A stretch of DNA of 15,783 nt from a virus. Below the pieces are notes generated by a model that was not told where the DNA came from, ran no database searches, and saw only the letters and a list, made by a program, of their open reading frames with translations. This document shows, piece after piece, positions 1 through 15,783 of this stretch (positions are counted from its first letter, which is position 1; the number at the start of each line of letters is the position of its first letter). The translations under genes were made by a program, and so were the position numbers. The DNA lies in IMG/VR virus record IMGVR_UViG_3300009666_000002; one strand, written 5' to 3'.

Positions 1-93
1 AGGCCCCGGAGGGCGTCGGCGAAGAACTTGTCAGGCCTGTAAGCCTCGGTCTCGTTCACAGAATCGGCGAAGGTACACGCCCTCGATACTCCA
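1..93. repeat. Left copy of an exact 93-bp terminal direct repeat (identical to 15691..15783). It marks a circular or circularly permuted genome with a 15,690-bp unit length.
   Basis: Direct comparison: bases 1..93 (aggccccggagggcgtcggcgaag...cctcgatactcca) match 15691..15783 exactly. The repeat lies inside a coding frame that continues across the junction. Confidence 0.95.
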
Positions 94-788
94 GCCAGGA
101 CCTTGTAGTGGTCCCCGGCGGCGTTGGGGACGTTGTTGGACTGGAGCACGTCGAAGCCATAGATCCGGCCTATCTGGCCGTTGAGCATGACGCCCTCCAC
201 CCCGGACCAAACCGGCGTGGTGATCGTGTCCTCCTGGAACATCACCTTAGTAACCCATGGAGGAAGGATGACCCAGCGGCCCTGGGTGGGCACGTTGGCC
301 TCATCGAGCTTCTGCTTAACCTCAAGCAGCTCCTCGGTTACGATGTCGGTCGTCCCGTCGAAGATCTTATCGGACCCGTCAGCCCCCACAGCAGAGCCGG
401 CCTGAGCGGCCATGATTCCGGCGATGTACTCGTCGGCGACCTCGGCGAGCCGATAGGCCGCGTCTCTCGTGGCGGATTCCATCAGCCGCACGTTCATCTG
501 AGCCTTGTCGATGTCCTCGATTCTGAAGTTGAAGTATTTGGCCTGGGTGATCTCCAGCGTGGTGGAGGCGTCGTCCAGCTCCTCGGGATCGCCGAGTCCG
601 GCCGTCTTGTCGTAGTTGTCGATCGTTATCGGGCCGTGAGCGGTGATCCTCACCGTGTCGCCCTTCCCCTTCACGTCGCCCTCATAGTCCCGGTTGATCA
701 CCGGGGCCTGGCCGTAAACCAGGGACTTCTGGAGACTCTGGAGGATTTGGGCGGCCCAAACCTCTCCTATGAAATTCGTTATTGCCAT
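1..788 (-). CDS. Major capsid protein, N-terminal 263 codons. P22-coat-like/HK97-fold. The gene wraps the circular junction and finishes at 15624..15690, for 284 aa in total.
   Basis: The ATG is the complement of 786..788, with GAGGT 9 nt upstream. My translation is MAITNFIGEVWAAQILQSLQKSLVYGQAPVINRDYEGDVKGKGDTVRIT...QGRWVILPPWV...YRPDKFFADALRGL, with no stop down to base 1. The N-terminal pattern (F-I-x-E-x-W...NRDYEG...GDTV-I) is typical of P22-coat-like capsid proteins. The gene sits directly after a scaffold gene. The ORF track lacks it because it is open at the window edge. Confidence 0.85.
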   Translation of the reverse strand, partial: MAITNFIGEVWAAQILQSLQKSLVYGQAPVINRDYEGDVKGKGDTVRITAHGPITIDNYDKTAGLGDPEELDDASTTLEITQAKYFNFRIEDIDKAQMNVRLMESATRDAAYRLAEVADEYIAGIMAAQAGSAVGADGSDKIFDGTTDIVTEELLEVKQKLDEANVPTQGRWVILPPWVTKVMFQEDTITTPVWSGVEGVMLNGQIGRIYGFDVLQSNNVPNAAGDHYKVLAGVSRACTFADSVNETEAYRPDKFFADALRG

Positions 789-794
789 GTGATC

Positions 795-1226
795 TTACCT
801 CAAAGTGCCCTCTTTCATCTGGCTCTTGATCTGATCCATGTGCTCGATGATTTCTTGCGGTTTCATGGCCTTCACGGCCTCGCGGGTTAGGGGTTTCTTT
901 GTCTCGCCCGCCGGATTGCCACCGCCCCCTACAGGCTCTTTGGGTCCGATCTCTTTCAGCAGCTTCTCACCGTCGGCCTTCAGCTCCGCCTCGGTCGTCC
1001 CCTGGAGGCGTCCCGCCAGGGAAGGAGGGAGTTTCAGGTCGGTGGCGATCTTCGCTTTCAGAGAGTCCAGGTTCTTGGATTCGTGATCAGCCAGCTTCGC
1101 TTTGAGATCGGCATTTTCAGCCTTGATCTCGTCGTAATCGGCATACTTCGCCTTCTCTCTGGCTACCCGTTCCTGGATGAAGCGGTCCACATCTGCCTGA
1201 GTGAATTTCTTTTCATCATCGGTCAT
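795..1226 (-). CDS. Capsid assembly scaffolding protein (DUF4355-like)
   Basis: 143 aa, highly charged and coiled-coil. The N-terminus (FTQADVDRFIQERVAREKAKY) is typical of phage scaffold proteins. It lies immediately upstream of the capsid gene. GGAGAT sits 8 nt before the ATG. Confidence 0.75.
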   Translation of the reverse strand: MTDDEKKFTQADVDRFIQERVAREKAKYADYDEIKAENADLKAKLADHESKNLDSLKAKIATDLKLPPSLAGRLQGTTEAELKADGEKLLKEIGPKEPVGGGGNPAGETKKPLTREAVKAMKPQEIIEHMDQIKSQMKEGTLR

Positions 1227-1288
1227 GGGTTTGAATCTCCGAAGTTCACGGCCTTCGTTTGCCTAATTGTAGATATTAACTAACATAC

Positions 1289-1296
1289 TATTTAAA
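1289..1296 (-). promoter_or_regulatory. Archaeal-type TATA box (TTTAAATA on the minus strand); putative late/structural operon promoter
   Basis: TTTAAATA lies about 62 nt upstream of the scaffold ATG in a low-GC intergenic region. The implied leader carries the GGAGAT ribosome binding site. Confidence 0.45.
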
Positions 1297-1471
1297 TGTT
1301 TGTCCTTTTTGTGAAAGCATTATAGTGGTGTCCCCGCAATGAAGGAAGATGATCAAAAACAAATTTTTACAAAAGATTGGTTAGCGCAGAGCCTACAATA
1401 ACCGATCGAGGCGAAGGCGCCCGCTCGAATCTGGGTTAGCGGAGGGGCCCCTGGATTTCGAAGAGCAAAAA

Positions 1472-1897
1472 TTACTGTGGAAGGGCGTTCGCGGCTCTAG
1501 TCAAATGCCCTGATCCACTTGTAATATACTGGCTTGCCAAAGTAATCTTGTCAGCATCCATCTCATCTACACCCATATAGCCATACAAACCCGCGTTTGC
1601 AAAATCATCCAGTGCGTAGCCAAATTCTTGTTTGGACGTTCTGAATGCATATGAAACGGAGCATTCATCATTCAATTTTTTCGCTTCGGTTGCATGACCA
1701 TACAAGGCTGCAAATCCGTCACTCAATGCATCAAAATCGAAGGCTTCTGATGCCGCAGTTATGTCTTCCATATCTTGGACCATAAACCCGGCGGCTACTG
1801 TGACAAGATTTATCCATTCTTGATCACCTTCCGATACTCCAAATGCAACTTGGCTTGCCAGACACAAACACAATATCGATGCGAGAACTATTTTCAA
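1472..1897 (-). CDS. Secreted protein of unknown function (Sec-type signal peptide); low-GC insert between portal and scaffold
   Basis: TTG start with GGAGGAG 5 nt upstream. The N-terminus MKIVLASILCLCLASQVAFG/VSEG has a charged n-region, a hydrophobic core and an A-x-G cleavage-like site. The mature part is acidic. GC content is visibly lower than in the flanking head genes. A T5 tract follows the stop codon directly. Confidence 0.7.
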   Translation of the reverse strand: MKIVLASILCLCLASQVAFGVSEGDQEWINLVTVAAGFMVQDMEDITAASEAFDFDALSDGFAALYGHATEAKKLNDECSVSYAFRTSKQEFGYALDDFANAGLYGYMGVDEMDADKITLASQYITSGSGHLTRAANALPQ

Positions 1898-1933
1898 TAT
1901 AACTCCTCCGATTCATATGTATGCGCCTTTGAC

Positions 1934-1941
1934 ATTATAAA
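1934..1941 (-). promoter_or_regulatory. Archaeal-type TATA box (TTTATAAT) for the secreted-protein gene
   Basis: The box sits about 23 nt upstream of the position just before the GGAGGAG ribosome binding site, and directly downstream of the portal stop codon. Confidence 0.4.
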
Positions 1942-1958
1942 TCTGTCGAGTTAGATAC

Positions 1959-3323
1959 TCAGAGGATGGGAGCCGAGCCCCCCTCCTCCTCTTCGATCCT
2001 CGCCACTTCGGCCTCCAGGTCCTCCTCGGATGCGTCGGGGTCCAGCCGGGCCAGGCTCCCTCTGGTTGAAGTCGCCCGCGCGCTACGTCTCGTTAGCTCC
2101 ACCTTTGCCGCTTCTACGGGGTCGACAGGAAGAGACGACCTCCACTCCAGGGAGACGTTGGTGAGGGCCTGAGATCCGCTCATCCGGGATGCAACCTCGA
2201 GCTCTGCAGTGGTCTTCAGGACCTCGACGAGCTTCGGCCTGATCCGGAGCCGGAGCCGGTTGACCTTCGCCAGCGTGGGGAGCATAAGGCGCTTGAGGGC
2301 GCTTCCCGACTCGGCCAGGCCGCTCTTAGTCTCACCGAAGGCAGCCGGGGACAGTTCGGCCATGACGTAGAGCTGAGAGAGAAGGGTCTCGATTTGGGTG
2401 AATGTGGCGCCCATCTGAGCATCCCACACCAGGATCTCGGGGTTCCGCTCGTCCTCGTTCAAGGCGATGTACTTCTCATCAGACGCCCACACGATCTCGC
2501 CCGTGATCGGATCTCGGACCCTGAGCCCCGACGGGCCACACATCCAGGGATCGGCGAAGGTGTCCAGGGTCCCCGAGACCTTGATCAGCCGCCGCTCGAT
2601 CTCCTCAACGATGTCGGAGACGTCTTTGAAGTCGTCCAGCCCGAAGACGCCGTCCCCTGCCTTCAGGTTGGAGAAGGGGAAGACCAGGAAGCCGGCCACC
2701 CCCGTCTCCTCCTCGGGCGTCAGGCTGGCGTATCTCGGGATGGTGGCCAGGTCGACGGGCTCTTTGATCTCTTTGCCGTCGGAAGTTAGCTCAAGGAGCC
2801 GGTGCTCTATCTTTCCGGGCTTGTGGATCTCCACCTTGACGTATCGGTCGTCGCCTTGTTTGACCTCCCAGGCCAGGGCATGAGCCGTGAAGGTTCCGGC
2901 GTCGTCGGGGTCCACTACCGGGAACCAGTGACGGGGATCTATCCGACTGATAACCCCACGCTTCCCATCCCATCGGGGTTTGAGGACCCCATCCCCGAAG
3001 GCGATCAGGTCGCTGAAGAGGTCGTAGACGAGGATCTCGAAGGCGTTATCGTCGGTGATCCGGTCCACCGTGGTCTGATCCACGGCCGTGATCTTCGGCG
3101 GGTTCCCCACAGCCAGGTCGCTGAAGAGGGTCATGATCCGCTTGAACCAGTTGACACGCATCTTGATGATCCGGGGGGCGTCGTCCTCGTTCAGTCCAGC
3201 GAAGACGAGATCGTGGTCTCCCTCCATTAGCAGCCGGTTCTTTGCATATCGAGCCAGCCGGTCTTTGTCTGGCGGCCACTTCTGGCCGGGCTTCAGAAAA
3301 TCTAACGTAGTGAATACGGTCAT
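1959..3323 (-). CDS. Portal protein
   Basis: 454 aa, immediately downstream of the large terminase with a 4-nt ATGA overlap. The N-terminus (KWPPDKDRLARYAKNRLLMEGDH) and acidic C-terminal tail are typical of SPP1-gp6-like portals. Size and position also fit. Confidence 0.8.
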   Translation of the reverse strand: MTVFTTLDFLKPGQKWPPDKDRLARYAKNRLLMEGDHDLVFAGLNEDDAPRIIKMRVNWFKRIMTLFSDLAVGNPPKITAVDQTTVDRITDDNAFEILVYDLFSDLIAFGDGVLKPRWDGKRGVISRIDPRHWFPVVDPDDAGTFTAHALAWEVKQGDDRYVKVEIHKPGKIEHRLLELTSDGKEIKEPVDLATIPRYASLTPEEETGVAGFLVFPFSNLKAGDGVFGLDDFKDVSDIVEEIERRLIKVSGTLDTFADPWMCGPSGLRVRDPITGEIVWASDEKYIALNEDERNPEILVWDAQMGATFTQIETLLSQLYVMAELSPAAFGETKSGLAESGSALKRLMLPTLAKVNRLRLRIRPKLVEVLKTTAELEVASRMSGSQALTNVSLEWRSSLPVDPVEAAKVELTRRSARATSTRGSLARLDPDASEEDLEAEVARIEEEEGGSAPIL

Positions 3324-4534
3324 CTTGAAGGCCTCCTAAAATCGGTAACACGGCGGCTCTTGCTGATCCTGTTAACCAGGTAGCGAAGGGTGTCGACGAG
3401 GTCGTCGTCTTCTTTGATGGGGGCGTCCTCTCCCCGCTCGGTGGCTTTGGGGTCCCATCGGTAGCCCTCCAGCTCCTCCTGGAGCATCTCGGTCGACGGG
3501 CCGACGAGGTAGAGCCATCCCTGGTCGAAGGCGTTGATCACCTTCTGGATCCCGTTGAGAACGTCGTTATCGGCCTGCTGGACGCCCTCGATTCCATCCC
3601 CCACAAACTGGAGCCGGTGAGCCTTCGCCGCCGGGTCGACGTCGATCGATGTCGGATACATCCCAGCCAGGAATTTCTTCAGGTCCTTCGAGACCTCAGC
3701 CGGGGACTTGTCGGCCTTCCGGTACTCTCCAGCGATGTACCACTTATCGGCGATCCGGAAGCCTTTCAGCATCGCCGTGGGGTGAGTGGCTCCAGGATCC
3801 ACAGCGACTCTCATCTCCTCAATCCGGCCGTCGGGGAGGCGGGGGATGCAGTGAATATCCCGGTTGAAGTTTCGGTAAACGGCGCCCTCAGCAGCCACCC
3901 ACAGGCCATCGATGTACCTCTGATAGAAGAGAGATCCTCGAGGCCCGAACTGGCGCTTCAGCTCGGCGACGTACAGGGGGTCCAGCCAGGGGTTATCCTC
4001 CAGCTCGAAATGCCAGGTCTTGAGATCCAGCTCGTCCTCCCGGTCGATCCATTTCTTCTTTAGATAATGAGCCGGCGGGCCCGGATTCGTCGTGAGGAAG
4101 AGCTGAGAGCCCGGCTCGGAGAGACGAGAGATCAGCATGTTGAAGAAGCTCTCAGGTGTTAGGCTCCCCTCATCGACCAGGGCACCGCCGAGGGTGAGGC
4201 CTGCGATCTTCGTGAAGGCGCTCTCGTCGTTGGCTCCCTCACAAAGGATATGCCGCCCGTATATGGTGGCGACCTTGAGGGACCGCCGGTACTCGAAGTT
4301 TTGAGGGCCTACCAGGGAGGCGATAGGCAGAAGGACGTTCCTCTCCAGGCTCGTGAGGGTCTTCCCGGTCATCAGCAGGTTGACCCCGGCCGGAGCCTCG
4401 AGGACGGCCCGGAGCCACCGGACGTTAGCCCCGACGGTCTTCGCCGATCTGACAGCGCCGTGGAGAATGTTCACCCTTGCATCGGAACCGAGGCAGAAGT
4501 CCCGCTGCTTTCCGGTGGGAACCTGGAAGCTCAA
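3320..4534 (-). CDS. terL: Terminase large subunit (PBSX/terminase_6-like)
   Basis: 404 aa. It has a Walker A-like GAVRSAKT, a Walker B-like ALVDEGS, and a C-terminal RNase-H-like nuclease region (VAVDPGATHPTA ... DDLVDTLRY). It overlaps the small-subunit gene by 4 nt. Confidence 0.88.
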   Translation of the reverse strand: MSFQVPTGKQRDFCLGSDARVNILHGAVRSAKTVGANVRWLRAVLEAPAGVNLLMTGKTLTSLERNVLLPIASLVGPQNFEYRRSLKVATIYGRHILCEGANDESAFTKIAGLTLGGALVDEGSLTPESFFNMLISRLSEPGSQLFLTTNPGPPAHYLKKKWIDREDELDLKTWHFELEDNPWLDPLYVAELKRQFGPRGSLFYQRYIDGLWVAAEGAVYRNFNRDIHCIPRLPDGRIEEMRVAVDPGATHPTAMLKGFRIADKWYIAGEYRKADKSPAEVSKDLKKFLAGMYPTSIDVDPAAKAHRLQFVGDGIEGVQQADNDVLNGIQKVINAFDQGWLYLVGPSTEMLQEELEGYRWDPKATERGEDAPIKEDDDLVDTLRYLVNRISKSRRVTDFRRPSR

Positions 4535-4944
4535 GTCTCCGCCTCCTCGCCCATCTTCTCAAACAATATGCGGATCTCTCCGCCCTTCGCCGATGGGTCG
4601 GTGGACTCTTCCAGCCGCCGCTTATCGATGCCGATCGCAAAGCCGGTCATCAGATATTGAAAATCGCGGGGGTTATCGCAGGCTTTCAGAAGCTCTCGGC
4701 CTTTGTTCAGGGCCTCGCCGATCAGTTTGATCCTGTCTTCGGAGGCGTAACAGGACTTGATAAGAGCGGCCCTTTTTGTGGTGGAACGTTCCCCTAGATC
4801 CAGGCCGTTCCTGGAAGCGATCCGGGATATCGTTCCCGTCCCTCTCTGAAACTCTTCGGCCACGTCCCGGACGGACCGGCCCGCCTTCAGGGCTTCCAGT
4901 ATCTCGGCCTCTTCATCTTCGAATACGGGACCGCCTTTGCTCAT
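4531..4944 (-). CDS. terS: Terminase small subunit candidate (N-terminal helix-turn-helix)
   Basis: 137 aa, translationally coupled to terL. It has an HTH-like segment (RSVRDVAEEFQRGTGTISRIASRNG). The call rests mainly on position and size. Confidence 0.6.
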   Translation of the reverse strand: MSKGGPVFEDEEAEILEALKAGRSVRDVAEEFQRGTGTISRIASRNGLDLGERSTTKRAALIKSCYASEDRIKLIGEALNKGRELLKACDNPRDFQYLMTGFAIGIDKRRLEESTDPSAKGGEIRILFEKMGEEAET

Positions 4945-4968
4945 TGTGTGTACTATTAGGACAATCGC

Positions 4969-4976
4969 TATATAAA
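4969..4976 (-). promoter_or_regulatory. Archaeal-type TATA box (TTTATATA) 24 nt upstream of the terS ATG; near-leaderless geometry
   Basis: The minus strand reads TTTATATA, then 24 nt, then ATGAGC. There is no Shine-Dalgarno sequence. Confidence 0.5.
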
Positions 4977-4994
4977 TAGCTTTGGTTAATTATC

Positions 4995-7583
4995 CTAATC
5001 CGGACAATTGAACCCCCTCGAATATCCCTGTTGCTCCAGCATCCCGATAGCCATCACTGCCTTATCCTTCGGCCACTCCTTCTGCACCTTCATCAACTGC
5101 TTGACCGTCGGGACTTGGCCTCCTCCGATGTCCAAGTAGGCGGGGATGCTCAAGCCGAAGATGGTATTCGCTTCGGTCTTTTCGGGGACCGCCGCCACGT
5201 TTGGCTTCGGGGGCCGTGGAGGTGAGCATACTGTCAATCTGTCGATACTGTCACTACAGTCACCGGTGTCACCACTGTCACCTAGTTTGGGCTCCTTTTT
5301 AGTAACATGATTCCCACAAGAAGATGATTTATCTTCTGATCTAGTGTTACGTTTATCCTCTCGATCCTCAGTGTTACGAGTGACAGTATGGACAGTATCG
5401 ACATTATCGACGGTATAGACAGTTCCGACATTAAGAACGACCTTAACCGTAGATTCCCCTCTGGGGTTCTGGATCTCACAATATTCGACGGTCCCATCCC
5501 CGGCCATGGTATCGAGGTATTCCTGAAGCTCTTTCGCCTTGATCTTCACATGCCTGGATATTTCCCGCTTGGTAGAGACGCCGCCATGCCTCTTCAAAAA
5601 CGCTATGATCCGGTCGATAATGTTCCGCTCCAGGTCCCGGCCAACCATGTCATAGACGGCCATGGCCATGGGCTGATAGTACTCGTCCACAAGCCGACAA
5701 GCCTCGATGACGTACTCGAGCCGGATAGGTCGTCTCCATGCCGGATCGAAGTCAGAAGATCCCAGCTCGAAGAGCATCGCCAGTTTAGCCACCAACGGAA
5801 CCAACCTGCTGTGAATCTGCATCTCGTTGGCGTCGTCTCTCCTCTCGATCTCCCTTGCCCGCTGCTTTTGCCACCGGGTCCAGTACTCTGCCGCCTCTTT
5901 ACTGAAATTAAGCTGTTGTCTCACCATCTCGGAGACGGTTTTTGACATGGCAGCCAATTGTCCCTTGACGACGAGCTCCAGCTCGGAGTTCATCGCCTCG
6001 CCTTCCTCCAGGGGAAGCCATCGCTCTTTGGGTCTCCTCGGGAAGTGATAGATGAACCTCGCCATGAAGCCGCTGAGGGTGTCGTTGATCTCGGTGTTAG
6101 CCGCTAACGAGGAGTCGGTCGTCGCCCACAGGACGTTGAGATAGGGGTCGTCCACGTTAAACTCGTTTTTACTCTTCGTCCGCCTGTTGGTCCTCAGCTT
6201 CCGGTGAATGGGTCGGCAATCGTACAACTGCATCAGCGAATCTTTGAAGCCCCTCATGTAGTCCCGTCTCATGGTCGACAAGATTCCGGCAGCCTCGTCT
6301 CTCACCCACGGGGCATGGGGGCATTCATCGAGGTGCTCGATGAAGGCTTCCGGCGAGAACTCTGTCGGGACTGCATTGATCGCCGTCCCCGGTCGGTGAT
6401 CGTTGAGAAGAGACTCGGTGATGTCGGCGACGGTGCTCTTGCGGCTGAGGCTCGATCTTCCGGCTATGAAGATGTAGAGGTTTGGATAGACCGGCCCCTG
6501 TCGCAGCTTGACCCATATTTTCTTATCGGCAATCACAGCCAGTTGATAGAGCCCCCCAGCGAGCCAGTAATCGGGGTAGGCGTCCGATACGTCTCGCCCG
6601 TATGCGATATAGCGGGTTAGATAGTGGTTCCCAGGCAGGTTAAGCTCGAATTTTGGGCCGTGATCCATCTTCCTGGAGGCTAGCTCCTCCTCGGTGATCG
6701 GCTTTGCCTCCTCGATCCCACCGGTGTTCCCCTTCGGCGCCGCTGCTGATTGGATCGCTCTTCTGATTGTGGTGTCTCTGTAGTCGTCGGCACCCCTCTC
6801 TCTCCATTTCTCCTGTGGGCTGGAGTCCATCAAAGATCTGATCTCGGACTCGGAGAACCCCTCTTCCCACAGCCTGGCGCAGAGGTGGAACTCGTGGTCC
6901 GATCGATCGCCGACACTCGCTGGAGAATAGTATCTATCCTTAAACTTCGGGTCGTCATCGCAGAGGGCTGCGAATCTCTCGGCCAGATCATCGCCCACTT
7001 TTCCCCCCTCGCCGTGGGTGGTGGGGGCCTCCTGGGAGGCGCTCCATATCCGGCGGTGTACTCGATCGAGTGCCTCGTCGAAGTCCTCTATATCAGAGGT
7101 TGCGCTGTCCAGCCTGTGGCCGGTAAAGGTGAGATACCGACCCCCGTCGTACATCTCGATATTACCCTTTTTGCGTCCCTCTCGCCGGAGCTTCCCATAT
7201 CCCAGGACTCGGAGCCCCTCACCGCTTGGAGAGATCTCAACGTAGCTTCCCAGCTCCTCGACGATCTCCAAGGCCCAGGGCTCGATCTTTGCCCCATTGA
7301 CGCAGTGGTCTAGGTCGACCCCGGCGAGAGCCTCCATAGCGTTGAGAGAGAGCCCTATACCGTCGAAGCCGCCCTTCTGATAGGCCTGGACTGCCTGGAC
7401 AAATGTCATCCATTCTGCGGGATCGTGGGCGTCGATCTTCTTCCCGTCTTCGTTAAATGGCGGTTTGGTCCATTTTCCATTGACGAGGGTATATTTCCAC
7501 AGAATCCAGCCTTCTACCGCCCTCAGTGCATCGGGTACATTTCGATGCCAGACGTCGAGGGCGATGGGTCGAGGGGCGTTCAT
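4995..7583 (-). CDS. Replication protein: archaeo-eukaryotic primase (prim-pol) N-terminal domain, PriCT-like domain, DUF3987/D5-like helicase-type NTPase, winged helix and a repetitive C-terminal linker
   Basis: 862 aa. AEP motifs are present: GVDLDHC (DxD), YVEISPSGEGLRV (SGxGxH-type motif with R in place of H) and IEMYDGGRYLTFTGH. There is a PriCT-like DRSDHEFHLCARLWEEGFSESEI. The DUF3987-like core has the P-loop-like IAGRSSLSRKST. A wHTH-like IIAFLKRHGGVSTKREISRHV follows. The tail contains TV-x and GD-x tripeptide repeats. Confidence 0.85.
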   Translation of the reverse strand: MNAPRPIALDVWHRNVPDALRAVEGWILWKYTLVNGKWTKPPFNEDGKKIDAHDPAEWMTFVQAVQAYQKGGFDGIGLSLNAMEALAGVDLDHCVNGAKIEPWALEIVEELGSYVEISPSGEGLRVLGYGKLRREGRKKGNIEMYDGGRYLTFTGHRLDSATSDIEDFDEALDRVHRRIWSASQEAPTTHGEGGKVGDDLAERFAALCDDDPKFKDRYYSPASVGDRSDHEFHLCARLWEEGFSESEIRSLMDSSPQEKWRERGADDYRDTTIRRAIQSAAAPKGNTGGIEEAKPITEEELASRKMDHGPKFELNLPGNHYLTRYIAYGRDVSDAYPDYWLAGGLYQLAVIADKKIWVKLRQGPVYPNLYIFIAGRSSLSRKSTVADITESLLNDHRPGTAINAVPTEFSPEAFIEHLDECPHAPWVRDEAAGILSTMRRDYMRGFKDSLMQLYDCRPIHRKLRTNRRTKSKNEFNVDDPYLNVLWATTDSSLAANTEINDTLSGFMARFIYHFPRRPKERWLPLEEGEAMNSELELVVKGQLAAMSKTVSEMVRQQLNFSKEAAEYWTRWQKQRAREIERRDDANEMQIHSRLVPLVAKLAMLFELGSSDFDPAWRRPIRLEYVIEACRLVDEYYQPMAMAVYDMVGRDLERNIIDRIIAFLKRHGGVSTKREISRHVKIKAKELQEYLDTMAGDGTVEYCEIQNPRGESTVKVVLNVGTVYTVDNVDTVHTVTRNTEDREDKRNTRSEDKSSSCGNHVTKKEPKLGDSGDTGDCSDSIDRLTVCSPPRPPKPNVAAVPEKTEANTIFGLSIPAYLDIGGGQVPTVKQLMKVQKEWPKDKAVMAIGMLEQQGYSRGFNCPD
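5227..5279. repeat. Array A: six units of about 9 bp ending in (C)TGTC (for example GATACTGTC), inverted relative to array B
   Basis: The sequence reads catactgtc aatctgtc gatactgtc actacagtc accggtgtc accactgtc. It lies inside the replication gene, where it encodes GD-x repeats. Confidence 0.8.
5382..5435. repeat. Array B: six tandem 9-bp units, consensus GACAGTATC, the reverse complement of the array A units
   Basis: The sequence reads gacagtatg gacagtatc gacattatc gacggtata gacagttcc gacattaag. A 102-bp AT-rich core (5280..5381) separates it from array A. That core contains AGTGTTACG twice, at 5343 and 5370. Confidence 0.8.
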
Positions 7584-7669
7584 CCCCTCACCTCTGGCCT
7601 GATGTCTCTTATTTTTTCGCCATGTGTGGGGGGAAAGTAATCGCCTGTGGGTAACGGTTCCGCTTTCAT
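7580..7669 (-). CDS. Small ORF (29 aa), hypothetical, translationally coupled to the primase gene
   Basis: MKAEPLPTGDYFPPTHGEKIRDIRPEVRG. Its stop overlaps the primase start (ATGA) and its start overlaps the stop of the upstream small ORF (ATGA). It is too short for the ORF track. Confidence 0.3.
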   Translation of the reverse strand: MKAEPLPTGDYFPPTHGEKIRDIRPEVRG

Positions 7670-7797
7670 CTTGACCGCCCCCACTGCTTACTCTCTCTGT
7701 CGATGTCTCGGTCTATCCTGGATGCGATCTCCACATCGTCGTCTTGTTCGCGGAAAACACCGCGAAACTTATATCCTCTAAAATTGCATTCTATCAT
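7666..7797 (-). CDS. Small ORF (43 aa), hypothetical
   Basis: MIECNFRGYKFRGVFREQDDDVEIASRIDRDIDRESKQWGRSR. It has an ATGA overlap with the next small ORF. No Shine-Dalgarno or TATA is recognisable, so it would have to be co-transcribed with the upstream RHH genes. Confidence 0.3.
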   Translation of the reverse strand: MIECNFRGYKFRGVFREQDDDVEIASRIDRDIDRESKQWGRSR

Positions 7798-7829
7798 AGA
7801 CTGACACGCCCGTGTTAGTTGTCACCTGG

Positions 7830-7856
7830 GCGACTTCGGGGTCTAGCCGAAGTCGC
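7830..7856 (-). terminator. GC-rich hairpin (10-bp stem, 7-nt loop) 3 nt after the stop of the 153-aa RHH gene; terminator, attenuator or RNA-processing structure
   Basis: GCGACTTCGG-ggtctag-CCGAAGTCGC. No T-tract follows on the minus strand, so function as a true terminator is uncertain. Confidence 0.4.
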
Positions 7857-7859
7857 ATT

Positions 7860-8321
7860 CTATTCATCTACCGACTTCTTCTTTCGCGCAGCGGCTTTTG
7901 CCTCAGCCACCATTTTCTGACGCTCCTCATACTGACGTTTAGCCTCATCCTGCTGCCTCCTGGCCAGCTCAGCGTATGGGGCGAATTGTGTCACAAGATG
8001 TCGTTTTTCGTCTTCAGAGACTTTGCCTTCCAGGACAGCCATCAGCGAGATGACACAACTGTTAAAATTAGTCTGCGCAATCTCGGTCTGATTCAACAGC
8101 GAAGTGTATGTTCCTAGGATGCTATCATTCTGCTCCTGGAGATTTTTTATTCTAGCTCGATACTCGTCGATTCTGTCGCCGTATTCCAAGGTGTCCAACA
8201 TCAGCTCCCTCGCCGCCGTTGACATCGATACCTCATTTTTGTCGGCCATGCTCAGAACTCTAGCATACAACCAGTCCGGAACTCGGATCACGAGCTTTCG
8301 CTCCATCGTATCGGGAGACAT
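7860..8321 (-). CDS. Ribbon-helix-helix (CopG/Arc-like) DNA-binding protein with a coiled-coil C-terminal domain
   Basis: The N-terminus KLVIRVPDWLYARVLSMADKNEVSMSTAARELMLDTLE fits the RHH beta-strand/helix/helix pattern. It is paralogous to the adjacent 142-aa protein (MERKLVIRVP versus MEKRLNVRVP; SLMAVLEGK versus CIPVLEGK). Confidence 0.7.
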   Translation of the reverse strand: MSPDTMERKLVIRVPDWLYARVLSMADKNEVSMSTAARELMLDTLEYGDRIDEYRARIKNLQEQNDSILGTYTSLLNQTEIAQTNFNSCVISLMAVLEGKVSEDEKRHLVTQFAPYAELARRQQDEAKRQYEERQKMVAEAKAAARKKKSVDE

Positions 8322-8343
8322 TAGTATTCACTTGTCTTCTTCA

Positions 8344-8351
8344 TATTTAAA
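8344..8351 (-). promoter_or_regulatory. Archaeal-type TATA box (TTTAAATA) exactly 22 nt upstream of the ATG at 8321 (leaderless geometry)
   Basis: The minus strand reads TTTAAATA, then 22 nt, then ATGTCT. No Shine-Dalgarno is present. Confidence 0.55.
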
Positions 8352-8355
8352 CATA

Positions 8356-8775
8356 TTATTCGTCCACGGTACCAGGCGTGTTTTTACTGGCTATTTCGGT
8401 TATGATCTTGATGCGATTGAGATATTTGACTAGCTCTCCGGCTTCCCAGCACTCTGGTTTTCCTTCCAACACGGGAATGCATGCATTCAAAATAGTGATG
8501 ATCATCCGATTGAATGTCGCGACTGTATCGTACATGGAGTCAAGCGACTTAAGAAGCGTCTTATTCGCCTCAAAAAGCCTTTCTTTATCCCCGAGGAGCT
8601 TCGTTATGTCTCTGTCGTACATCTCCTTCTCGGGCCCAAATTCTAGGTAGTCCTCCACGATTTCACGGACGATGGTTCCAACTGAGGTATTTTCCTTGAC
8701 TGCTATGTCTACGACTTGATCATAGATGTCCTTCGGAACGCGGACGTTCAGCCTTTTCTCCATCACCACTGGCAT
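8356..8775 (-). CDS. Ribbon-helix-helix DNA-binding protein, paralogue of 7860..8321
   Basis: RHH pattern RLNVRVPKDIYDQVVDIAVKENTSVGTIVREIVEDYLE. The ORF track begins at a TTG (8784). I prefer the ATG at 8775 because TATAAATA lies exactly 22 nt upstream of it. Confidence 0.7.
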   Translation of the reverse strand: MPVVMEKRLNVRVPKDIYDQVVDIAVKENTSVGTIVREIVEDYLEFGPEKEMYDRDITKLLGDKERLFEANKTLLKSLDSMYDTVATFNRMIITILNACIPVLEGKPECWEAGELVKYLNRIKIITEIASKNTPGTVDE

Positions 8776-8797
8776 GTGTCCCAATTGTGCCCCATTA

Positions 8798-8805
8798 TAT
8801 TTATA
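8798..8805 (-). promoter_or_regulatory. Archaeal-type TATA box (TATAAATA) 22 nt upstream of the ATG at 8775
   Basis: The spacing is the same as for the paralogous gene promoter at 8344..8351. Confidence 0.5.
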
Positions 8806-9091
8806 GATTGTTCCCCCCCTGGACCTGTGTCGTCTTACCCCTCCACTCCTACAAAAACGACGCCCTCGCCGCTCAAAATTCCCGCCAAAAAACCGCTATC
8901 GTGCGCCTTTGCTGCGAGAGACCCCCTCGGATAAGCCCAAACTCGATCCATTTACCCATACCTTTGCGCGACGGATCACGAAGATTCCCATAGTGTGTAG
9001 AACAAGTGCAATCATCGAGTAAACTCATCTGGTTTAGGAGACTGTAAAAAAGATAGGGGAGTTTTTAGACAATCACAGTGTAAAGTATTGC

Positions 9092-9313
9092 TTAATCTCT
9101 CATGATTGCCTTGAGGAGATCTATTCGGGCTTTCTGTGTTTCGAAAAGAATTCTCCACTTTACGTGAGTTAAGCTATTATCGCTCGCAGGTATAGTCTCT
9201 TTCCAGTTTGCGGCGTACTCTTGGAGCTTCAAGTCGATGTCTGTTGCTATTTCTAAAGCCCACGTTTCGCGAAGCGACTGAAATGTCTCATTTAATTCAT
9301 CCAAGTTGCTCAT
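9092..9313 (-). CDS. Small hypothetical protein (73 aa from the ATG at 9313; the track ORF extends to a TTG at 9352), low GC
   Basis: MSNLDELNETFQSLRETWALEIA..., predicted helical. TTTAAATA (9333..9340) lies 19 nt upstream of this ATG. No family recognised. Confidence 0.5.
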   Translation of the reverse strand: MSNLDELNETFQSLRETWALEIATDIDLKLQEYAANWKETIPASDNSLTHVKWRILFETQKARIDLLKAIMRD

Positions 9314-9332
9314 AAGATAACATTCTCCTGTA

Positions 9333-9340
9333 TATTTAAA
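9333..9340 (-). promoter_or_regulatory. Archaeal-type TATA box (TTTAAATA) upstream of the 73-aa ORF
   Basis: Exact consensus octamer. The 19-nt spacing to the ATG is slightly short for a strictly leaderless transcript. Confidence 0.4.
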
Positions 9341-9560
9341 TAGATTACTCAAACAAGAACGTGAAAGGCAATCGCTTGTTCTCCGATCAATTCACCAAGC
9401 ACGACGCTATCTCAGAAGCCGCTAAAATCGAGCGCTGAACGCAAACTGATTATTTTATATAATCTCTGTAATCATCATTATAACGCGTATATATTTAATA
9501 ATGTATTTAGAATACTAAAATTGATAGAATATAAATAGGCGAAAGCTATTTAATCGTTAC

Positions 9561-9587
9561 ATGTACCATGGTATATGTACGATGGTA
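9561..9587. repeat. Tandem 13-bp direct repeat ATGTAC(C/G)ATGGTA x2, containing the palindrome TACCATGGTA, at the edge of an AT-rich non-coding tract
   Basis: The sequence reads atgtaccatggta t atgtacgatggta. It lies in the 320-bp ORF-free region 9353..9671. Confidence 0.7.
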
Positions 9588-9671
9588 CCGTGGTGAGTAA
9601 AGCCTTCTCGAAAAGGATGAGGCCGCCTATGGGCGGGTGGGACGAAGTAAAGAAGGGTTCACCATGAGCAC

Positions 9672-10274
9672 TTATTTATTTTCGAAGATATAATCAATTG
9701 TTACAGCAAAACACGACTCTATCTTTTGATAGTGGATACTATCTCCACGATATTTTTGAGTTATTGTCCCTGCAATAAAGTCAGCTGCTTGGATGCACGG
9801 ATATTGCCTAGAATCAAGCGGCTCCAGTTTTAATGAGCACCTGTCCAATTTTTGTCCAAGGACGTCTTCATCTATCGTATACATGGACTTATCGGGGCAA
9901 ACGTTCACAGTTCCGTTTAGATTACAGTTTATAATTATTTCAAATAATAGTTTTTTAAACATGTGATCGTGTATGTGTTGTGCGCTATCGTTTATCGTCA
10001 AACTGGATTTACGTTTATGCAGTATTATATAGGCTAAATTGCTATCTGTTTTCGCGATGCATTCAAGAATACGCCTTTTGATCGCATCATTCGAGTTGTT
10101 AAATTTCAGTTCAGAAGTCTGTTTATATTTTTTAGATAATCTATTCATTCTAATACGTTTAATGCATTTATCAATCGCAGACGAGTCTTTTGTTATGATC
10201 GCAGCCAACACAAAAAAGTCGGATGCGTTTTGGCCGAATCCTAAATCACCAGACTCATCGATATAAACATCCAT
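9672..10274 (-). CDS. DUF3800-like protein (function unknown), low-GC cargo gene
   Basis: The N-terminal MDVYIDESGDLGF and C-terminal SRQYPCIQAADFIAGTI match my recollection of the DUF3800 signature (N-terminal DESG, C-terminal Q-x-AD). GC content is far below the core genes. GGGGG lies 6 nt upstream of the ATG. Confidence 0.6.
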   Translation of the reverse strand: MDVYIDESGDLGFGQNASDFFVLAAIITKDSSAIDKCIKRIRMNRLSKKYKQTSELKFNNSNDAIKRRILECIAKTDSNLAYIILHKRKSSLTINDSAQHIHDHMFKKLLFEIIINCNLNGTVNVCPDKSMYTIDEDVLGQKLDRCSLKLEPLDSRQYPCIQAADFIAGTITQKYRGDSIHYQKIESCFAVTIDYIFENK

Positions 10275-10308
10275 TTTTTTCCCCCGGAAAGTTATTTACA
10301 GCATCAAA

Positions 10309-10335
10309 GCAGAAAGGTCTATTAGACCTTTCTGC
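10309..10335 (-). terminator. Perfect 27-bp palindrome/hairpin right after the stop of 10337..10732; terminator or attenuator before the DUF3800 gene (a protein binding site is also possible)
   Basis: GCAGAAAGGTCTA-t-TAGACCTTTCTGC, followed on the minus strand by TTTG. Confidence 0.5.
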
Positions 10336-10336
10336 A

Positions 10337-10732
10337 TTAGCGAAGCTCAAGCGCCTCTGCCTTCAGCTTTCGGGCTCTCGCCGTGGCTGCCTCTCGGGTC
10401 ATCTTTCGAGGAGAGCCGATGTACTTGTTAACGACCTTGTCCCCCGCCTTCCAAGATGCGAAAAAGTACTCATAGGTCTTCGGCCCCTTCGCGGTGATCT
10501 TCTCCACCTGGCCGAGGTATACCGTCAACGCCTCCAGCCGCGCCGCATCCCACAGAGCCTCAGCCTCGCCCCCCAGCCTGGCCGCCTCCGCCTCTCTCTC
10601 CCTCGCCGCCGGTTCCAGCCCCCTGATAGCCCGGAGCTTTGCCGCCTCGTCTCGCAGCTTCCGGGCCTCCTCTCTCAAGGCCTTGATCTCCTCCCCGCTT
10701 GTGGTTTCGTAAACGATCTTCTGCCTCGCCAT
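10337..10732 (-). CDS. Hypothetical coiled-coil protein with a C-terminal Y-x-Y-F-x-A-S-W-K-x-G-x-K-V-x-x-K-Y-I-G motif
   Basis: 131 aa. The N-terminal half is charged and Ala/Arg/Glu-rich. The C-terminal segment is KTYEYFFASWKAGDKVVNKYIGS. High GC. It is divergent from the plus-strand wHTH gene. TTTATATG lies 23 nt upstream of the ATG. Confidence 0.55.
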   Translation of the reverse strand: MARQKIVYETTSGEEIKALREEARKLRDEAAKLRAIRGLEPAAREREAEAARLGGEAEALWDAARLEALTVYLGQVEKITAKGPKTYEYFFASWKAGDKVVNKYIGSPRKMTREAATARARKLKAEALELR

Positions 10733-10740
10733 GTAATATA

Positions 10741-10786
10741 GTTATGTGACTATCCCATATAAATTTAGTGGCGAGAGTCACATAAC
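10741..10786. promoter_or_regulatory. 11-bp perfect inverted repeat (GTTATGTGACT / AGTCACATAAC) enclosing the TATA box (10756..10763) of the 131-aa gene; putative operator in a divergent promoter region
   Basis: The arms are at 10741..10751 and 10776..10786. The 24-bp spacer contains catataaattt (TTTATATG on the minus strand). Confidence 0.6.
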
Positions 10787-10884
10787 CAAACTGATTTGTG
10801 GGATTTGGAACTCGGCAAAAAGATTATTTAGATAGAATCCCAAAGCAGTAACCGCATGTAACCACAATAGAAGGTGATAGAAGA

Positions 10885-11436
10885 ATGAGGACATTAGAAG
10901 ACCAGCCCCTAGCGGATGCCAGAGGCCGATCCACGACCAAGGATAAAATGGCCCTTCTGGCGGATAAGCTTTTCGATGAGGACCCAAGAATTAAGCATCT
11001 TTTAACCGAGGTCCTCCAGCAGCAGGAGGATGAGATCCGTCGGCTCCAGTGCATCTCCCAGCAACGACAGAGGGAAATTCAGCGCCAGGAAGATGAGATC
11101 CACAAGCTCAGGGAGGAGCTGGACGCCTTCCGGGAAGAGGTCGCCCTCGAACGAGCATATGACCGCCAGAGGATCTCCAGGCTGGAGAATCCCATCGCTT
11201 CGCCCTCCCCACCACAAGAAGGGACTAAGACCGCCGCCAGGATCGAAGAGATGATCGGGATCCTGAAAAGACGACAGGGCCGGGCCGCCTTTTCGGAGCT
11301 GAAAGAGGATCTGAAGCTTACTGACTCCCAGTTTTCGAAGCTCATTAAAAAGCTCGATATGCGCCGGTTCGACGTGCAACGCCGCCCCCACAGCGGAAAG
11401 GAGAAAGTTCTGATCCTGAGGCAACAGATCGGATAG
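10885..11436 (+). CDS. Coiled-coil plus C-terminal winged-helix DNA-binding protein; the only plus-strand gene and a putative switch regulator
   Basis: 183 aa with AGGTGA 7 nt before the ATG. It has heptad-like Q/E/R-rich repeats, then ARIEEMIGILKRRQGRAAFSELKEDLKLTDSQFSKLIKKL (wHTH-like). The longer antisense ORF (11002..11610) looks like reverse-strand noise. Confidence 0.6.
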   Translation: MRTLEDQPLADARGRSTTKDKMALLADKLFDEDPRIKHLLTEVLQQQEDEIRRLQCISQQRQREIQRQEDEIHKLREELDAFREEVALERAYDRQRISRLENPIASPSPPQEGTKTAARIEEMIGILKRRQGRAAFSELKEDLKLTDSQFSKLIKKLDMRRFDVQRRPHSGKEKVLILRQQIG

Positions 11437-11460
11437 TTGCCGGCAAGTGGAAACTATCTG

Positions 11461-11501
11461 GCGAGGATATAGCCTCGCGGTGGCGTTTTGCTCTAGCAAA
11501 A
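11461..11501 (+). terminator. Two consecutive hairpins downstream of the plus-strand gene
   Basis: GCGAGG-atatag-CCTCGC (11461..11478) and TTTTGC-tcta-GCAAAA (11486..11501), beginning 25 nt after the stop codon. Confidence 0.4.
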
Positions 11502-11669
11502 GCCGATAACACACCTCGTTAAATGTCGTGGTGTTTGTCTTGTCTAGTTGATGCTGTTTTTGTCTCTGGTTAATATAAGGTCTGGTATCTAGGCCTCTTT
11601 TGCTTATCACCTTGTTGTCTCGTCAAATAGTTGTCAGTTTCCATCGGATGGAAAGTGTGGAAAGTGAAT

Positions 11670-11720
11670 TTAGTTATGTAACTTTAATTATTAGTTATGA
11701 CCAGCAAGCTACATAACTAA
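11670..11720. repeat. 11-bp perfect inverted repeat TTAGTTATGTA / TACATAACTAA, plus an internal direct copy TTAGTTATGA; the motif is related to the 10741..10786 repeat
   Basis: The arms are at 11670..11680 and 11710..11720, with the third copy at 11691..11700. It shares the core GTTATGT with 10741..10786. It lies just downstream of the HEPN gene stop. Confidence 0.7.
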
Positions 11721-11737
11721 TTAAAAACACCCAAAAA

Positions 11738-12448
11738 TCACCCAACATTTTGTATTATCTTTCCTACACCATTAATCAAATCGAGAACTTCTTCTTCGGT
11801 TGGATCACGAGCTTTTTTATGATCACACAAATTTCGTATATCAGCCAATTTTTGTATTTCCCTCCAAGTTGGAATGTCGTACACACTATGTGCTCTAAGT
11901 GGCTCGTTTAAATCTGCGATGGTTGGGTCTTTTTTAGAAATAGGAATACAACGATTGGCTGCTACTTGTTGGAGGTGGCTTTCAAGCACTACTGCAGCCA
12001 CGGTTCCAGCTGCTCTTAAATGCCCGTTTTTATGTAGATGCATAGCGGCATCAAGCTCCGAATTAAAAAGATCTGCTTGTAGAATATCTTTAATTTTAGC
12101 TAGCGTATCATCTAAAGTATCTGCTGAGGATGATAATATTTTTATTTGAACCAAAAAATTTATTGTAATATTTAGATTTGCGGAAGGCGTTATTTTAATA
12201 GTGGCTGGCTCCGGCAACCTTTCGCAGAGTCTTTCGATGGTATGGTATCGCCGTTCAAAATCCTCGGCGCGATGTGGAATTAGTTGTTTAATAACCAAAA
12301 ACGATCTTGTGTACCAACTCTCGTATTCGAACATGAAATTTAAATGGTCTTTCAAATCATCCTCACTTTTTAAATACTCCTGTAGTTTTATACCATCTGA
12401 TATTAGTTCATTCAAACCTTCTCTTATTTCTAGATAATTGTTTCTCAT
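11738..12448 (-). CDS. HEPN-domain protein candidate (C-terminal R-N-x3-H motif), low-GC cargo gene
   Basis: The C-terminal region ELDAAMHLHKNGHLRAAGTVAAVVLESHLQQV ... REIQKLADIRNLCDHKK fits the HEPN helix pattern and the Rx4-6H motif with N after R. The N-terminal ~130 aa are helical and of unknown family. The track ORF starts at a TTG (12466); the ATG at 12448 (MRNNYLEI) is more likely. Confidence 0.55.
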   Translation of the reverse strand: MRNNYLEIREGLNELISDGIKLQEYLKSEDDLKDHLNFMFEYESWYTRSFLVIKQLIPHRAEDFERRYHTIERLCERLPEPATIKITPSANLNITINFLVQIKILSSSADTLDDTLAKIKDILQADLFNSELDAAMHLHKNGHLRAAGTVAAVVLESHLQQVAANRCIPISKKDPTIADLNEPLRAHSVYDIPTWREIQKLADIRNLCDHKKARDPTEEEVLDLINGVGKIIQNVG

Positions 12449-12507
12449 AATAATTACGTTAATCAATCTAGAATGCTATAAGTTTTCCGGGTTCTAATGT
12501 AGTTTAT

Positions 12508-12951
12508 CTACTTCTCCAGCTCGCCGCTTTCCAGGCAGTCTTTGATGTACTGCTGGACGGTCCGGTTTTTGTATCCTACCTGCTGAGCTATTGCCTGTCG
12601 GTTCCGCTCTCCGCCTCTCCACAGCTCTTTGATCTTCTCTTGTGTCGCGGTGTCCTCGGATAGCCTCTGAATTGTGGGTTTAACCTCGGGTTTAACCTCG
12701 GGTTTAACGTCTTGTTTAACCGGTTTAACGTCCTGTTTAACTTCCGGTTTAACCCCCAGCCTGCTGTCAATCAGCTTTATAAGCTCTTTTTTATCTAATA
12801 CGATTAGGCCTGTACCTTCAGGGATTGCGACGTTAAAATATTGGTTTAACGCATCCCTCACGATATCGCTTTTGGACTTCTCGGAGCGTTTAACCTCTTC
12901 GTCGATCAAGGTCTCCAGCTCCGCCGAGATCTTGACCCCTAAGAATGGCAT
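12508..12951 (-). CDS. RHH (N-terminal), VKP-rich tandem repeat linker and C-terminal HTH DNA-binding protein
   Basis: The N-terminus is LGVKISAELETLIDEEVKRSEKSKSDIVRDALNQYF (RHH pattern). The central part is VKPEVKQDVKPVKQDVKPEVKPEVKP. The C-terminus is NRQAIAQQVGYKNRTVQQYIKDCL (HTH-like). Confidence 0.7.
   Translation of the reverse strand: MPFLGVKISAELETLIDEEVKRSEKSKSDIVRDALNQYFNVAIPEGTGLIVLDKKELIKLIDSRLGVKPEVKQDVKPVKQDVKPEVKPEVKPTIQRLSEDTATQEKIKELWRGGERNRQAIAQQVGYKNRTVQQYIKDCLESGELEK
12676..12756. repeat. Seven tandem units (six of 12 bp, one of 9 bp), each containing the heptad GTTTAAC; coding (VKPx repeats)
   Basis: The sequence reads gggtttaacctc gggtttaacctc gggtttaacgtc ttgtttaac cggtttaacgtc ctgtttaacttc cggtttaacccc. 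Three more GTTTAAC copies follow at 12844, 12887 and 12952. Confidence 0.9.
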
Positions 12952-13012
12952 GTTTAACTAATTGTTAAACGATCGGTTAAATATCTATGCCAGGTTAAAC
13001 GGATCGTTTAAT
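12952..13012. promoter_or_regulatory. Promoter/operator region of the RHH-HTH gene, with GTTTAAC/GTTAAAC heptads in inverted and direct orientation around a TATA-like ATATTTAA
   Basis: A GTTTAAC-taatt-GTTAAAC palindrome (12952..12970) abuts the ATG. Other copies are GTTAAAT (12976), GTTAAAC (12994) and GTTTAAT (13006). ATATTTAA (minus strand, 12977..12984) lies 25 nt upstream of the ATG. Confidence 0.6.
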
Positions 13013-13052
13013 GAAAGGTAAAACCACGGCCCGGGAAAACTCGGTTCCGCCT

Positions 13053-13274
13053 TTAAGGGCCATAGTCATGCAACCAAGCTTGATACCTGAGAAATTCCAG
13101 CTCTTTTCTGAGAAGCTCGGTTGTGGCTTCAAGCTCGTTAATCTTCTTTTTCAGGGCCACCCTTTCCTTCAACAGGACGGTGGTTCCCCGTTTCTCTCGG
13201 TCCTCTTTCAGCCGCTGGGAGACGATCCTCGTCATGTCGGCGCGTGAGAACTCGAGGACCTCGGTCAGTTCCAT
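13053..13274 (-). CDS. Small coiled-coil protein, hypothetical; last gene of the structural operon
   Basis: 73 aa. It overlaps the upstream gene by 10 nt and has a charged heptad-like sequence. T-tracts (GTTTTCC, GGTTTTACC) follow its stop. Confidence 0.5.
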   Translation of the reverse strand: MELTEVLEFSRADMTRIVSQRLKEDREKRGTTVLLKERVALKKKINELEATTELLRKELEFLRYQAWLHDYGP

Positions 13275-14074
13275 TTATCCCGCTCCTTTTCGTGGGGGCT
13301 CAAGGTCATTGTGTGACGGCACCCGACATGTTCCAGGCCGGCGGCTCGGGCCTCGGCGAGGGTCGGATATCCTGGGGTCTCTCCTGTTAACGAGAGGGTC
13401 CTCCCCTGCCAGGGAACGCACAAGGGGCAGGCCTTAGAATGCGTCGAGACCACCACCAAATCATAGCCATGCTCCAAGAGCCTGATCCGAGTCCCCTCTC
13501 TGAAGCTCTGCATGGAGGCGTTGTGGACGGCCATCTTCGAGTAGTTGGCCATATCCCAACGACGGCCCGCCTTGTCGATGAAGCCGGTAACACCTCTGGA
13601 GGCTAAGTTCTCTTTCATCCGTCTGGCCGCCGTATCGACGCTATCGATCCCCAGGACCACACTCTGAGTATACTCGAGCTGGAGAGCTCGAAATAGGTCG
13701 TCCACCTGTCGCCCTATGGTGAGATCGACCGCTCCTAGCCTGGAATAGGTCGCTTCGGCGAGAGCATGGACCGCCTCTTGGTGAAGGGTTCCGAAGCCCG
13801 CCGAGAGGTGGGTCGAGAAGGCCATCCCATCGGCATAGGCAACACCTTCGCGGTAGAGGTAGGGGATCGCGTCGTCGCACCACTCACGGCCACCGACGAG
13901 AAGCTTATTTCGAGCTGCCCTTATGTTCCGTTGAACGGCCCGGTAATAGGCAGGATCGCCACCTTTGAGGAGAACCCGGTTTATCTCCGCCTGGATCTTC
14001 CGGTCGCCGTTCTCATAGAGCTGGATGAGCCGGAAGGCCTGGTCTTCGGTGAGCGTGGCCGGGTTAACCGTCAC
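13265..14074 (-). CDS. Minor head protein, MuF/SPP1-gp7-like head morphogenesis family
   Basis: 269 aa. The C-terminal signature is THSKACPLCVPWQGRTLS...GLEHVGCRHTM (C-x-x-C ... W-x-G ... H-x-x-C-R-H/C), as in the phage Mu F/SPP1 gp7 family. It is translationally coupled to its neighbours. Confidence 0.75.
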   Translation of the reverse strand: MTVNPATLTEDQAFRLIQLYENGDRKIQAEINRVLLKGGDPAYYRAVQRNIRAARNKLLVGGREWCDDAIPYLYREGVAYADGMAFSTHLSAGFGTLHQEAVHALAEATYSRLGAVDLTIGRQVDDLFRALQLEYTQSVVLGIDSVDTAARRMKENLASRGVTGFIDKAGRRWDMANYSKMAVHNASMQSFREGTRIRLLEHGYDLVVVSTHSKACPLCVPWQGRTLSLTGETPGYPTLAEARAAGLEHVGCRHTMTLSPHEKERDKWN

Positions 14075-14691
14075 CCGCCTACACCCCCGAGAAGCAGGAC
14101 CCGATACAGCTCTTCCCCGTCCAGGCCGGCCTTCGGGGCGACTTTGACGACCTCGTAGATCGGGGAGTCCTCGCCGTTGATCACCAGCTTAATTTGGGCG
14201 CCAAACTCCAGGGGCTCAAGGCAGAAGAGCCGGCCCTCGGCCTGCATGATCTGCTGAGAGTATTCTTCATCGACCACCTTGAGGTACGTCGACCTTTTGG
14301 CCTCCCATCGGCATGGGAACTCGACCCACTCGCCGGGGAGCTCCTCTTCTGTGGTGGGGTCGGCCGCCACAACACGACAGTTTAGCTCCTCTTCCCCGAT
14401 GTCGGTCGTGATCTCGGTTACAGTGTCGAATTGTTTAGACGTCACCATCTCGGTGGTTCCCCAGGGAGGGCCGAAGCCTTCTAGGGTATCGCTTTGGGGC
14501 TCTCCGTCCAGGGTCCCAGTTATGGTTACGTTGAGGGCGATCGACCCCGAACTGATCTCATACTTGACCTTGAAGGGGTCGTCCATCGAAAAAGAAGGGG
14601 ATAGGGTGAGCGTTGCGAGGACTGGAGCCCAGCCGTAAATGACGGGGGAGTCCTCATATTTGGCGGTCTGGCTCAAGTAGCCGGCGATCAC
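14071..14691 (-). CDS. Virion protein; the C-terminal half resembles head-closure/head-tail joining proteins
   Basis: 206 aa, between the adaptor and the MuF-like gene with 4-nt overlaps on both sides. The C-terminal pattern (WVEFPCRWEAK...AEGRLFCLEPLEFGAQIKLVINGEDSPIYEVVKV) recalls the head-tail joining protein family. The N-terminal ~100 aa are beta-rich and of unknown family. Confidence 0.4.
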   Translation of the reverse strand: MIAGYLSQTAKYEDSPVIYGWAPVLATLTLSPSFSMDDPFKVKYEISSGSIALNVTITGTLDGEPQSDTLEGFGPPWGTTEMVTSKQFDTVTEITTDIGEEELNCRVVAADPTTEEELPGEWVEFPCRWEAKRSTYLKVVDEEYSQQIMQAEGRLFCLEPLEFGAQIKLVINGEDSPIYEVVKVAPKAGLDGEELYRVLLLGGVGG

Positions 14692-15185
14692 CGAGACCTA
14701 GCCCCCTTCGCCAGGTAGGGCTCCAGCAGCCTGTAAGCCGCCCAGGACCTCAGAGGAGTCCCCTTGATCCCTCCTCCCTGGAGAGATCCGTCGTACTCTT
14801 CCCACAGCTCGCCGAGTTTGAAGTTGGTTACACCTCCTTCCTGGAGCTTCCGCCTCTGATCGTTGGACGTGTCCAGCCTCGCCAGAGCCTCCTCGCAGAC
14901 TGCATCTTTGATAGCCTGGGGAATCACGGGGATATCATCGGCGTCTCGGTCGGCGACCACCCACCCCCGGCGCGTCTTGATCAGTCGCGGCCACTGGAGG
15001 GGCTGAGTTGTAATATCATATTCAAATTTTTTACCGATGAAAGGGAGACTATCCACAAGCCCAGAGACGTACACTAAAAGAGCGTCCTGCTCATCACCAG
15101 AGAGAGCATCCCAGGCCACGGCATCAGGACGATCGACCACGTAAGCATCCATCTCATCGGAGGTAACGTATTCGGATTCGGCCAT
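14688..15185 (-). CDS. Head-tail adaptor/connector (gp6-like, DnaT-like family)
   Basis: 165 aa. The pattern AWDALSGDEQDALLVYVSGLVDSLPFIGKK...QPLQWPR is characteristic of gp6-like head-tail connector proteins. It is in the position expected after the capsid and accessory genes. Confidence 0.7.
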   Translation of the reverse strand: MAESEYVTSDEMDAYVVDRPDAVAWDALSGDEQDALLVYVSGLVDSLPFIGKKFEYDITTQPLQWPRLIKTRRGWVVADRDADDIPVIPQAIKDAVCEEALARLDTSNDQRRKLQEGGVTNFKLGELWEEYDGSLQGGGIKGTPLRSWAAYRLLEPYLAKGARSR

Positions 15186-15203
15186 GAATTTAAACCAGGG
15201 TTT

Positions 15204-15226
15204 AGAGGGGGCATTTCGCCCCCTCT
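15204..15226 (-). terminator. GC-rich intercistronic hairpin (9-bp stem, 5-nt loop) between the 121-aa gene and the adaptor gene; likely attenuator
   Basis: AGAGGGGGC-atttc-GCCCCCTCT. There is no downstream T-tract on the minus strand. Its position after the capsid and 121-aa genes suggests stoichiometric down-regulation of the connector genes. Confidence 0.45.
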
Positions 15227-15246
15227 GGTGTCAGTCGGTTATCAGC

Positions 15247-15612
15247 TCAAGGGAGAGCGTAGCAATCGATCGTTCCCGCGATCGAAGTACCGGCGATGTC
15301 GATGTGGATCGTTCCGTCGGCCTGGAGGTATCGAGCCGTCTCGATCGGGCCTATGCAGACCCGCTCAGCTCCACCAGCTGCCTCGAAGGTGAGGTCGCCG
15401 AGTCCCCGCCTGAAAGCAGGGTGAGCGGTTCCGGCCACGATCTTGATCGTGTCGGCAGCCGTGGCGGCCGAGAGCTCGAAGCTCAGGATCAGCCTCTTGA
15501 AGTTGGCCCCCTCGGCGATCACGTGATCGTTGTCCTTGTCGATCGTGTCGGCGGTTTCGTGGTTGGCGAAAGCCCCGTTAAGCTCGTTTACGGTAATTTC
15601 AGATCTTACCAT
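15247..15612 (-). CDS. Hypothetical virion protein (possible capsid decoration/accessory protein)
   Basis: 121 aa. GGTGGTG lies 5 nt upstream of the ATG, 12 nt after the capsid stop. Gly/Ala/Thr/Ile-rich and beta-like. The functional guess rests on position only. The overlapping 166-aa plus-strand ORF is R/S-rich antisense noise. Confidence 0.55.
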   Translation of the reverse strand: MVRSEITVNELNGAFANHETADTIDKDNDHVIAEGANFKRLILSFELSAATAADTIKIVAGTAHPAFRRGLGDLTFEAAGGAERVCIGPIETARYLQADGTIHIDIAGTSIAGTIDCYALP

Positions 15613-15623
15613 GATTCACCACC

Positions 15624-15783
15624 TCAGCTCGGAGCACAGGTCAGAACGCAGAGACATTCAGGATCGATGACCTTCGCGCCGTAGCAATGGAGGCCCCGGA
15701 GGGCGTCGGCGAAGAACTTGTCAGGCCTGTAAGCCTCGGTCTCGTTCACAGAATCGGCGAAGGTACACGCCCTCGATACTCCA
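15624..15783 (-). CDS. Major capsid protein, C-terminal end. 15624..15690 holds the unique last 21 codons plus the stop; 15691..15783 duplicates 1..93.
   Basis: The frame continues from base 1 across the junction: ...FADALRGL-HCYGAKVIDPECLCVLTCAPS-stop (TGA, complement of 15624..15626). 788 + 67 nt = 855 nt = 284 codons plus a stop. Confidence 0.85.
   Translation of the reverse strand, partial: GVSRACTFADSVNETEAYRPDKFFADALRGLHCYGAKVIDPECLCVLTCAPS
15691..15783. repeat. Right copy of the exact 93-bp terminal direct repeat
   Basis: Identical to 1..93. Confidence 0.95.

Follow-up and report, generated by a model that had tools for sequence, protein, structure and literature searches.

The capsids made by the capsid-forming satellites of bacteria (cf-PICIs) have no tails; which phage tails become joined to them is determined by the satellites' adaptor and connector proteins. 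No archaeal satellite of this kind was found in the literature searched, in agreement with the first-pass annotation of the DNA described here. This DNA, called the window, is the whole stretch of 15,783 nucleotides that was analysed. Because it holds functions for head building and self-copying and lacks tail genes, this element with plasmid-like replication most likely represents the first equivalent in archaea of the capsid-forming satellites of bacteria. Bacterial cf-PICIs own their heads and take tails from a helper, and the archaeal element would do likewise.

The window is a closed 15.7-kb replicon. In a self-comparison, bases 1-93 matched bases 15691-15783 exactly, leaving a unique length of 15,690 nt. 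The capsid ORF crosses the junction (788 to 1, then 15690 to 15624) with an unbroken frame and encodes a full-length 284-aa protein. Relatives of 14.4 kb (L075), 9.1 kb (L003) and 11,923 nt (L114/L115, two datasets) were closed independently, so that at least four members, including the window, are circles from different datasets. Gene content was assigned by profile searches against Pfam and PHROGs. One long operon holds all parts required for a closed DNA-filled head, and the replicon has its own replicase. Thus, the closed genome, the head and packaging set and the primase-polymerase replicase proposed in the first-pass annotation were all confirmed, with TerS assigned by position. The features of the structural operon are as follows.

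1-93 (= 15691-15783), no strand: terminal direct repeat inside the capsid gene, an overlap left by the assembly of a molecule that is circular or concatemeric.
1-788, minus: HK97-type major capsid protein, N-terminal 262 codons (phrog_267, 1.9e-58; PF25209, 3e-12), continuing from 15690 to 15624.
15624-15783, minus: capsid gene 3' end, with the stop codon at 15624-15626, together with the 93-nt repeat.
15247-15612, minus: p121, small beta-sandwich protein directly after the capsid gene (phrog_24894, 1e-17).
14688-15185, minus: head-tail adaptor Ad1, 165 aa (phrog_477, 7.5e-15; PF20557, 9.7e-12).
14071-14691, minus: p206, N-terminal Ig/Fn3-like beta-sandwich and C-terminal connector-homologous domain.
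13265-14074, minus: MuF-like minor head protein, 269 aa (Phage_min_cap2, 4.3e-27; phrog_581, 1.1e-33).
13053-13274, minus: p73, small coiled-coil protein whose gene ends the structural operon; no significant match.
795-1226, minus: head scaffolding protein, 143 aa (phrog_233, 4e-15; DUF4355).
1959-3323, minus: portal protein, 454 aa (SPP1_portal, 6e-14; phrog_533, 5.7e-34).
3320-4534, minus: TerL, 404 aa (phrog_2, 1.8e-42; Terminase_3, Terminase_6N, Terminase_6C).
4531-4944, minus: TerS-like HTH protein, 137 aa, with a stop codon that overlaps the start of terL.

The capsid protein is 48% identical to that of phage D6E and 43% to that of Methanosarcinales virus vir515. The 137-aa HTH protein gave weak HTH_38/HTH_23 matches under the Pfam cut-offs and is read as TerS because of its position at the terL start; the gene is kept upstream of terL in all relatives, and a TATA-like box, TTTATATA, lies ~33 nt upstream of it. 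Such boxes stand 25-40 nt upstream of operon-first genes in the window. All ORFs are intact, and all core genes, Ad1 and p206 included, are under purifying selection (dN/dS 0.07-0.43 in several pairwise comparisons). Likewise, p73 is 88-89% identical in L029 and L059, with a dN/dS of 0.09-0.17.

The extent of the structural module becomes clear from a comparison with related tailed viruses. The gene order of vir515 is capsid, phrog_24894, Ad1, 99-aa connector, Minor_capsid_2, tail terminator, tail tube and tape measure. Only the first four of these are present in the window, the fourth as the C-terminal domain of p206. In other words, the module ends where tail-terminator, tube and tape-measure genes start in related tailed viruses. 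Ad1 (dN/dS 0.14-0.24) is 37% identical to its vir515 counterpart, which has tail genes after it. p206 has no direct Pfam, PHROG or PDB match, and its family comprises only 13 clusters among 1.84 billion representatives. It is syntenic after Ad1 in all lineages (dN/dS 0.14-0.33). Its AF2 model is confident for residues 15-120 (blocks 59-96, mostly 76-96) and of low confidence for the remainder, including the C-terminal domain; the beta-sandwich had no significant PDB fold match. A small local database was searched with an HMM built from the C-terminal half; in 14 tailed-virus loci it hit the ORF that immediately follows Ad1 (E 4e-6 to 2e-4). Five post-Ad1 ORFs were examined: phrog_3881 ('head-tail connector') was matched by those from vir515 and L098 and phrog_793 ('head-tail adaptor') by that from L110, and the other two gave nothing significant. 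By this transitive route, the C-terminal domain appears homologous to the ~100-aa head-tail connector of tailed viruses, which lacks the extra Ig-like domain of p206. Given this homology, the structural module would stop at the boundary between head and tail assembly, and the possible head-closure protein of the first-pass annotation can be identified as the p206 C-terminal domain. p121 is probably head-associated: its counterpart occupies the equal position in vir515, and it is retained even in the 9.1-kb relative. Its AF2 model (pLDDT 89) had no significant PDB match and matched in BFVD only uncharacterised Caudoviricetes proteins of 113-129 aa (TM 0.60-0.78).

No ORF of the window matched a tail tube, tape measure, baseplate, fibre, lysin or integrase in Pfam or PHROGs, and structure searches with the p206 and p121 models returned no tail folds. 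The four proteins that might have hidden such functions, p206, p121, p73 and p141 (see below), showed no tail or lysis match; together they amount to 541 aa, too small for any known tail. A fully delimited 13.9-kb integrated relative also lacks tail genes, so the claim that tails are missing stands. The absence of lysis or egress genes cannot be established, because these genes are poorly known in archaea.

The next group comprises the replicase, several RHH/HTH regulators, p131 and candidate control sites.

4995-7583, minus: replicase, 862 aa, PrimPol-type primase-polymerase N-terminus and DUF3987 helicase-like domain (phrog_13901, 1e-46; phrog_1829, 8e-44; PF13148, 7e-25).
5240-5433, no strand: candidate origin within the 3' part of the replicase gene, with 9-nt tandem repeats and an inverted repeat that has 33-nt arms.
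7860-8321, minus: RHH-type DNA-binding protein, 153 aa; weak matches only (phrog_795, 'partition protein ATPase', and phrog_8682, E 3e-4 to 8e-4).
8356-8784, minus: RHH (CopG/Arc-like) protein, 142 aa (phrog_2639, Arc-like repressor, 2e-5; weak RHH_1).
10337-10732, minus: p131, at the divergent promoter, where it opens the leftward unit; no matches.
10741-10786, no strand: candidate genetic-switch operator, a palindrome (arms of 23 nt) that separates the divergent genes p131 and p183.
10885-11436, plus: p183, coiled coil and weak winged-helix signal, the sole plus-strand gene.
12508-12951, minus: RHH regulator with C-terminal HTH, 147 aa (RHH_1, 1.9e-6).
12952-13024, no strand: GTTTAAC/GTTAAAC inverted repeats upstream of the 147-aa regulator gene; candidate operator.

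Relatives whose head modules differ (for example, L003) have a replicase 76-86% identical to that of the window, which is also ~30% identical to haloarchaeal plasmid and Bacillus phage-plasmid primases. The 153-aa and 142-aa RHH proteins are paralogous in architecture. p131 is 63-88% identical in relatives and has a TATA-like box ~32 nt upstream. p183 (HTH_34, 9e-4, under the Pfam cut-off), conserved and divergently oriented in relatives, is a candidate master repressor. A 12-nt repeat at 12676-12754 codes for the (KPEV)n linker of the 147-aa regulator.

Between these modules lie low-GC genes, of which p141, the DUF3800 gene and p242 are read as cargo.

1472-1897, minus: p141, a small product bearing a Sec-type signal peptide, between portal and scaffold (GC 0.44).
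9092-9352, minus: p86 (GC 0.40); no Pfam or PHROG matches.
9591-9664, plus: DUF3800-X RNA motif (Rfam RF02984, 75.1 bits against a gathering score of 38.2, E 1.8e-15).
9672-10274, minus: DUF3800 protein, 200 aa (GC 0.36; PF12686, 7.8e-16; PADLOC PDC-M04A, 6.3e-10), a candidate defence gene.
11738-12466, minus: p242 (GC 0.36), with an Rx4H motif (RNLCDH) seen by eye only; no Pfam, PHROG, PADLOC or PDB match.

Because it is a low-GC insert between portal and scaffold, p141 is considered accessory cargo rather than a core gene. It has no family, PADLOC or PDB match, its dN/dS is 0.26, and it occurs in only some relatives; L011/L075 carry a MuF-like 301-aa ORF in that slot. Homologues of p86 (35-43% identity) occur in L029, L055 and L057.

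Anaerobic-digester metagenomes contain a large family of such elements, 9-16 kb in size and not described before, to which the window belongs. Searches of IMG/VR gave 44 portal, 13 replicase and 61 Ad1 loci. A second, low-GC lineage has an identical architecture at only 45-55% protein identity, and contigs of both lineages reach a maximum of about 16-18.5 kb, two-copy concatemers aside. Several relatives are integrated beside tRNA genes and encode tyrosine integrases: L033/L061 (~13.9 kb) is bounded by a 19-nt direct repeat at tRNA-His, L004 adjoins tRNA-Ser and L089 adjoins tRNA-Leu. The window itself has no tRNA gene, and a tblastn search of it with five integrases from relatives gave zero matches. 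Thus, the description of the element as integrase-less holds for the window and fails for the family; integrases and att junctions, which the first-pass annotation had regarded as evidence against its proposal, indicate instead that the family has integrative and episomal forms.

Evidence for the host comes from these integrated copies. The integrase and head module of L057 lie beside LeuRS and aminotransferase genes in a Methanotrichaceae MAG contig, and the LeuRS flank is 92% identical to Methanotrichaceae, 85% to Ca. Methanocrinis and 62% to Methanosarcina. The archaeal-host contigs of integrated relatives are 38.8 and 44.3 kb long. The assembly of a Ca. Methanocrinis natronophilus Mx culture, which was highly purified, holds a further relative. 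These findings place the host in the archaea, as had been suspected. Methanotrichaceae are a family of acetoclastic (acetate-eating) methanogens.

Where would the tails come from? By analogy with cf-PICIs, borrowing from a helper virus is inferred. Siphoviruses like vir515 are possible helpers: they share the capsid-p121-Ad1-connector block at 32-43% identity and co-occur with the family in six digester metagenomes, but the GenBank host label of vir515 is 'Methanosarcinales', not Methanotrichaceae. The complete relatives L003 and L114/L115 lack Ad1 and p206, so the adaptor is not universally required and is weaker evidence of tail capture than at first sight.

One alternative, which is unlikely, is an autonomous tail-less virus whose portal-Ad1-p206 neck delivers DNA with no helper, the Ig-like domain of p206, p121 or p141 recognising the sheath or cell ends of Methanothrix/Methanocrinis. 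The Ig/Fn3-like domain and the confinement of p206 to these elements fit this model, as do their own replication, regulatory and sometimes integration functions and the abundance and diversity of a family whose helper is a candidate only. However, HK97-type viruses that infect without a tail are not known, no lysis or egress function is recognisable, and the gene set ends exactly at head completion of viruses that assemble heads and tails separately. Furthermore, graded helper dependence explains the minimal relatives without Ad1 and p206 better than neck injection does.

It is quite improbable that the window belongs to a multipartite virus as one of its segments, or that it is paired with a tail-only, tailocin-like cluster on the chromosome, the tails being encoded on a dedicated co-evolving second replicon or host locus. 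The head-only content is complete and conserved, an independent helper is a candidate only, and three different elements (L056, L057 and L114) co-reside in one MAG (CAZNGI01). Against this, integrated copies are single ~13.9-kb tRNA islands with host genes beside them and no adjoining tail cluster, related complete tailed viruses keep head and tail modules together, and multipartite members of the Caudoviricetes are not known.

A defective remnant, a domesticated GTA-like head module or a plasmid with a captured non-functional virus fragment, forming no particles with element DNA, is very improbable. Tail genes are absent, and an integrase 3' remnant beside attR of L061 indicates decay in place within the family, but the intact ORFs, the selection on structural genes, the architecture shared across two divergent lineages, the element's own TerS/TerL and replicase, the repeated closed circles and the recovery of contigs in IMG/VR all argue against it. 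Finally, a bacterial cf-PICI or small phage linked to archaea by a binning artefact is extremely improbable: a MAG of Synergistetes holds L055, a MAG of Methanoregulaceae holds one p206 homologue, and the top capsid matches among isolates are phages of Firmicutes, but integrated relatives are contiguous with archaeal housekeeping genes, one sits in the purified Methanocrinis culture, named homologues are mostly from Methanothrix or Methanotrichaceae, one relative's replicase has a domain named after a methanogen plasmid protein, and the TATA-like boxes have archaeal spacing.

We therefore favour, with moderate confidence, a reading in which a family of tail-less, capsid-forming elements of Methanotrichaceae uses helper tails and the window is one of its complete, plasmid-like members. 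The element would persist as an episome, with p183, the divergently transcribed regulator, possibly keeping it silent. During replication of a tailed virus in the same cell, the element would build its own capsids, package its own DNA with its own terminase and close the portal with Ad1 and p206. Finished heads would then join pre-assembled siphovirus-type tails of the helper, which would also supply release from the cell. The low-GC cargo (the DUF3800 gene with its RNA motif, p242 and the secreted p141) would probably benefit the host or the element, for example in defence.

The window closes on itself. Its first 93 nt are identical to its last 93 nt, an overlap that marks a circular or concatemeric molecule which the assembler has closed, and 15,690 nt of its sequence are unique. 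This repeat is within the major capsid gene, which runs from 788 to 1 and then from 15690 to 15624 and encodes 284 aa. Joined over the junction, this capsid protein aligns over its full length with phage capsid proteins. The minus strand carries 19 of the 20 genes, and p183 is the sole plus-strand gene. The assignments were made with Pfam and PHROG scans of ORFs of at least 50 aa; ORFs called p are named by their length in aa.

Genes of the window (coordinates, strand, assignment)
4531-4944, minus: TerS-like HTH protein, assigned from position and HTH
3320-4534, minus: TerL (Pfam/PHROG)
1959-3323, minus: portal, SPP1-type (Pfam/PHROG)
795-1226, minus: scaffold (Pfam/PHROG)
15247-15612, minus: p121, small phrog_24894 protein
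14688-15185, minus: head-tail adaptor Ad1 (Pfam/PHROG)
14071-14691, minus: p206, 206 aa
13265-14074, minus: MuF/minor capsid protein 2 (Pfam/PHROG)
After MuF in structural order: 73-aa protein (p73)
4995-7583, minus: replicase, PrimPol and DUF3987 (Pfam/PHROG)
Regulators: three RHH proteins
10885-11436, plus: p183, divergent protein with a weak winged-helix signal
Low-GC cargo stretch: DUF3800 protein, p242 and p86

No ORF of at least 50 aa in the window matched a tail, baseplate, fibre or lysis family, archaeal egress genes being poorly catalogued. The head-only, tail-less gene content proposed in the first-pass annotation was borne out by these scans and by the modelling and searching of p121 and p206. 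Likewise, p121, p206 and p141 were searched for the cryptic tail or lysis function that the annotation had wished to exclude, and no such match appeared. Neither an integrase nor an integrase remnant was found in the window by Pfam, PHROG or tblastn with the integrases of relatives, and the window contains no tRNA gene. The GenBank phage set and PLSDB held no close relatives of the window, and sequence and profile searches against the PDB returned nothing for p206, p121, Ad1, p141 or p242.

What are the unassigned proteins of the structural region? The p121 model is a small beta-sandwich (pLDDT 89). Foldseek comparison of the p121 and p206 models with the PDB gave nothing significant (best E ~0.03, TM <0.5), and because of this no tail, fibre or decoration fold is claimed for either protein. 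The BFVD matches of p121 are uncharacterised tailed-phage proteins of 113-129 aa (TM 0.60-0.78). Its gene directly follows the capsid gene both in the window and in vir515, a Caudoviricetes siphovirus, and is kept in a 9.1-kb relative (L003) that has lost the adaptor. We read p121 as a head-associated protein, not a tail part. The alleles of p121 are mosaic: the window protein (15247-15612, compared with 3129-3494 in the related locus L092 and 3363-3728 in L003) shares 84% identity with its counterpart in a low-GC lineage whose capsid protein is 55% and whose Ad1 is 40% identical, yet only 57-65% with those of many closer relatives. The GC of the p121 gene in L092 is in line with the local background.

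The N-terminal part of p206 (residues ~15-120) is confidently modelled as a beta-sandwich and the C-terminal half is poorly predicted; in an alignment of 14 family members, that half is strongly conserved. A p206 profile reached only 13 clusters among 1.84 billion cluster representatives, and the connectors of tailed viruses were not among them. The distant clusters are large repeat proteins with cadherin or Ig-like domains that match the N-domain only. An HMM of the C-terminal half, run against 1,466 ORFs of the collected tailed-virus loci, gave 14 matches (E 4e-6 to 2e-4), every one of which stands immediately downstream of Ad1. Five of these ~100-aa proteins were scanned individually. The vir515 protein (99 aa) matched phrog_3881 'head-tail connector' at 1.7e-8 and also phrog_793, that of L098 matched phrog_3881 at 4e-4, and that of L110 matched phrog_793 'head-tail adaptor' at 5.6e-4 and Hc1 weakly; the other two had no significant match. 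The link between p206 and connectors is transitive because p206 scanned directly against Pfam and PHROG, whole or as the C-domain alone, finds no match. On this homology, p206 is probably a neck protein of the connector type to which an Ig-like domain has been added. The possible head-closure protein of the first-pass annotation thus finds a candidate in the C-domain of p206 by way of the HMM link, and not by a direct match. Kinship of p206 with the phrog_556 protein of vir515 was also considered, and profile comparison showed no relation; the partner is the neighbouring 99-aa gene.

The third protein, p141 (1472-1897, minus strand), has a Sec-type signal peptide, a GC of 0.44 and a patchy occurrence among relatives. 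It is cargo, a moron-like protein with predicted secretion. Its slot between portal and scaffold is variable and holds a MuF-like 301-aa gene in L011/L075, and its dN/dS of 0.26 indicates purifying selection. In total, the unassigned proteins of the structural region sum to 541 aa, less than any known tail would need.

The place where the head module ends was seen by comparison with vir515 (BK063672), a 36.5-kb siphovirus whose GenBank host label is Methanosarcinales. Its genes are ordered as capsid, phrog_24894 protein, Ad1, 99-aa connector, Minor_capsid_2-like protein, two small ORFs, tail terminator (PF12691, 1.8e-10), major tail protein, tape measure and distal tail proteins. The window has the first four of these functions, followed by MuF, p73 and regulators. 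Its module is cut at the boundary between the head and tail pathways of viruses that assemble the two separately. The shared order comprises the capsid protein (43% identical), the phrog_24894 protein (32%), Ad1 (37%) and the connector domain. Furthermore, vir515 and its IMG/VR relatives L105 and L109 resemble the window in GC (~0.57) and in coming from the same digester metagenome series, and vir515-like siphoviruses are present in six metagenomes that contain the elements. However, vir515 has tail terminator, tube, tape measure and distal tail genes, is 2.3 times larger, and its TerL is only 27% identical to that of the window. It is a different kind of element, and the 32-43% identity, the GC and the co-occurrence are only suggestive of a candidate helper or ancestor.

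The window belongs to a family. Among IMG/VR loci, 44 have close portals, 13 have close replicases and 61 have a related Ad1. The core order is terS-terL-portal-[variable slot]-scaffold-capsid-p121-Ad1-p206-[MuF], and the replication and accessory modules are interchangeable among relatives. The replication modules that have been swapped are of the PrimPol/DUF3987, PrimPol/D5_N/DUF5906 and PF27228 types, and a ClpP/SDH-type protease occurs in some relatives. A second lineage (GC 0.39-0.44) has the same architecture, with a portal 45% and a capsid protein 55% identical to those of the window. Contigs of both lineages reach ~16-18.5 kb, save for two-copy concatemers of 26.5 and 21.4 kb. In the former (L005/L023, IMGVR_UViG_3300033170_000022), the tandem copies are non-identical, with capsid proteins 92% and 81% identical to that of the window; either the assembly is chimeric between strains or two related elements really stand in tandem. 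An 18.6-kb relative contig (L029) ends in a gene for a DUF11-repeat surface protein of 1,102 aa (14895-18203, minus strand), which could be host flank or cargo.

Beyond the window, three genomes close independently. L075 closes at 14,511 nt with a 127-nt overlap; a 315-aa ORF in it that was suspected to be an integrase is actually a PD40 beta-propeller protein. L003 (IMGVR_UViG_3300009360_000021) closes at 9,263 nt with a 136-nt overlap, giving ~9.1 kb, and contains terS-terL-portal-scaffold-capsid-p121, a gene for a single RHH protein and one for a replicase that shares 86% DNA identity with that of the window. Ad1, p206 and MuF are absent from it, and it is the most reduced head-only replicon seen among the relatives. 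L114 (CAZNGI010000023.1) and L115 (JGI 3300028193 Ga0265594_1002796) share an 11,923-nt circular period in two datasets and are without Ad1, p206, any large replicase or an integrase. L114/L115 carry a MazE-like antitoxin, and L114, L056 and L057 are three family members in one Methanotrichaceae MAG. Pairwise dN/dS of the core genes is 0.07-0.43 (Ad1, 0.14-0.24; p206, 0.14-0.33). These are working genes, not debris.

Where do these elements reside? Scanning one genome per GTDB species, we found that two Methanotrichaceae MAGs carry relatives, as do Ca. Methanocrinis natronophilus strain Mx and a single Synergistetes MAG, the last probably misbinned. The Synergistetes and Methanoregulaceae labels on relatives were judged to be binning noise because integrated copies point to Methanotrichaceae. 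In L057, a 38.8-kb Methanotrichaceae contig, the relative adjoins genes for leucyl-tRNA synthetase (LeuRS) and an aminotransferase, and has a tyrosine integrase, a D5-like primase and the head module as far as a MuF-like gene. The best named matches of the flanking LeuRS are Methanotrichaceae (92%), Ca. Methanocrinis natronophilus (85%), Methanothrix (72-73%) and Methanosarcina (62%). A second copy, on a 44.3-kb JGI contig (L061) overlapped at 100% identity by L033, is ~13.9 kb long and is bounded by a 19-nt direct repeat, AATCCCGGCTCCGGCCCTG, of which the left-hand copy forms the 3' end of a tRNA-His gene. It encodes an integrase, a ClpP/SDH-type protease, TerL, portal, scaffold, capsid, p126, Ad1, p197 and a MuF-like protein. 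There is no tail gene in this delimited element, and ordinary cellular genes follow it. A 233-nt copy of the integrase 3' end (13355-13587, 89% identical) lies 19 nt past attR. It was rejected as the att site, which is really the 19-nt repeat at tRNA-His; this duplicate was left behind by an older element, and the tRNA-His site has therefore been used repeatedly.

Two other relatives adjoin tRNA-Ser (L004) and tRNA-Leu (L089), and L060 lies at the end of a 99.5-kb contig. Integrases by tRNA genes are present in L057, L061/L033, L004, L060 and L089. The first-pass description of the element as integrase-less thus holds for the window and fails for the family, which consists of tRNA-targeting integrative forms and integrase-less episomal forms, the window being episomal. 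The relative in strain Mx (L113, JARFPK010000054), whose culture has been described as highly purified, is a 14.5-kb contig with a full head module. The L113 replicase (12047-14359) carries Pfam PF27228 (MTBMA_p00010_2nd), named after a Methanothermobacter plasmid protein. The host is archaeal, because of the integrated copies, the relative in the Methanocrinis Mx culture and the TATA-like boxes found 25-40 nt upstream of the window's operon-first genes.

Several other features of the window concern cargo and regulation. A DUF3800-X RNA motif (9591-9664, plus strand; Rfam RF02984, 75 bits where the threshold is 38) lies 8 nt past the stop of the DUF3800 gene (9672-10274, minus strand), on the opposite strand, and both are within a low-GC cargo island (0.36-0.40). 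The DUF3800 protein matches the PADLOC defence candidate PDC-M04A (6e-10). A palindrome with 23-nt arms (10741-10786) lies between the divergent p131 and p183 genes and overlaps a TATA-like sequence. It looks like a putative operator for switching in both directions, and p183 is a possible master repressor. GTTTAAC-containing 12-nt repeats (12676-12754) encode a (KPEV)n linker in an RHH/HTH regulator, and the motif recurs as inverted repeats (12952-13024) immediately upstream of the regulator gene, where it may serve autoregulation. At 5240-5433, in the low-complexity 3' part of the replicase gene, runs of 9-nt repeats and an inverted repeat whose arms are 33 nt long form a possible candidate replication origin.

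The window has the capacity for self-replication, a self-sufficient head and packaging set that ends in an adaptor and a connector, no tail and an archaeal host, and all its parts are under selection. How would such an element spread? It would assemble and fill its own heads, Ad1 and p206 would close them, and a co-infecting or co-resident tailed virus, for which vir515-like siphoviruses are candidates, would supply pre-assembled tails and release from the cell. The precedent is in capsid-forming PICIs (cf-PICIs), which release tail-less capsids that join phage tails, with adaptor and connector setting tail specificity. The working definition of He et al. 2025 (bioRxiv 10.1101/2025.02.11.637232) supplied the features by which cf-PICIs were compared with the window. 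The size range of the cf-PICIs (e.g. EcCIEDL933 and KpCIDSM30104; Proteobacteria and Firmicutes), ~10-18 kb, includes the 15,690 nt of the window, and its relatives are 9.1-16 kb. Both have an exclusive packaging module of capsid, portal, adaptor, connector, TerS and TerL, although in the window the connector is assigned from p206 C-domain homology and TerS from position and HTH. Both have their own replication and regulation modules, in the window a PrimPol/DUF3987 replicase, three RHH proteins and one weak-wHTH protein, and both are without genes for lysis and without a full tail module.

The differences are also clear. In contrast to cf-PICIs, the window has an archaeal host, an integrase-less, plasmid-like look and a connector with an extra Ig-like domain, while its relatives do integrate with an integrase. 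Pfam and PHROG scans found neither a prohead protease nor an HNH endonuclease in the window; a scaffold protein stands in for the protease-processed capsid protein of cf-PICIs. Its regulators are of RHH and wHTH types, with no AlpA-family match reported in those scans. The tie to cf-PICIs is through generic head-module families only, the two being likened by description and not by direct sequence comparison. By this analogy the element would work like a cf-PICI while standing outside the cf-PICI family, and it is tail capture that we infer. The first-pass view of a capsid-forming, tail-less archaeal replicon is supported with these amendments: the element is most likely an archaeal, partly plasmid-like form of capsid-forming satellite, with helper dependence as the main uncertainty.

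One alternative is that the elements are truly tail-less infectious viruses of sheathed methanogens, in which the portal-Ad1-p206 neck, with its Ig-like domain, docks on the host and delivers DNA with neither tail nor helper. We consider this improbable. If true, this virion architecture would be new to the HK97 lineage and more remarkable than a satellite. As for established classes, the window has the HK97-fold capsid protein, portal and terminase of Caudoviricetes, and neither the closed window nor the delimited 13.9-kb relative has the tail genes of an autonomous tailed virus. A phage-plasmid is not indicated either: a replicase is present and an integrase absent, but the virion set is without a tail and PLSDB holds no close relative. 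A gene transfer agent, being a chromosomal cluster without replication of its own that packs random host DNA and encodes a tail, is at odds with a closed episome that has its own replicase, a TerS-like gene and no tail genes, and a pSSVx/pSSVi-type element, with one or two spindle-virus genes, is at odds with a full HK97 head module.

The satellite reading also bears comparison with other satellites. Phage P4 of E. coli can persist as a plasmid, has a primase-helicase replicase and depends on its helper for virion parts. It resembles the window in its plasmid state and primase-type replicase. Unlike the window, P4 has no capsid, portal or terminase genes and takes all structural proteins from P2, with the capsid resized; the window encodes its own head and is missing the tail alone. 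The Streptomyces satellite MiniFlayer, like the window, is without an integrase. MiniFlayer and Mulch encode their own encapsidation machinery and are without key replication genes; they differ from the window in their bacterial host and unrelated sequences, and the window has its own replicase. In Archaea, pSSVx/pSSVi, the haloarchaeal SRCEs and the putative Asgard NMV2S are plasmid-derived replicons for which the use of helper virions has been proposed or shown. The first two groups exploit spindle-shaped viruses; NMV2S, which is linked to the head-tailed virus NMV2, encodes no capsid, portal or terminase. Compared with the window, these archaeal satellites are small (2.7-9 kb) and have at most one or two helper-derived genes, and HK97 capsid, portal and terminase occur in none of them.

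In bacteria, parasitic satellites of tailed viruses are well known. Full-text literature searches outside the 2023 compendium of methanogen viruses (Medvedeva et al.) turned up no account of satellites of archaeal tailed viruses that form their own capsids. According to a 2025 survey by a leading group in archaeal virology, the only archaeal satellites described earlier are pSSVx and pSSVi, both on spindle-shaped viruses. A diverse and abundant head-only family in Methanotrichaceae would mean that the strategy of making one's own head and stealing a tail arose in Archaea too, from genes that are unrelated, and took integrative as well as plasmid-like form. Much biogenic methane comes from Methanothrix and Methanocrinis, which also contribute strongly to how digesters perform, and to our knowledge neither has a cultured virus. 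The relative in the assembly of the existing, highly purified Methanocrinis natronophilus culture offers an experimental entry point. The elements, which carry candidate defence cargo, would serve in digesters as gene-transfer vehicles and would modulate the pressure from viruses.

What the first reader, a model, noticed from the sequence alone, without database searches (positions are those of the whole stretch)
5227..5435. Two inverted six-unit arrays with 9-bp periodicity flank an AT-rich core inside the replication gene: putative origin of replication
Array A (units ending CTGTC; one unit is exactly GATACTGTC) and array B (six units, GACAGTATC consensus) are reverse complements of each other. 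They bracket a 102-bp AT-rich segment that contains AGTGTTACG twice.

The whole structure sits in frame in a low-complexity linker of the prim-pol/helicase protein, between the winged-helix domain and a short C-terminal domain. Local GC is much lower than in the rest of the gene. Origins embedded in the initiator gene are well known, for example ori-lambda within gene O. The iteron / AT-rich / iteron layout is classic origin architecture.
Basis: partly seen in the sequence, partly recalled or inferred. Interest (0 to 1): 0.65.

Follow-up and report, generated by a model that had tools for sequence, protein, structure and literature searches.

The report
Translated replication origin inside rep gene
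Two mirror-image sets of six 9-base repeats around an AT-rich core, lying inside the replication gene of a small circular Methanothrix-type archaeal virus-like element, are very probably its replication origin. The same layout, with lineage-specific repeat sequences, occurs in nearly all relatives, sometimes outside the gene.

Summary
Six GAC units sit at exact 9-bp spacing (5382-5435). Six inverted GTC units (5227-5282) have one 8-bp step. Between them is a 99-nt core of 38% GC, the lowest in the 56% GC rep gene.

They encode a disordered linker right after a winged-helix domain of a primase / AAA+ helicase protein.

The decisive evidence is comparative. About 50 non-redundant relatives (40-86% identity) carry the same inverted 9-bp arrays at the same position. 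The unit sequence differs between lineages, and array 2 is always the reverse complement of array 1. In several relatives the gene stops before or inside the arrays, which persist as non-coding DNA. Synonymous variation is suppressed there, and unit sequence tracks the adjacent winged helix. Unit order does not matter for hairpin stability.

The design matches origins of staphylococcal pathogenicity islands, whose primase domain is homologous. Here it is read through in frame, as in phage lambda gene O.

The origin reading is supported but inferred; no binding or replication data exist. The rival AT-rich tract at 9.35-9.67 kb is a strain-specific DUF3800 module carrying a known RNA motif.

The parts
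4995..7583 (-). rep gene (862 aa). Domains in order: N-terminal primase-polymerase, DUF3987 AAA+ helicase-like domain, winged helix, disordered linker holding the arrays, small C-terminal domain.
   Evidence: ORF and translation. Pfam DUF3987, E 7e-25. PDB profile hit to SaPI5 PriRep5 7OLA, primase part, E 2.7e-35. AF2 model of residues 290-862. Foldseek hits to MCM, ORC/Cdc6 and RuvB.
5433..5621 (-). Coding region of the winged-helix domain (residues about 655-717), the proposed iteron reader. It ends exactly where array B begins.
   Evidence: AF2 secondary structure H-S-H-H-S-wing-S with pLDDT 80-90. Foldseek matches of this part to Stf76, TFE-alpha and the pNOB8 centromere-binding protein. 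Its divergence tracks iteron divergence, partial rho 0.61.
5382..5435 (+). Array B, the rep-proximal iteron set. Six units of 9 bp, consensus GACAGTATC on the + strand (ACTGTC on the coding strand).
   Evidence: Conserved in the close clade. Synonymous diversity 0.14 against 0.23-0.36 elsewhere.
5283..5381 (.). AT-rich spacer (38% GC), the proposed unwinding region. It contains AGTGTTACG at 5343 and 5370, inside a 24-27-nt direct repeat 5328-5378. An inverted partial copy, GTAACA, lies at 5303-5308.
   Evidence: Motifs are invariant or nearly so in the clade alignment. Synonymous diversity 0.14, with minima of 0.07. The spacer is lower in GC than the flanks in 42 of 42 related loci.
5227..5282 (+). 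Array A, the distal iteron set. Six units ending CTGTC / ACTGTC, inverted relative to array B. The outermost step is 8 bp, so the last GACAGT is read in another frame (LTV).
   Evidence: Synonymous diversity 0.06 with amino-acid diversity 0.34.
5022..5171 (-). Coding region of the small folded C-terminal domain (residues 805-854) that follows the translated origin.
   Evidence: AF2 pLDDT 94-96. Conserved in the clade, and also attached to other helicase modules in P0106 and P0117.

Best explanation
The segment 5227-5435 is the element's replication origin, of the self-loading helicase-initiator type.

Shown:
- The element is a 15.69-kb circle. Its Rep protein has a primase-polymerase domain, an AAA+ (DUF3987) helicase-like domain and a C-terminal winged helix.
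- Immediately 3' of the winged-helix codons lie two oppositely oriented sets of six 9-bp iterons around an AT-rich spacer.
- This module is conserved family-wide. The iteron sequences are lineage-specific and co-vary between the two sets and with the winged helix.

Inferred:
- Each winged helix of a Rep hexamer reads one iteron, so 6 + 6 units position two hexamers on either side of the spacer.
- The spacer is then melted, and the primase domain starts synthesis.

In this lineage the reading frame runs through the origin, as ori-lambda lies in gene O. The 9-bp (three-codon) units therefore appear in the protein as tripeptide repeats, (T/N-V-x)6 and (G/S-D-x)5-6, in a disordered linker. That linker's sequence is dictated mainly by the DNA function.
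For: 1. Family-wide conservation. 52 of 55 non-redundant homologous loci have inverted period-9 arrays starting 50-90 nt after residue 700. Controls: 48/50 at the real site against 3/183 in control windows.

2. Covariation between the arrays. There are 15 distinct unit consensus sequences, for example TACTGTCA, CAAAGTAGC, CAACGTCGC, TAATGTCA, TAAAGTCA and TTTAGT. In every locus rc(array 2) matches array 1 at 6-9 of 9 positions. A class-level permutation reached the observed value 0 times in 10,000.

3. Independence from coding.
- In L078 and L089 the arrays lie in intergenic DNA just after the rep stop.
- In L096 and L059 another frame is used and a stop falls inside array 1.
- In L052 a stop precedes the arrays.
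- In the window the outermost unit of array A is read in a shifted frame, yet GACAGT is kept.

4. In the close clade, synonymous diversity is 0.06-0.14 in arrays and spacer against 0.23-0.36 elsewhere. Amino-acid diversity is 0.20-0.34 against 0.08-0.11.

5. Iteron distance correlates with winged-helix distance (rho 0.68). The partial correlation, given the adjacent helicase segment, is 0.61 (0 of 2000 permutations). The reverse partial is 0.08.

6. The modal unit number is six in both arrays.

7. Spacer GC is 0.375 against 0.523 in the flanks, and lower in 42 of 42 loci.

8. The fold is AAA+ plus winged helix, like MCM and Orc1/Cdc6. The primase domain is homologous to SaPI5 PriRep5. SaPI Reps bind oppositely oriented iterons flanking an AT-rich centre just downstream of rep (PMC9371898).

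9. Unit order is irrelevant to hairpin stability (mean z -0.21, n = 27). This favours repeated protein sites over a specific stem.
Against: - There are no binding, melting, replication or marker-frequency data. Origin function is inferred by analogy and comparative genomics.
- GC skew gives no signal.
- The spacer is AT-enriched, but it is the AT-richest 30-nt spot of the neighbourhood in only 4 of 42 loci. In most relatives it is only about 40 nt.
- A 9-bp pitch is unusual for classical iterons.
- The winged-helix/iteron correlation could reflect physical linkage (co-inheritance of adjacent DNA) rather than recognition.
- The helicase domain (DUF3987) is not the same family as in the SaPI Reps with solved structures. 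Only the primase part matched by sequence.
- One distant bacterial-phage DUF3987 primase has no such arrays.
- A loose hairpin of the two arrays is energetically possible (z = -3.4).
Confidence: 0.75

Rival explanations
1. A structured origin or structured nucleic acid. The two arrays pair into a long stem-loop, as a DNA cruciform, an ssDNA hairpin or an mRNA hairpin. The structure, not repeated protein sites, would be the functional unit. The model is the 100-nt stem-loop downstream of orf904 that plasmid pRN1 needs for replication.
For: - The arrays are inverted, and the transcript region folds better than shuffles (-71.3 against -56.9 kcal/mol, z = -3.4).
- Covariation between the arrays is also what a stem would show.
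- There is a pRN1 precedent for a stem-loop origin right after a primase-helicase gene (PMC4234260).
- The innermost units of both arrays often share a distinct variant, GTAGA.
Against: - There is no register-specific pairing. Mirror-register identity is 0.71, other registers 0.68, and within-array identity 0.70-0.76.
- Permuting the order of array-2 units leaves the MFE unchanged (mean z -0.21; 2 of 27 below -1.64).
- The alifold covariation term is +1.01, that is, none.
- Strict 9-bp periodicity with a conserved core and free flanks is not needed for a stem.
- Arms are only 70-80% complementary with 40-100-nt loops, which is poor for cruciform extrusion (established knowledge).
Confidence: 0.1
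2. The arrays are Rep-binding sites with a role other than initiation. Candidates are copy-number control (handcuffing), autoregulation or termination of rep expression, or a partition site. The true origin would lie elsewhere.
For: The same comparative evidence for protein-bound repeats linked to the winged helix applies. Iterons in plasmids serve both initiation and control (established knowledge). The element also encodes three RHH proteins.
Against: - No other conserved repeat or AT-rich candidate exists. The 9.3-9.7 kb tract is absent from all relatives.
- The 9.1-kb relatives keep only rep, the arrays and head genes.
- The layout of two inverted sets around an AT-enriched spacer right after a helicase-initiator gene is the origin layout in SaPIs.
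Confidence: 0.08
3. The arrays are the packaging initiation (pac or cos) site, bound by the small terminase. The small-terminase gene starts 283 bp downstream of array A.
For: The order is rep, then terS, terL and portal, and the arrays lie just upstream of the packaging genes. Pac and cos sites often contain repeated terminase-binding boxes near terS (established knowledge). A divergent large terminase also lies downstream in L045.
Against: - The array position is fixed relative to the winged-helix codons, not to terS. It is more than 1 kb away in L045.
- In the L001 type, TerS is only 36% identical while Rep is 86% identical and the iterons are unchanged.
- Arrays persist where no terminase follows. 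L034 is an integrase-bearing island in a 141-kb contig. In L062 an S-layer gene follows directly.
- Iterons co-vary with the Rep winged helix.
Confidence: 0.04
4. The region is an ordinary low-complexity protein linker. The repeats would be selected, or drift, at the protein level, and the inverted arrangement would be incidental.
For: The region is translated and predicted disordered. Tripeptide repeats are common in linkers.
Against: - Amino-acid sequence is poorly conserved while synonymous sites are constrained.
- The arrays persist out of frame or outside the ORF.
- Two different peptide repeats, such as NVA/TLA, NVS/DTL, TNV/DIS and VIK/FND, always correspond to reverse-complementary DNA.
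Confidence: 0.03

Closest known systems
SaPI / PICI Pri-Rep-ori replicons of Staphylococcus aureus (Rep1, PriRep5; PMC9371898 and the work it cites)
   Same: - The initiator is itself a hexameric helicase with a C-terminal winged helix.
- Short iterons lie immediately 3' of the winged-helix coding end, in two sets of opposite orientation around an AT-rich centre.
- The origin is lineage-specific, and loading of two hexamers has been proposed.
- The N-terminal primase domain is homologous (7OLA, E 2.7e-35).
   Different: - Here the units are 9 bp at strict 9-bp pitch and modally 6 + 6. SaPIs have 5-6-nt iterons, 6-12 in total.
- The helicase domain is DUF3987 / AAA+ with MCM- and Orc-like structural neighbours, not the SF3 module of PriRep5.
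- The origin is usually translated in frame, followed by a further domain.
- The hosts are archaea (Methanotrichaceae).
ori-lambda inside gene O of phage lambda and lambdoid phages (established knowledge)
   Same: The origin is embedded in the initiator gene. The iterons are translated as an inter-domain linker, and an AT-rich region is adjacent. The DNA-binding domain and its iterons travel together as a specificity module.
   Different: Lambda has four direct 19-bp iterons, each with internal dyad symmetry, and the AT-rich region lies on one side. O is not a helicase; it recruits DnaB through P. No sequence or fold relationship was tested or expected.
pRN1 ORF904 and its downstream stem-loop origin (PMC4234260)
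   Same: It is an archaeal plasmid whose primase-polymerase / helicase / winged-helix protein is followed at once by an inverted-repeat element needed for replication. That element's sequence varies between relatives.
   Different: In pRN1 the integrity of a roughly 100-nt stem matters, and no specific Rep binding was found. Here the arms are periodic 9-bp units with no register-specific pairing.
SV40 large T antigen and papillomavirus E1 origins, and archaeal oriC with inverted ORB elements bound by Orc1/Cdc6 (established knowledge; 2V1U and 2QBY among the Foldseek hits)
   Same: Inverted short recognition elements flank an easily melted segment. AAA+ initiators use a separate DNA-binding domain to assemble two oppositely oriented rings or complexes.
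   Different: The site number and spacing differ, as do the DNA-binding folds (T antigen and E1 origin-binding domains). In archaeal oriC, Orc1 loads a separate MCM, whereas here the initiator and the helicase are presumably one protein.

Membership tests
SaPI-type self-loading helicase-initiator origin (works-like and partial homology) | Initiator combines a hexameric helicase/ATPase with a C-terminal winged-helix DNA-binding domain | tested here: met
   The AF2 model shows an AAA+ core plus a winged helix at residues about 655-717. Foldseek finds MCM, Cdc6/Orc1 and RuvB, plus winged-helix proteins. Pfam finds DUF3987. Hexamer formation and helicase activity were not tested.
SaPI-type self-loading helicase-initiator origin (works-like and partial homology) | Iterons directly 3' of the winged-helix coding end, in two sets of opposite orientation | tested here: met
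   for the window; for 52 of 55 relatives.
SaPI-type self-loading helicase-initiator origin (works-like and partial homology) | AT-rich region between the two iteron sets | tested here: met
   38% GC against 56% for the gene, and the lowest 99-nt window of the gene. The spacer is lower than the flanks in 42 of 42 loci.
SaPI-type self-loading helicase-initiator origin (works-like and partial homology) | Sequence homology of Rep to SaPI Reps | tested here: inconclusive
   Only the primase domain matches PriRep5 (7OLA, residues 12-292, E 2.7e-35). The helicase and C-terminal parts gave no sequence hit. Foldseek's best hits were MCM and ORC, not 7OLA.
SaPI-type self-loading helicase-initiator origin (works-like and partial homology) | Rep binds its cognate iterons specifically and melts the AT-rich region; the fragment supports replication | not testable with these tools
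   Only indirect support exists: covariation of iteron sequence with the winged helix.
Lambda-type origin inside the initiator gene | Origin lies within, and is translated as part of, the initiator ORF | tested here: met
   The read-through is conserved in most relatives, with folded domains downstream.
Lambda-type origin inside the initiator gene | Direct array of dyad-symmetric iterons with the AT-rich region on one side; initiator recruits a separate helicase | tested here: not met
   Here two inverted arrays flank the AT-rich segment, and the initiator carries its own AAA+ domain.
pRN1-type stem-loop origin | A specific long stem whose base pairing is maintained by compensatory change | tested here: not met
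   There is no preferred register. Unit-order permutation gives mean z -0.21. The alifold covariation term is +1.01. A loose hairpin is not excluded.
Phage pac/cos site | Site co-varies with, and is positioned relative to, the small terminase; genome ends map there | tested here: not met
   TerS is 36% identical while the iterons are unchanged. Arrays are present without a downstream terminase in L034 and L062. Ends were not mappable.
Known RNA families (Rfam 15) | Match at gathering score in 5227-5435 | tested here: not met
   The only Rfam hit in the window is DUF3800-X at 9591-9664.

The most novel reading that the evidence does not exclude
The 6 + 6 iterons at a three-codon (9-bp) pitch may be a physical template for one-step self-loading of two AAA+ Rep hexamers. 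One winged helix would sit on each iteron, and the two rings would face each other across a spacer of about 40-100 bp. That would make this an ORC-independent, MCM-like double-hexamer loading system in archaeal viruses and plasmids.

The winged helix is encoded immediately upstream of its own sites, and the ORF runs through them. Coupled transcription-translation would therefore deliver the nascent reader domain onto the origin in cis. The tripeptide-repeat linker would then be a protein sequence written by a DNA function, and the reading frame through an origin a selected feature that lets new C-terminal domains (zinc ribbon, PolA-like, radical SAM) be added downstream.
Probability: 0.3. Interest if true: 0.8.

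Novelty: new variant of a known kind. Interest (0 to 1): 0.62.

Why it matters
Replication origins of archaeal viruses and plasmids are almost unknown. None has been proposed for mobile elements of Methanotrichaceae, the main acetate-using methanogens of digesters and wetlands.

This finding gives a precise and testable origin, with about 15 natural specificity variants of an iteron / winged-helix pair. It links archaeal elements to the SaPI-type self-loading helicase design.

It also explains an otherwise puzzling protein feature. The paired tripeptide repeats (NVA...TLA, NVS...DTL, TVx...DSx) in dozens of DUF3987 proteins are translated iterons. Annotators could use them to find origins directly from protein sequences.

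The 6 + 6 geometry offers a simple substrate for structural work on double-hexamer loading.

Tried and rejected
- **GC skew.** Cumulative GC skew falls almost monotonically because nearly all genes are on one strand, so it gives no origin signal.
- **Public records.** Megablast of the whole window against phage and plasmid collections found only a 205-nt match, an RHH gene of a Methanothrix harundinacea plasmid. tblastn of Rep against these collections found only distant primase-domain hits. No annotated relative exists.
- **'No terminase downstream' as a general argument against a pac site.** This was weakened when Pfam found a divergent Terminase_6N downstream in L045. The argument now rests on TerS divergence, on L034 and L062, and on position.
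- **Hairpin hypothesis.** It was tested three ways and found no specific support, but a loose hairpin is not excluded.
- **Bacterial phage check.** The Stenotrophomonas phage Jojan60, with a distant DUF3987 primase, has no arrays at the gene's 3' end, so the feature is not universal to DUF3987.
- **Population variation.** Copies of the same Rep from other samples were identical in this region, so they were uninformative.
- **Literature.** Searches for DUF3987 origins, Methanothrix or Methanosaeta viruses and origins in primase-helicase genes found no description of this feature.
- **RNA and tRNA scans.** Rfam and tRNA scans found nothing in the region.
Full report
**What is in the window**

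The window has identical 93-bp ends, so it is a complete circle of 15,690 bp. Contigs of 15.7-15.8 kb from other samples carry the identical Rep.

Almost all genes are on the minus strand. In order, they are:
- two RHH proteins;
- an 862-aa Rep (4995-7583);
- an HTH protein placed like a small terminase;
- a large terminase;
- an SPP1-type portal;
- a scaffold protein;
- a major head protein that spans the junction of the circle;
- a head-tail adaptor;
- a minor head protein.

A low-GC accessory block follows. The hosts are Methanotrichaceae. Relatives occur in Ca. Methanocrinis alkalitolerans and in Methanotrichaceae MAGs, and database names say Methanothrix.

**The observation**

- Array B has GAC at 5382, 5391, 5400, 5409, 5418 and 5427.
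- Array A has GTC at 5233, 5241, 5250, 5259, 5268 and 5277. That is six units each, with one 8-bp step in array A.
- Tandem Repeats Finder reports period-9 arrays with consensus units GACAGTATC and ACTGTCACC.
- The arms are 72-94% complementary in several registers.
- The 99 nt between the arrays are 38% GC against 56% for the gene, and hold the lowest-GC window of the gene.
- AGTGTTACG occurs twice, inside a 24-27-nt direct repeat.
- A detector for inverted period-9 arrays fires once in 77 windows of this genome, at this site.

**Protein context**

On the coding strand, array B reads NVG-TVY-TVD-NVD-TVH-TVT and array A reads GDS-GDT-GDC-SDS-IDR. An AlphaFold model of residues 290-862 (pLDDT 79.9) has four parts:
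- an AAA+ core;
- a canonical winged helix at residues about 655-717;
- a disordered stretch at 721-803, which is exactly the arrays, the spacer and a proline-rich piece;
- a confident small C-terminal domain at 805-854.

Foldseek's best PDB matches are MCM subunits, ORC/Cdc6 and RuvB, all AAA+ proteins with a winged helix. The winged helix alone matches Stf76, TFE-alpha and a pNOB8 centromere-binding protein. A profile search of PDB sequences matches the N-terminal 12-292 to the primase domain of SaPI5 PriRep5 (7OLA, E 2.7e-35). Pfam sees only DUF3987.

**Relatives**

Protein and locus searches gave 13 viral, 79 metagenomic and 4 genomic loci at 40-86% identity.

- In the close clade the arrays align base for base. 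Long invariant blocks include synonymous positions.
- Across the whole set, nearly every Rep tail shows two tripeptide-repeat arrays just after the winged helix. Examples are NVA...TLA, NVS...DTL, TNV...DIS, VIK...FND and KVx...DKx.
- At the DNA level these are always a period-9 array followed by its reverse complement. This holds in 52 of 55 non-redundant loci.
- In a control run, the detector fired at 48 of 50 real sites. It fired in 0/55 and 0/53 upstream windows and in 2/40 and 1/35 downstream windows.

**Covariation**

The unit consensus differs between lineages. There are 15 distinct array-1 consensus sequences, including TACTGTCA, CAAAGTAGC, CAACGTCGC, CAACGTATC, TAATGTCA, TAAAGTCA, TTTAGTCAG and TAACGTAGA. 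In every locus rc(array 2) matches array 1 at 6-9 of 9 positions.

Similarity over the seven non-anchor columns is 0.58 for a locus's own pair and 0.39 for other classes. No class-level permutation out of 10,000 reached the observed value.

**The arrays do not depend on being translated**

- In L078 and L089 rep stops first, and the arrays lie in intergenic DNA, still at about a 9-bp pitch.
- In L096 and L059 the array is entered in another frame, and a TAG inside a unit ends the ORF.
- In L052 a TAA precedes the arrays.
- In the window the last unit of array A is out of phase by one base. It is read as LTV, yet GACAGT is retained. Two relatives restore the 9-bp step with an extra T.
- Within the close clade (13 sequences), pairwise synonymous diversity is 0.14 in array B, 0.14 in the spacer and 0.06 in array A, against 0.23-0.36 elsewhere. 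Amino-acid diversity is 0.20-0.34 against 0.08-0.11 in the helicase and winged helix.

This is the signature of a DNA-level constraint overlying a tolerant linker.

**Iterons or a stem?**

The region folds better than shuffles (z = -3.4), as any inverted repeat would. But pairing is not register-specific.
- Unit identity within an array is 0.76 and 0.70. Between arrays it is 0.71 in the mirror register and 0.68 in the other registers.
- Permuting the order of array-2 units does not change the predicted stability (mean z -0.21, n = 27).
- RNAalifold finds no covariation in the close clade.

So the units behave as interchangeable copies of a consensus, that is, as repeated protein sites. A loose hairpin, as in the pRN1 origin, cannot be excluded.

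**Who reads them?**

Iteron distance correlates with winged-helix distance (rho 0.68). Controlling for the adjacent helicase segment, the correlation is 0.61 (0 of 2000 permutations). The reverse partial is 0.08.

Residues at the end of helix 2 and the start of helix 3 sort by iteron class:
- RHV-KIK with ACTGTC;
- RDV-KIK with GTAGC;
- RAT-RLT with AATGTCA;
- RTL or RAI with CAACGTC.

Physical linkage of the winged-helix codons and the arrays is a caveat.

The arrays do not follow the packaging module. L001-type elements have a TerS only 36% identical and a portal 48% identical, yet Rep is 86% identical and the iterons are the same. Arrays are also present in an integrase-bearing island (L034) and where an S-layer gene follows rep (L062).

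**Geometry**

The modal unit number is six in both arrays (26 and 20 of 49 loci by a strict chain count). The distance between the innermost units is modally 40 nt, and 104 nt in the window clade. The spacer is lower in GC than its flanks in 42 of 42 loci (0.375 against 0.523). It is the AT-richest local spot in only 4 of 42.

**Interpretation**

The layout is a helicase-initiator with a C-terminal winged helix. Oppositely oriented iterons sit right after the winged-helix codons, around an AT-rich centre. [quoted passage not shown] The primase domains are homologous.

I therefore read 5227-5435 as the origin. The reading frame running through it parallels ori-lambda in gene O. That each of six winged helices reads one unit, and that two hexamers are positioned, is inference.

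The 9.35-9.67 kb tract has no homologue in any relative, including complete smaller genomes. It contains an Rfam DUF3800-X RNA (9591-9664, 75 bits) beside a DUF3800 gene. It is a strain-specific accessory module. GC skew is uninformative.

**Novelty**

No annotated phage or plasmid record carries this Rep. Literature searches found no description of the arrays. A distant bacterial-phage DUF3987 primase lacks them.

The kind of origin is known. What is new:
- the strict three-codon pitch;
- the 6 + 6 design;
- the in-frame translation;
- the archaeal hosts;
- the set of natural specificity variants.

Noticed in passing
window 1-93 and 15691-15783; whole window: The first and last 93 bases are identical, so the window is a complete circle of 15,690 bp. 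A 284-aa major head protein gene (phrog_267, E 2e-58) spans the junction, from circle position 15624 to 788 on the minus strand. The ORF list misses it for that reason.
   Followed up: yes
whole window; related loci L015, L016 and L020: The element encodes replication genes plus a full head and packaging module: small-terminase-like protein, large terminase, portal, scaffold, major head protein, minor head protein and head-tail adaptor Ad1. No tail, baseplate, fibre, lysis or integrase genes were recognised. Relatives with the same Rep form units of only about 9.1 kb. From memory, this resembles capsid-forming PICI satellites that borrow only tails, but here in Methanotrichaceae archaea. If true, that would be notable in itself.
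   Followed up: partly
window 9591-9664 (+) and 9672-10274 (-): There is a strong Rfam match to the DUF3800-X RNA motif (75 bits against a gathering score of 38). The 9300-10300 segment has no homologue in any relative.
   Followed up: partly
window 12676-12754, inside ORF 12508-12951 (-): A 12-nt tandem repeat (GGGTTTAACCTC, about 6.8 copies) encodes VKPE/VKQD repeats in an RHH (CopG-type) protein. This gene gave the only nucleotide match to a public plasmid (Methanothrix harundinacea 6Ac, NC_016637, 86% over 205 nt).
   Followed up: no
proteins P0030, P0033, P0106 and P0117; loci L028/L030 and L049: Rep is mosaic. The same primase-polymerase domain (64-86% identity) is joined to other helicase modules (D5_N/PF08706, PF27228). 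The window's small C-terminal domain recurs on those proteins. In other clades the domain after the translated origin is a zinc ribbon, a radical-SAM domain or a PolA-like polymerase. P0030 has paired GVHGVHGG repeats that may be an analogous translated array.
   Followed up: no
window 5303-5308, 5343-5351 and 5370-5378; alignment A2 columns 183-259: Inside the spacer of the window clade, CGTAACACT (coding strand) occurs twice directly, and an inverted GTGTTAC (CATGTTAC in the window) follows. All are invariant or nearly so, including at synonymous positions. This second motif set is specific to the clade with the long (104-nt) spacer. Its reader is unknown; a second factor or a priming site are possibilities.
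   Followed up: partly
window 7860-8321 (-) and 8356-8784 (-): Two paralogous RHH-type proteins sit just upstream of rep. One weakly matches the ORF56 plasmid copy-control family of pRN1 (E 0.0012), echoing the orf56/orf904 operon layout of pRN plasmids.
   Followed up: no

Follow-up and report, generated by a model that had tools for sequence, protein, structure and literature searches.

The window, i.e. the whole stretch of 15,783 nucleotides analyzed here, corresponds to a 15.69-kb circular element in which head genes are present, tail genes are absent and no integrase is encoded. Its overall GC content of 0.531 falls to about 0.37 in a cassette that combines a gene for a 200-aa protein of the DUF3800 family with a small structured RNA of the DUF3800-X family on the opposite strand. 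A first-pass annotation had instead described a low-GC island of two protein genes, the DUF3800-like gene and a 73-aa ORF, which were thought to be separated by a 320-bp non-coding gap and to be gated by a palindrome. The supposed gap extends from 9314 to 9671 (358 nt) and holds a full-length DUF3800-X RNA along with its promoter. The features of the region are:

9092-9313, minus strand: 73-aa ORF with its own TATA-like box at 9331-9341, about 23 nt upstream of the ATG
about 9351-10349, no strand: the cassette as inserted, between the homology breakpoints with related elements
9353-9539, no strand: AT-rich spacer (GC about 0.35) between the promoters of the 73-aa ORF and of the RNA
9540-9555, plus strand: BRE-like CGAAAG and TATA-like CTATTTAATC, the predicted archaeal promoter of the RNA
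9561-9587, plus strand: 14-nt tandem duplication ATGTACCATGGTAT / ATGTACGATGGTA, located downstream of the TATA box and ahead of the RNA
9591-9664, plus strand: DUF3800-X RNA (Rfam RF02984), 74 nt, rod-shaped with three stems and a conserved 13+13-nt internal loop
9672-9682, plus strand: T-rich tract TTATTTATTTT, the complement of the last DUF3800 codons (E-N-K-stop)
9672-10274, minus strand: DUF3800 gene; its 200-aa product is predicted to adopt an RNase HII-like fold
10281-10285, minus strand: Shine-Dalgarno-like GGGGG, 6 nt upstream of the DUF3800 ATG
10309-10335, no strand: perfect 27-bp palindrome GCAGAAAGGTCTA-T-TAGACCTTTCTGC with 13-nt arms and one central base

The DUF3800 protein

The assignment of the 200-aa protein to DUF3800, originally proposed from two short motifs, is borne out by its match to the Pfam family PF12686 (59.5 bits versus a cut-off of 21, E = 7.8e-16), in which residues 3-173 align to profile positions 2-148 of 149. 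Both motifs were found, YIDESGD starting at residue 4 and containing D6-E7, IQAAD starting at residue 161 and containing Q162 and D165. An alignment of 27 homologues (A1) shows no variation at D6 and D165 and at least 90% conservation of E7 and Q162; none of the conserved acidic residues D6, E7, E55, D128, D154 and D165 is missing from the window protein. Further matches were obtained to phrog_9243 (2.5e-13) and to component A of the PADLOC candidate PDC-M04 (PDC-M04A, E = 6.3e-10), and no other Pfam or PADLOC family was matched. PDC-M04 is a multi-gene candidate, whose component B was not found among the seven neighboring proteins scanned and for which no validation was found in the literature searched. 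A near-invariant His is replaced by Pro (P152, in LEPLDS) uniquely in the viral protein, which could hence be altered or inactive.

The AlphaFold model of the protein (pLDDT 88.4, pTM 0.88) comprises a globular alpha/beta domain. When this model was compared to the PDB with Foldseek, the top 22 matches were all RNases HII, H2 or HIII, including 1eke, 3p83, 3puf and 4py5 (TM 0.55-0.60, E down to 3e-7), with 1eke as the best match (E = 3e-7, TM 0.60). According to the model, the DUF3800 protein has an RNase HII-like fold, and the nuclease-like active site that had been suspected around the two motifs is plausible with the conserved acidic residues in place. RNase HII enzymes are characterized by the N-terminal motif IDEAGRG and by a second motif, ADSKYP..AASI.AK. 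The former is mirrored by the D-E pair on the predicted first strand of the window protein (IDESG), and the LDSRQYPCIQAADFIAG stretch resembles the latter. Unlike RNase HII, however, the window protein has no sequence-level match in the PDB or in Pfam except for DUF3800, and a PDB sequence search with the family profile likewise gave no match. In addition, its fourth acidic residue would apparently be contributed by the QxxD helix, a 'catalytic rearrangement' (PMC10910872). The placement of DUF3800 in the RNase H fold is in line with the literature (PMC10910872, PMC7736814, PMC12669027). That homologues might be confined to housekeeping contexts, a caveat raised by the first-pass annotation, is not what the loci reveal: in contrast to housekeeping RNase HII, the gene is low in GC, patchily distributed, mobile and paired with an RNA.

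The convergent DUF3800-X RNA

The RNA matches RF02984 over the entire model (positions 1-73 of 73) with 75.1 bits versus a gathering score of 38.2 (E = 1.8e-15 for the whole window) and is scored with 85.8 bits by a covariance model of our own (R1). It runs convergently to the DUF3800 gene, with a distance of 7 nt between its 3' end and the DUF3800 stop codon. Among related genome loci, nearly all of them archaeal, the RNA was detected by covariance model in 67 of 79 and in 7 further loci, almost always on the opposite strand just after the DUF3800 gene, i.e. tail-to-tail; in 38 of 49 loci, its 3' end falls between -6 and +16 nt from the stop codon. In one locus with three DUF3800 paralogues (L063), each of the two that lie on the opposite strand has its own convergent RNA. 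Decayed loci have retained the RNA even where the gene is broken up or lost, as seen in L080 and for the second L037 copy, an orphan RNA without an adjacent gene.

The predicted three-stem structure of DUF3800-X is backed by covariation. Across 50 independent loci, 92.7% of the alignment cells are paired and 14 of 19 pairs exhibit compensatory changes, which was reached by 0 of 500 shuffles, and controls with slid alignments gave 42-53% paired. Most of the 17 invariant alignment columns fall into the unpaired segments of the internal loop (in Methanomicrobia, Methanobacteria and Archaeoglobi). The loop was also compared by eye with the K-turn and C/D-box consensus, neither of which fits. Outside one column, wobble pairs amount to 25 G-U versus 21 A-C, and these counts alone leave the RNA strand unfixed. 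A reading of the RNA as a 3'-UTR element on the gene strand was nevertheless rejected, because a BRE/TATA promoter is conserved at a fixed distance on the other, annotated RNA strand across loci.

The sequence evidence for this putative promoter is strong: in 38 of 49 loci, a TATA-like octamer precedes stem P1 by 19-26 nt, and the AT fraction is 0.90-0.98 at -30 to -24. In the window, the TATA-to-P1 distance of 36 nt equals 22 nt plus the 14-nt duplication, which Tandem Repeats Finder reports as the sole tandem repeat in 9000-10400 (period 14, 1.9 copies, 92% matches). Transcription is predicted to start near 9577, and the duplication should thus provide the RNA with a leader of about 14 nt. 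This leader folds into a small hairpin of its own, and the duplication may weaken or change the RNA. At the opposite end, the T-rich tract at 9672-9682 is likely the archaeal terminator of the RNA, given that T3-T5 runs are found at the equivalent place in other loci. These tracts are short, so that read-through into the gene is likely, and the geometry of the window would make an overlap between the RNA and the 3' end of the DUF3800 mRNA almost unavoidable. Compared with the gene promoter, the RNA promoter is closer to consensus and more favorably positioned, which is the pattern expected if the RNA must be in excess, and the convergent layout keeps this strong promoter from driving the protein gene.

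Such an arrangement would also suit a purely cis-antisense regulator in the style of type I toxin-antitoxin systems, in which the RNA either base-pairs with the DUF3800 mRNA at its 3' end or causes transcriptional collision, with no functional contact to the protein. In almost all loci, the RNA reaches or overlaps the stop codon with its 3' end, the T-tracts make read-through likely, and the unrelated RNA classes DUF3800-IX (three viral contigs) and DUF3800-III occupy the same convergent position immediately 3' of the gene in the few loci that were scanned for these two classes. Yet, pairing within a 3' UTR leaves the sequence free, whereas the loop bases are invariant across archaeal classes and the stems covary. 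The invariance of unpaired bases points to a constraint beyond what an antisense role alone would impose, and the orphan RNA copy has no adjacent gene to regulate in cis. An exclusively antisense function is therefore considered improbable.

The cassette, its surroundings and expression of the gene

The limits of the cassette emerge from related elements. In a blastn comparison with the relative L141, homology extends from 10800 to 10350 and resumes from 9350 to 9311, and the resulting breakpoints differ from the island limits of 9092-10335 given previously. Relatives L138-L154 contain neither DUF3800 nor the DUF3800-X RNA, and core proteins are 84-92% identical in these cassette-less relatives. 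Across the regulatory switch, L138 carries a type II restriction-modification pair in place of the 242-aa protein of the window. The proposed layout of a cargo hotspot is well supported by these relatives, and the cassette lies immediately behind the 131-aa gene, in a cargo slot with variable content. Hence, the low-GC island is a roughly 1-kb mobile cassette that pairs a DUF3800 protein with a DUF3800-X RNA, and we are highly confident of the identity and architecture of this two-part module. The base composition, however, is not specific evidence that the cargo is foreign to this element: at a GC content of 0.355 the DUF3800 gene is indeed the lowest-GC coding region of the 19 genes in the window, but the gene lies below the GC of its surroundings in nearly all loci, which makes low GC a family-wide trait. 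For the HEPN island postulated on the other side of the switch, the 242-aa protein (GC 0.364) is HEPN-like by its fold and its invariant Rx4H motif, on which the assignment is based, with no profile HMM match in four libraries.

Isolate phage genomes contained no DNA match to the cassette. A scan for tRNAs as well as terminator and promoter consensus scans, which employ bacterial-type consensus sequences, returned nothing informative. The AT-rich spacer at 9353-9539 includes several TATA-like runs, with no similarity to any other locus and no Rfam match above chance level. A direct repeat (16 of 20 positions, 9117-9136 and 10315-10334) was considered as an insertion scar and discarded, since it lies away from the 9350 breakpoint and is at chance level for a 2-kb region.

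The 73-aa ORF had been counted as a member of the island with a promoter of its own. The latter is supported by a TATA-like box whose surrounding stretch is 87.5% identical in L141, where it precedes a 69-aa homologue (43% identity). However, L141 has no DUF3800 gene, tblastn found no counterpart of the ORF among the 130 DUF3800 loci, and a k-mer database search gave only the ORF itself. It was thus rejected as a DUF3800 partner and is an adjacent backbone gene outside the cassette. This bears directly on the earlier picture of a palindrome-gated island composed of DUF3800 and the 73-aa ORF with non-coding DNA in between. Both ORFs are real with GC contents below those of the core genes, and the palindrome is real as well; but with an Rfam RNA of 75 bits in the gap, a 73-aa ORF that never accompanies DUF3800 elsewhere and a palindrome that is unique to the window junction, this picture is highly improbable.

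The perfect 27-bp palindrome at the end of the 131-aa gene was confirmed, only 1 nt from the TAA stop codon. Its chance expectation is roughly 2e-4 by our own estimate (about 15.8 kb x 4^-13). In the upstream transcript, it would form a 12-bp hairpin followed by UUUG, and the surrounding 96 nt fold with -27.9 kcal/mol (z -3.97; 0 of 200 shuffles as good). On both strands, the palindrome reads like a BRE/TATA element (AGAAAG-G-TCTAATAG). A role as a family feature or repeated operator was dismissed, as the half-site is found nowhere else in the window and the palindrome is absent both upstream of 31 homologous DUF3800 genes and after the 131-aa gene in relatives. The palindrome is consequently a peculiarity of this junction and not part of how the DUF3800 family works.

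As noted previously, no well-placed TATA box precedes the DUF3800 gene: its best octamer ends 18 nt ahead of the ATG, in comparison to 19-29 nt in 17 of 31 homologous loci, where AT content peaks at -30 to -26. In most homologues, a TATA box is placed about 25 nt ahead of the start codon, as in leaderless mRNAs. In the window, the GGGGG ahead of the ATG would fit translation as an internal gene of a longer transcript. With no well-placed TATA box and a hairpin-forming palindrome upstream, it is plausible that expression of the DUF3800 gene depends on read-through.

Judged by sequence comparison, the element appears to be a small virus-like entity with DUF3800 relatives that are archaeal, mainly from methanogens, and its gene and RNA come out closest to methanogen copies. 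The RNA shares 93-95% identity with the copies of Methanothrix harundinacea and Methanocrinis, in contrast to only 44% for the proteins; other loci with 42-46% protein identity have RNA identities of 74-85%. Conceivably, the RNA, perhaps together with an altered protein, serves the virus to neutralize DUF3800 modules of its host, by analogy to phage pseudo-ToxI. The unusual RNA identity, the His uniquely missing from the viral protein and the loss of the gene's own promoter while the RNA keeps one would all suit such counter-defence. On the other hand, the viral ORF is intact with all acidic residues and occurs in identical form in six metagenome contigs, and strong conservation is seen throughout the RNA family. 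Faster protein evolution in the virus would explain the discrepancy between RNA and protein equally well, and counter-defence is decidedly improbable.

A possible toxin-antitoxin-like module

The pairing of protein and RNA as such is already catalogued; what is new is the viral context of a known pair. The DUF3800-X RNA motif (RF02984) was described by Weinberg et al. in 2017 beside a DUF3800 gene (PMC5737381), there in a cellular genome and here in a small virus-like element, where the RNA copy has a leader lengthened by the 14-nt duplication and the partner gene has no TATA box of its own. According to the same study, eleven different RNA folds are paired with the DUF3800 family, for which it offers no functional hypothesis (PMC5737381). 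The main text of that study does not describe the strict convergent position relative to the stop codon or the BRE/TATA promoter, both of which are documented by the present analysis (PMC5737381). The association of DUF3800 with eleven unrelated structured RNAs has thus been a puzzle since 2017, with neither a function or mechanism proposed nor a functional study of any DUF3800-RNA pair found in the literature searched. Three constraints can now be formulated from this locus and the comparison of 130 loci. First, the RNA is convergent and immediately 3' of the gene (class X and the few loci of IX and III). Second, in archaea the RNA is preceded by a near-consensus BRE/TATA promoter of its own, the placement of which is superior to that of the gene promoter. 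Third, a unit of roughly 1 kb that comprises both gene and RNA moves into a small virus-like element, where it takes up a cargo slot; a second cargo slot across the regulatory switch holds a restriction-modification system in one relative of the element family. Taken together, these constraints lead to a testable toxin-antitoxin-like hypothesis for DUF3800-RNA pairs, and the complete pair is carried by viruses of both archaea and bacteria.

According to this hypothesis, the small RNA produced from the strong promoter would restrain the DUF3800 nuclease by binding the protein via its invariant internal loop, and convergent transcription as well as antisense overlap with the 3' end of the mRNA could add to the restraint. 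In the window, expression of the protein would be throttled further, as read-through across the palindromic hairpin is probably its sole supply. Once the RNA supply drops, for example upon loss of the element, host shut-off or entry of a competing virus, the nuclease might be freed to cut RNA-containing duplexes and thereby halt replication. For an element without integrase, the outcome could be plasmid-like addiction or the exclusion of rival viruses. The setting of DUF3800 is defence-like, as seen from the PDC-M04A match, the restriction-modification pair in the other slot of a relative and the neighbors across the loci (among them an OLD-like ATPase-TOPRIM protein, transposases, an HNH protein and ParA). 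A toxin-antitoxin-like module is our best explanation, though taken as a whole with its mechanism it falls somewhat short of an even chance; restraint by the RNA, considered for itself, is tentative at the same level or slightly below.

The proposed logic, a structured RNA next to a nuclease gene that restrains the nuclease, would be shared with type III toxin-antitoxin systems (ToxIN, CptIN, TenpIN), as would the location on mobile elements with a flavor of abortive infection. Type III systems differ in that their RNAs form tandem repeat arrays that precede the toxin gene and are co-directional with it, whereas the window RNA is a single copy, downstream and convergent, and the modelled protein has an RNase H-like instead of a ToxN/AbiQ-like fold. 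Convergent antisense RNAs with 3' overlap are known from the type I toxin-antitoxin loci txpA/RatA and bsrG/SR4. These resemble the window in that gene and RNA converge, their 3' ends meet and the RNA promoter is the stronger one. In contrast to the small hydrophobic membrane peptides of type I, however, the window would encode a soluble, enzyme-like protein of 200 aa, and sequence and structure of the RNA are conserved far beyond the needs of antisense pairing. [quoted passage not shown] (PMC5737381), the antisense overlap cannot be universal.

DUF3800 proteins are furthermore the effectors of type VII retrons, which consist of a reverse transcriptase, a non-coding RNA and the DUF3800 protein (Mestre et al. 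2020, PMC7736814), and serve as CRISPR accessory proteins (PMC7736814, PMC13594972). TPR-DUF3800 accessory proteins of the same family are likewise part of nucleic-acid-based systems (PMC10910872, PMC13594972, PMC12669027). Among the genes of the element, the Pfam lists contain no reverse transcriptase, cas genes or TPR domain, the window RNA matches DUF3800-X and no retron RNA family, and the QxxD glutamine is present in the window protein but absent from the retron-associated DUF3800 clade (PMC7736814). These partnerships, with type VII retrons and Cas12a2/a3 (PMC7736814, PMC10910872, PMC13594972), nonetheless suggest another role for the RNA, namely that of an obligatory cofactor, scaffold or specificity subunit in an active ribonucleoprotein effector, instead of an inhibitor. 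The strict co-occurrence of gene and RNA, the invariant loop nucleotides within a covarying structure, the strong RNA promoter and the eleven RNA folds that accompany one protein family (PMC5737381) would all be compatible with a cofactor. Yet, the RNA offers no variable segment that could act as a guide, as it is bounded by the transcription start on one side and by the 3' end of the gene on the other, and a single-domain protein of 200 aa is small for a guided nuclease. Moreover, a cofactor has no need for the convergent geometry that is kept in three RNA classes. A cofactor role is thus rather unlikely.

In a Tn-seq study of Legionella pneumophila, a DUF3800 gene was classified as an essential accessory gene and listed alongside known antitoxins. 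This gene behaves as an antitoxin would and not as a toxin, an observation that speaks against a toxin role. The polarity might then be reversed, with the structured RNA as the harmful or active agent that is processed or neutralized by DUF3800, which could further account for an RNA promoter stronger than the gene promoter and is in keeping with RNase H-fold enzymes commonly processing nucleic acids. However, the Tn-seq result is a single indirect observation on a distant bacterial homologue, and DUF3800 holds the effector position in retrons and CRISPR loci (PMC7736814, PMC12669027). A toxic RNA should also not be tolerated without an intact gene, as is the case in the decayed loci L080 and L037. 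A reversal of roles is accordingly of low probability.

Starting from the toxin-antitoxin-like module, a more far-reaching reading would see DUF3800 and its convergent RNA as a previously unrecognized RNA-protein class of toxin-antitoxin or abortive-infection systems, with an RNase HII-fold toxin and an antitoxin RNA that both binds the toxin and is transcribed head-on into its gene, used by a head-only archaeal mini-virus or satellite for episome addiction or inter-virus warfare. This new-class reading is possible, though unlikely. In a bolder variant, the viral RNA would mimic the host RNA and disarm DUF3800 modules of the host.

Finally, several DUF3800 ORFs in public annotations are extended across the sequence complementary to the RNA, so that they acquire a C-terminal tail whose conservation is spurious.

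A DUF3800 protein encoded opposite a structured RNA

The lowest-GC coding region of the window, as the first-pass annotation had recognized, is the gene of a 200-aa protein (GC 0.355, versus 0.364 for the gene of a 242-aa neighbour and 0.531 for the window). Its tentative assignment to DUF3800 is borne out by a Pfam match (59.5 bits, E 7.8e-16) and by the presence of both YIDESGD and IQAAD; the protein is a member of this family and shows all of its testable defining features. Searched across its full length with Rfam, the window yielded one strong match, DUF3800-X, and the RNA is likewise a member of its family, with every defining feature that could be tested.

Features of the DUF3800 gene and its RNA
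9672-10274, minus strand: DUF3800 gene (200 aa), with YIDESGD from residue 4 and IQAAD from residue 161
9591-9664, plus strand: DUF3800-X RNA (RF02984), full-length Rfam match, 75.1 bits against a gathering score of 38.2, E 1.8e-15
9540-9555, plus strand: predicted BRE/TATA of the small RNA, 36 nt upstream of its first paired base
9561-9587, plus strand: 14-nt tandem duplication (ATGTACCATGGTAT x1.9) between this TATA box and the RNA
9672-9682, plus strand: T-rich tract downstream of the RNA, complement of the last DUF3800 codons

The protein also matches PADLOC PDC-M04A and two PHROGs of unknown function. Its closest homologues share 43-49% identity at most, those with a named source being methanogen MAGs, and a sequence search of the PDB found no relative. 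The AlphaFold model, for which 27 homologues were used (pLDDT 88.4, pTM 0.88), resembles type 2 RNase H with the acidic residues kept, and makes the kind of nuclease-like site that had been envisaged plausible. Structural matches comprise RNase HII of M. jannaschii and A. fulgidus, human RNase H2A and RNase HIII (E down to 3e-7, TM 0.55-0.60), and the published placement of DUF3800 agrees with an RNase H-type fold (PMC7736814, PMC10910872, PMC12669027). Among the homologues, D6, S8, G9, E55, K57, S155 and D165 never vary, and E7, D128 and Q162 hardly do; all of these residues are retained in the window protein. Residue 152 (codon 9816-9818), identical across the six metagenome contigs that match the window, is proline here versus histidine in at least 90% of homologues (LEPLDS versus IxHxDS).

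The 3' end of the RNA lies 7 nt from the DUF3800 stop codon on the opposite strand; hence the supposed non-coding gap between this gene and the 73-aa ORF contains a full-length structured RNA. Its three-stem structure pairs 92.7% of alignment cells, with compensatory changes at 14 of 19 pairs, a result reached by none of 500 shuffles, and slid controls paired 42-53%. Wobble pairs (25 G-U versus 21 A-C, one column left out) do not decide the transcribed strand, which the conserved BRE/TATA sequences in the flanks strongly indicate to be the Rfam strand: in 38 of 49 loci, a BRE-like purine run and a TATA octamer (TTTATTAA, TTTATATA or TTTAAATA) precede the first paired base by 19-26 nt, the AT fraction being 0.90-0.98 at -30 to -24. 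From this spacing, transcription is predicted to start at the base of the first stem, P1. In the window, the tandem duplication puts the promoter 14 nt further off than at other loci, so that transcription is predicted to begin near 9577 and the leader to gain a short hairpin.

The gene itself, as noted before, lacks a well-placed TATA box. In 17 of 31 homologous genes such a box lies 19-29 nt upstream of the start codon, the pattern of leaderless mRNAs, whereas the best octamer here ends just 18 nt from the ATG. The perfect 27-bp palindrome described at the end of the 131-aa gene was recovered at 10309-10335, 1 nt from the stop codon, and in the transcript of that gene is predicted to fold into a 12-bp hairpin with UUUG behind it; the surrounding 96 nt fold with -27.9 kcal/mol (z -3.97). 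Given the ill-placed octamer, a GGGGG run 6 nt upstream of the ATG and this hairpin, expression of DUF3800 by read-through from the 131-aa gene is plausible. On either strand the palindrome can in addition be read as BRE/TATA-like, and a promoter or operator role is possible. It is confined to this junction among the window, the relatives of the element and the other DUF3800 loci compared.

Recurrence and possible function of the gene-RNA pair

An association of DUF3800 proteins with RNAs is already known. Weinberg et al. (2017) describe eleven structurally unrelated RNA motifs beside DUF3800 genes, DUF3800-X among them, and offer no functional hypothesis (PMC5737381). What is new here is the viral context, the evidence for swappable cargo, the convergent architecture in numbers, the predicted archaeal promoter of the RNA and the corrected island boundaries, which make the role of these RNAs somewhat more testable. 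Several known identities were tested and rejected, as some defining features proved absent in every case: canonical RNase HII for the protein, and type III toxin-antitoxin, type I toxin-antitoxin and retron for the pair.

A covariance model from 50 RNA copies was run against all collected loci (79 genome, 45 viral). The genome loci derive from Methanothrix, Methanomicrobiales, Methanoregula, Methanobacterium, Archaeoglobi and Thermoplasmata. DUF3800-X was found at 67 of them and at 7 further loci, nearly always directly after the gene and on the opposite strand. In 38 of 49 loci, the RNA 3' end falls at -6 to +16 nt relative to the stop codon; at the others, the DUF3800 ORF lacks its stop codon and runs through the RNA complement. 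This read-through accounts for the apparently conserved tail NCVVNPSLLRPxRLRAASSF of several public proteins, and the gene calls of P0002, P0003, P0005, P0006, P0008 and P0016 are overextended in this way (e.g. 8001-8798 of locus L131). Locus L063 (354-3429) holds three DUF3800 paralogues, two of them on the opposite strand and each with its own convergent RNA; L037 (1426-1509) carries an orphan RNA copy with no adjacent gene, and the sole same-strand exception is L080 (6001-6563), with a fragmented gene. RNAs of the classes DUF3800-IX (three viral contigs from IMG/VR) and DUF3800-III (two copies in one Anaerolineales MAG) are likewise convergent and placed immediately 3' of the gene.

RNAs of other classes with the same geometry
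L096 894-965, L097 8626-8697 and L098 2267-2339, convergent: DUF3800-IX RNAs (viral)
L070 4515-5034, convergent: DUF3800-III RNAs (MAG)

In cellular genomes the pair occupies varied settings, some near transposases, an HNH protein or ParA, and its GC is below that of its surroundings almost everywhere. In Methanosarcinales archaeon Met12 (CP017966.2; L131 5935-8798), pheS and pheT, the genes for the phenylalanyl-tRNA synthetase subunits, are separated by an OLD-like AAA_15/AAA_21+TOPRIM gene with DUF3800 and the RNA behind it.

The nuclease-fold protein and the structured RNA are inherited and move as one unit with a fixed convergent geometry, and the predicted promoter of the RNA is better placed and nearer to consensus than that of the gene. 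This geometry, common to three unrelated RNA classes, would shield the protein gene from transcription by a strong promoter and make transcript overlap almost unavoidable. The two 13-nt internal-loop strands, GAAAAGGAUGAGG and GUGGGACGAAGUA, are nearly invariant. Such unpaired bases would have to be held constant by something more than antisense pairing, for which recognition by the protein is the simplest candidate; that the RNA is purely an antisense regulator, which would leave their constancy unaccounted for, appears improbable. An RNA recognized by the protein could conceivably be its obligatory cofactor, a reading that we regard as rather doubtful. The window RNA is 93-95% identical to copies from Methanothrix harundinacea/Methanocrinis, whereas the proteins share only 44%, as might be seen with a viral decoy, a very unlikely role overall. 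In Legionella, a DUF3800 gene counted among the essential accessory genes would speak for a reversed polarity of RNA and DUF3800, to which we assign little likelihood. Since the invariant unpaired bases and the convergent geometry both fit, we instead tentatively infer that the RNA keeps an otherwise dangerous nuclease in check, following toxin-antitoxin or abortive-infection logic. The pair may work like type III or type I toxin-antitoxin systems. For an episomal element without integrase, a restrained nuclease could provide addiction or exclusion of competitors.

Cassette boundaries and cargo slots

Relatives whose terminase, portal, primase and 131-aa proteins are 84-92% identical were found to carry neither DUF3800 nor DUF3800-X. 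Nucleotide homology with one relative, L141, ends at 10350 and picks up again at 9350, which places the cassette at about 9351-10349 instead of 9092-10335. In the same interval, L141 encodes a 177-aa secreted-looking ORF. L141 further encodes a homologue of the 73-aa ORF, 69 aa in length and with a promoter 87.5% identical; hence the 73-aa ORF, previously counted to the island, is a backbone gene, and its separate promotion stands. Within the cassette, likeness to other loci is limited to gene and RNA; neither the palindrome nor 9353-9539 resembles any fetched locus. The latter stretch, AT-rich at a GC of about 0.35, contains several TATA-like runs; the whole-window Rfam scan gave no match in it, and it could represent extra promoters, an origin or filler.

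Beyond the divergent 183-aa/131-aa pair lies the other island.

Neighbouring gene
11738-12466, minus strand: low-GC gene of the 242-aa protein

Its HEPN label holds in part: no profile match was found in Pfam, NCBIfam, PADLOC or PHROGs, but the C-terminal half of the model (pLDDT 91.6) resembles HEPN domains and HepT toxins, and its R211-x4-H216 motif is shared without change by 28 homologues. The protein has more than 260 homologues, all without annotation. In the close relative L138 (IMGVR_UViG_3300033161_000030, 2720-4872), this slot holds a type II restriction-modification pair, the restriction enzyme matched in PADLOC at 1e-62 and the methyltransferase at 1e-29. Together with the cassette-free relatives, this replacement indicates two swappable cargo slots flanking the regulatory switch, in line with the proposed cargo on both sides, so that defence-type cargo is exchanged on either side in this element family. 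Homologues of the 131-aa protein (46%, L087 5026-6305; 34%, L086 8001-8719 and 13271-13654) occur in IMG/VR contigs bearing DUF3800 and RNA; in L087, the homologue directly adjoins the cassette, though differently oriented, and a ParA gene lies at the opposite side.

The element

The first 93 nt of the window equal the last 93, and six metagenome contigs are circular permutations of it (99.8-100% identical), two of them JGI entries that we take to be anaerobic-digester samples. The window is therefore a complete circular genome of 15,690 bp unique length. Nearly all genes lie on the minus strand, among them those for a small HTH protein, large terminase, portal, scaffold and capsid protein, the capsid gene straddling the window ends; further genes encode a head-tail adaptor, an SPP1 gp7-like minor capsid protein, a DUF3987 primase and several RHH/wHTH regulators. 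Neither tail genes nor an integrase were seen among the genes of this genome, which may represent either a head-only mini-virus or a capsid-forming satellite, with a methanogen as host.

The space separating the divergent 131-aa and 183-aa genes holds an inverted repeat, GTTATGTGACT...AGTCACATAAC (10741-10786), which flanks a TATA-like ATATAAATTT and probably serves as an operator of the switch. Between the portal and scaffold genes, a 141-aa protein (1472-1897, minus strand; GC 0.44) with a signal-peptide-like N-terminal segment is kept at 87% in the relative L143.

Follow-up and report, generated by a model that had tools for sequence, protein, structure and literature searches.

A HEPN-family protein with an Rx4H motif and an unclassified N-terminal domain in a low-GC slot of a small circular, satellite-like element

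Results

A low-GC gene in a variable slot of a head-only circular element

The DNA analysed, hereafter the window, is a stretch of 15,783 nucleotides (IMG/VR record IMGVR_UViG_3300009666_000002). In several samples the genome it represents was recovered as a circular assembly of 15,690 bp. It encodes a major capsid protein, a scaffold, a portal, TerS/TerL, a MuF protein and an Ad1 adaptor, with accessory genes lying between modules, and a scan of its genes for tail, lysis, integrase and R-M functions found none. The carrier is a small circular virus-like element, head-only and satellite-like; since it encodes heads and packaging but no tail, lysis or integrase functions, it is probably helper-dependent. 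One 80%-identical contig is binned to Candidatus Methanocrinis natronophilus, and the probable host is accordingly a methanogenic archaeon, a member of the Methanotrichaceae. Neither DNA nor protein similarity to GenBank phages was detected for the carrier, and no description of it was found in the literature on Methanocrinis viruses and archaeal cf-PICI. The features of the locus are as follows.

11738..12448, minus strand: gene of the HEPN-family protein (two domains, 236 aa plus stop; start at the ATG at 12448)
12074..12448, minus strand: N-terminal domain (residues ~1-125), an up-down four-helix bundle in the AF2 model, outside known families
11741..12073, minus strand: C-terminal HEPN domain (residues ~126-236), predicted, with DUF4145 as the closest branch of the HEPN clan
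11819..11836, minus strand: Rx4H catalytic-type motif R205-N-L-C-D-H210, within IRNLCDH (sequence and family conservation)
12476..12482, minus strand: TATA-like element CTTATAG, ~30 nt upstream of the ATG, after a purine-rich GGAAAA (read from the sequence)
11519..11737, minus strand: flank on the 3' side of the cassette, also conserved in the related element L076/L077 (alignment)

The open reading frame 11738..12466 on the minus strand, from which a sequence-only reading of this DNA had started, is present in the window and is a genuine gene, since its product has numerous homologues (264 at E<=1e-3), mostly full length; 100% identical copies (P0001) occur on five contigs. The coordinates need one correction. 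The annotated TTG start at 12466 makes the gene 18 nt longer than the alignment of homologues indicates: their N-termini align with the internal ATG at 12448 (from MRNN...), which is therefore taken as the true start and as the origin of the residue numbering used here.

The gene is a sharp low-GC island. Its GC content is 36.8% (27.8% at third codon positions, GC3). The genes for capsid, portal, terminase, primase and MuF have 55.6-62%, with a GC3 of 64-80% (69-80% for the head genes), a deviation as strong as had been claimed. The recent acquisition that had been read into it is another matter. The related element L076 carries, at the same locus and with flanks ~79% identical, an allele that is 57% identical in amino acid sequence and equally low in GC. 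In all 11 of the other contexts checked (11/11), the family member has a lower GC content than the DNA on either side. Low GC thus looks like a persistent trait of the family and does not prove recent acquisition. Two other related elements, L029 and L031, lack the HEPN gene, which indicates that it is dispensable for the life cycle of the element. The gene therefore occupies a variable accessory slot, on what the earlier reading had already called a small satellite-like element.

The flanking DNA offers candidate signals. CTTATAG is a possible archaeal-type promoter, from which the transcript would start with a short leader or none, and the locus of the closest homologue has CATATAG at a comparable position. 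A scan for sigma-70-like promoters found none on the strand of the HEPN gene; the counts of sigma-70 promoters and terminators were at or below shuffle expectation, in a scan that is probably inapplicable to an archaeal host. Downstream, blastn aligned the window with L076/L077 at 78.9% identity over 583 nt, spanning 11519..12100. This flank contains an inverted repeat, CAGTTTCCATC/GATGGAAAGTG, at 11635..11657 and a 34-nt insertion, specific to the window relative to L076/L077, that carries the hairpin TTAGTTATG/CATAACTAA (about 11670..11721). A terminator or a cassette boundary, in a convergent intergenic region, is the probable role.

The C-terminal half is a predicted HEPN bundle with a conserved Rx4H motif

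The AF2 model of the full-length monomer has a pLDDT of 93.4. In this model the C-terminal ~110 residues form a high-confidence HEPN-type helical bundle, made of helices 145-166, 178-187, 193-210 and 219-236 together with the end of a long helix, 89-141. The best Foldseek matches of the C-terminal domain in the PDB were 1o3u, 5yep_C, 2hsb, 1wol, 7ae9 and 1ufb (probability 0.97-1.0), and the single-domain HEPN matches had target TM scores of 0.55-0.71. Taken together, the HEPN matches, including Csm6 8jbb, had probabilities of 0.66-1.0 but E-values of 0.1-1.3; MtlR was among the weaker fold matches. The top matches being HEPN proteins, the predicted structure bears out the HEPN fold that had been read from the sequence.

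The R-N-x-x-x-H motif that had been pointed out there is conserved as well. Among representatives of 50%-identity clusters, the arginine is kept in 146/148, the asparagine in 144/148, the cysteine in 137/148 and the histidine in 143/148; across 120 close homologues, R, C and H are invariant, and R, N and H are invariant or above 90%. Retention of R, N and H in 143-146 of the 148 representatives means that IRNLCDH is not a chance match. Outside the motif, R145, E156 and H158 are also near-invariant, in a family whose average column identity is 44%; together with R205, N206 and H210 they fit a catalytic site. The C-terminal half is thus, as modelled, a HEPN fold with an intact Rx4H dyad.

The N-terminal half is a fast-diverging helical bundle

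Modelled alone, the N-terminal domain gave a pLDDT of 90.7. Its ~125 residues matched nothing among Pfam, NCBIfam, PHROG, PADLOC or PDB sequence families, a Pfam scan of the N-domains of 24 family members returned singletons and no recurring family, and Foldseek of the domain against the PDB returned generic bundles only (FAT domain, 4HB/MCP ligand-binding domains, designed proteins). The earlier statement that this domain has no recognisable family therefore stands. It does contain a conserved patch (Y42, W45, Y46, R60, F64, Y68 and Q101), and its rate of divergence is roughly double that of the HEPN domain (30-38% versus 57-60% identity), as might be expected of a sensor joined to an effector. 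I propose, by inference from these features, that it is a sensor, regulatory or oligomerisation module.

A large family beside DUF4145 in the HEPN clan

The protein belongs to an unnamed family of 3,867 50%-identity clusters at E<=1e-3, of which 643 are reached at <=1e-30. Direct searches did not place it. Even at E<=1, the window protein had no match to a HEPN-clan Pfam family and none to PADLOC, NCBIfam or PHROG models; its sole Pfam matches, EB1 (E 0.027) and DUF3370 (E 0.22), are at chance level and were discarded. Neither phmmer nor a 120-sequence profile gave anything usable for family assignment, PDB sequences included. Foldseek against the BFVD viral library returned spurious long-helix matches only (tail fibres, tape measures), and tblastn and megablast against 50,697 GenBank phages found zero matches.

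The rest of the family is more informative. Among 120 members, weak sub-threshold Pfam matches were found to DUF4145 (22 members), HEPN (21), RiboL-PSP-HEPN (12) and Apea-HEPN (8), the best member E-values being 6.8e-4 for DUF4145 and 6.5e-5 for HEPN. By hhalign, the family aligns with WP_004740261, an Acinetobacter 'DUF4145 domain-containing protein', with a probability of 99.6 and an E-value of 8e-25, and a relative of that protein, WP_005065062, passes the Pfam cut-offs for both HEPN (38.5>22) and DUF4145 (32.3>23.1). The link to the clan would thus be transitive, through Acinetobacter plasmid proteins annotated as DUF4145/HEPN. Since the window protein has no DUF4145 (PF13643) match at all, let alone one reaching the gathering threshold of 23.1 bits, the family is best treated as a sister of DUF4145 within the HEPN clan. 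Fifteen of the 120 members also give weak matches, the best at E 1.1e-4, to PDC-M05B, the model for component B of the PADLOC candidate system PDC-M05; none was seen for the window protein.

The upstream RHH-HTH gene is probably not an antitoxin

The HEPN gene follows, on the same strand and after 59 nt, a gene for an RHH-HTH protein (12508..12951). The sequence-only reading had raised the possibility that this protein is the antitoxin of the HEPN protein; the pair would then be a type II toxin-antitoxin system acting as an addiction module for an episomal element. Besides adjacency, the idea draws on the Pfam RHH_1 match of the upstream protein (E 1.9e-6), RHH proteins being commonly antitoxins, and on the contig of the closest homologue, where the HEPN gene again comes after an element-type DNA-binding protein, DUF6788-HTH. 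The two genes nevertheless come apart in related elements: L029 keeps the RHH gene and its array of GTTAAAC heptamers, with orf131 directly next and the HEPN gene absent, and L026, which encodes the DUF6788-HTH protein, has no HEPN gene. They also differ in composition, GC3 being 60% for the RHH gene, like the element, versus 28% for the HEPN gene. In ~60 other homologue contexts no partner gene, whether RHH, MNT, small or other, recurs. Of the 13 GTTAAAC copies in the window, 12 are clustered within the RHH gene and immediately upstream of it, as would suit a function as operator, iteron or centromere-like site for the element itself. On these comparative grounds the RHH-HTH protein was rejected as antitoxin, and I regard the addiction module as very unlikely.

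Other partners were considered. A HEPN-MNT system was rejected since no NTP_transf_2/MNT domain, the known type of HEPN antitoxin, occurs among the window ORFs scanned; MNT is likewise absent from the recurrent Pfam families of 129 homologue neighbours. A type III or AbiF-like RNA antitoxin was rejected because the upstream spacer has only 59 nt, no tandem repeats flank the HEPN gene and Rfam gave no match at the locus. The 300-nt 3' intergenic region contains only unsupported ORFs of 20-38 aa as candidates for a small partner.

Homologues recur in R-M operons, defence islands and prophages

The neighbourhoods of homologues, whose conservation the earlier reading had proposed as a check, show recurrence in type I R-M operons, defence islands, prophages and plasmids. 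At loci L008-10 the homologue sits between hsdS and hsdR, and at L008 the adjoining HsdR has an N-terminal DUF4145 domain of its own. At L015/16 it lies between an N6-MTase and an S subunit and adjoins a Schlafen/AlbA_2 gene. One further island contains ThsB-TIR, Abi_alpha (a faint match) and NUDIX, and another contains Z1/HATPase_c_3 and GmrSD. At 43 viral or proviral IMG/VR loci homologues are found beside terminase, portal, integrase, lysis and Dam genes, and plasmid copies occur in Acinetobacter. That the gene has entered R-M operons and defence islands repeatedly speaks for a role in conflict.

These contexts bear on two alternatives. The first is that the C-terminal domain is a non-catalytic HEPN-clan module that binds nucleotides or proteins, as in KNTase_C/MtlR, and that the low-GC island is a passenger of no relevance to defence. 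The HEPN clan does include non-nuclease members (PMC3710099); MtlR is among the weaker fold matches, as described above, and roughly half of the sampled cellular contexts (P0076, P0069, P0074, P0096) have no defence-like neighbours. Against it stand the near-invariance of R205, N206, H210, R145, E156 and H158, the absence of a nucleotidyltransferase partner and the repeated insertions just described. I consider this alternative improbable.

The second is that the protein is an RNase that serves the element itself, degrading helper or host transcripts or processing element RNAs, in helper interference or host takeover. It would suit an element whose lack of tail, lysis and integrase genes makes helper dependence probable, satellites such as P4, PICI and PLE commonly encode helper-interference functions, and a related element keeps a diverged form of the HEPN gene at the corresponding locus. 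Most family members, however, lie outside any satellite context, on cellular chromosomes, in R-M operons and on plasmids, and the absence of the gene from L029 and L031 argues against a necessary part in the life cycle. This reading is rather unlikely as the main account. The computational data do not separate it from a defence reading, and the two are not mutually exclusive.

Discussion

The recurrence of the family in R-M operons, defence islands and prophages makes a single-gene RNA-cutting factor for defence or exclusion the most likely function, and the exclusion role suggested earlier for this gene can be counted plausible. On balance, the window protein is probably a solo RNase that joins a sensor to a HEPN domain, acts in abortive infection or exclusion, and is carried as a moron by a capsid-forming satellite-like element. 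In such a scheme, two HEPN domains would dimerise to form a composite RNase site, by analogy with characterised HEPN RNases, and this site would be kept silent as long as the N-terminal bundle has sensed no trigger. The trigger could be a protein from a virus that invades or competes, or the loss of a partner's activity. The activated protein would then cut cellular or viral RNA (tRNA, rRNA or mRNA) and shut down translation. Such cleavage would constitute the abortive infection or exclusion function, through which a moron on a 15.69-kb circular element could protect the element-bearing cell population from competing viruses.

Finding a HEPN moron on a mobile element will not surprise a specialist and opens no long-standing question. 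If the inference is right, its interest lies in an unannotated family of HEPN effectors, comprising thousands of clusters and absent from Pfam, NCBIfam, PHROGs and PADLOC, with a new sensor-type N-domain and members across bacteria, archaea, plasmids, prophages and R-M operons. The carrier is a compact natural test case, as related elements have either a diverged allele or nothing at the hot spot. A bolder version is unlikely: that the N-domain directly senses a viral structural or replication protein, much as portal rings are sensed by the zinc finger of RAZR, that the gene is a cassette for immunity or exclusion swapped at a fixed hot spot among archaeal capsid-forming satellite-like elements, and that the ~3,900 clusters represent a widespread but unrecognised defence system of bacteria and archaea. 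If true, this would be a satellite-borne, single-protein HEPN abortive-infection system in methanogenic archaea, and the head proteins of the element itself would have to be told apart from those of a helper or competitor. Satellite-borne defence is well documented in bacteria but, to my knowledge, barely explored in archaea.

Comparison with known systems

The carrier resembles cf-PICI in its small genome, in having head and packaging genes without tail or lysis genes, and in the accessory genes between its modules; it differs in that no integrase was found, in being a 15,690-bp circle and in its probable archaeal host. Some homologues, as solo nuclease genes inserted between hsd genes, recall the anticodon nucleases PrrC/RloC of type I R-M operons. 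In the case of PrrC, latency is imposed by EcoprrI and ended by a phage anti-restriction peptide, which activates the nuclease. Unlike PrrC/RloC, the window protein has no ABC-ATPase/NTPase domain and no sequence similarity to them, and its element has no R-M genes.

The best structural matches of the C-terminal domain are with HEPN-MNT (HepT/MntA) type II/VII toxin-antitoxin proteins (SO_3166/SO_3165, 5YEP; 7AE9; 6M6U), in which Rx4-6H RNase chemistry takes place at the HEPN dimer interface; the corresponding motif here is R205...H210. The window protein is, by contrast, twice as long, with an extra N-domain, has identities of 9-18% and lacks an adjacent MNT gene. DUF4145 (PF13643) is the nearest profile family (22/120 members), and the association of homologues with type I R-M operons is shared with DUF4145-type HEPN genes, which occur within R-M systems or as fusions to them (Anantharaman et al. 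2013, PMC3710099). The window protein departs from DUF4145 in giving no match to it even at E<=1, in its compact R-N-x-x-x-H motif and in its ~125-aa four-helix-bundle N-domain outside Pfam. An architecture of AbiJ-NTD1 plus DUF4145, with an N-terminal alpha-helical domain of ~140 aa, has been described (Anantharaman et al. 2013, PMC3710099); the window N-domain, compared by description only, is compatible with AbiJ-NTD1 in size and all-alpha character.

A further comparison is with RAZR/PD-T7-4, a single-gene abortive-infection system that combines a zinc-finger N-terminal sensor with a DUF4145-type HEPN RNase (PMC13017515). RAZR cleaves RNA, its triggers being phage ring proteins, portals among them (PMC13017515). 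The window protein gave no match to any PADLOC model, and the 25 PADLOC families that the 120 members matched most often do not include PD-T7-4. The N-domain of the window protein is all-helical and has no Cys4 zinc ribbon, and the catalytic spacing of RAZR is R146...H154 versus Rx4H here. The two proteins nevertheless share the same layout, an N-terminal non-catalytic domain followed by a C-terminal divergent HEPN domain with R and H.

Prediction of a HEPN fold with a conserved Rx4H motif

The low-GC open reading frame at 11738..12466 (minus strand) is a real gene, but alignments with its homologues begin at an internal ATG at 12448. The start was therefore placed there, giving a 236-aa product (MRNNYLEIREG...); residue numbers count from this ATG, relative to which the tool alignments carry an offset of +1. 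A word-indexed search returned 264 homologues at E<=1e-3; among the matches listed, all are annotated as 'hypothetical' and most span 82-100% of the query at 36-60% identity. A profile of 120 homologues retrieved 3,867 clusters (50% identity) at E<=1e-3, 2,144 at <=1e-10 and 643 at <=1e-30. Among the named sources are Elusimicrobia, Altiarchaeales and a Paraburkholderia megaplasmid.

For the window protein itself, the Pfam matches are at chance level (EB1, E 0.027; DUF3370, E 0.22), and no match was found in NCBIfam, PHROGs, PADLOC or PDB sequences. The AlphaFold2 model computed from the 120-sequence alignment is all helical (pLDDT 93.4, pTM 0.76), and its best PDB matches in Foldseek are classical HEPN proteins: TM0613 (1o3u), the HepT toxin SO_3166 (5yep_C), AF_0298 (2hsb), ST0689 (1wol), the HEPN toxin of 7ae9/7ae6, TT1696 (1ufb) and Csm6. 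These matches cover some 115-130 columns of the C-terminal part. For the single-domain HEPN proteins, probabilities are 0.97-1.0 and target TM-scores 0.55-0.71; E-values are just 0.1-1.3. The Rx4H motif reads R205-N-L-C-D-H210. Its R, N and H are kept in 146, 144 and 143 of 148 cluster representatives, respectively, and the 120 closer homologues show no variation at R, C and H. R145, E156 and H158, in the HEPN helix that precedes the motif helix, are near-invariant too. A predicted structure devoid of the HEPN fold, or an R and an H that vary among homologues, would speak against the HEPN assignment made in the sequence-only reading; the model has the fold and the dyad is conserved.

The sub-threshold Pfam matches of the 120 family members are exactly HEPN-clan models (DUF4145, 22/120; HEPN, 21/120; RiboL-PSP-HEPN, 12; Apea-HEPN, 8). 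At the level of sequence comparison, a transitive bridge from the family to DUF4145/HEPN exists through Acinetobacter plasmid proteins of 224-228 aa, which are 34-36% identical to the C-terminal half and which PGAP labels 'DUF4145 domain-containing' or 'HEPN domain-containing'. One of them aligns with the family profile over 205 columns (hhalign probability 99.6, E 8e-25), and another clears the Pfam cut-offs for HEPN and DUF4145. As judged from predicted fold and motif, the window protein is a member of the HEPN superfamily.

A fast-evolving N-terminal bundle

Modelled alone, the N-terminal ~125 residues form an up-down four-helix bundle (pLDDT 90.7). Foldseek returned generic bundles only for this domain (FAK/p130Cas FAT, 4HB chemoreceptor ligand-binding domains, de novo designs), and a Pfam scan of 24 N-domains revealed no recurring family, in agreement with the earlier view that it belongs to no recognisable one. 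An aromatic/polar patch is conserved (Y42, W45, Y46, R60, F64, Y68, Q101). Apart from this patch, the N-domain changes at roughly double the rate of the HEPN domain, as reflected by mean identity to the query (30% versus 57%), all-pairs identity (38% versus 60%) and identity to the closest homologue (44% versus 77%). Such a pattern would be expected if a specificity or sensor module were attached to a conserved effector.

Homologues in defence contexts and on mobile elements

About 60 genomic contexts were sampled in all, by eleven locus look-ups and a scan of IMG/VR. The gene (X below) lies within R-M operons in two independent lineages, and defence-type islands house two contexts:

L008-L010: hsdM-hsdS-X-hsdR on a mobilisable element
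L015/16: N6-MTase-X-S subunit, adjoining a Schlafen/AlbA_2 gene
L006/7: island with ThsB-TIR, a faint Abi_alpha match and NUDIX
L018: island with Z1/ResIII, HATPase_c_3 and GmrSD

The HsdR of L008-L010 bears its own N-terminal DUF4145 HEPN domain, and two HEPN modules adjoin there. The Altiarchaeales copy adjoins a small Fic gene. Fic-domain genes occur near family members in two unrelated lineages, the bacterial mobilisable element and Altiarchaeales (the HsdR-DUF4145/Fic neighbours lie at 6755..10045 in L008-L010 and 6784..7161 in L011/L012). In four contexts, the gene stands alone amid housekeeping genes or beside a transposase. Family members are also present on 43 IMG/VR viral or proviral contigs, where a Pfam census of 129 flanking ORFs identified terminase, portal, integrase, minor tail, lysozyme and Dam methylase, which are typical moron positions, and no recurrent RHH, MNT, HTH or other partner. 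Given these R-M, defence and viral contexts and the lack of a recurrent partner, the two-domain gene behaves as a solo conflict or defence-type cassette.

A variable slot in a satellite-like element

The carrier genome is circular, and the window is one permutation of it, with an identical 93 nt at both ends. It was assembled in five samples (L001-L005) at a length of 15,831 bp, of which 141 nt are k-mer overlap, hence a 15,690-bp circle. Nearly all its genes are on the minus strand:

major capsid protein, split between the two ends of the window
scaffold, SPP1-type portal, TerL and HTH-type TerS (head and packaging)
MuF-like minor capsid protein
head-tail adaptor, Ad1-type
primase-helicase, 862 aa, prim-pol/DUF3987
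two RHH proteins; DUF3800 protein
131-aa protein (orf131)
10885..11436, plus strand, 183-aa coiled-coil/winged-helix protein (orf183)
12508..12951, RHH-HTH protein
73-aa protein (orf73); 206-aa protein; 121-aa protein

The element encodes a complete head and packaging module plus a primase-helicase, but genes for tail, lysis, integrase or tRNA were not found in it, and the term satellite-like is reasonable. GenBank phages gave no match. Methanogenic archaea may be its hosts, and it may be of a capsid-forming, satellite-like or tailless type.

Relatives were retrieved by means of the MuF protein. L031, a contig of 14.5 kb from the assembly of Candidatus Methanocrinis natronophilus, has the entire TerS-to-orf73 head module in common with the window (63-88% aa identity); its second half is different and contains no HEPN gene. 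In another relative, L029, MuF and orf73 are 100% identical to those of the window, and an RHH protein (61% identical, same VKPE repeats) is followed directly by an orf131 homologue, with neither HEPN gene nor orf183. On the short contigs L076/L077, the gene of the closest HEPN homologue, P0002 (57% aa identity), lies downstream of one for a DUF6788-HTH protein, a homologue of which fills the same slot in L026. Window 11519..12100 is 78.9% identical in DNA to L076/L077; this stretch covers the 3' part of the gene and ~220 nt of downstream flank, and includes a conserved hairpin. Since L029 is devoid of the gene and L076 has a diverged allele, the position that follows the DNA-binding protein of the element is a variable hot spot, which contains the window allele, a diverged allele or nothing, and the HEPN gene is accessory. 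A small two-gene pair of L029 (1977..2456; 61 aa and 91 aa, the latter RelE/ParE-like by eye) lies further on, in the accessory region that holds other cargo in the window, and backs the reading of this region as a cargo hot spot.

The 183-aa gene is the sole sizeable plus-strand gene and is convergent with the HEPN gene; its product weakly matches PADLOC LmuB (E 5e-5) and HTH_34. As both genes are missing in L029, they may be gained or lost together; the GC content of the 183-aa gene (55.8%) is, however, element-like.

With 36.8% GC and 27.8% GC3, the HEPN gene lies far below the head, packaging and replication genes (GC 56-62%, GC3 64-80%). The GC gap described in the sequence-only reading is therefore real, but it argues weakly for the recent acquisition proposed there, since the family gene is 3.5-14 GC points under its flanks in 11/11 other contexts measured; the diverged allele of L076 likewise has 37% GC, while its flanks have 51%. 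These values agree better with a lasting compositional bias of the family than with one recent transfer; the bias could result from frequent horizontal movement among AT-richer backgrounds or from selection on expression. A TATA-like CTTATAG, spotted by reading the sequence, lies ~30 nt upstream of the ATG and would fit an independent archaeal promoter yielding a leaderless transcript.

Two further islands are low in GC. One comprises the DUF3800 gene and orf86 (35-40% GC). The DUF3800 protein matches the PADLOC candidate PDC-M04A (E 6e-10), and just past the 3' end of its gene (9672..10274, minus strand) the DUF3800-X RNA motif of Rfam is matched over its full length (RF02984; 9591..9664, plus strand; 75.1 bits, gathering score 38.2). 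This island, given as 35.5% GC at the motif's surroundings, is likely a second accessory or defence cassette. The other (44% GC), between portal and scaffold, encodes a 141-aa protein (1472..1897, minus strand) with a signal-peptide-like N-terminus (MKIVLASILCLCLASQVAFG), which has 87% identity in L023, L024 and L026 and no match in L027, L028 and L031; it is a second variable moron slot, within the head module.

The RHH-HTH neighbour belongs to the element core

GTTAAAC heptamers occur 13 times in the window (0.95 expected), 12 of them within 12678..13000, that is, in the RHH-HTH gene and its upstream region. Seven lie in phase in the coding linker at 12-nt spacing (once 9-nt) and encode VKPE/VKQD repeats; other copies fall within the sequence coding for the RHH part and within the promoter region, among them an inverted pair directly next to the start codon. 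The same array is found in L029 (783..1156; 10 copies, 0.34 expected). It resembles an iteron, operator or centromere-type array set inside the gene of its own probable binding protein. Since L029 keeps the array and the module without the HEPN gene, and the RHH-HTH gene has element-like codon composition (GC3 60%), the protein and its sites form a core element module, the array being a candidate operator, iteron, partition or packaging site. On the same evidence, the suggestion that the RHH-HTH protein is a dedicated antitoxin is not supported.

The slot after orf73 holds modular DNA-binding proteins (L026 9757..10245, L076 67..537, L029 832..1395, window 12508..12951), with an RHH or DUF6788 zinc-finger N-terminus, a short peptide-repeat linker (VKPE or LTKD/LPKT) and one of two different HTH domains at the C-terminus. 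In each of them, the linker that encodes the repeats may also serve as a DNA site array.

Proposed mechanism and comparison with known systems

By analogy with established HEPN biology and with RAZR/PD-T7-4, HEPN-mediated dimerisation would create a composite RNase site that stays silent as long as the N-terminal bundle detects no trigger. Once active, it would cleave RNA and so arrest translation, leading to abortive infection or exclusion of competing viruses. For the R-M-embedded copies, a PrrC-like guard relationship to the restriction complex is plausible. RAZR, a zinc finger joined to a DUF4145-type HEPN domain, is a single-gene abortive-infection RNase whose activation comes from its assembly around phage portal or ring proteins (PMC13017515).

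Lacking both a zinc ribbon and a match to PD-T7-4, the window protein is not RAZR. Without an MNT it is not part of a HEPN-MNT pair, and without RNA repeats it is not a type III system. By the Pfam threshold, it is not a DUF4145 member. It may match one of the DUF4145-like architectures catalogued in 2013 (AbiJ-NTD1 + DUF4145). As a whole, the protein reads as a solo HEPN effector whose N-terminal module is undescribed.

Follow-up and report, generated by a model that had tools for sequence, protein, structure and literature searches.

A heptad array shared by the promoter and linker-coding DNA of an RHH protein gene in a Methanothrix-type archaeal virus-like element

The window, that is, the whole stretch of 15,783 nucleotides analyzed here, is a complete circular genome of 15.69 kb with a 93-bp terminal repeat. 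It is a Methanothrix-type head-tailed, archaeal virus-like element that encodes its own primase-helicase. Family searches recognized no integrase among the ORFs of the complete genome, nor any ParA-, ParM-, ParF- or TubZ-type NTPase; a partition NTPase is also absent from the neighbors of the RHH gene in relatives. In a megablast search, the window over its full length matched no deposited phage. The locus considered here consists of a gene for a 147-amino acid protein, its promoter region, and a conserved partner gene further downstream (Table 1). This partner, which encodes a predicted coiled-coil protein, is the usual immediate downstream neighbor of the RHH gene in homologous elements (tblastn synteny; called genes in L070 and L076–L079), whereas low-GC cargo genes intervene between the two in the window. 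A type II toxin-antitoxin system with an RHH antitoxin was considered and rejected, as no recognizable toxin gene lies immediately downstream: neither the downstream gene at 11738–12466 nor the conserved partner matched a toxin family.

Table 1. Features of the RHH gene, its promoter, and the conserved partner gene (window coordinates).
Feature	Position	Strand	Basis or remark
Promoter-operator region	12952..13024	.	Heptads at -7, -19, -31 (near-copy), -49, -61 (near-copy), and -73 (near-copy) from ATG
TATA-like element ATAGATATTTAAC	12976..12988	-	Centered ~26-32 nt upstream of ATG
Gene for RHH + disordered linker + HTH-like protein, 147 aa	12508..12951	-	ORF, translation, 65 homologues
RHH domain, residues 6-38	12838..12936	-	Pfam RHH_1
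Two isolated heptads in RHH-coding part	12844..12894	-	12888-12894, V20-K21-R22; 12844-12850, A34-L35-N36, another frame
A/T-rich low-GC3 segment, residues 49-64, between RHH domain and array	12760..12807	-	Composition
Intragenic array, seven GTTAAAC, 12-bp period with one 9-bp step	12676..12754	-	Encodes (V-K-P/Q-E/D) linker
C-terminal three-helix HTH-like domain, residues 101-142	12526..12651	-	AF2 pLDDT ~79
131-aa coiled-coil protein gene	10337..10732	-	No Pfam or PHROG match, family unassigned

The N-terminal domain matches Pfam RHH_1 over residues 6–38 (28.1 bits against a cut-off of 20.5, E=1.9e-6), a match that is precomputed for most of the 65 homologues, and it has weak PDB matches to AvtR (4hv0) and pRN1 ORF56 (2k9i). 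The AF2 monomer has helices at residues 10–22, 27–39 (moderate confidence), and 54–64, disorder at 64–100 (linker pLDDT 35–38), and a three-helix bundle at 101–142; it calls no strand at residues 3–9, where the β-strand of an RHH domain would precede the two helices. The RHH half of the RHH-HTH label given in the initial annotation is upheld by the Pfam match, but the HTH half is no more than plausible. HTH_28, HTH_24, HTH_40, HTH_29, HTH_23, and GerE all match the same 30–36 C-terminal residues, each below its cut-off. The best Foldseek matches of the C-terminal domain, the DNA-binding domains of DeoR, Lrp, and NarL, are nonsignificant (E≥0.4), and the domain also weakly matches the CW_7 repeats of Cpl-7 lysozyme. 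It is exchangeable, with two alternative C-terminal types among the homologues, and N- and C-terminal domains are modularly shuffled. Searching proteins with these last 57 residues by themselves, for further N-terminal classes, returned only one fragment.

The heptad GTTTAAC occurs 13 times in the window, counting both strands, as compared with 0.87 expected (mean of 200 dinucleotide-preserving shuffles, with a maximum of 4 and 0 of 200 reaching 13). Twelve of the 13 copies fall inside 12678–13000, and since the window is the complete circular genome, only one lies elsewhere in the whole replicon. This confinement to the RHH locus is repeated in relatives L164, L165, and L076–L079. On the + strand, copies start at 12678, 12690, 12702, 12714, 12723, 12735, 12747, 12844, 12888, and 12952, and on the − strand at 12964 and 12994. 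The heptad is the palindrome GTT-W-AAC, in which “orientation” amounts to the central base alone. Within the gene a single orientation is imposed by the reading frame, as GTT TAA C would contain an in-frame stop and only GTT-AAA-C remains. The seven tandem copies, spaced 12, 12, 12, 9, 12, and 12 bp apart, read GTT AAA C.. on the coding (−) strand, where they specify the V-K-(P/Q) repeats in the 147-amino acid ORF. At the other end of the gene, GTTTAAC-TAATT-GTTAAAC (12952–12970) adjoins the ATG (12949–12951). Beyond it lie the full copy at 12994 and one-mismatch near-copies at 12976–12982, 13006–13012, and 13018–13024, the first of which overlaps the TATA-like ATATTTAAC. An array running from gene into promoter, with ten same-orientation copies, seven tandem VKP-encoding units, a palindrome abutting the start codon, and extra copies around the TATA-like element, had been claimed in the initial annotation, and these elements are all found. 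The count of ten needs one qualification: seven copies belong to the repeat array, while those at 12888 and 12844 lie instead in the RHH-coding part. The latter two are invariant in 21 distinct class-1 sequences (the class of homologues carrying GTTWAAC), but selection on their DNA is inseparable from general conservation because many neighboring codons are equally invariant.

In the promoter, heptads are spaced 12 bp apart inside each of two triplets. The 3′ half of the TATA-like element is itself the near-heptad ATTTAAC, and ATATTTAAC is invariant in 19 of 19 distinct class-1 promoters. From its position and sequence, the element is probably an archaeal TATA box. The mRNA is probably leaderless, since the ATG adjoins the last promoter heptad. 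Across the 19 distinct class-1 promoters, the -7 and -19 heptads are fixed and spacer sequences differ. The central W switches between A and T with the site retained, as fits a site for a symmetric dimer.

The linker was compared across ~25 distinct homologues, including 24 distinct linkers and the 19 class-1 promoters; these homologues are related and the counts below are not independent, a weakness offset in part by the internal comparison of synonymous sites in heptads with those in spacers. Linkers in relatives contain 2 to 12 heptads. Background codon usage is GTT for 16% of Val and AAA for 44% of Lys, and V-K dipeptides elsewhere are GTTAAA in 0 of 12 cases; in the linkers, Val-Lys is almost always GTT/GTA-AAA, as against 7% expected from background. 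In the 24 linkers, V-K is encoded by GTTAAA ~174 times and by GTAAAA ~11 times. The GTAAAA variant occurs in promoters as well, the correspondence of GTAAAAC variants between promoter and linker within the class being partial. Third positions of Pro, Glu, Asp, and Gln codons in the linkers drift freely. The codon following V/I-K begins with C in 182 of 191 cases, whether the residue is P, Q, R, L, or H. Arginine at this position is encoded by CGN in 14 of 14 cases versus 3 of 30 elsewhere in the linker, and leucine by CTN in 11 of 11 versus 19 of 44 elsewhere. For class 1, promoter and coding sequence share more 7-mers than in any of 500 synonymous recodings or any of 500 permutations of codons within the gene. 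GC3 falls from 0.6–0.8 in the two domains to 0.15–0.31 in the linker for most members of both classes described here; the drop in the window's own linker is milder (0.43 versus 0.65 and 0.69). Heptads are thus conserved beyond what coding for VKP requires, with Val and Lys third positions near-invariant and spacer synonymous sites variable, and neither VKP repeats written in other codons nor heptad-free promoters were found among the homologues. Judged by these comparisons, the conserved entity in the linker is the DNA word rather than the amino acids.

A second class of homologues combines an RHH domain unlike that of class 1 with the same C-terminal domain, and its genes are syntenic with those of class 1. 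Here the word is G[AC]TATAC, located at -53, -46, and -38 (inverted) in the promoter and at +234, +243, (+252), and +267 in the linker, where it is translated as (A/D)-I-Q, isoleucine being written with its rare codon ATA. The 12-kb L070 contains just these six occurrences. Recoding tests gave 0 of 500 for L045 and L051, and for L050 0 of 500 against background usage and 1 of 500 against permutation of its own codons. In the class 2 variants L061 and L064, only a one-mismatch form is shared and the recoding statistics are weak. Sites are 7–8 bp apart in the promoter versus 9 bp in the linker, and the correspondence of GAT- versus GCT-ATAC between the two is partial. Relatives whose linkers are nonrepetitive (classes 3 and 4, with other N-terminal domains) do without an array inside the gene and served as negative controls: class 4 (L073) has no word shared by promoter and linker, and class 3 (L010) has no significant sharing in the recoding test. 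The L010 linker DNA does contain a perfect 11-bp inverted repeat, with GAAGTAC common to the promoter (single sequence, p ~0.07–0.09). That a second RHH class carries another heptad in promoter and linker alike supports a pairing of word with RHH domain. The sequences show promoter and linker words covarying jointly with RHH class, a covariation that could partly reflect block inheritance of the physically linked promoter, RHH domain, and linker.

Taken together, the synonymous-site, first-base, promoter, and second-class comparisons lead us to conclude that the linker array is a selected DNA site. The dual use of one element as protein repeat and DNA site, from promoter into gene, thereby passes the comparative test, and the pattern suggests that it is bound by the RHH domain. 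We favor, at somewhat better than even probability, a model in which the heptads are the sites of the protein's own RHH dimer, with repression at the promoter and an auxiliary operator array in the linker. The GTT-W-AAC palindrome would be the recognition site of the N-terminal RHH dimer. The six sites in the 101-bp intergenic region would bracket and overlap the putative TATA box and leaderless start, and their occupancy would block TBP, TFB, and RNA polymerase, repressing the gene and downstream co-transcribed genes. RHH repressors that bind short-repeat arrays at their own promoters are known among type Ib centromere-binding proteins (PMC5016525), and pRN1 ORF56 is a further RHH repressor acting on its own promoter (PMC4234260). 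The same predicted site is repeated seven times ~200–275 bp into the gene, in DNA encoding the disordered interdomain linker; selection would act on the DNA word, and the PEVK-like amino acid sequence would be largely a by-product. The intragenic cluster would most likely be an auxiliary operator array, a high-avidity platform loading many RHH dimers beside the promoter. It may act through loops or bridges made by the long linker together with the C-terminal domain, or through titration that grows with the copy number of the element, and it would sharpen autoregulation and define allele-specific, “immunity/incompatibility”-like classes. A repressor with sites solely at its own gene would need a further output, which could be genes co-transcribed downstream or else the C-terminal domain.

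The closest precedent is the set of origin iterons within gene O of phage lambda (J02459: O CDS, 38686–39585; iterons 1–4, 39034–39118). O dimers on adjacent iterons build a higher-order complex (PMC3985674). As with the sites predicted here, the site array of an N-terminal DNA-binding domain lies mid-gene, between two domains. Lambda O differs in not being an RHH protein, in having four 18–19-bp iterons rather than 7-bp palindromes, in a promoter of its own that carries no copies, and in a role in origin firing in a bacterium. Here, unlike in lambda O, the repeat is the entire linker, and its sites are common to a putative autoregulatory promoter in an archaeal element. Among lambdoid phages, O specificity covaries with the iterons, and origin-in-initiator-gene layouts also occur in P22 gene 18, SPP1 gene 38, and N15 repA. 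The omega repressor of pSM19035 (inc18) is a small RHH dimer that binds 7-bp heptads in many-copy direct and inverted promoter arrays. The multi-copy heptads at the promoter are similar here, but omega heptads adjoin one another with a 7-bp period and lie between genes, and omega has no second domain and a delta ATPase partner; here the period is 12 bp, half of the sites fall in coding sequence, and no ATPase partner was found in the genome. Neither class has the omega-type 7-bp register throughout: class 1 uses 12 bp in promoter and linker alike, and class 2 uses 7–8 bp in the promoter and 9 bp in the linker. Work on the omega repressor is cited in PMC5016525.

ParR/parC (R1, pSK41) and ParG/parH (TP228) have arrays flanking or overlapping promoters, on which cooperative RHH dimers also repress (PMC5016525; see also PMC3130281). 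A conserved repeat array of predicted RHH sites at or near an operon promoter is likewise present here. These systems differ in requiring an adjacent ParM or ParF NTPase, of which there is none here, in having intergenic arrays, and in the C-terminal position of the type Ib RHH domain. An archaeal RHH autorepressor at a BRE/TATA promoter is exemplified by pRN1 ORF56, found with the ORF904 primase-helicase (PMC4234260). The protein studied here resembles ORF56, AvtR, SvtR, and F55, which are RHH autorepressors of archaeal mobile elements with short or absent leaders, the elements encoding prim-pol or SF3 helicase replicases. ORF56 differs in being a bare 56-amino acid RHH protein with a single promoter operator, and we know of no intragenic array or linker repeat in any of the four. 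In the iteron plasmids P1 (incC-repA-incA) and F (RepE iterons plus an inverted-repeat operator), a promoter cluster autorepresses and a second, nearby cluster controls or titrates. The arrangement of one cluster on the gene's promoter and a second close by is similar here, but these Rep proteins are winged-helix initiators and their second array lies outside coding sequence. A limited literature search found no regulators with binding sites in their own coding sequence.

Several other readings of the array were weighed. It may be a centromere-like or anchoring site, at which the arrays would form a segrosome-type complex and the C-terminal domain would couple it to a host structure or other DNA, autoregulation being secondary. 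Such a site would suit the ~15–17 RHH-type sites within ~350 bp at one locus per replicon, the variable heptad number, allelic classes that would act as incompatibility groups, and the presence of the module in virus-like and plasmid-like elements alike, the present genome having no recognized integrase. RHH centromere-binding proteins also double as repressors on promoter repeat arrays (PMC5016525). Nevertheless, with no partition NTPase encoded in the complete genome, an RHH domain that is N-terminal rather than C-terminal as in type Ib proteins with their ATPase-activating N-terminal tail (PMC5016525), and a conserved 131-amino acid neighbor that matches no known family, we consider this explanation unlikely. 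Still less probable, in our estimation, is an iteron-type origin or copy-number locus akin to that of lambda O or to P1 incC-repA-incA, where RHH dimers on the array would either start strand opening or handcuff replicon copies, the C-terminal domain bringing in the primase-helicase. The element does have its own primase-helicase, its site array lies in interdomain-linker-coding DNA as in lambda O, the domains are shuffled, and in class 1 an A/T-rich stretch (30-bp windows of 73–80% A+T over ~40 bp; GC3 0.19–0.44 versus 0.56–0.65 in the RHH part) lies just upstream of the array. However, no counterpart of this stretch flanks the class 2 array, and the RHH gene is far from the primase gene in plasmid-like relatives. 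The genome also holds two competing candidates: repeats within the primase-helicase gene at 5227–5433, where six ACTGTC-type 9-bp repeats are opposed to six inverted GACAGT repeats in an arrangement that is more origin-like and is kept in one relative, and a noncoding, palindrome-bearing stretch of ~80% A+T at 9440–9580.

The intragenic repeats could instead have no present function as DNA, with operators being intergenic only and the coding repeats being either a flexible PEVK-like spacer made by slippage or the relic of a promoter duplication. Tandem 9–12-bp coding repeats readily expand and contract, and their copy number varies here; three GTTWAAC at 12-bp spacing occur in 84 viral-contig stretches, many of them on contigs labeled as giant-virus MAGs and not from this family; and the family includes members with nonrepetitive linkers. 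Slippage and concerted evolution fail, though, to explain why spacer synonymous sites diverge and those of the heptad stay constant, or why C is held at the first base after V-K across five amino acids, with Arg and Leu switching codon families there. Class 2, moreover, independently carries its own promoter word in the linker, rare ATA codon included, and we regard an absence of DNA function as very improbable. The faintest prospect is that the heptads are TATA-like promoter elements and that the array within the gene is a cluster of internal or antisense promoters. Each word is rich in A/T and resembles a TATA box (TTTAAA; CTATA), and the putative TATA element itself overlaps a near-heptad, but 7-bp palindromes at a fixed 12-bp spacing with a free central flip are the signature of a dimeric factor. 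The C-terminal domain in the window lacks an internal Met that could serve as the start of a separate product, and the antisense ORF at 12674–12961 (+) is a by-product of the repeat.

Building on the autoregulatory model, a broader and more tentative proposal, which we put at well under even odds, is that of a self-referential maintenance module of archaeal mobile elements, in which the interdomain linker of a DNA-binding protein is written by, and evolves as, an array of binding sites for that protein. Promoter, RHH domain, and linker would form one specificity cassette with at least two alleles (GTTWAAC and GMTATAC) that sets incompatibility or immunity and secures segregation or copy control without an NTPase. 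The genome appears to use this trick twice, the second time in the iteron-like arrays within the primase-helicase linker. If true, this second use would hint that compact archaeal replicons hide cis-acting arrays in disorder-coding DNA.

The locus would be a clear-cut example from nature of dual coding with the DNA function dominant, such that any of Pro, Gln, Arg, Leu, and His is accepted after Val-Lys if its codon begins with C. A “low-complexity linker” can, it appears, be the shadow of a cis-acting array. Synonymous recoding of such a linker would then destroy, and its annotation as mere disorder would miss, a control element. The principle of sites inside one's own gene, known from lambda O, would be extended to RHH proteins and to archaea. 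To our knowledge, the regulatory and maintenance biology of methanogen mobile elements is almost uncharted, and GTTWAAC and GMTATAC provide candidate orthogonal protein-site specificities in such elements that are directly testable. They may also furnish parts for Methanothrix or Methanosarcina genetics, as repressor-operator pairs or as stability and incompatibility determinants.

The window holds 13 exact copies of the heptad GTTTAAC where 0.87 would be expected, a count attained by 0 of 200 shuffles, and 12 of the 13 are located within 12678–13000. Seven coding copies, which read GTTAAAC on the coding (minus) strand, are spaced 12, 12, 12, 9, 12, and 12 bp apart and encode the V-K-(P/Q)-(E/D) repeats in the linker of a 147-amino acid protein (12508–12951). 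Two more heptads fall in the part coding for its ribbon-helix-helix (RHH) domain, at V20-K21-R22 and, in a different frame, at A34-L35-N36. The 101-bp intergenic region upstream of the gene reads, on the coding strand, ATTAAAC gatcc GTTTAAC ctggc ATAGAT-ATTTAAC cgatc GTTTAAC aatta GTTAAAC ATG, with another near-copy, GTTTTAC, 12 bp upstream of ATTAAAC; these sites are at –7, –19, and –31, and then at –49, –61, and –73. The single orientation of the heptads described in the initial annotation follows from the reading frame: GTT-TAA-C contains a stop codon, so an in-frame heptad must be GTT-AAA-C, and the word itself (GTT-W-AAC) is a 7-bp palindrome. Heptads are confined to one locus per replicon in the window and likewise in six homologous contigs (L164, L165, and L076–L079).

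We compared 65 homologous proteins and about 70 loci. Homologues having GTTWAAC (class 1) provided 19 distinct promoters and the linkers of 24 distinct genes. The far-upstream sequences of these promoters are unrelated, and a common layout is conserved from about –75 on: CATA-g-ATATTTAAC, five variable spacer nucleotides, GTTTAAC, AAT followed by two variable nucleotides, GTTAAAC, and the ATG. ATATTTAAC probably serves as an archaeal TATA box, and the transcript is likely to be leaderless. The upstream heptads are fixed in position, with the central base flipping or the word decaying to GTAAAAC, and the ATG-proximal site is GTTTAAC rather than GTTAAAC in five loci. Such flips are what a symmetric dimer blind to the central base would be predicted to tolerate.

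A comparison had been proposed to see whether the heptads are conserved at the DNA level beyond the needs of VKP coding, and in the linkers they are: synonymous positions of Val and Lys are nearly fixed while the spacers vary. V-K is encoded by GTTAAA about 174 times and by GTAAAA about 11 times in the 24 linkers, and by nothing else; in the rest of the window genome, GTT accounts for 16% of Val and AAA for 44% of Lys codons, and GTTAAA encodes 0 of 12 other V-K dipeptides. Third positions vary within the repeats for Pro (CCA 86, CCG 19, CCC 17, CCT 10), Glu (81/35), Asp (28/30), and Gln (25/14). Across 205 repeat units, the seven heptad positions carry 1.7–2.0 bits each and the spacer positions 0.08–1.1 bits. 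V/I-K is followed by one of five chemically unrelated residues (P, Q, R, L, or H), but 182 of the 191 codons at this position begin with C. For Arg, the codon here is always CGN (14/14), as against AGR elsewhere in the linker (27/30), and for Leu it is always CTN (11/11, versus 19/44 elsewhere). Sharing of 7-mers between class-1 promoters and coding sequences exceeded that in all 500 synonymous recodings and all 500 within-gene codon permutations. Concerted evolution of repeat units cannot account for the invariance of the heptad, because spacers differ within a single array. The suggested dual use as protein repeat and DNA site is likewise supported: the heptads are real, locus-confined, positionally conserved in the promoter, and conserved as DNA over protein in the linker.

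A second, independent word has the same promoter-plus-linker distribution. Class-2 homologues occupy the syntenic position and are followed by the same 131-amino acid coiled-coil neighbor; their C-terminal domain is nearly identical to that of class 1, but the RHH domain differs (MESLRQYNVRLPEEL...). Their promoter has no GTTWAAC and instead reads GATATAC-GCTATAC-c-GTATAGC-tTATAGCg-CTAGAGATAGCTATAGAGC-taat-ATG. The linker consists of (A/D)-I-Q repeats encoded as GCT/GAT-ATA-CAA/G, that is, G[AC]TATAC at 9-bp spacing, and the 12-mer CTAGAGATAGCT is common to the promoter and the linker start. The linker Ile codon is ATA (21% background use), the rest of the gene favoring ATC, and a Q-to-H change leaves the word whole (GAT ATA CAT). 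The 12-kb contig L070 contains G[AC]TATAC solely as three promoter and three linker copies. In recoding tests of class-2 loci, the count was 0/500 under either null for L045 and L051; for L050 it was 0/500 with recoding by background usage and 1/500 when the gene's own codons were permuted. Results were weak for L061 and L064, where the linker carries the promoter word only with one mismatch. In most class-1 and class-2 members, GC3 drops from 0.6–0.8 in the flanking domains to 0.15–0.31 in the linker; the drop is milder in the window (0.43, versus 0.65 and 0.69).

Class-2 linkers of L046, L066, and the protein P0043 end in two class-1 heptads (GTT AAA CCT GAT GTT AAA ACC, encoding VKPDVKT), and N- and C-terminal domains are found in several combinations among homologues. 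On this evidence, domain shuffling appears to use the repeat arrays as recombination junctions. Copy number varies in class 2 also, with one additional 30-nt unit (DIQAIQTTAK) in P0043. Promoter/coding sequence sharing was not significant in relatives with nonrepetitive linkers (class 3, L010; class 4, L073), indicating that the statistic is not inflated by default in this gene family. L010, which has a third N-terminal class, carries a perfect 11-bp inverted repeat, GACCGAAGTAC-N12-GTACTTCGGTC, in linker-coding DNA (3066–3099), and GAAGTACC lies between the TATA-like element and the ATG of its promoter (about 2840–2859). It could represent a third case of the sharing, albeit from a single sequence and without significance. 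L078 and L079, plasmid-like elements that encode a Prim-Pol replicase and a toxin of the ParE type, carry two identical RHH gene copies (9772–10272 and 15434–15934 in L078), each with its heptads, 5.66 kb apart within a 2.2-kb direct duplication.

The window protein matches Pfam RHH_1 above threshold (residues 6–38). An AF2 model from a 23-sequence alignment has the two RHH helices and a third helix (54–64), a disordered segment (64–100, pLDDT 35–38), which is literally (PEVK)n in sequence, and a three-helix bundle (101–142, pLDDT about 79). The bundle matches several HTH families, all below cut-offs, and its best structural matches, nonsignificant, are the DNA-binding domains of DeoR, Lrp, and NarL. 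The C-terminal domain (12526–12651) also matches the three CW_7 cell-wall-binding repeats of Cpl-7 lysozyme (PDB 5i8l; summed E about 1e-6, about 10 bits per repeat), which may reflect just a common small three-helix fold.

By its 93-bp terminal direct repeat (1–93 and 15691–15783), the window represents a complete 15,690-bp genome, circular or terminally redundant, with nearly all genes on the minus strand. No integrase or tail genes were recognized in it, and it may represent either an archaeal head-tailed virus of very small size or a satellite-like element that forms capsids. Homologues of the RHH gene come from anaerobic-digester metagenomes, on contigs that include ones binned as Methanothrix and Methanoregulaceae, and one is from the genome of Candidatus Methanocrinis natronophilus strain Mx; these sources make an archaeon of the Methanotrichaceae the most probable host. 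The RHH gene and its 131-amino acid partner are adjacent in most relatives; in the window, low-GC (36–40%) cargo genes separate it from this usual downstream partner (10337–10732). The two RHH/Arc-like genes upstream of the primase-helicase gene recall the pRN1 orf56-orf904 operon, and neither is among the best 45 listed scores for promoter/coding sequence word sharing in a screen of ORFs.

Genes and repeats of the window
Feature	Position	Strand	Remark
Scaffold	795–1226		
SPP1-type portal	1959–3323		
Large terminase	3320–4534		
DUF3987 primase-helicase	4995–7583	minus	862 aa
Inverted GACAGT-type 9-bp repeats	5227–5282		six; about 98 nt from ACTGTC-type set
24-bp direct repeat containing CGTAACACT	5328–5378		flanked by ACTGTC/GACAGT arrays
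ACTGTC-type 9-bp repeats	5373–5433		six; inside primase-helicase gene
Small RHH/Arc-like proteins (two)	7860–8321 and 8356–8784	minus	just upstream of primase-helicase gene
A+T-rich noncoding stretch	within 9440–9600		about 120 bp, about 80% A+T
Near-perfect palindrome TACATGTACCATGGTATATGTA	9558–9579		adjoins A+T-rich stretch
Cargo: DUF3800 protein	9672–10274	minus	
Cargo: winged-helix protein	10885–11436	plus	
Cargo: 242-aa protein	11738–12466	minus	without known family
Minor capsid protein 2	13265–14074		
Head-tail adaptor	14688–15185		

The palindromic sites and the known behavior of RHH autorepressors (PMC5016525; PMC4234260) point to the RHH dimer as the probable reader of the heptad, as does the finding that the same C-terminal domain goes with both words and both C-terminal types go with GTTWAAC. 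Promoter, RHH domain, and linker adjoin one another and would be expected to be inherited together anyway, which by itself is no proof of recognition. We somewhat favor RHH autorepression at the promoter with an intragenic auxiliary array. RHH dimers would occupy –7 and –19 (between TATA box and start), –31 (over the TATA box), and –49 to –73 (upstream), shutting off the promoter. The intragenic array, 200–275 bp downstream, would serve as an auxiliary cluster of these sites. It would increase occupancy locally, with the long linker and C-terminal domain mediating looping or bridging, or else through titration in proportion to copy number; together with the promoter, it would confer allele-specific control.

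A centromere-like or anchoring complex would fit the size of the array and the absence of an integrase, but we consider it unlikely, as no partition NTPase was found in the complete genome. A lambda O-like origin or handcuffing locus is more doubtful still. Its architecture fits, since lambda has four iterons (39034–39118) inside the O coding sequence (38686–39585), but the window genome has more origin-like repeats in the primase-helicase gene (5227–5433) and, elsewhere, a noncoding stretch of about 80% A+T with a palindrome (9440–9580). The ACTGTC/GACAGT repeats lie in DNA coding for a low-complexity replicase segment (residues about 716–790), are conserved at the DNA level in the L165 homologue (84% protein identity), and resemble an iteron-type origin embedded in the gene of the replicase itself; the A+T-rich stretch is a candidate promoter or unwinding region. 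That the intragenic repeats are a pure by-product, having no DNA function, is hard to square with the codon evidence and seems very improbable.

There are precedents for sites inside the gene of their own binding protein, most famously lambda O, and also for RHH proteins (omega, ParR, ParG, and ORF56) that recognize heptad or repeat arrays in the promoters of their own genes. The literature searched gave no account of the present promoter/linker arrangement. What is new is the combination of both principles in an archaeal element, a linker made wholly of the sites, a single array common to promoter and coding sequence, and two orthogonal site alleles.
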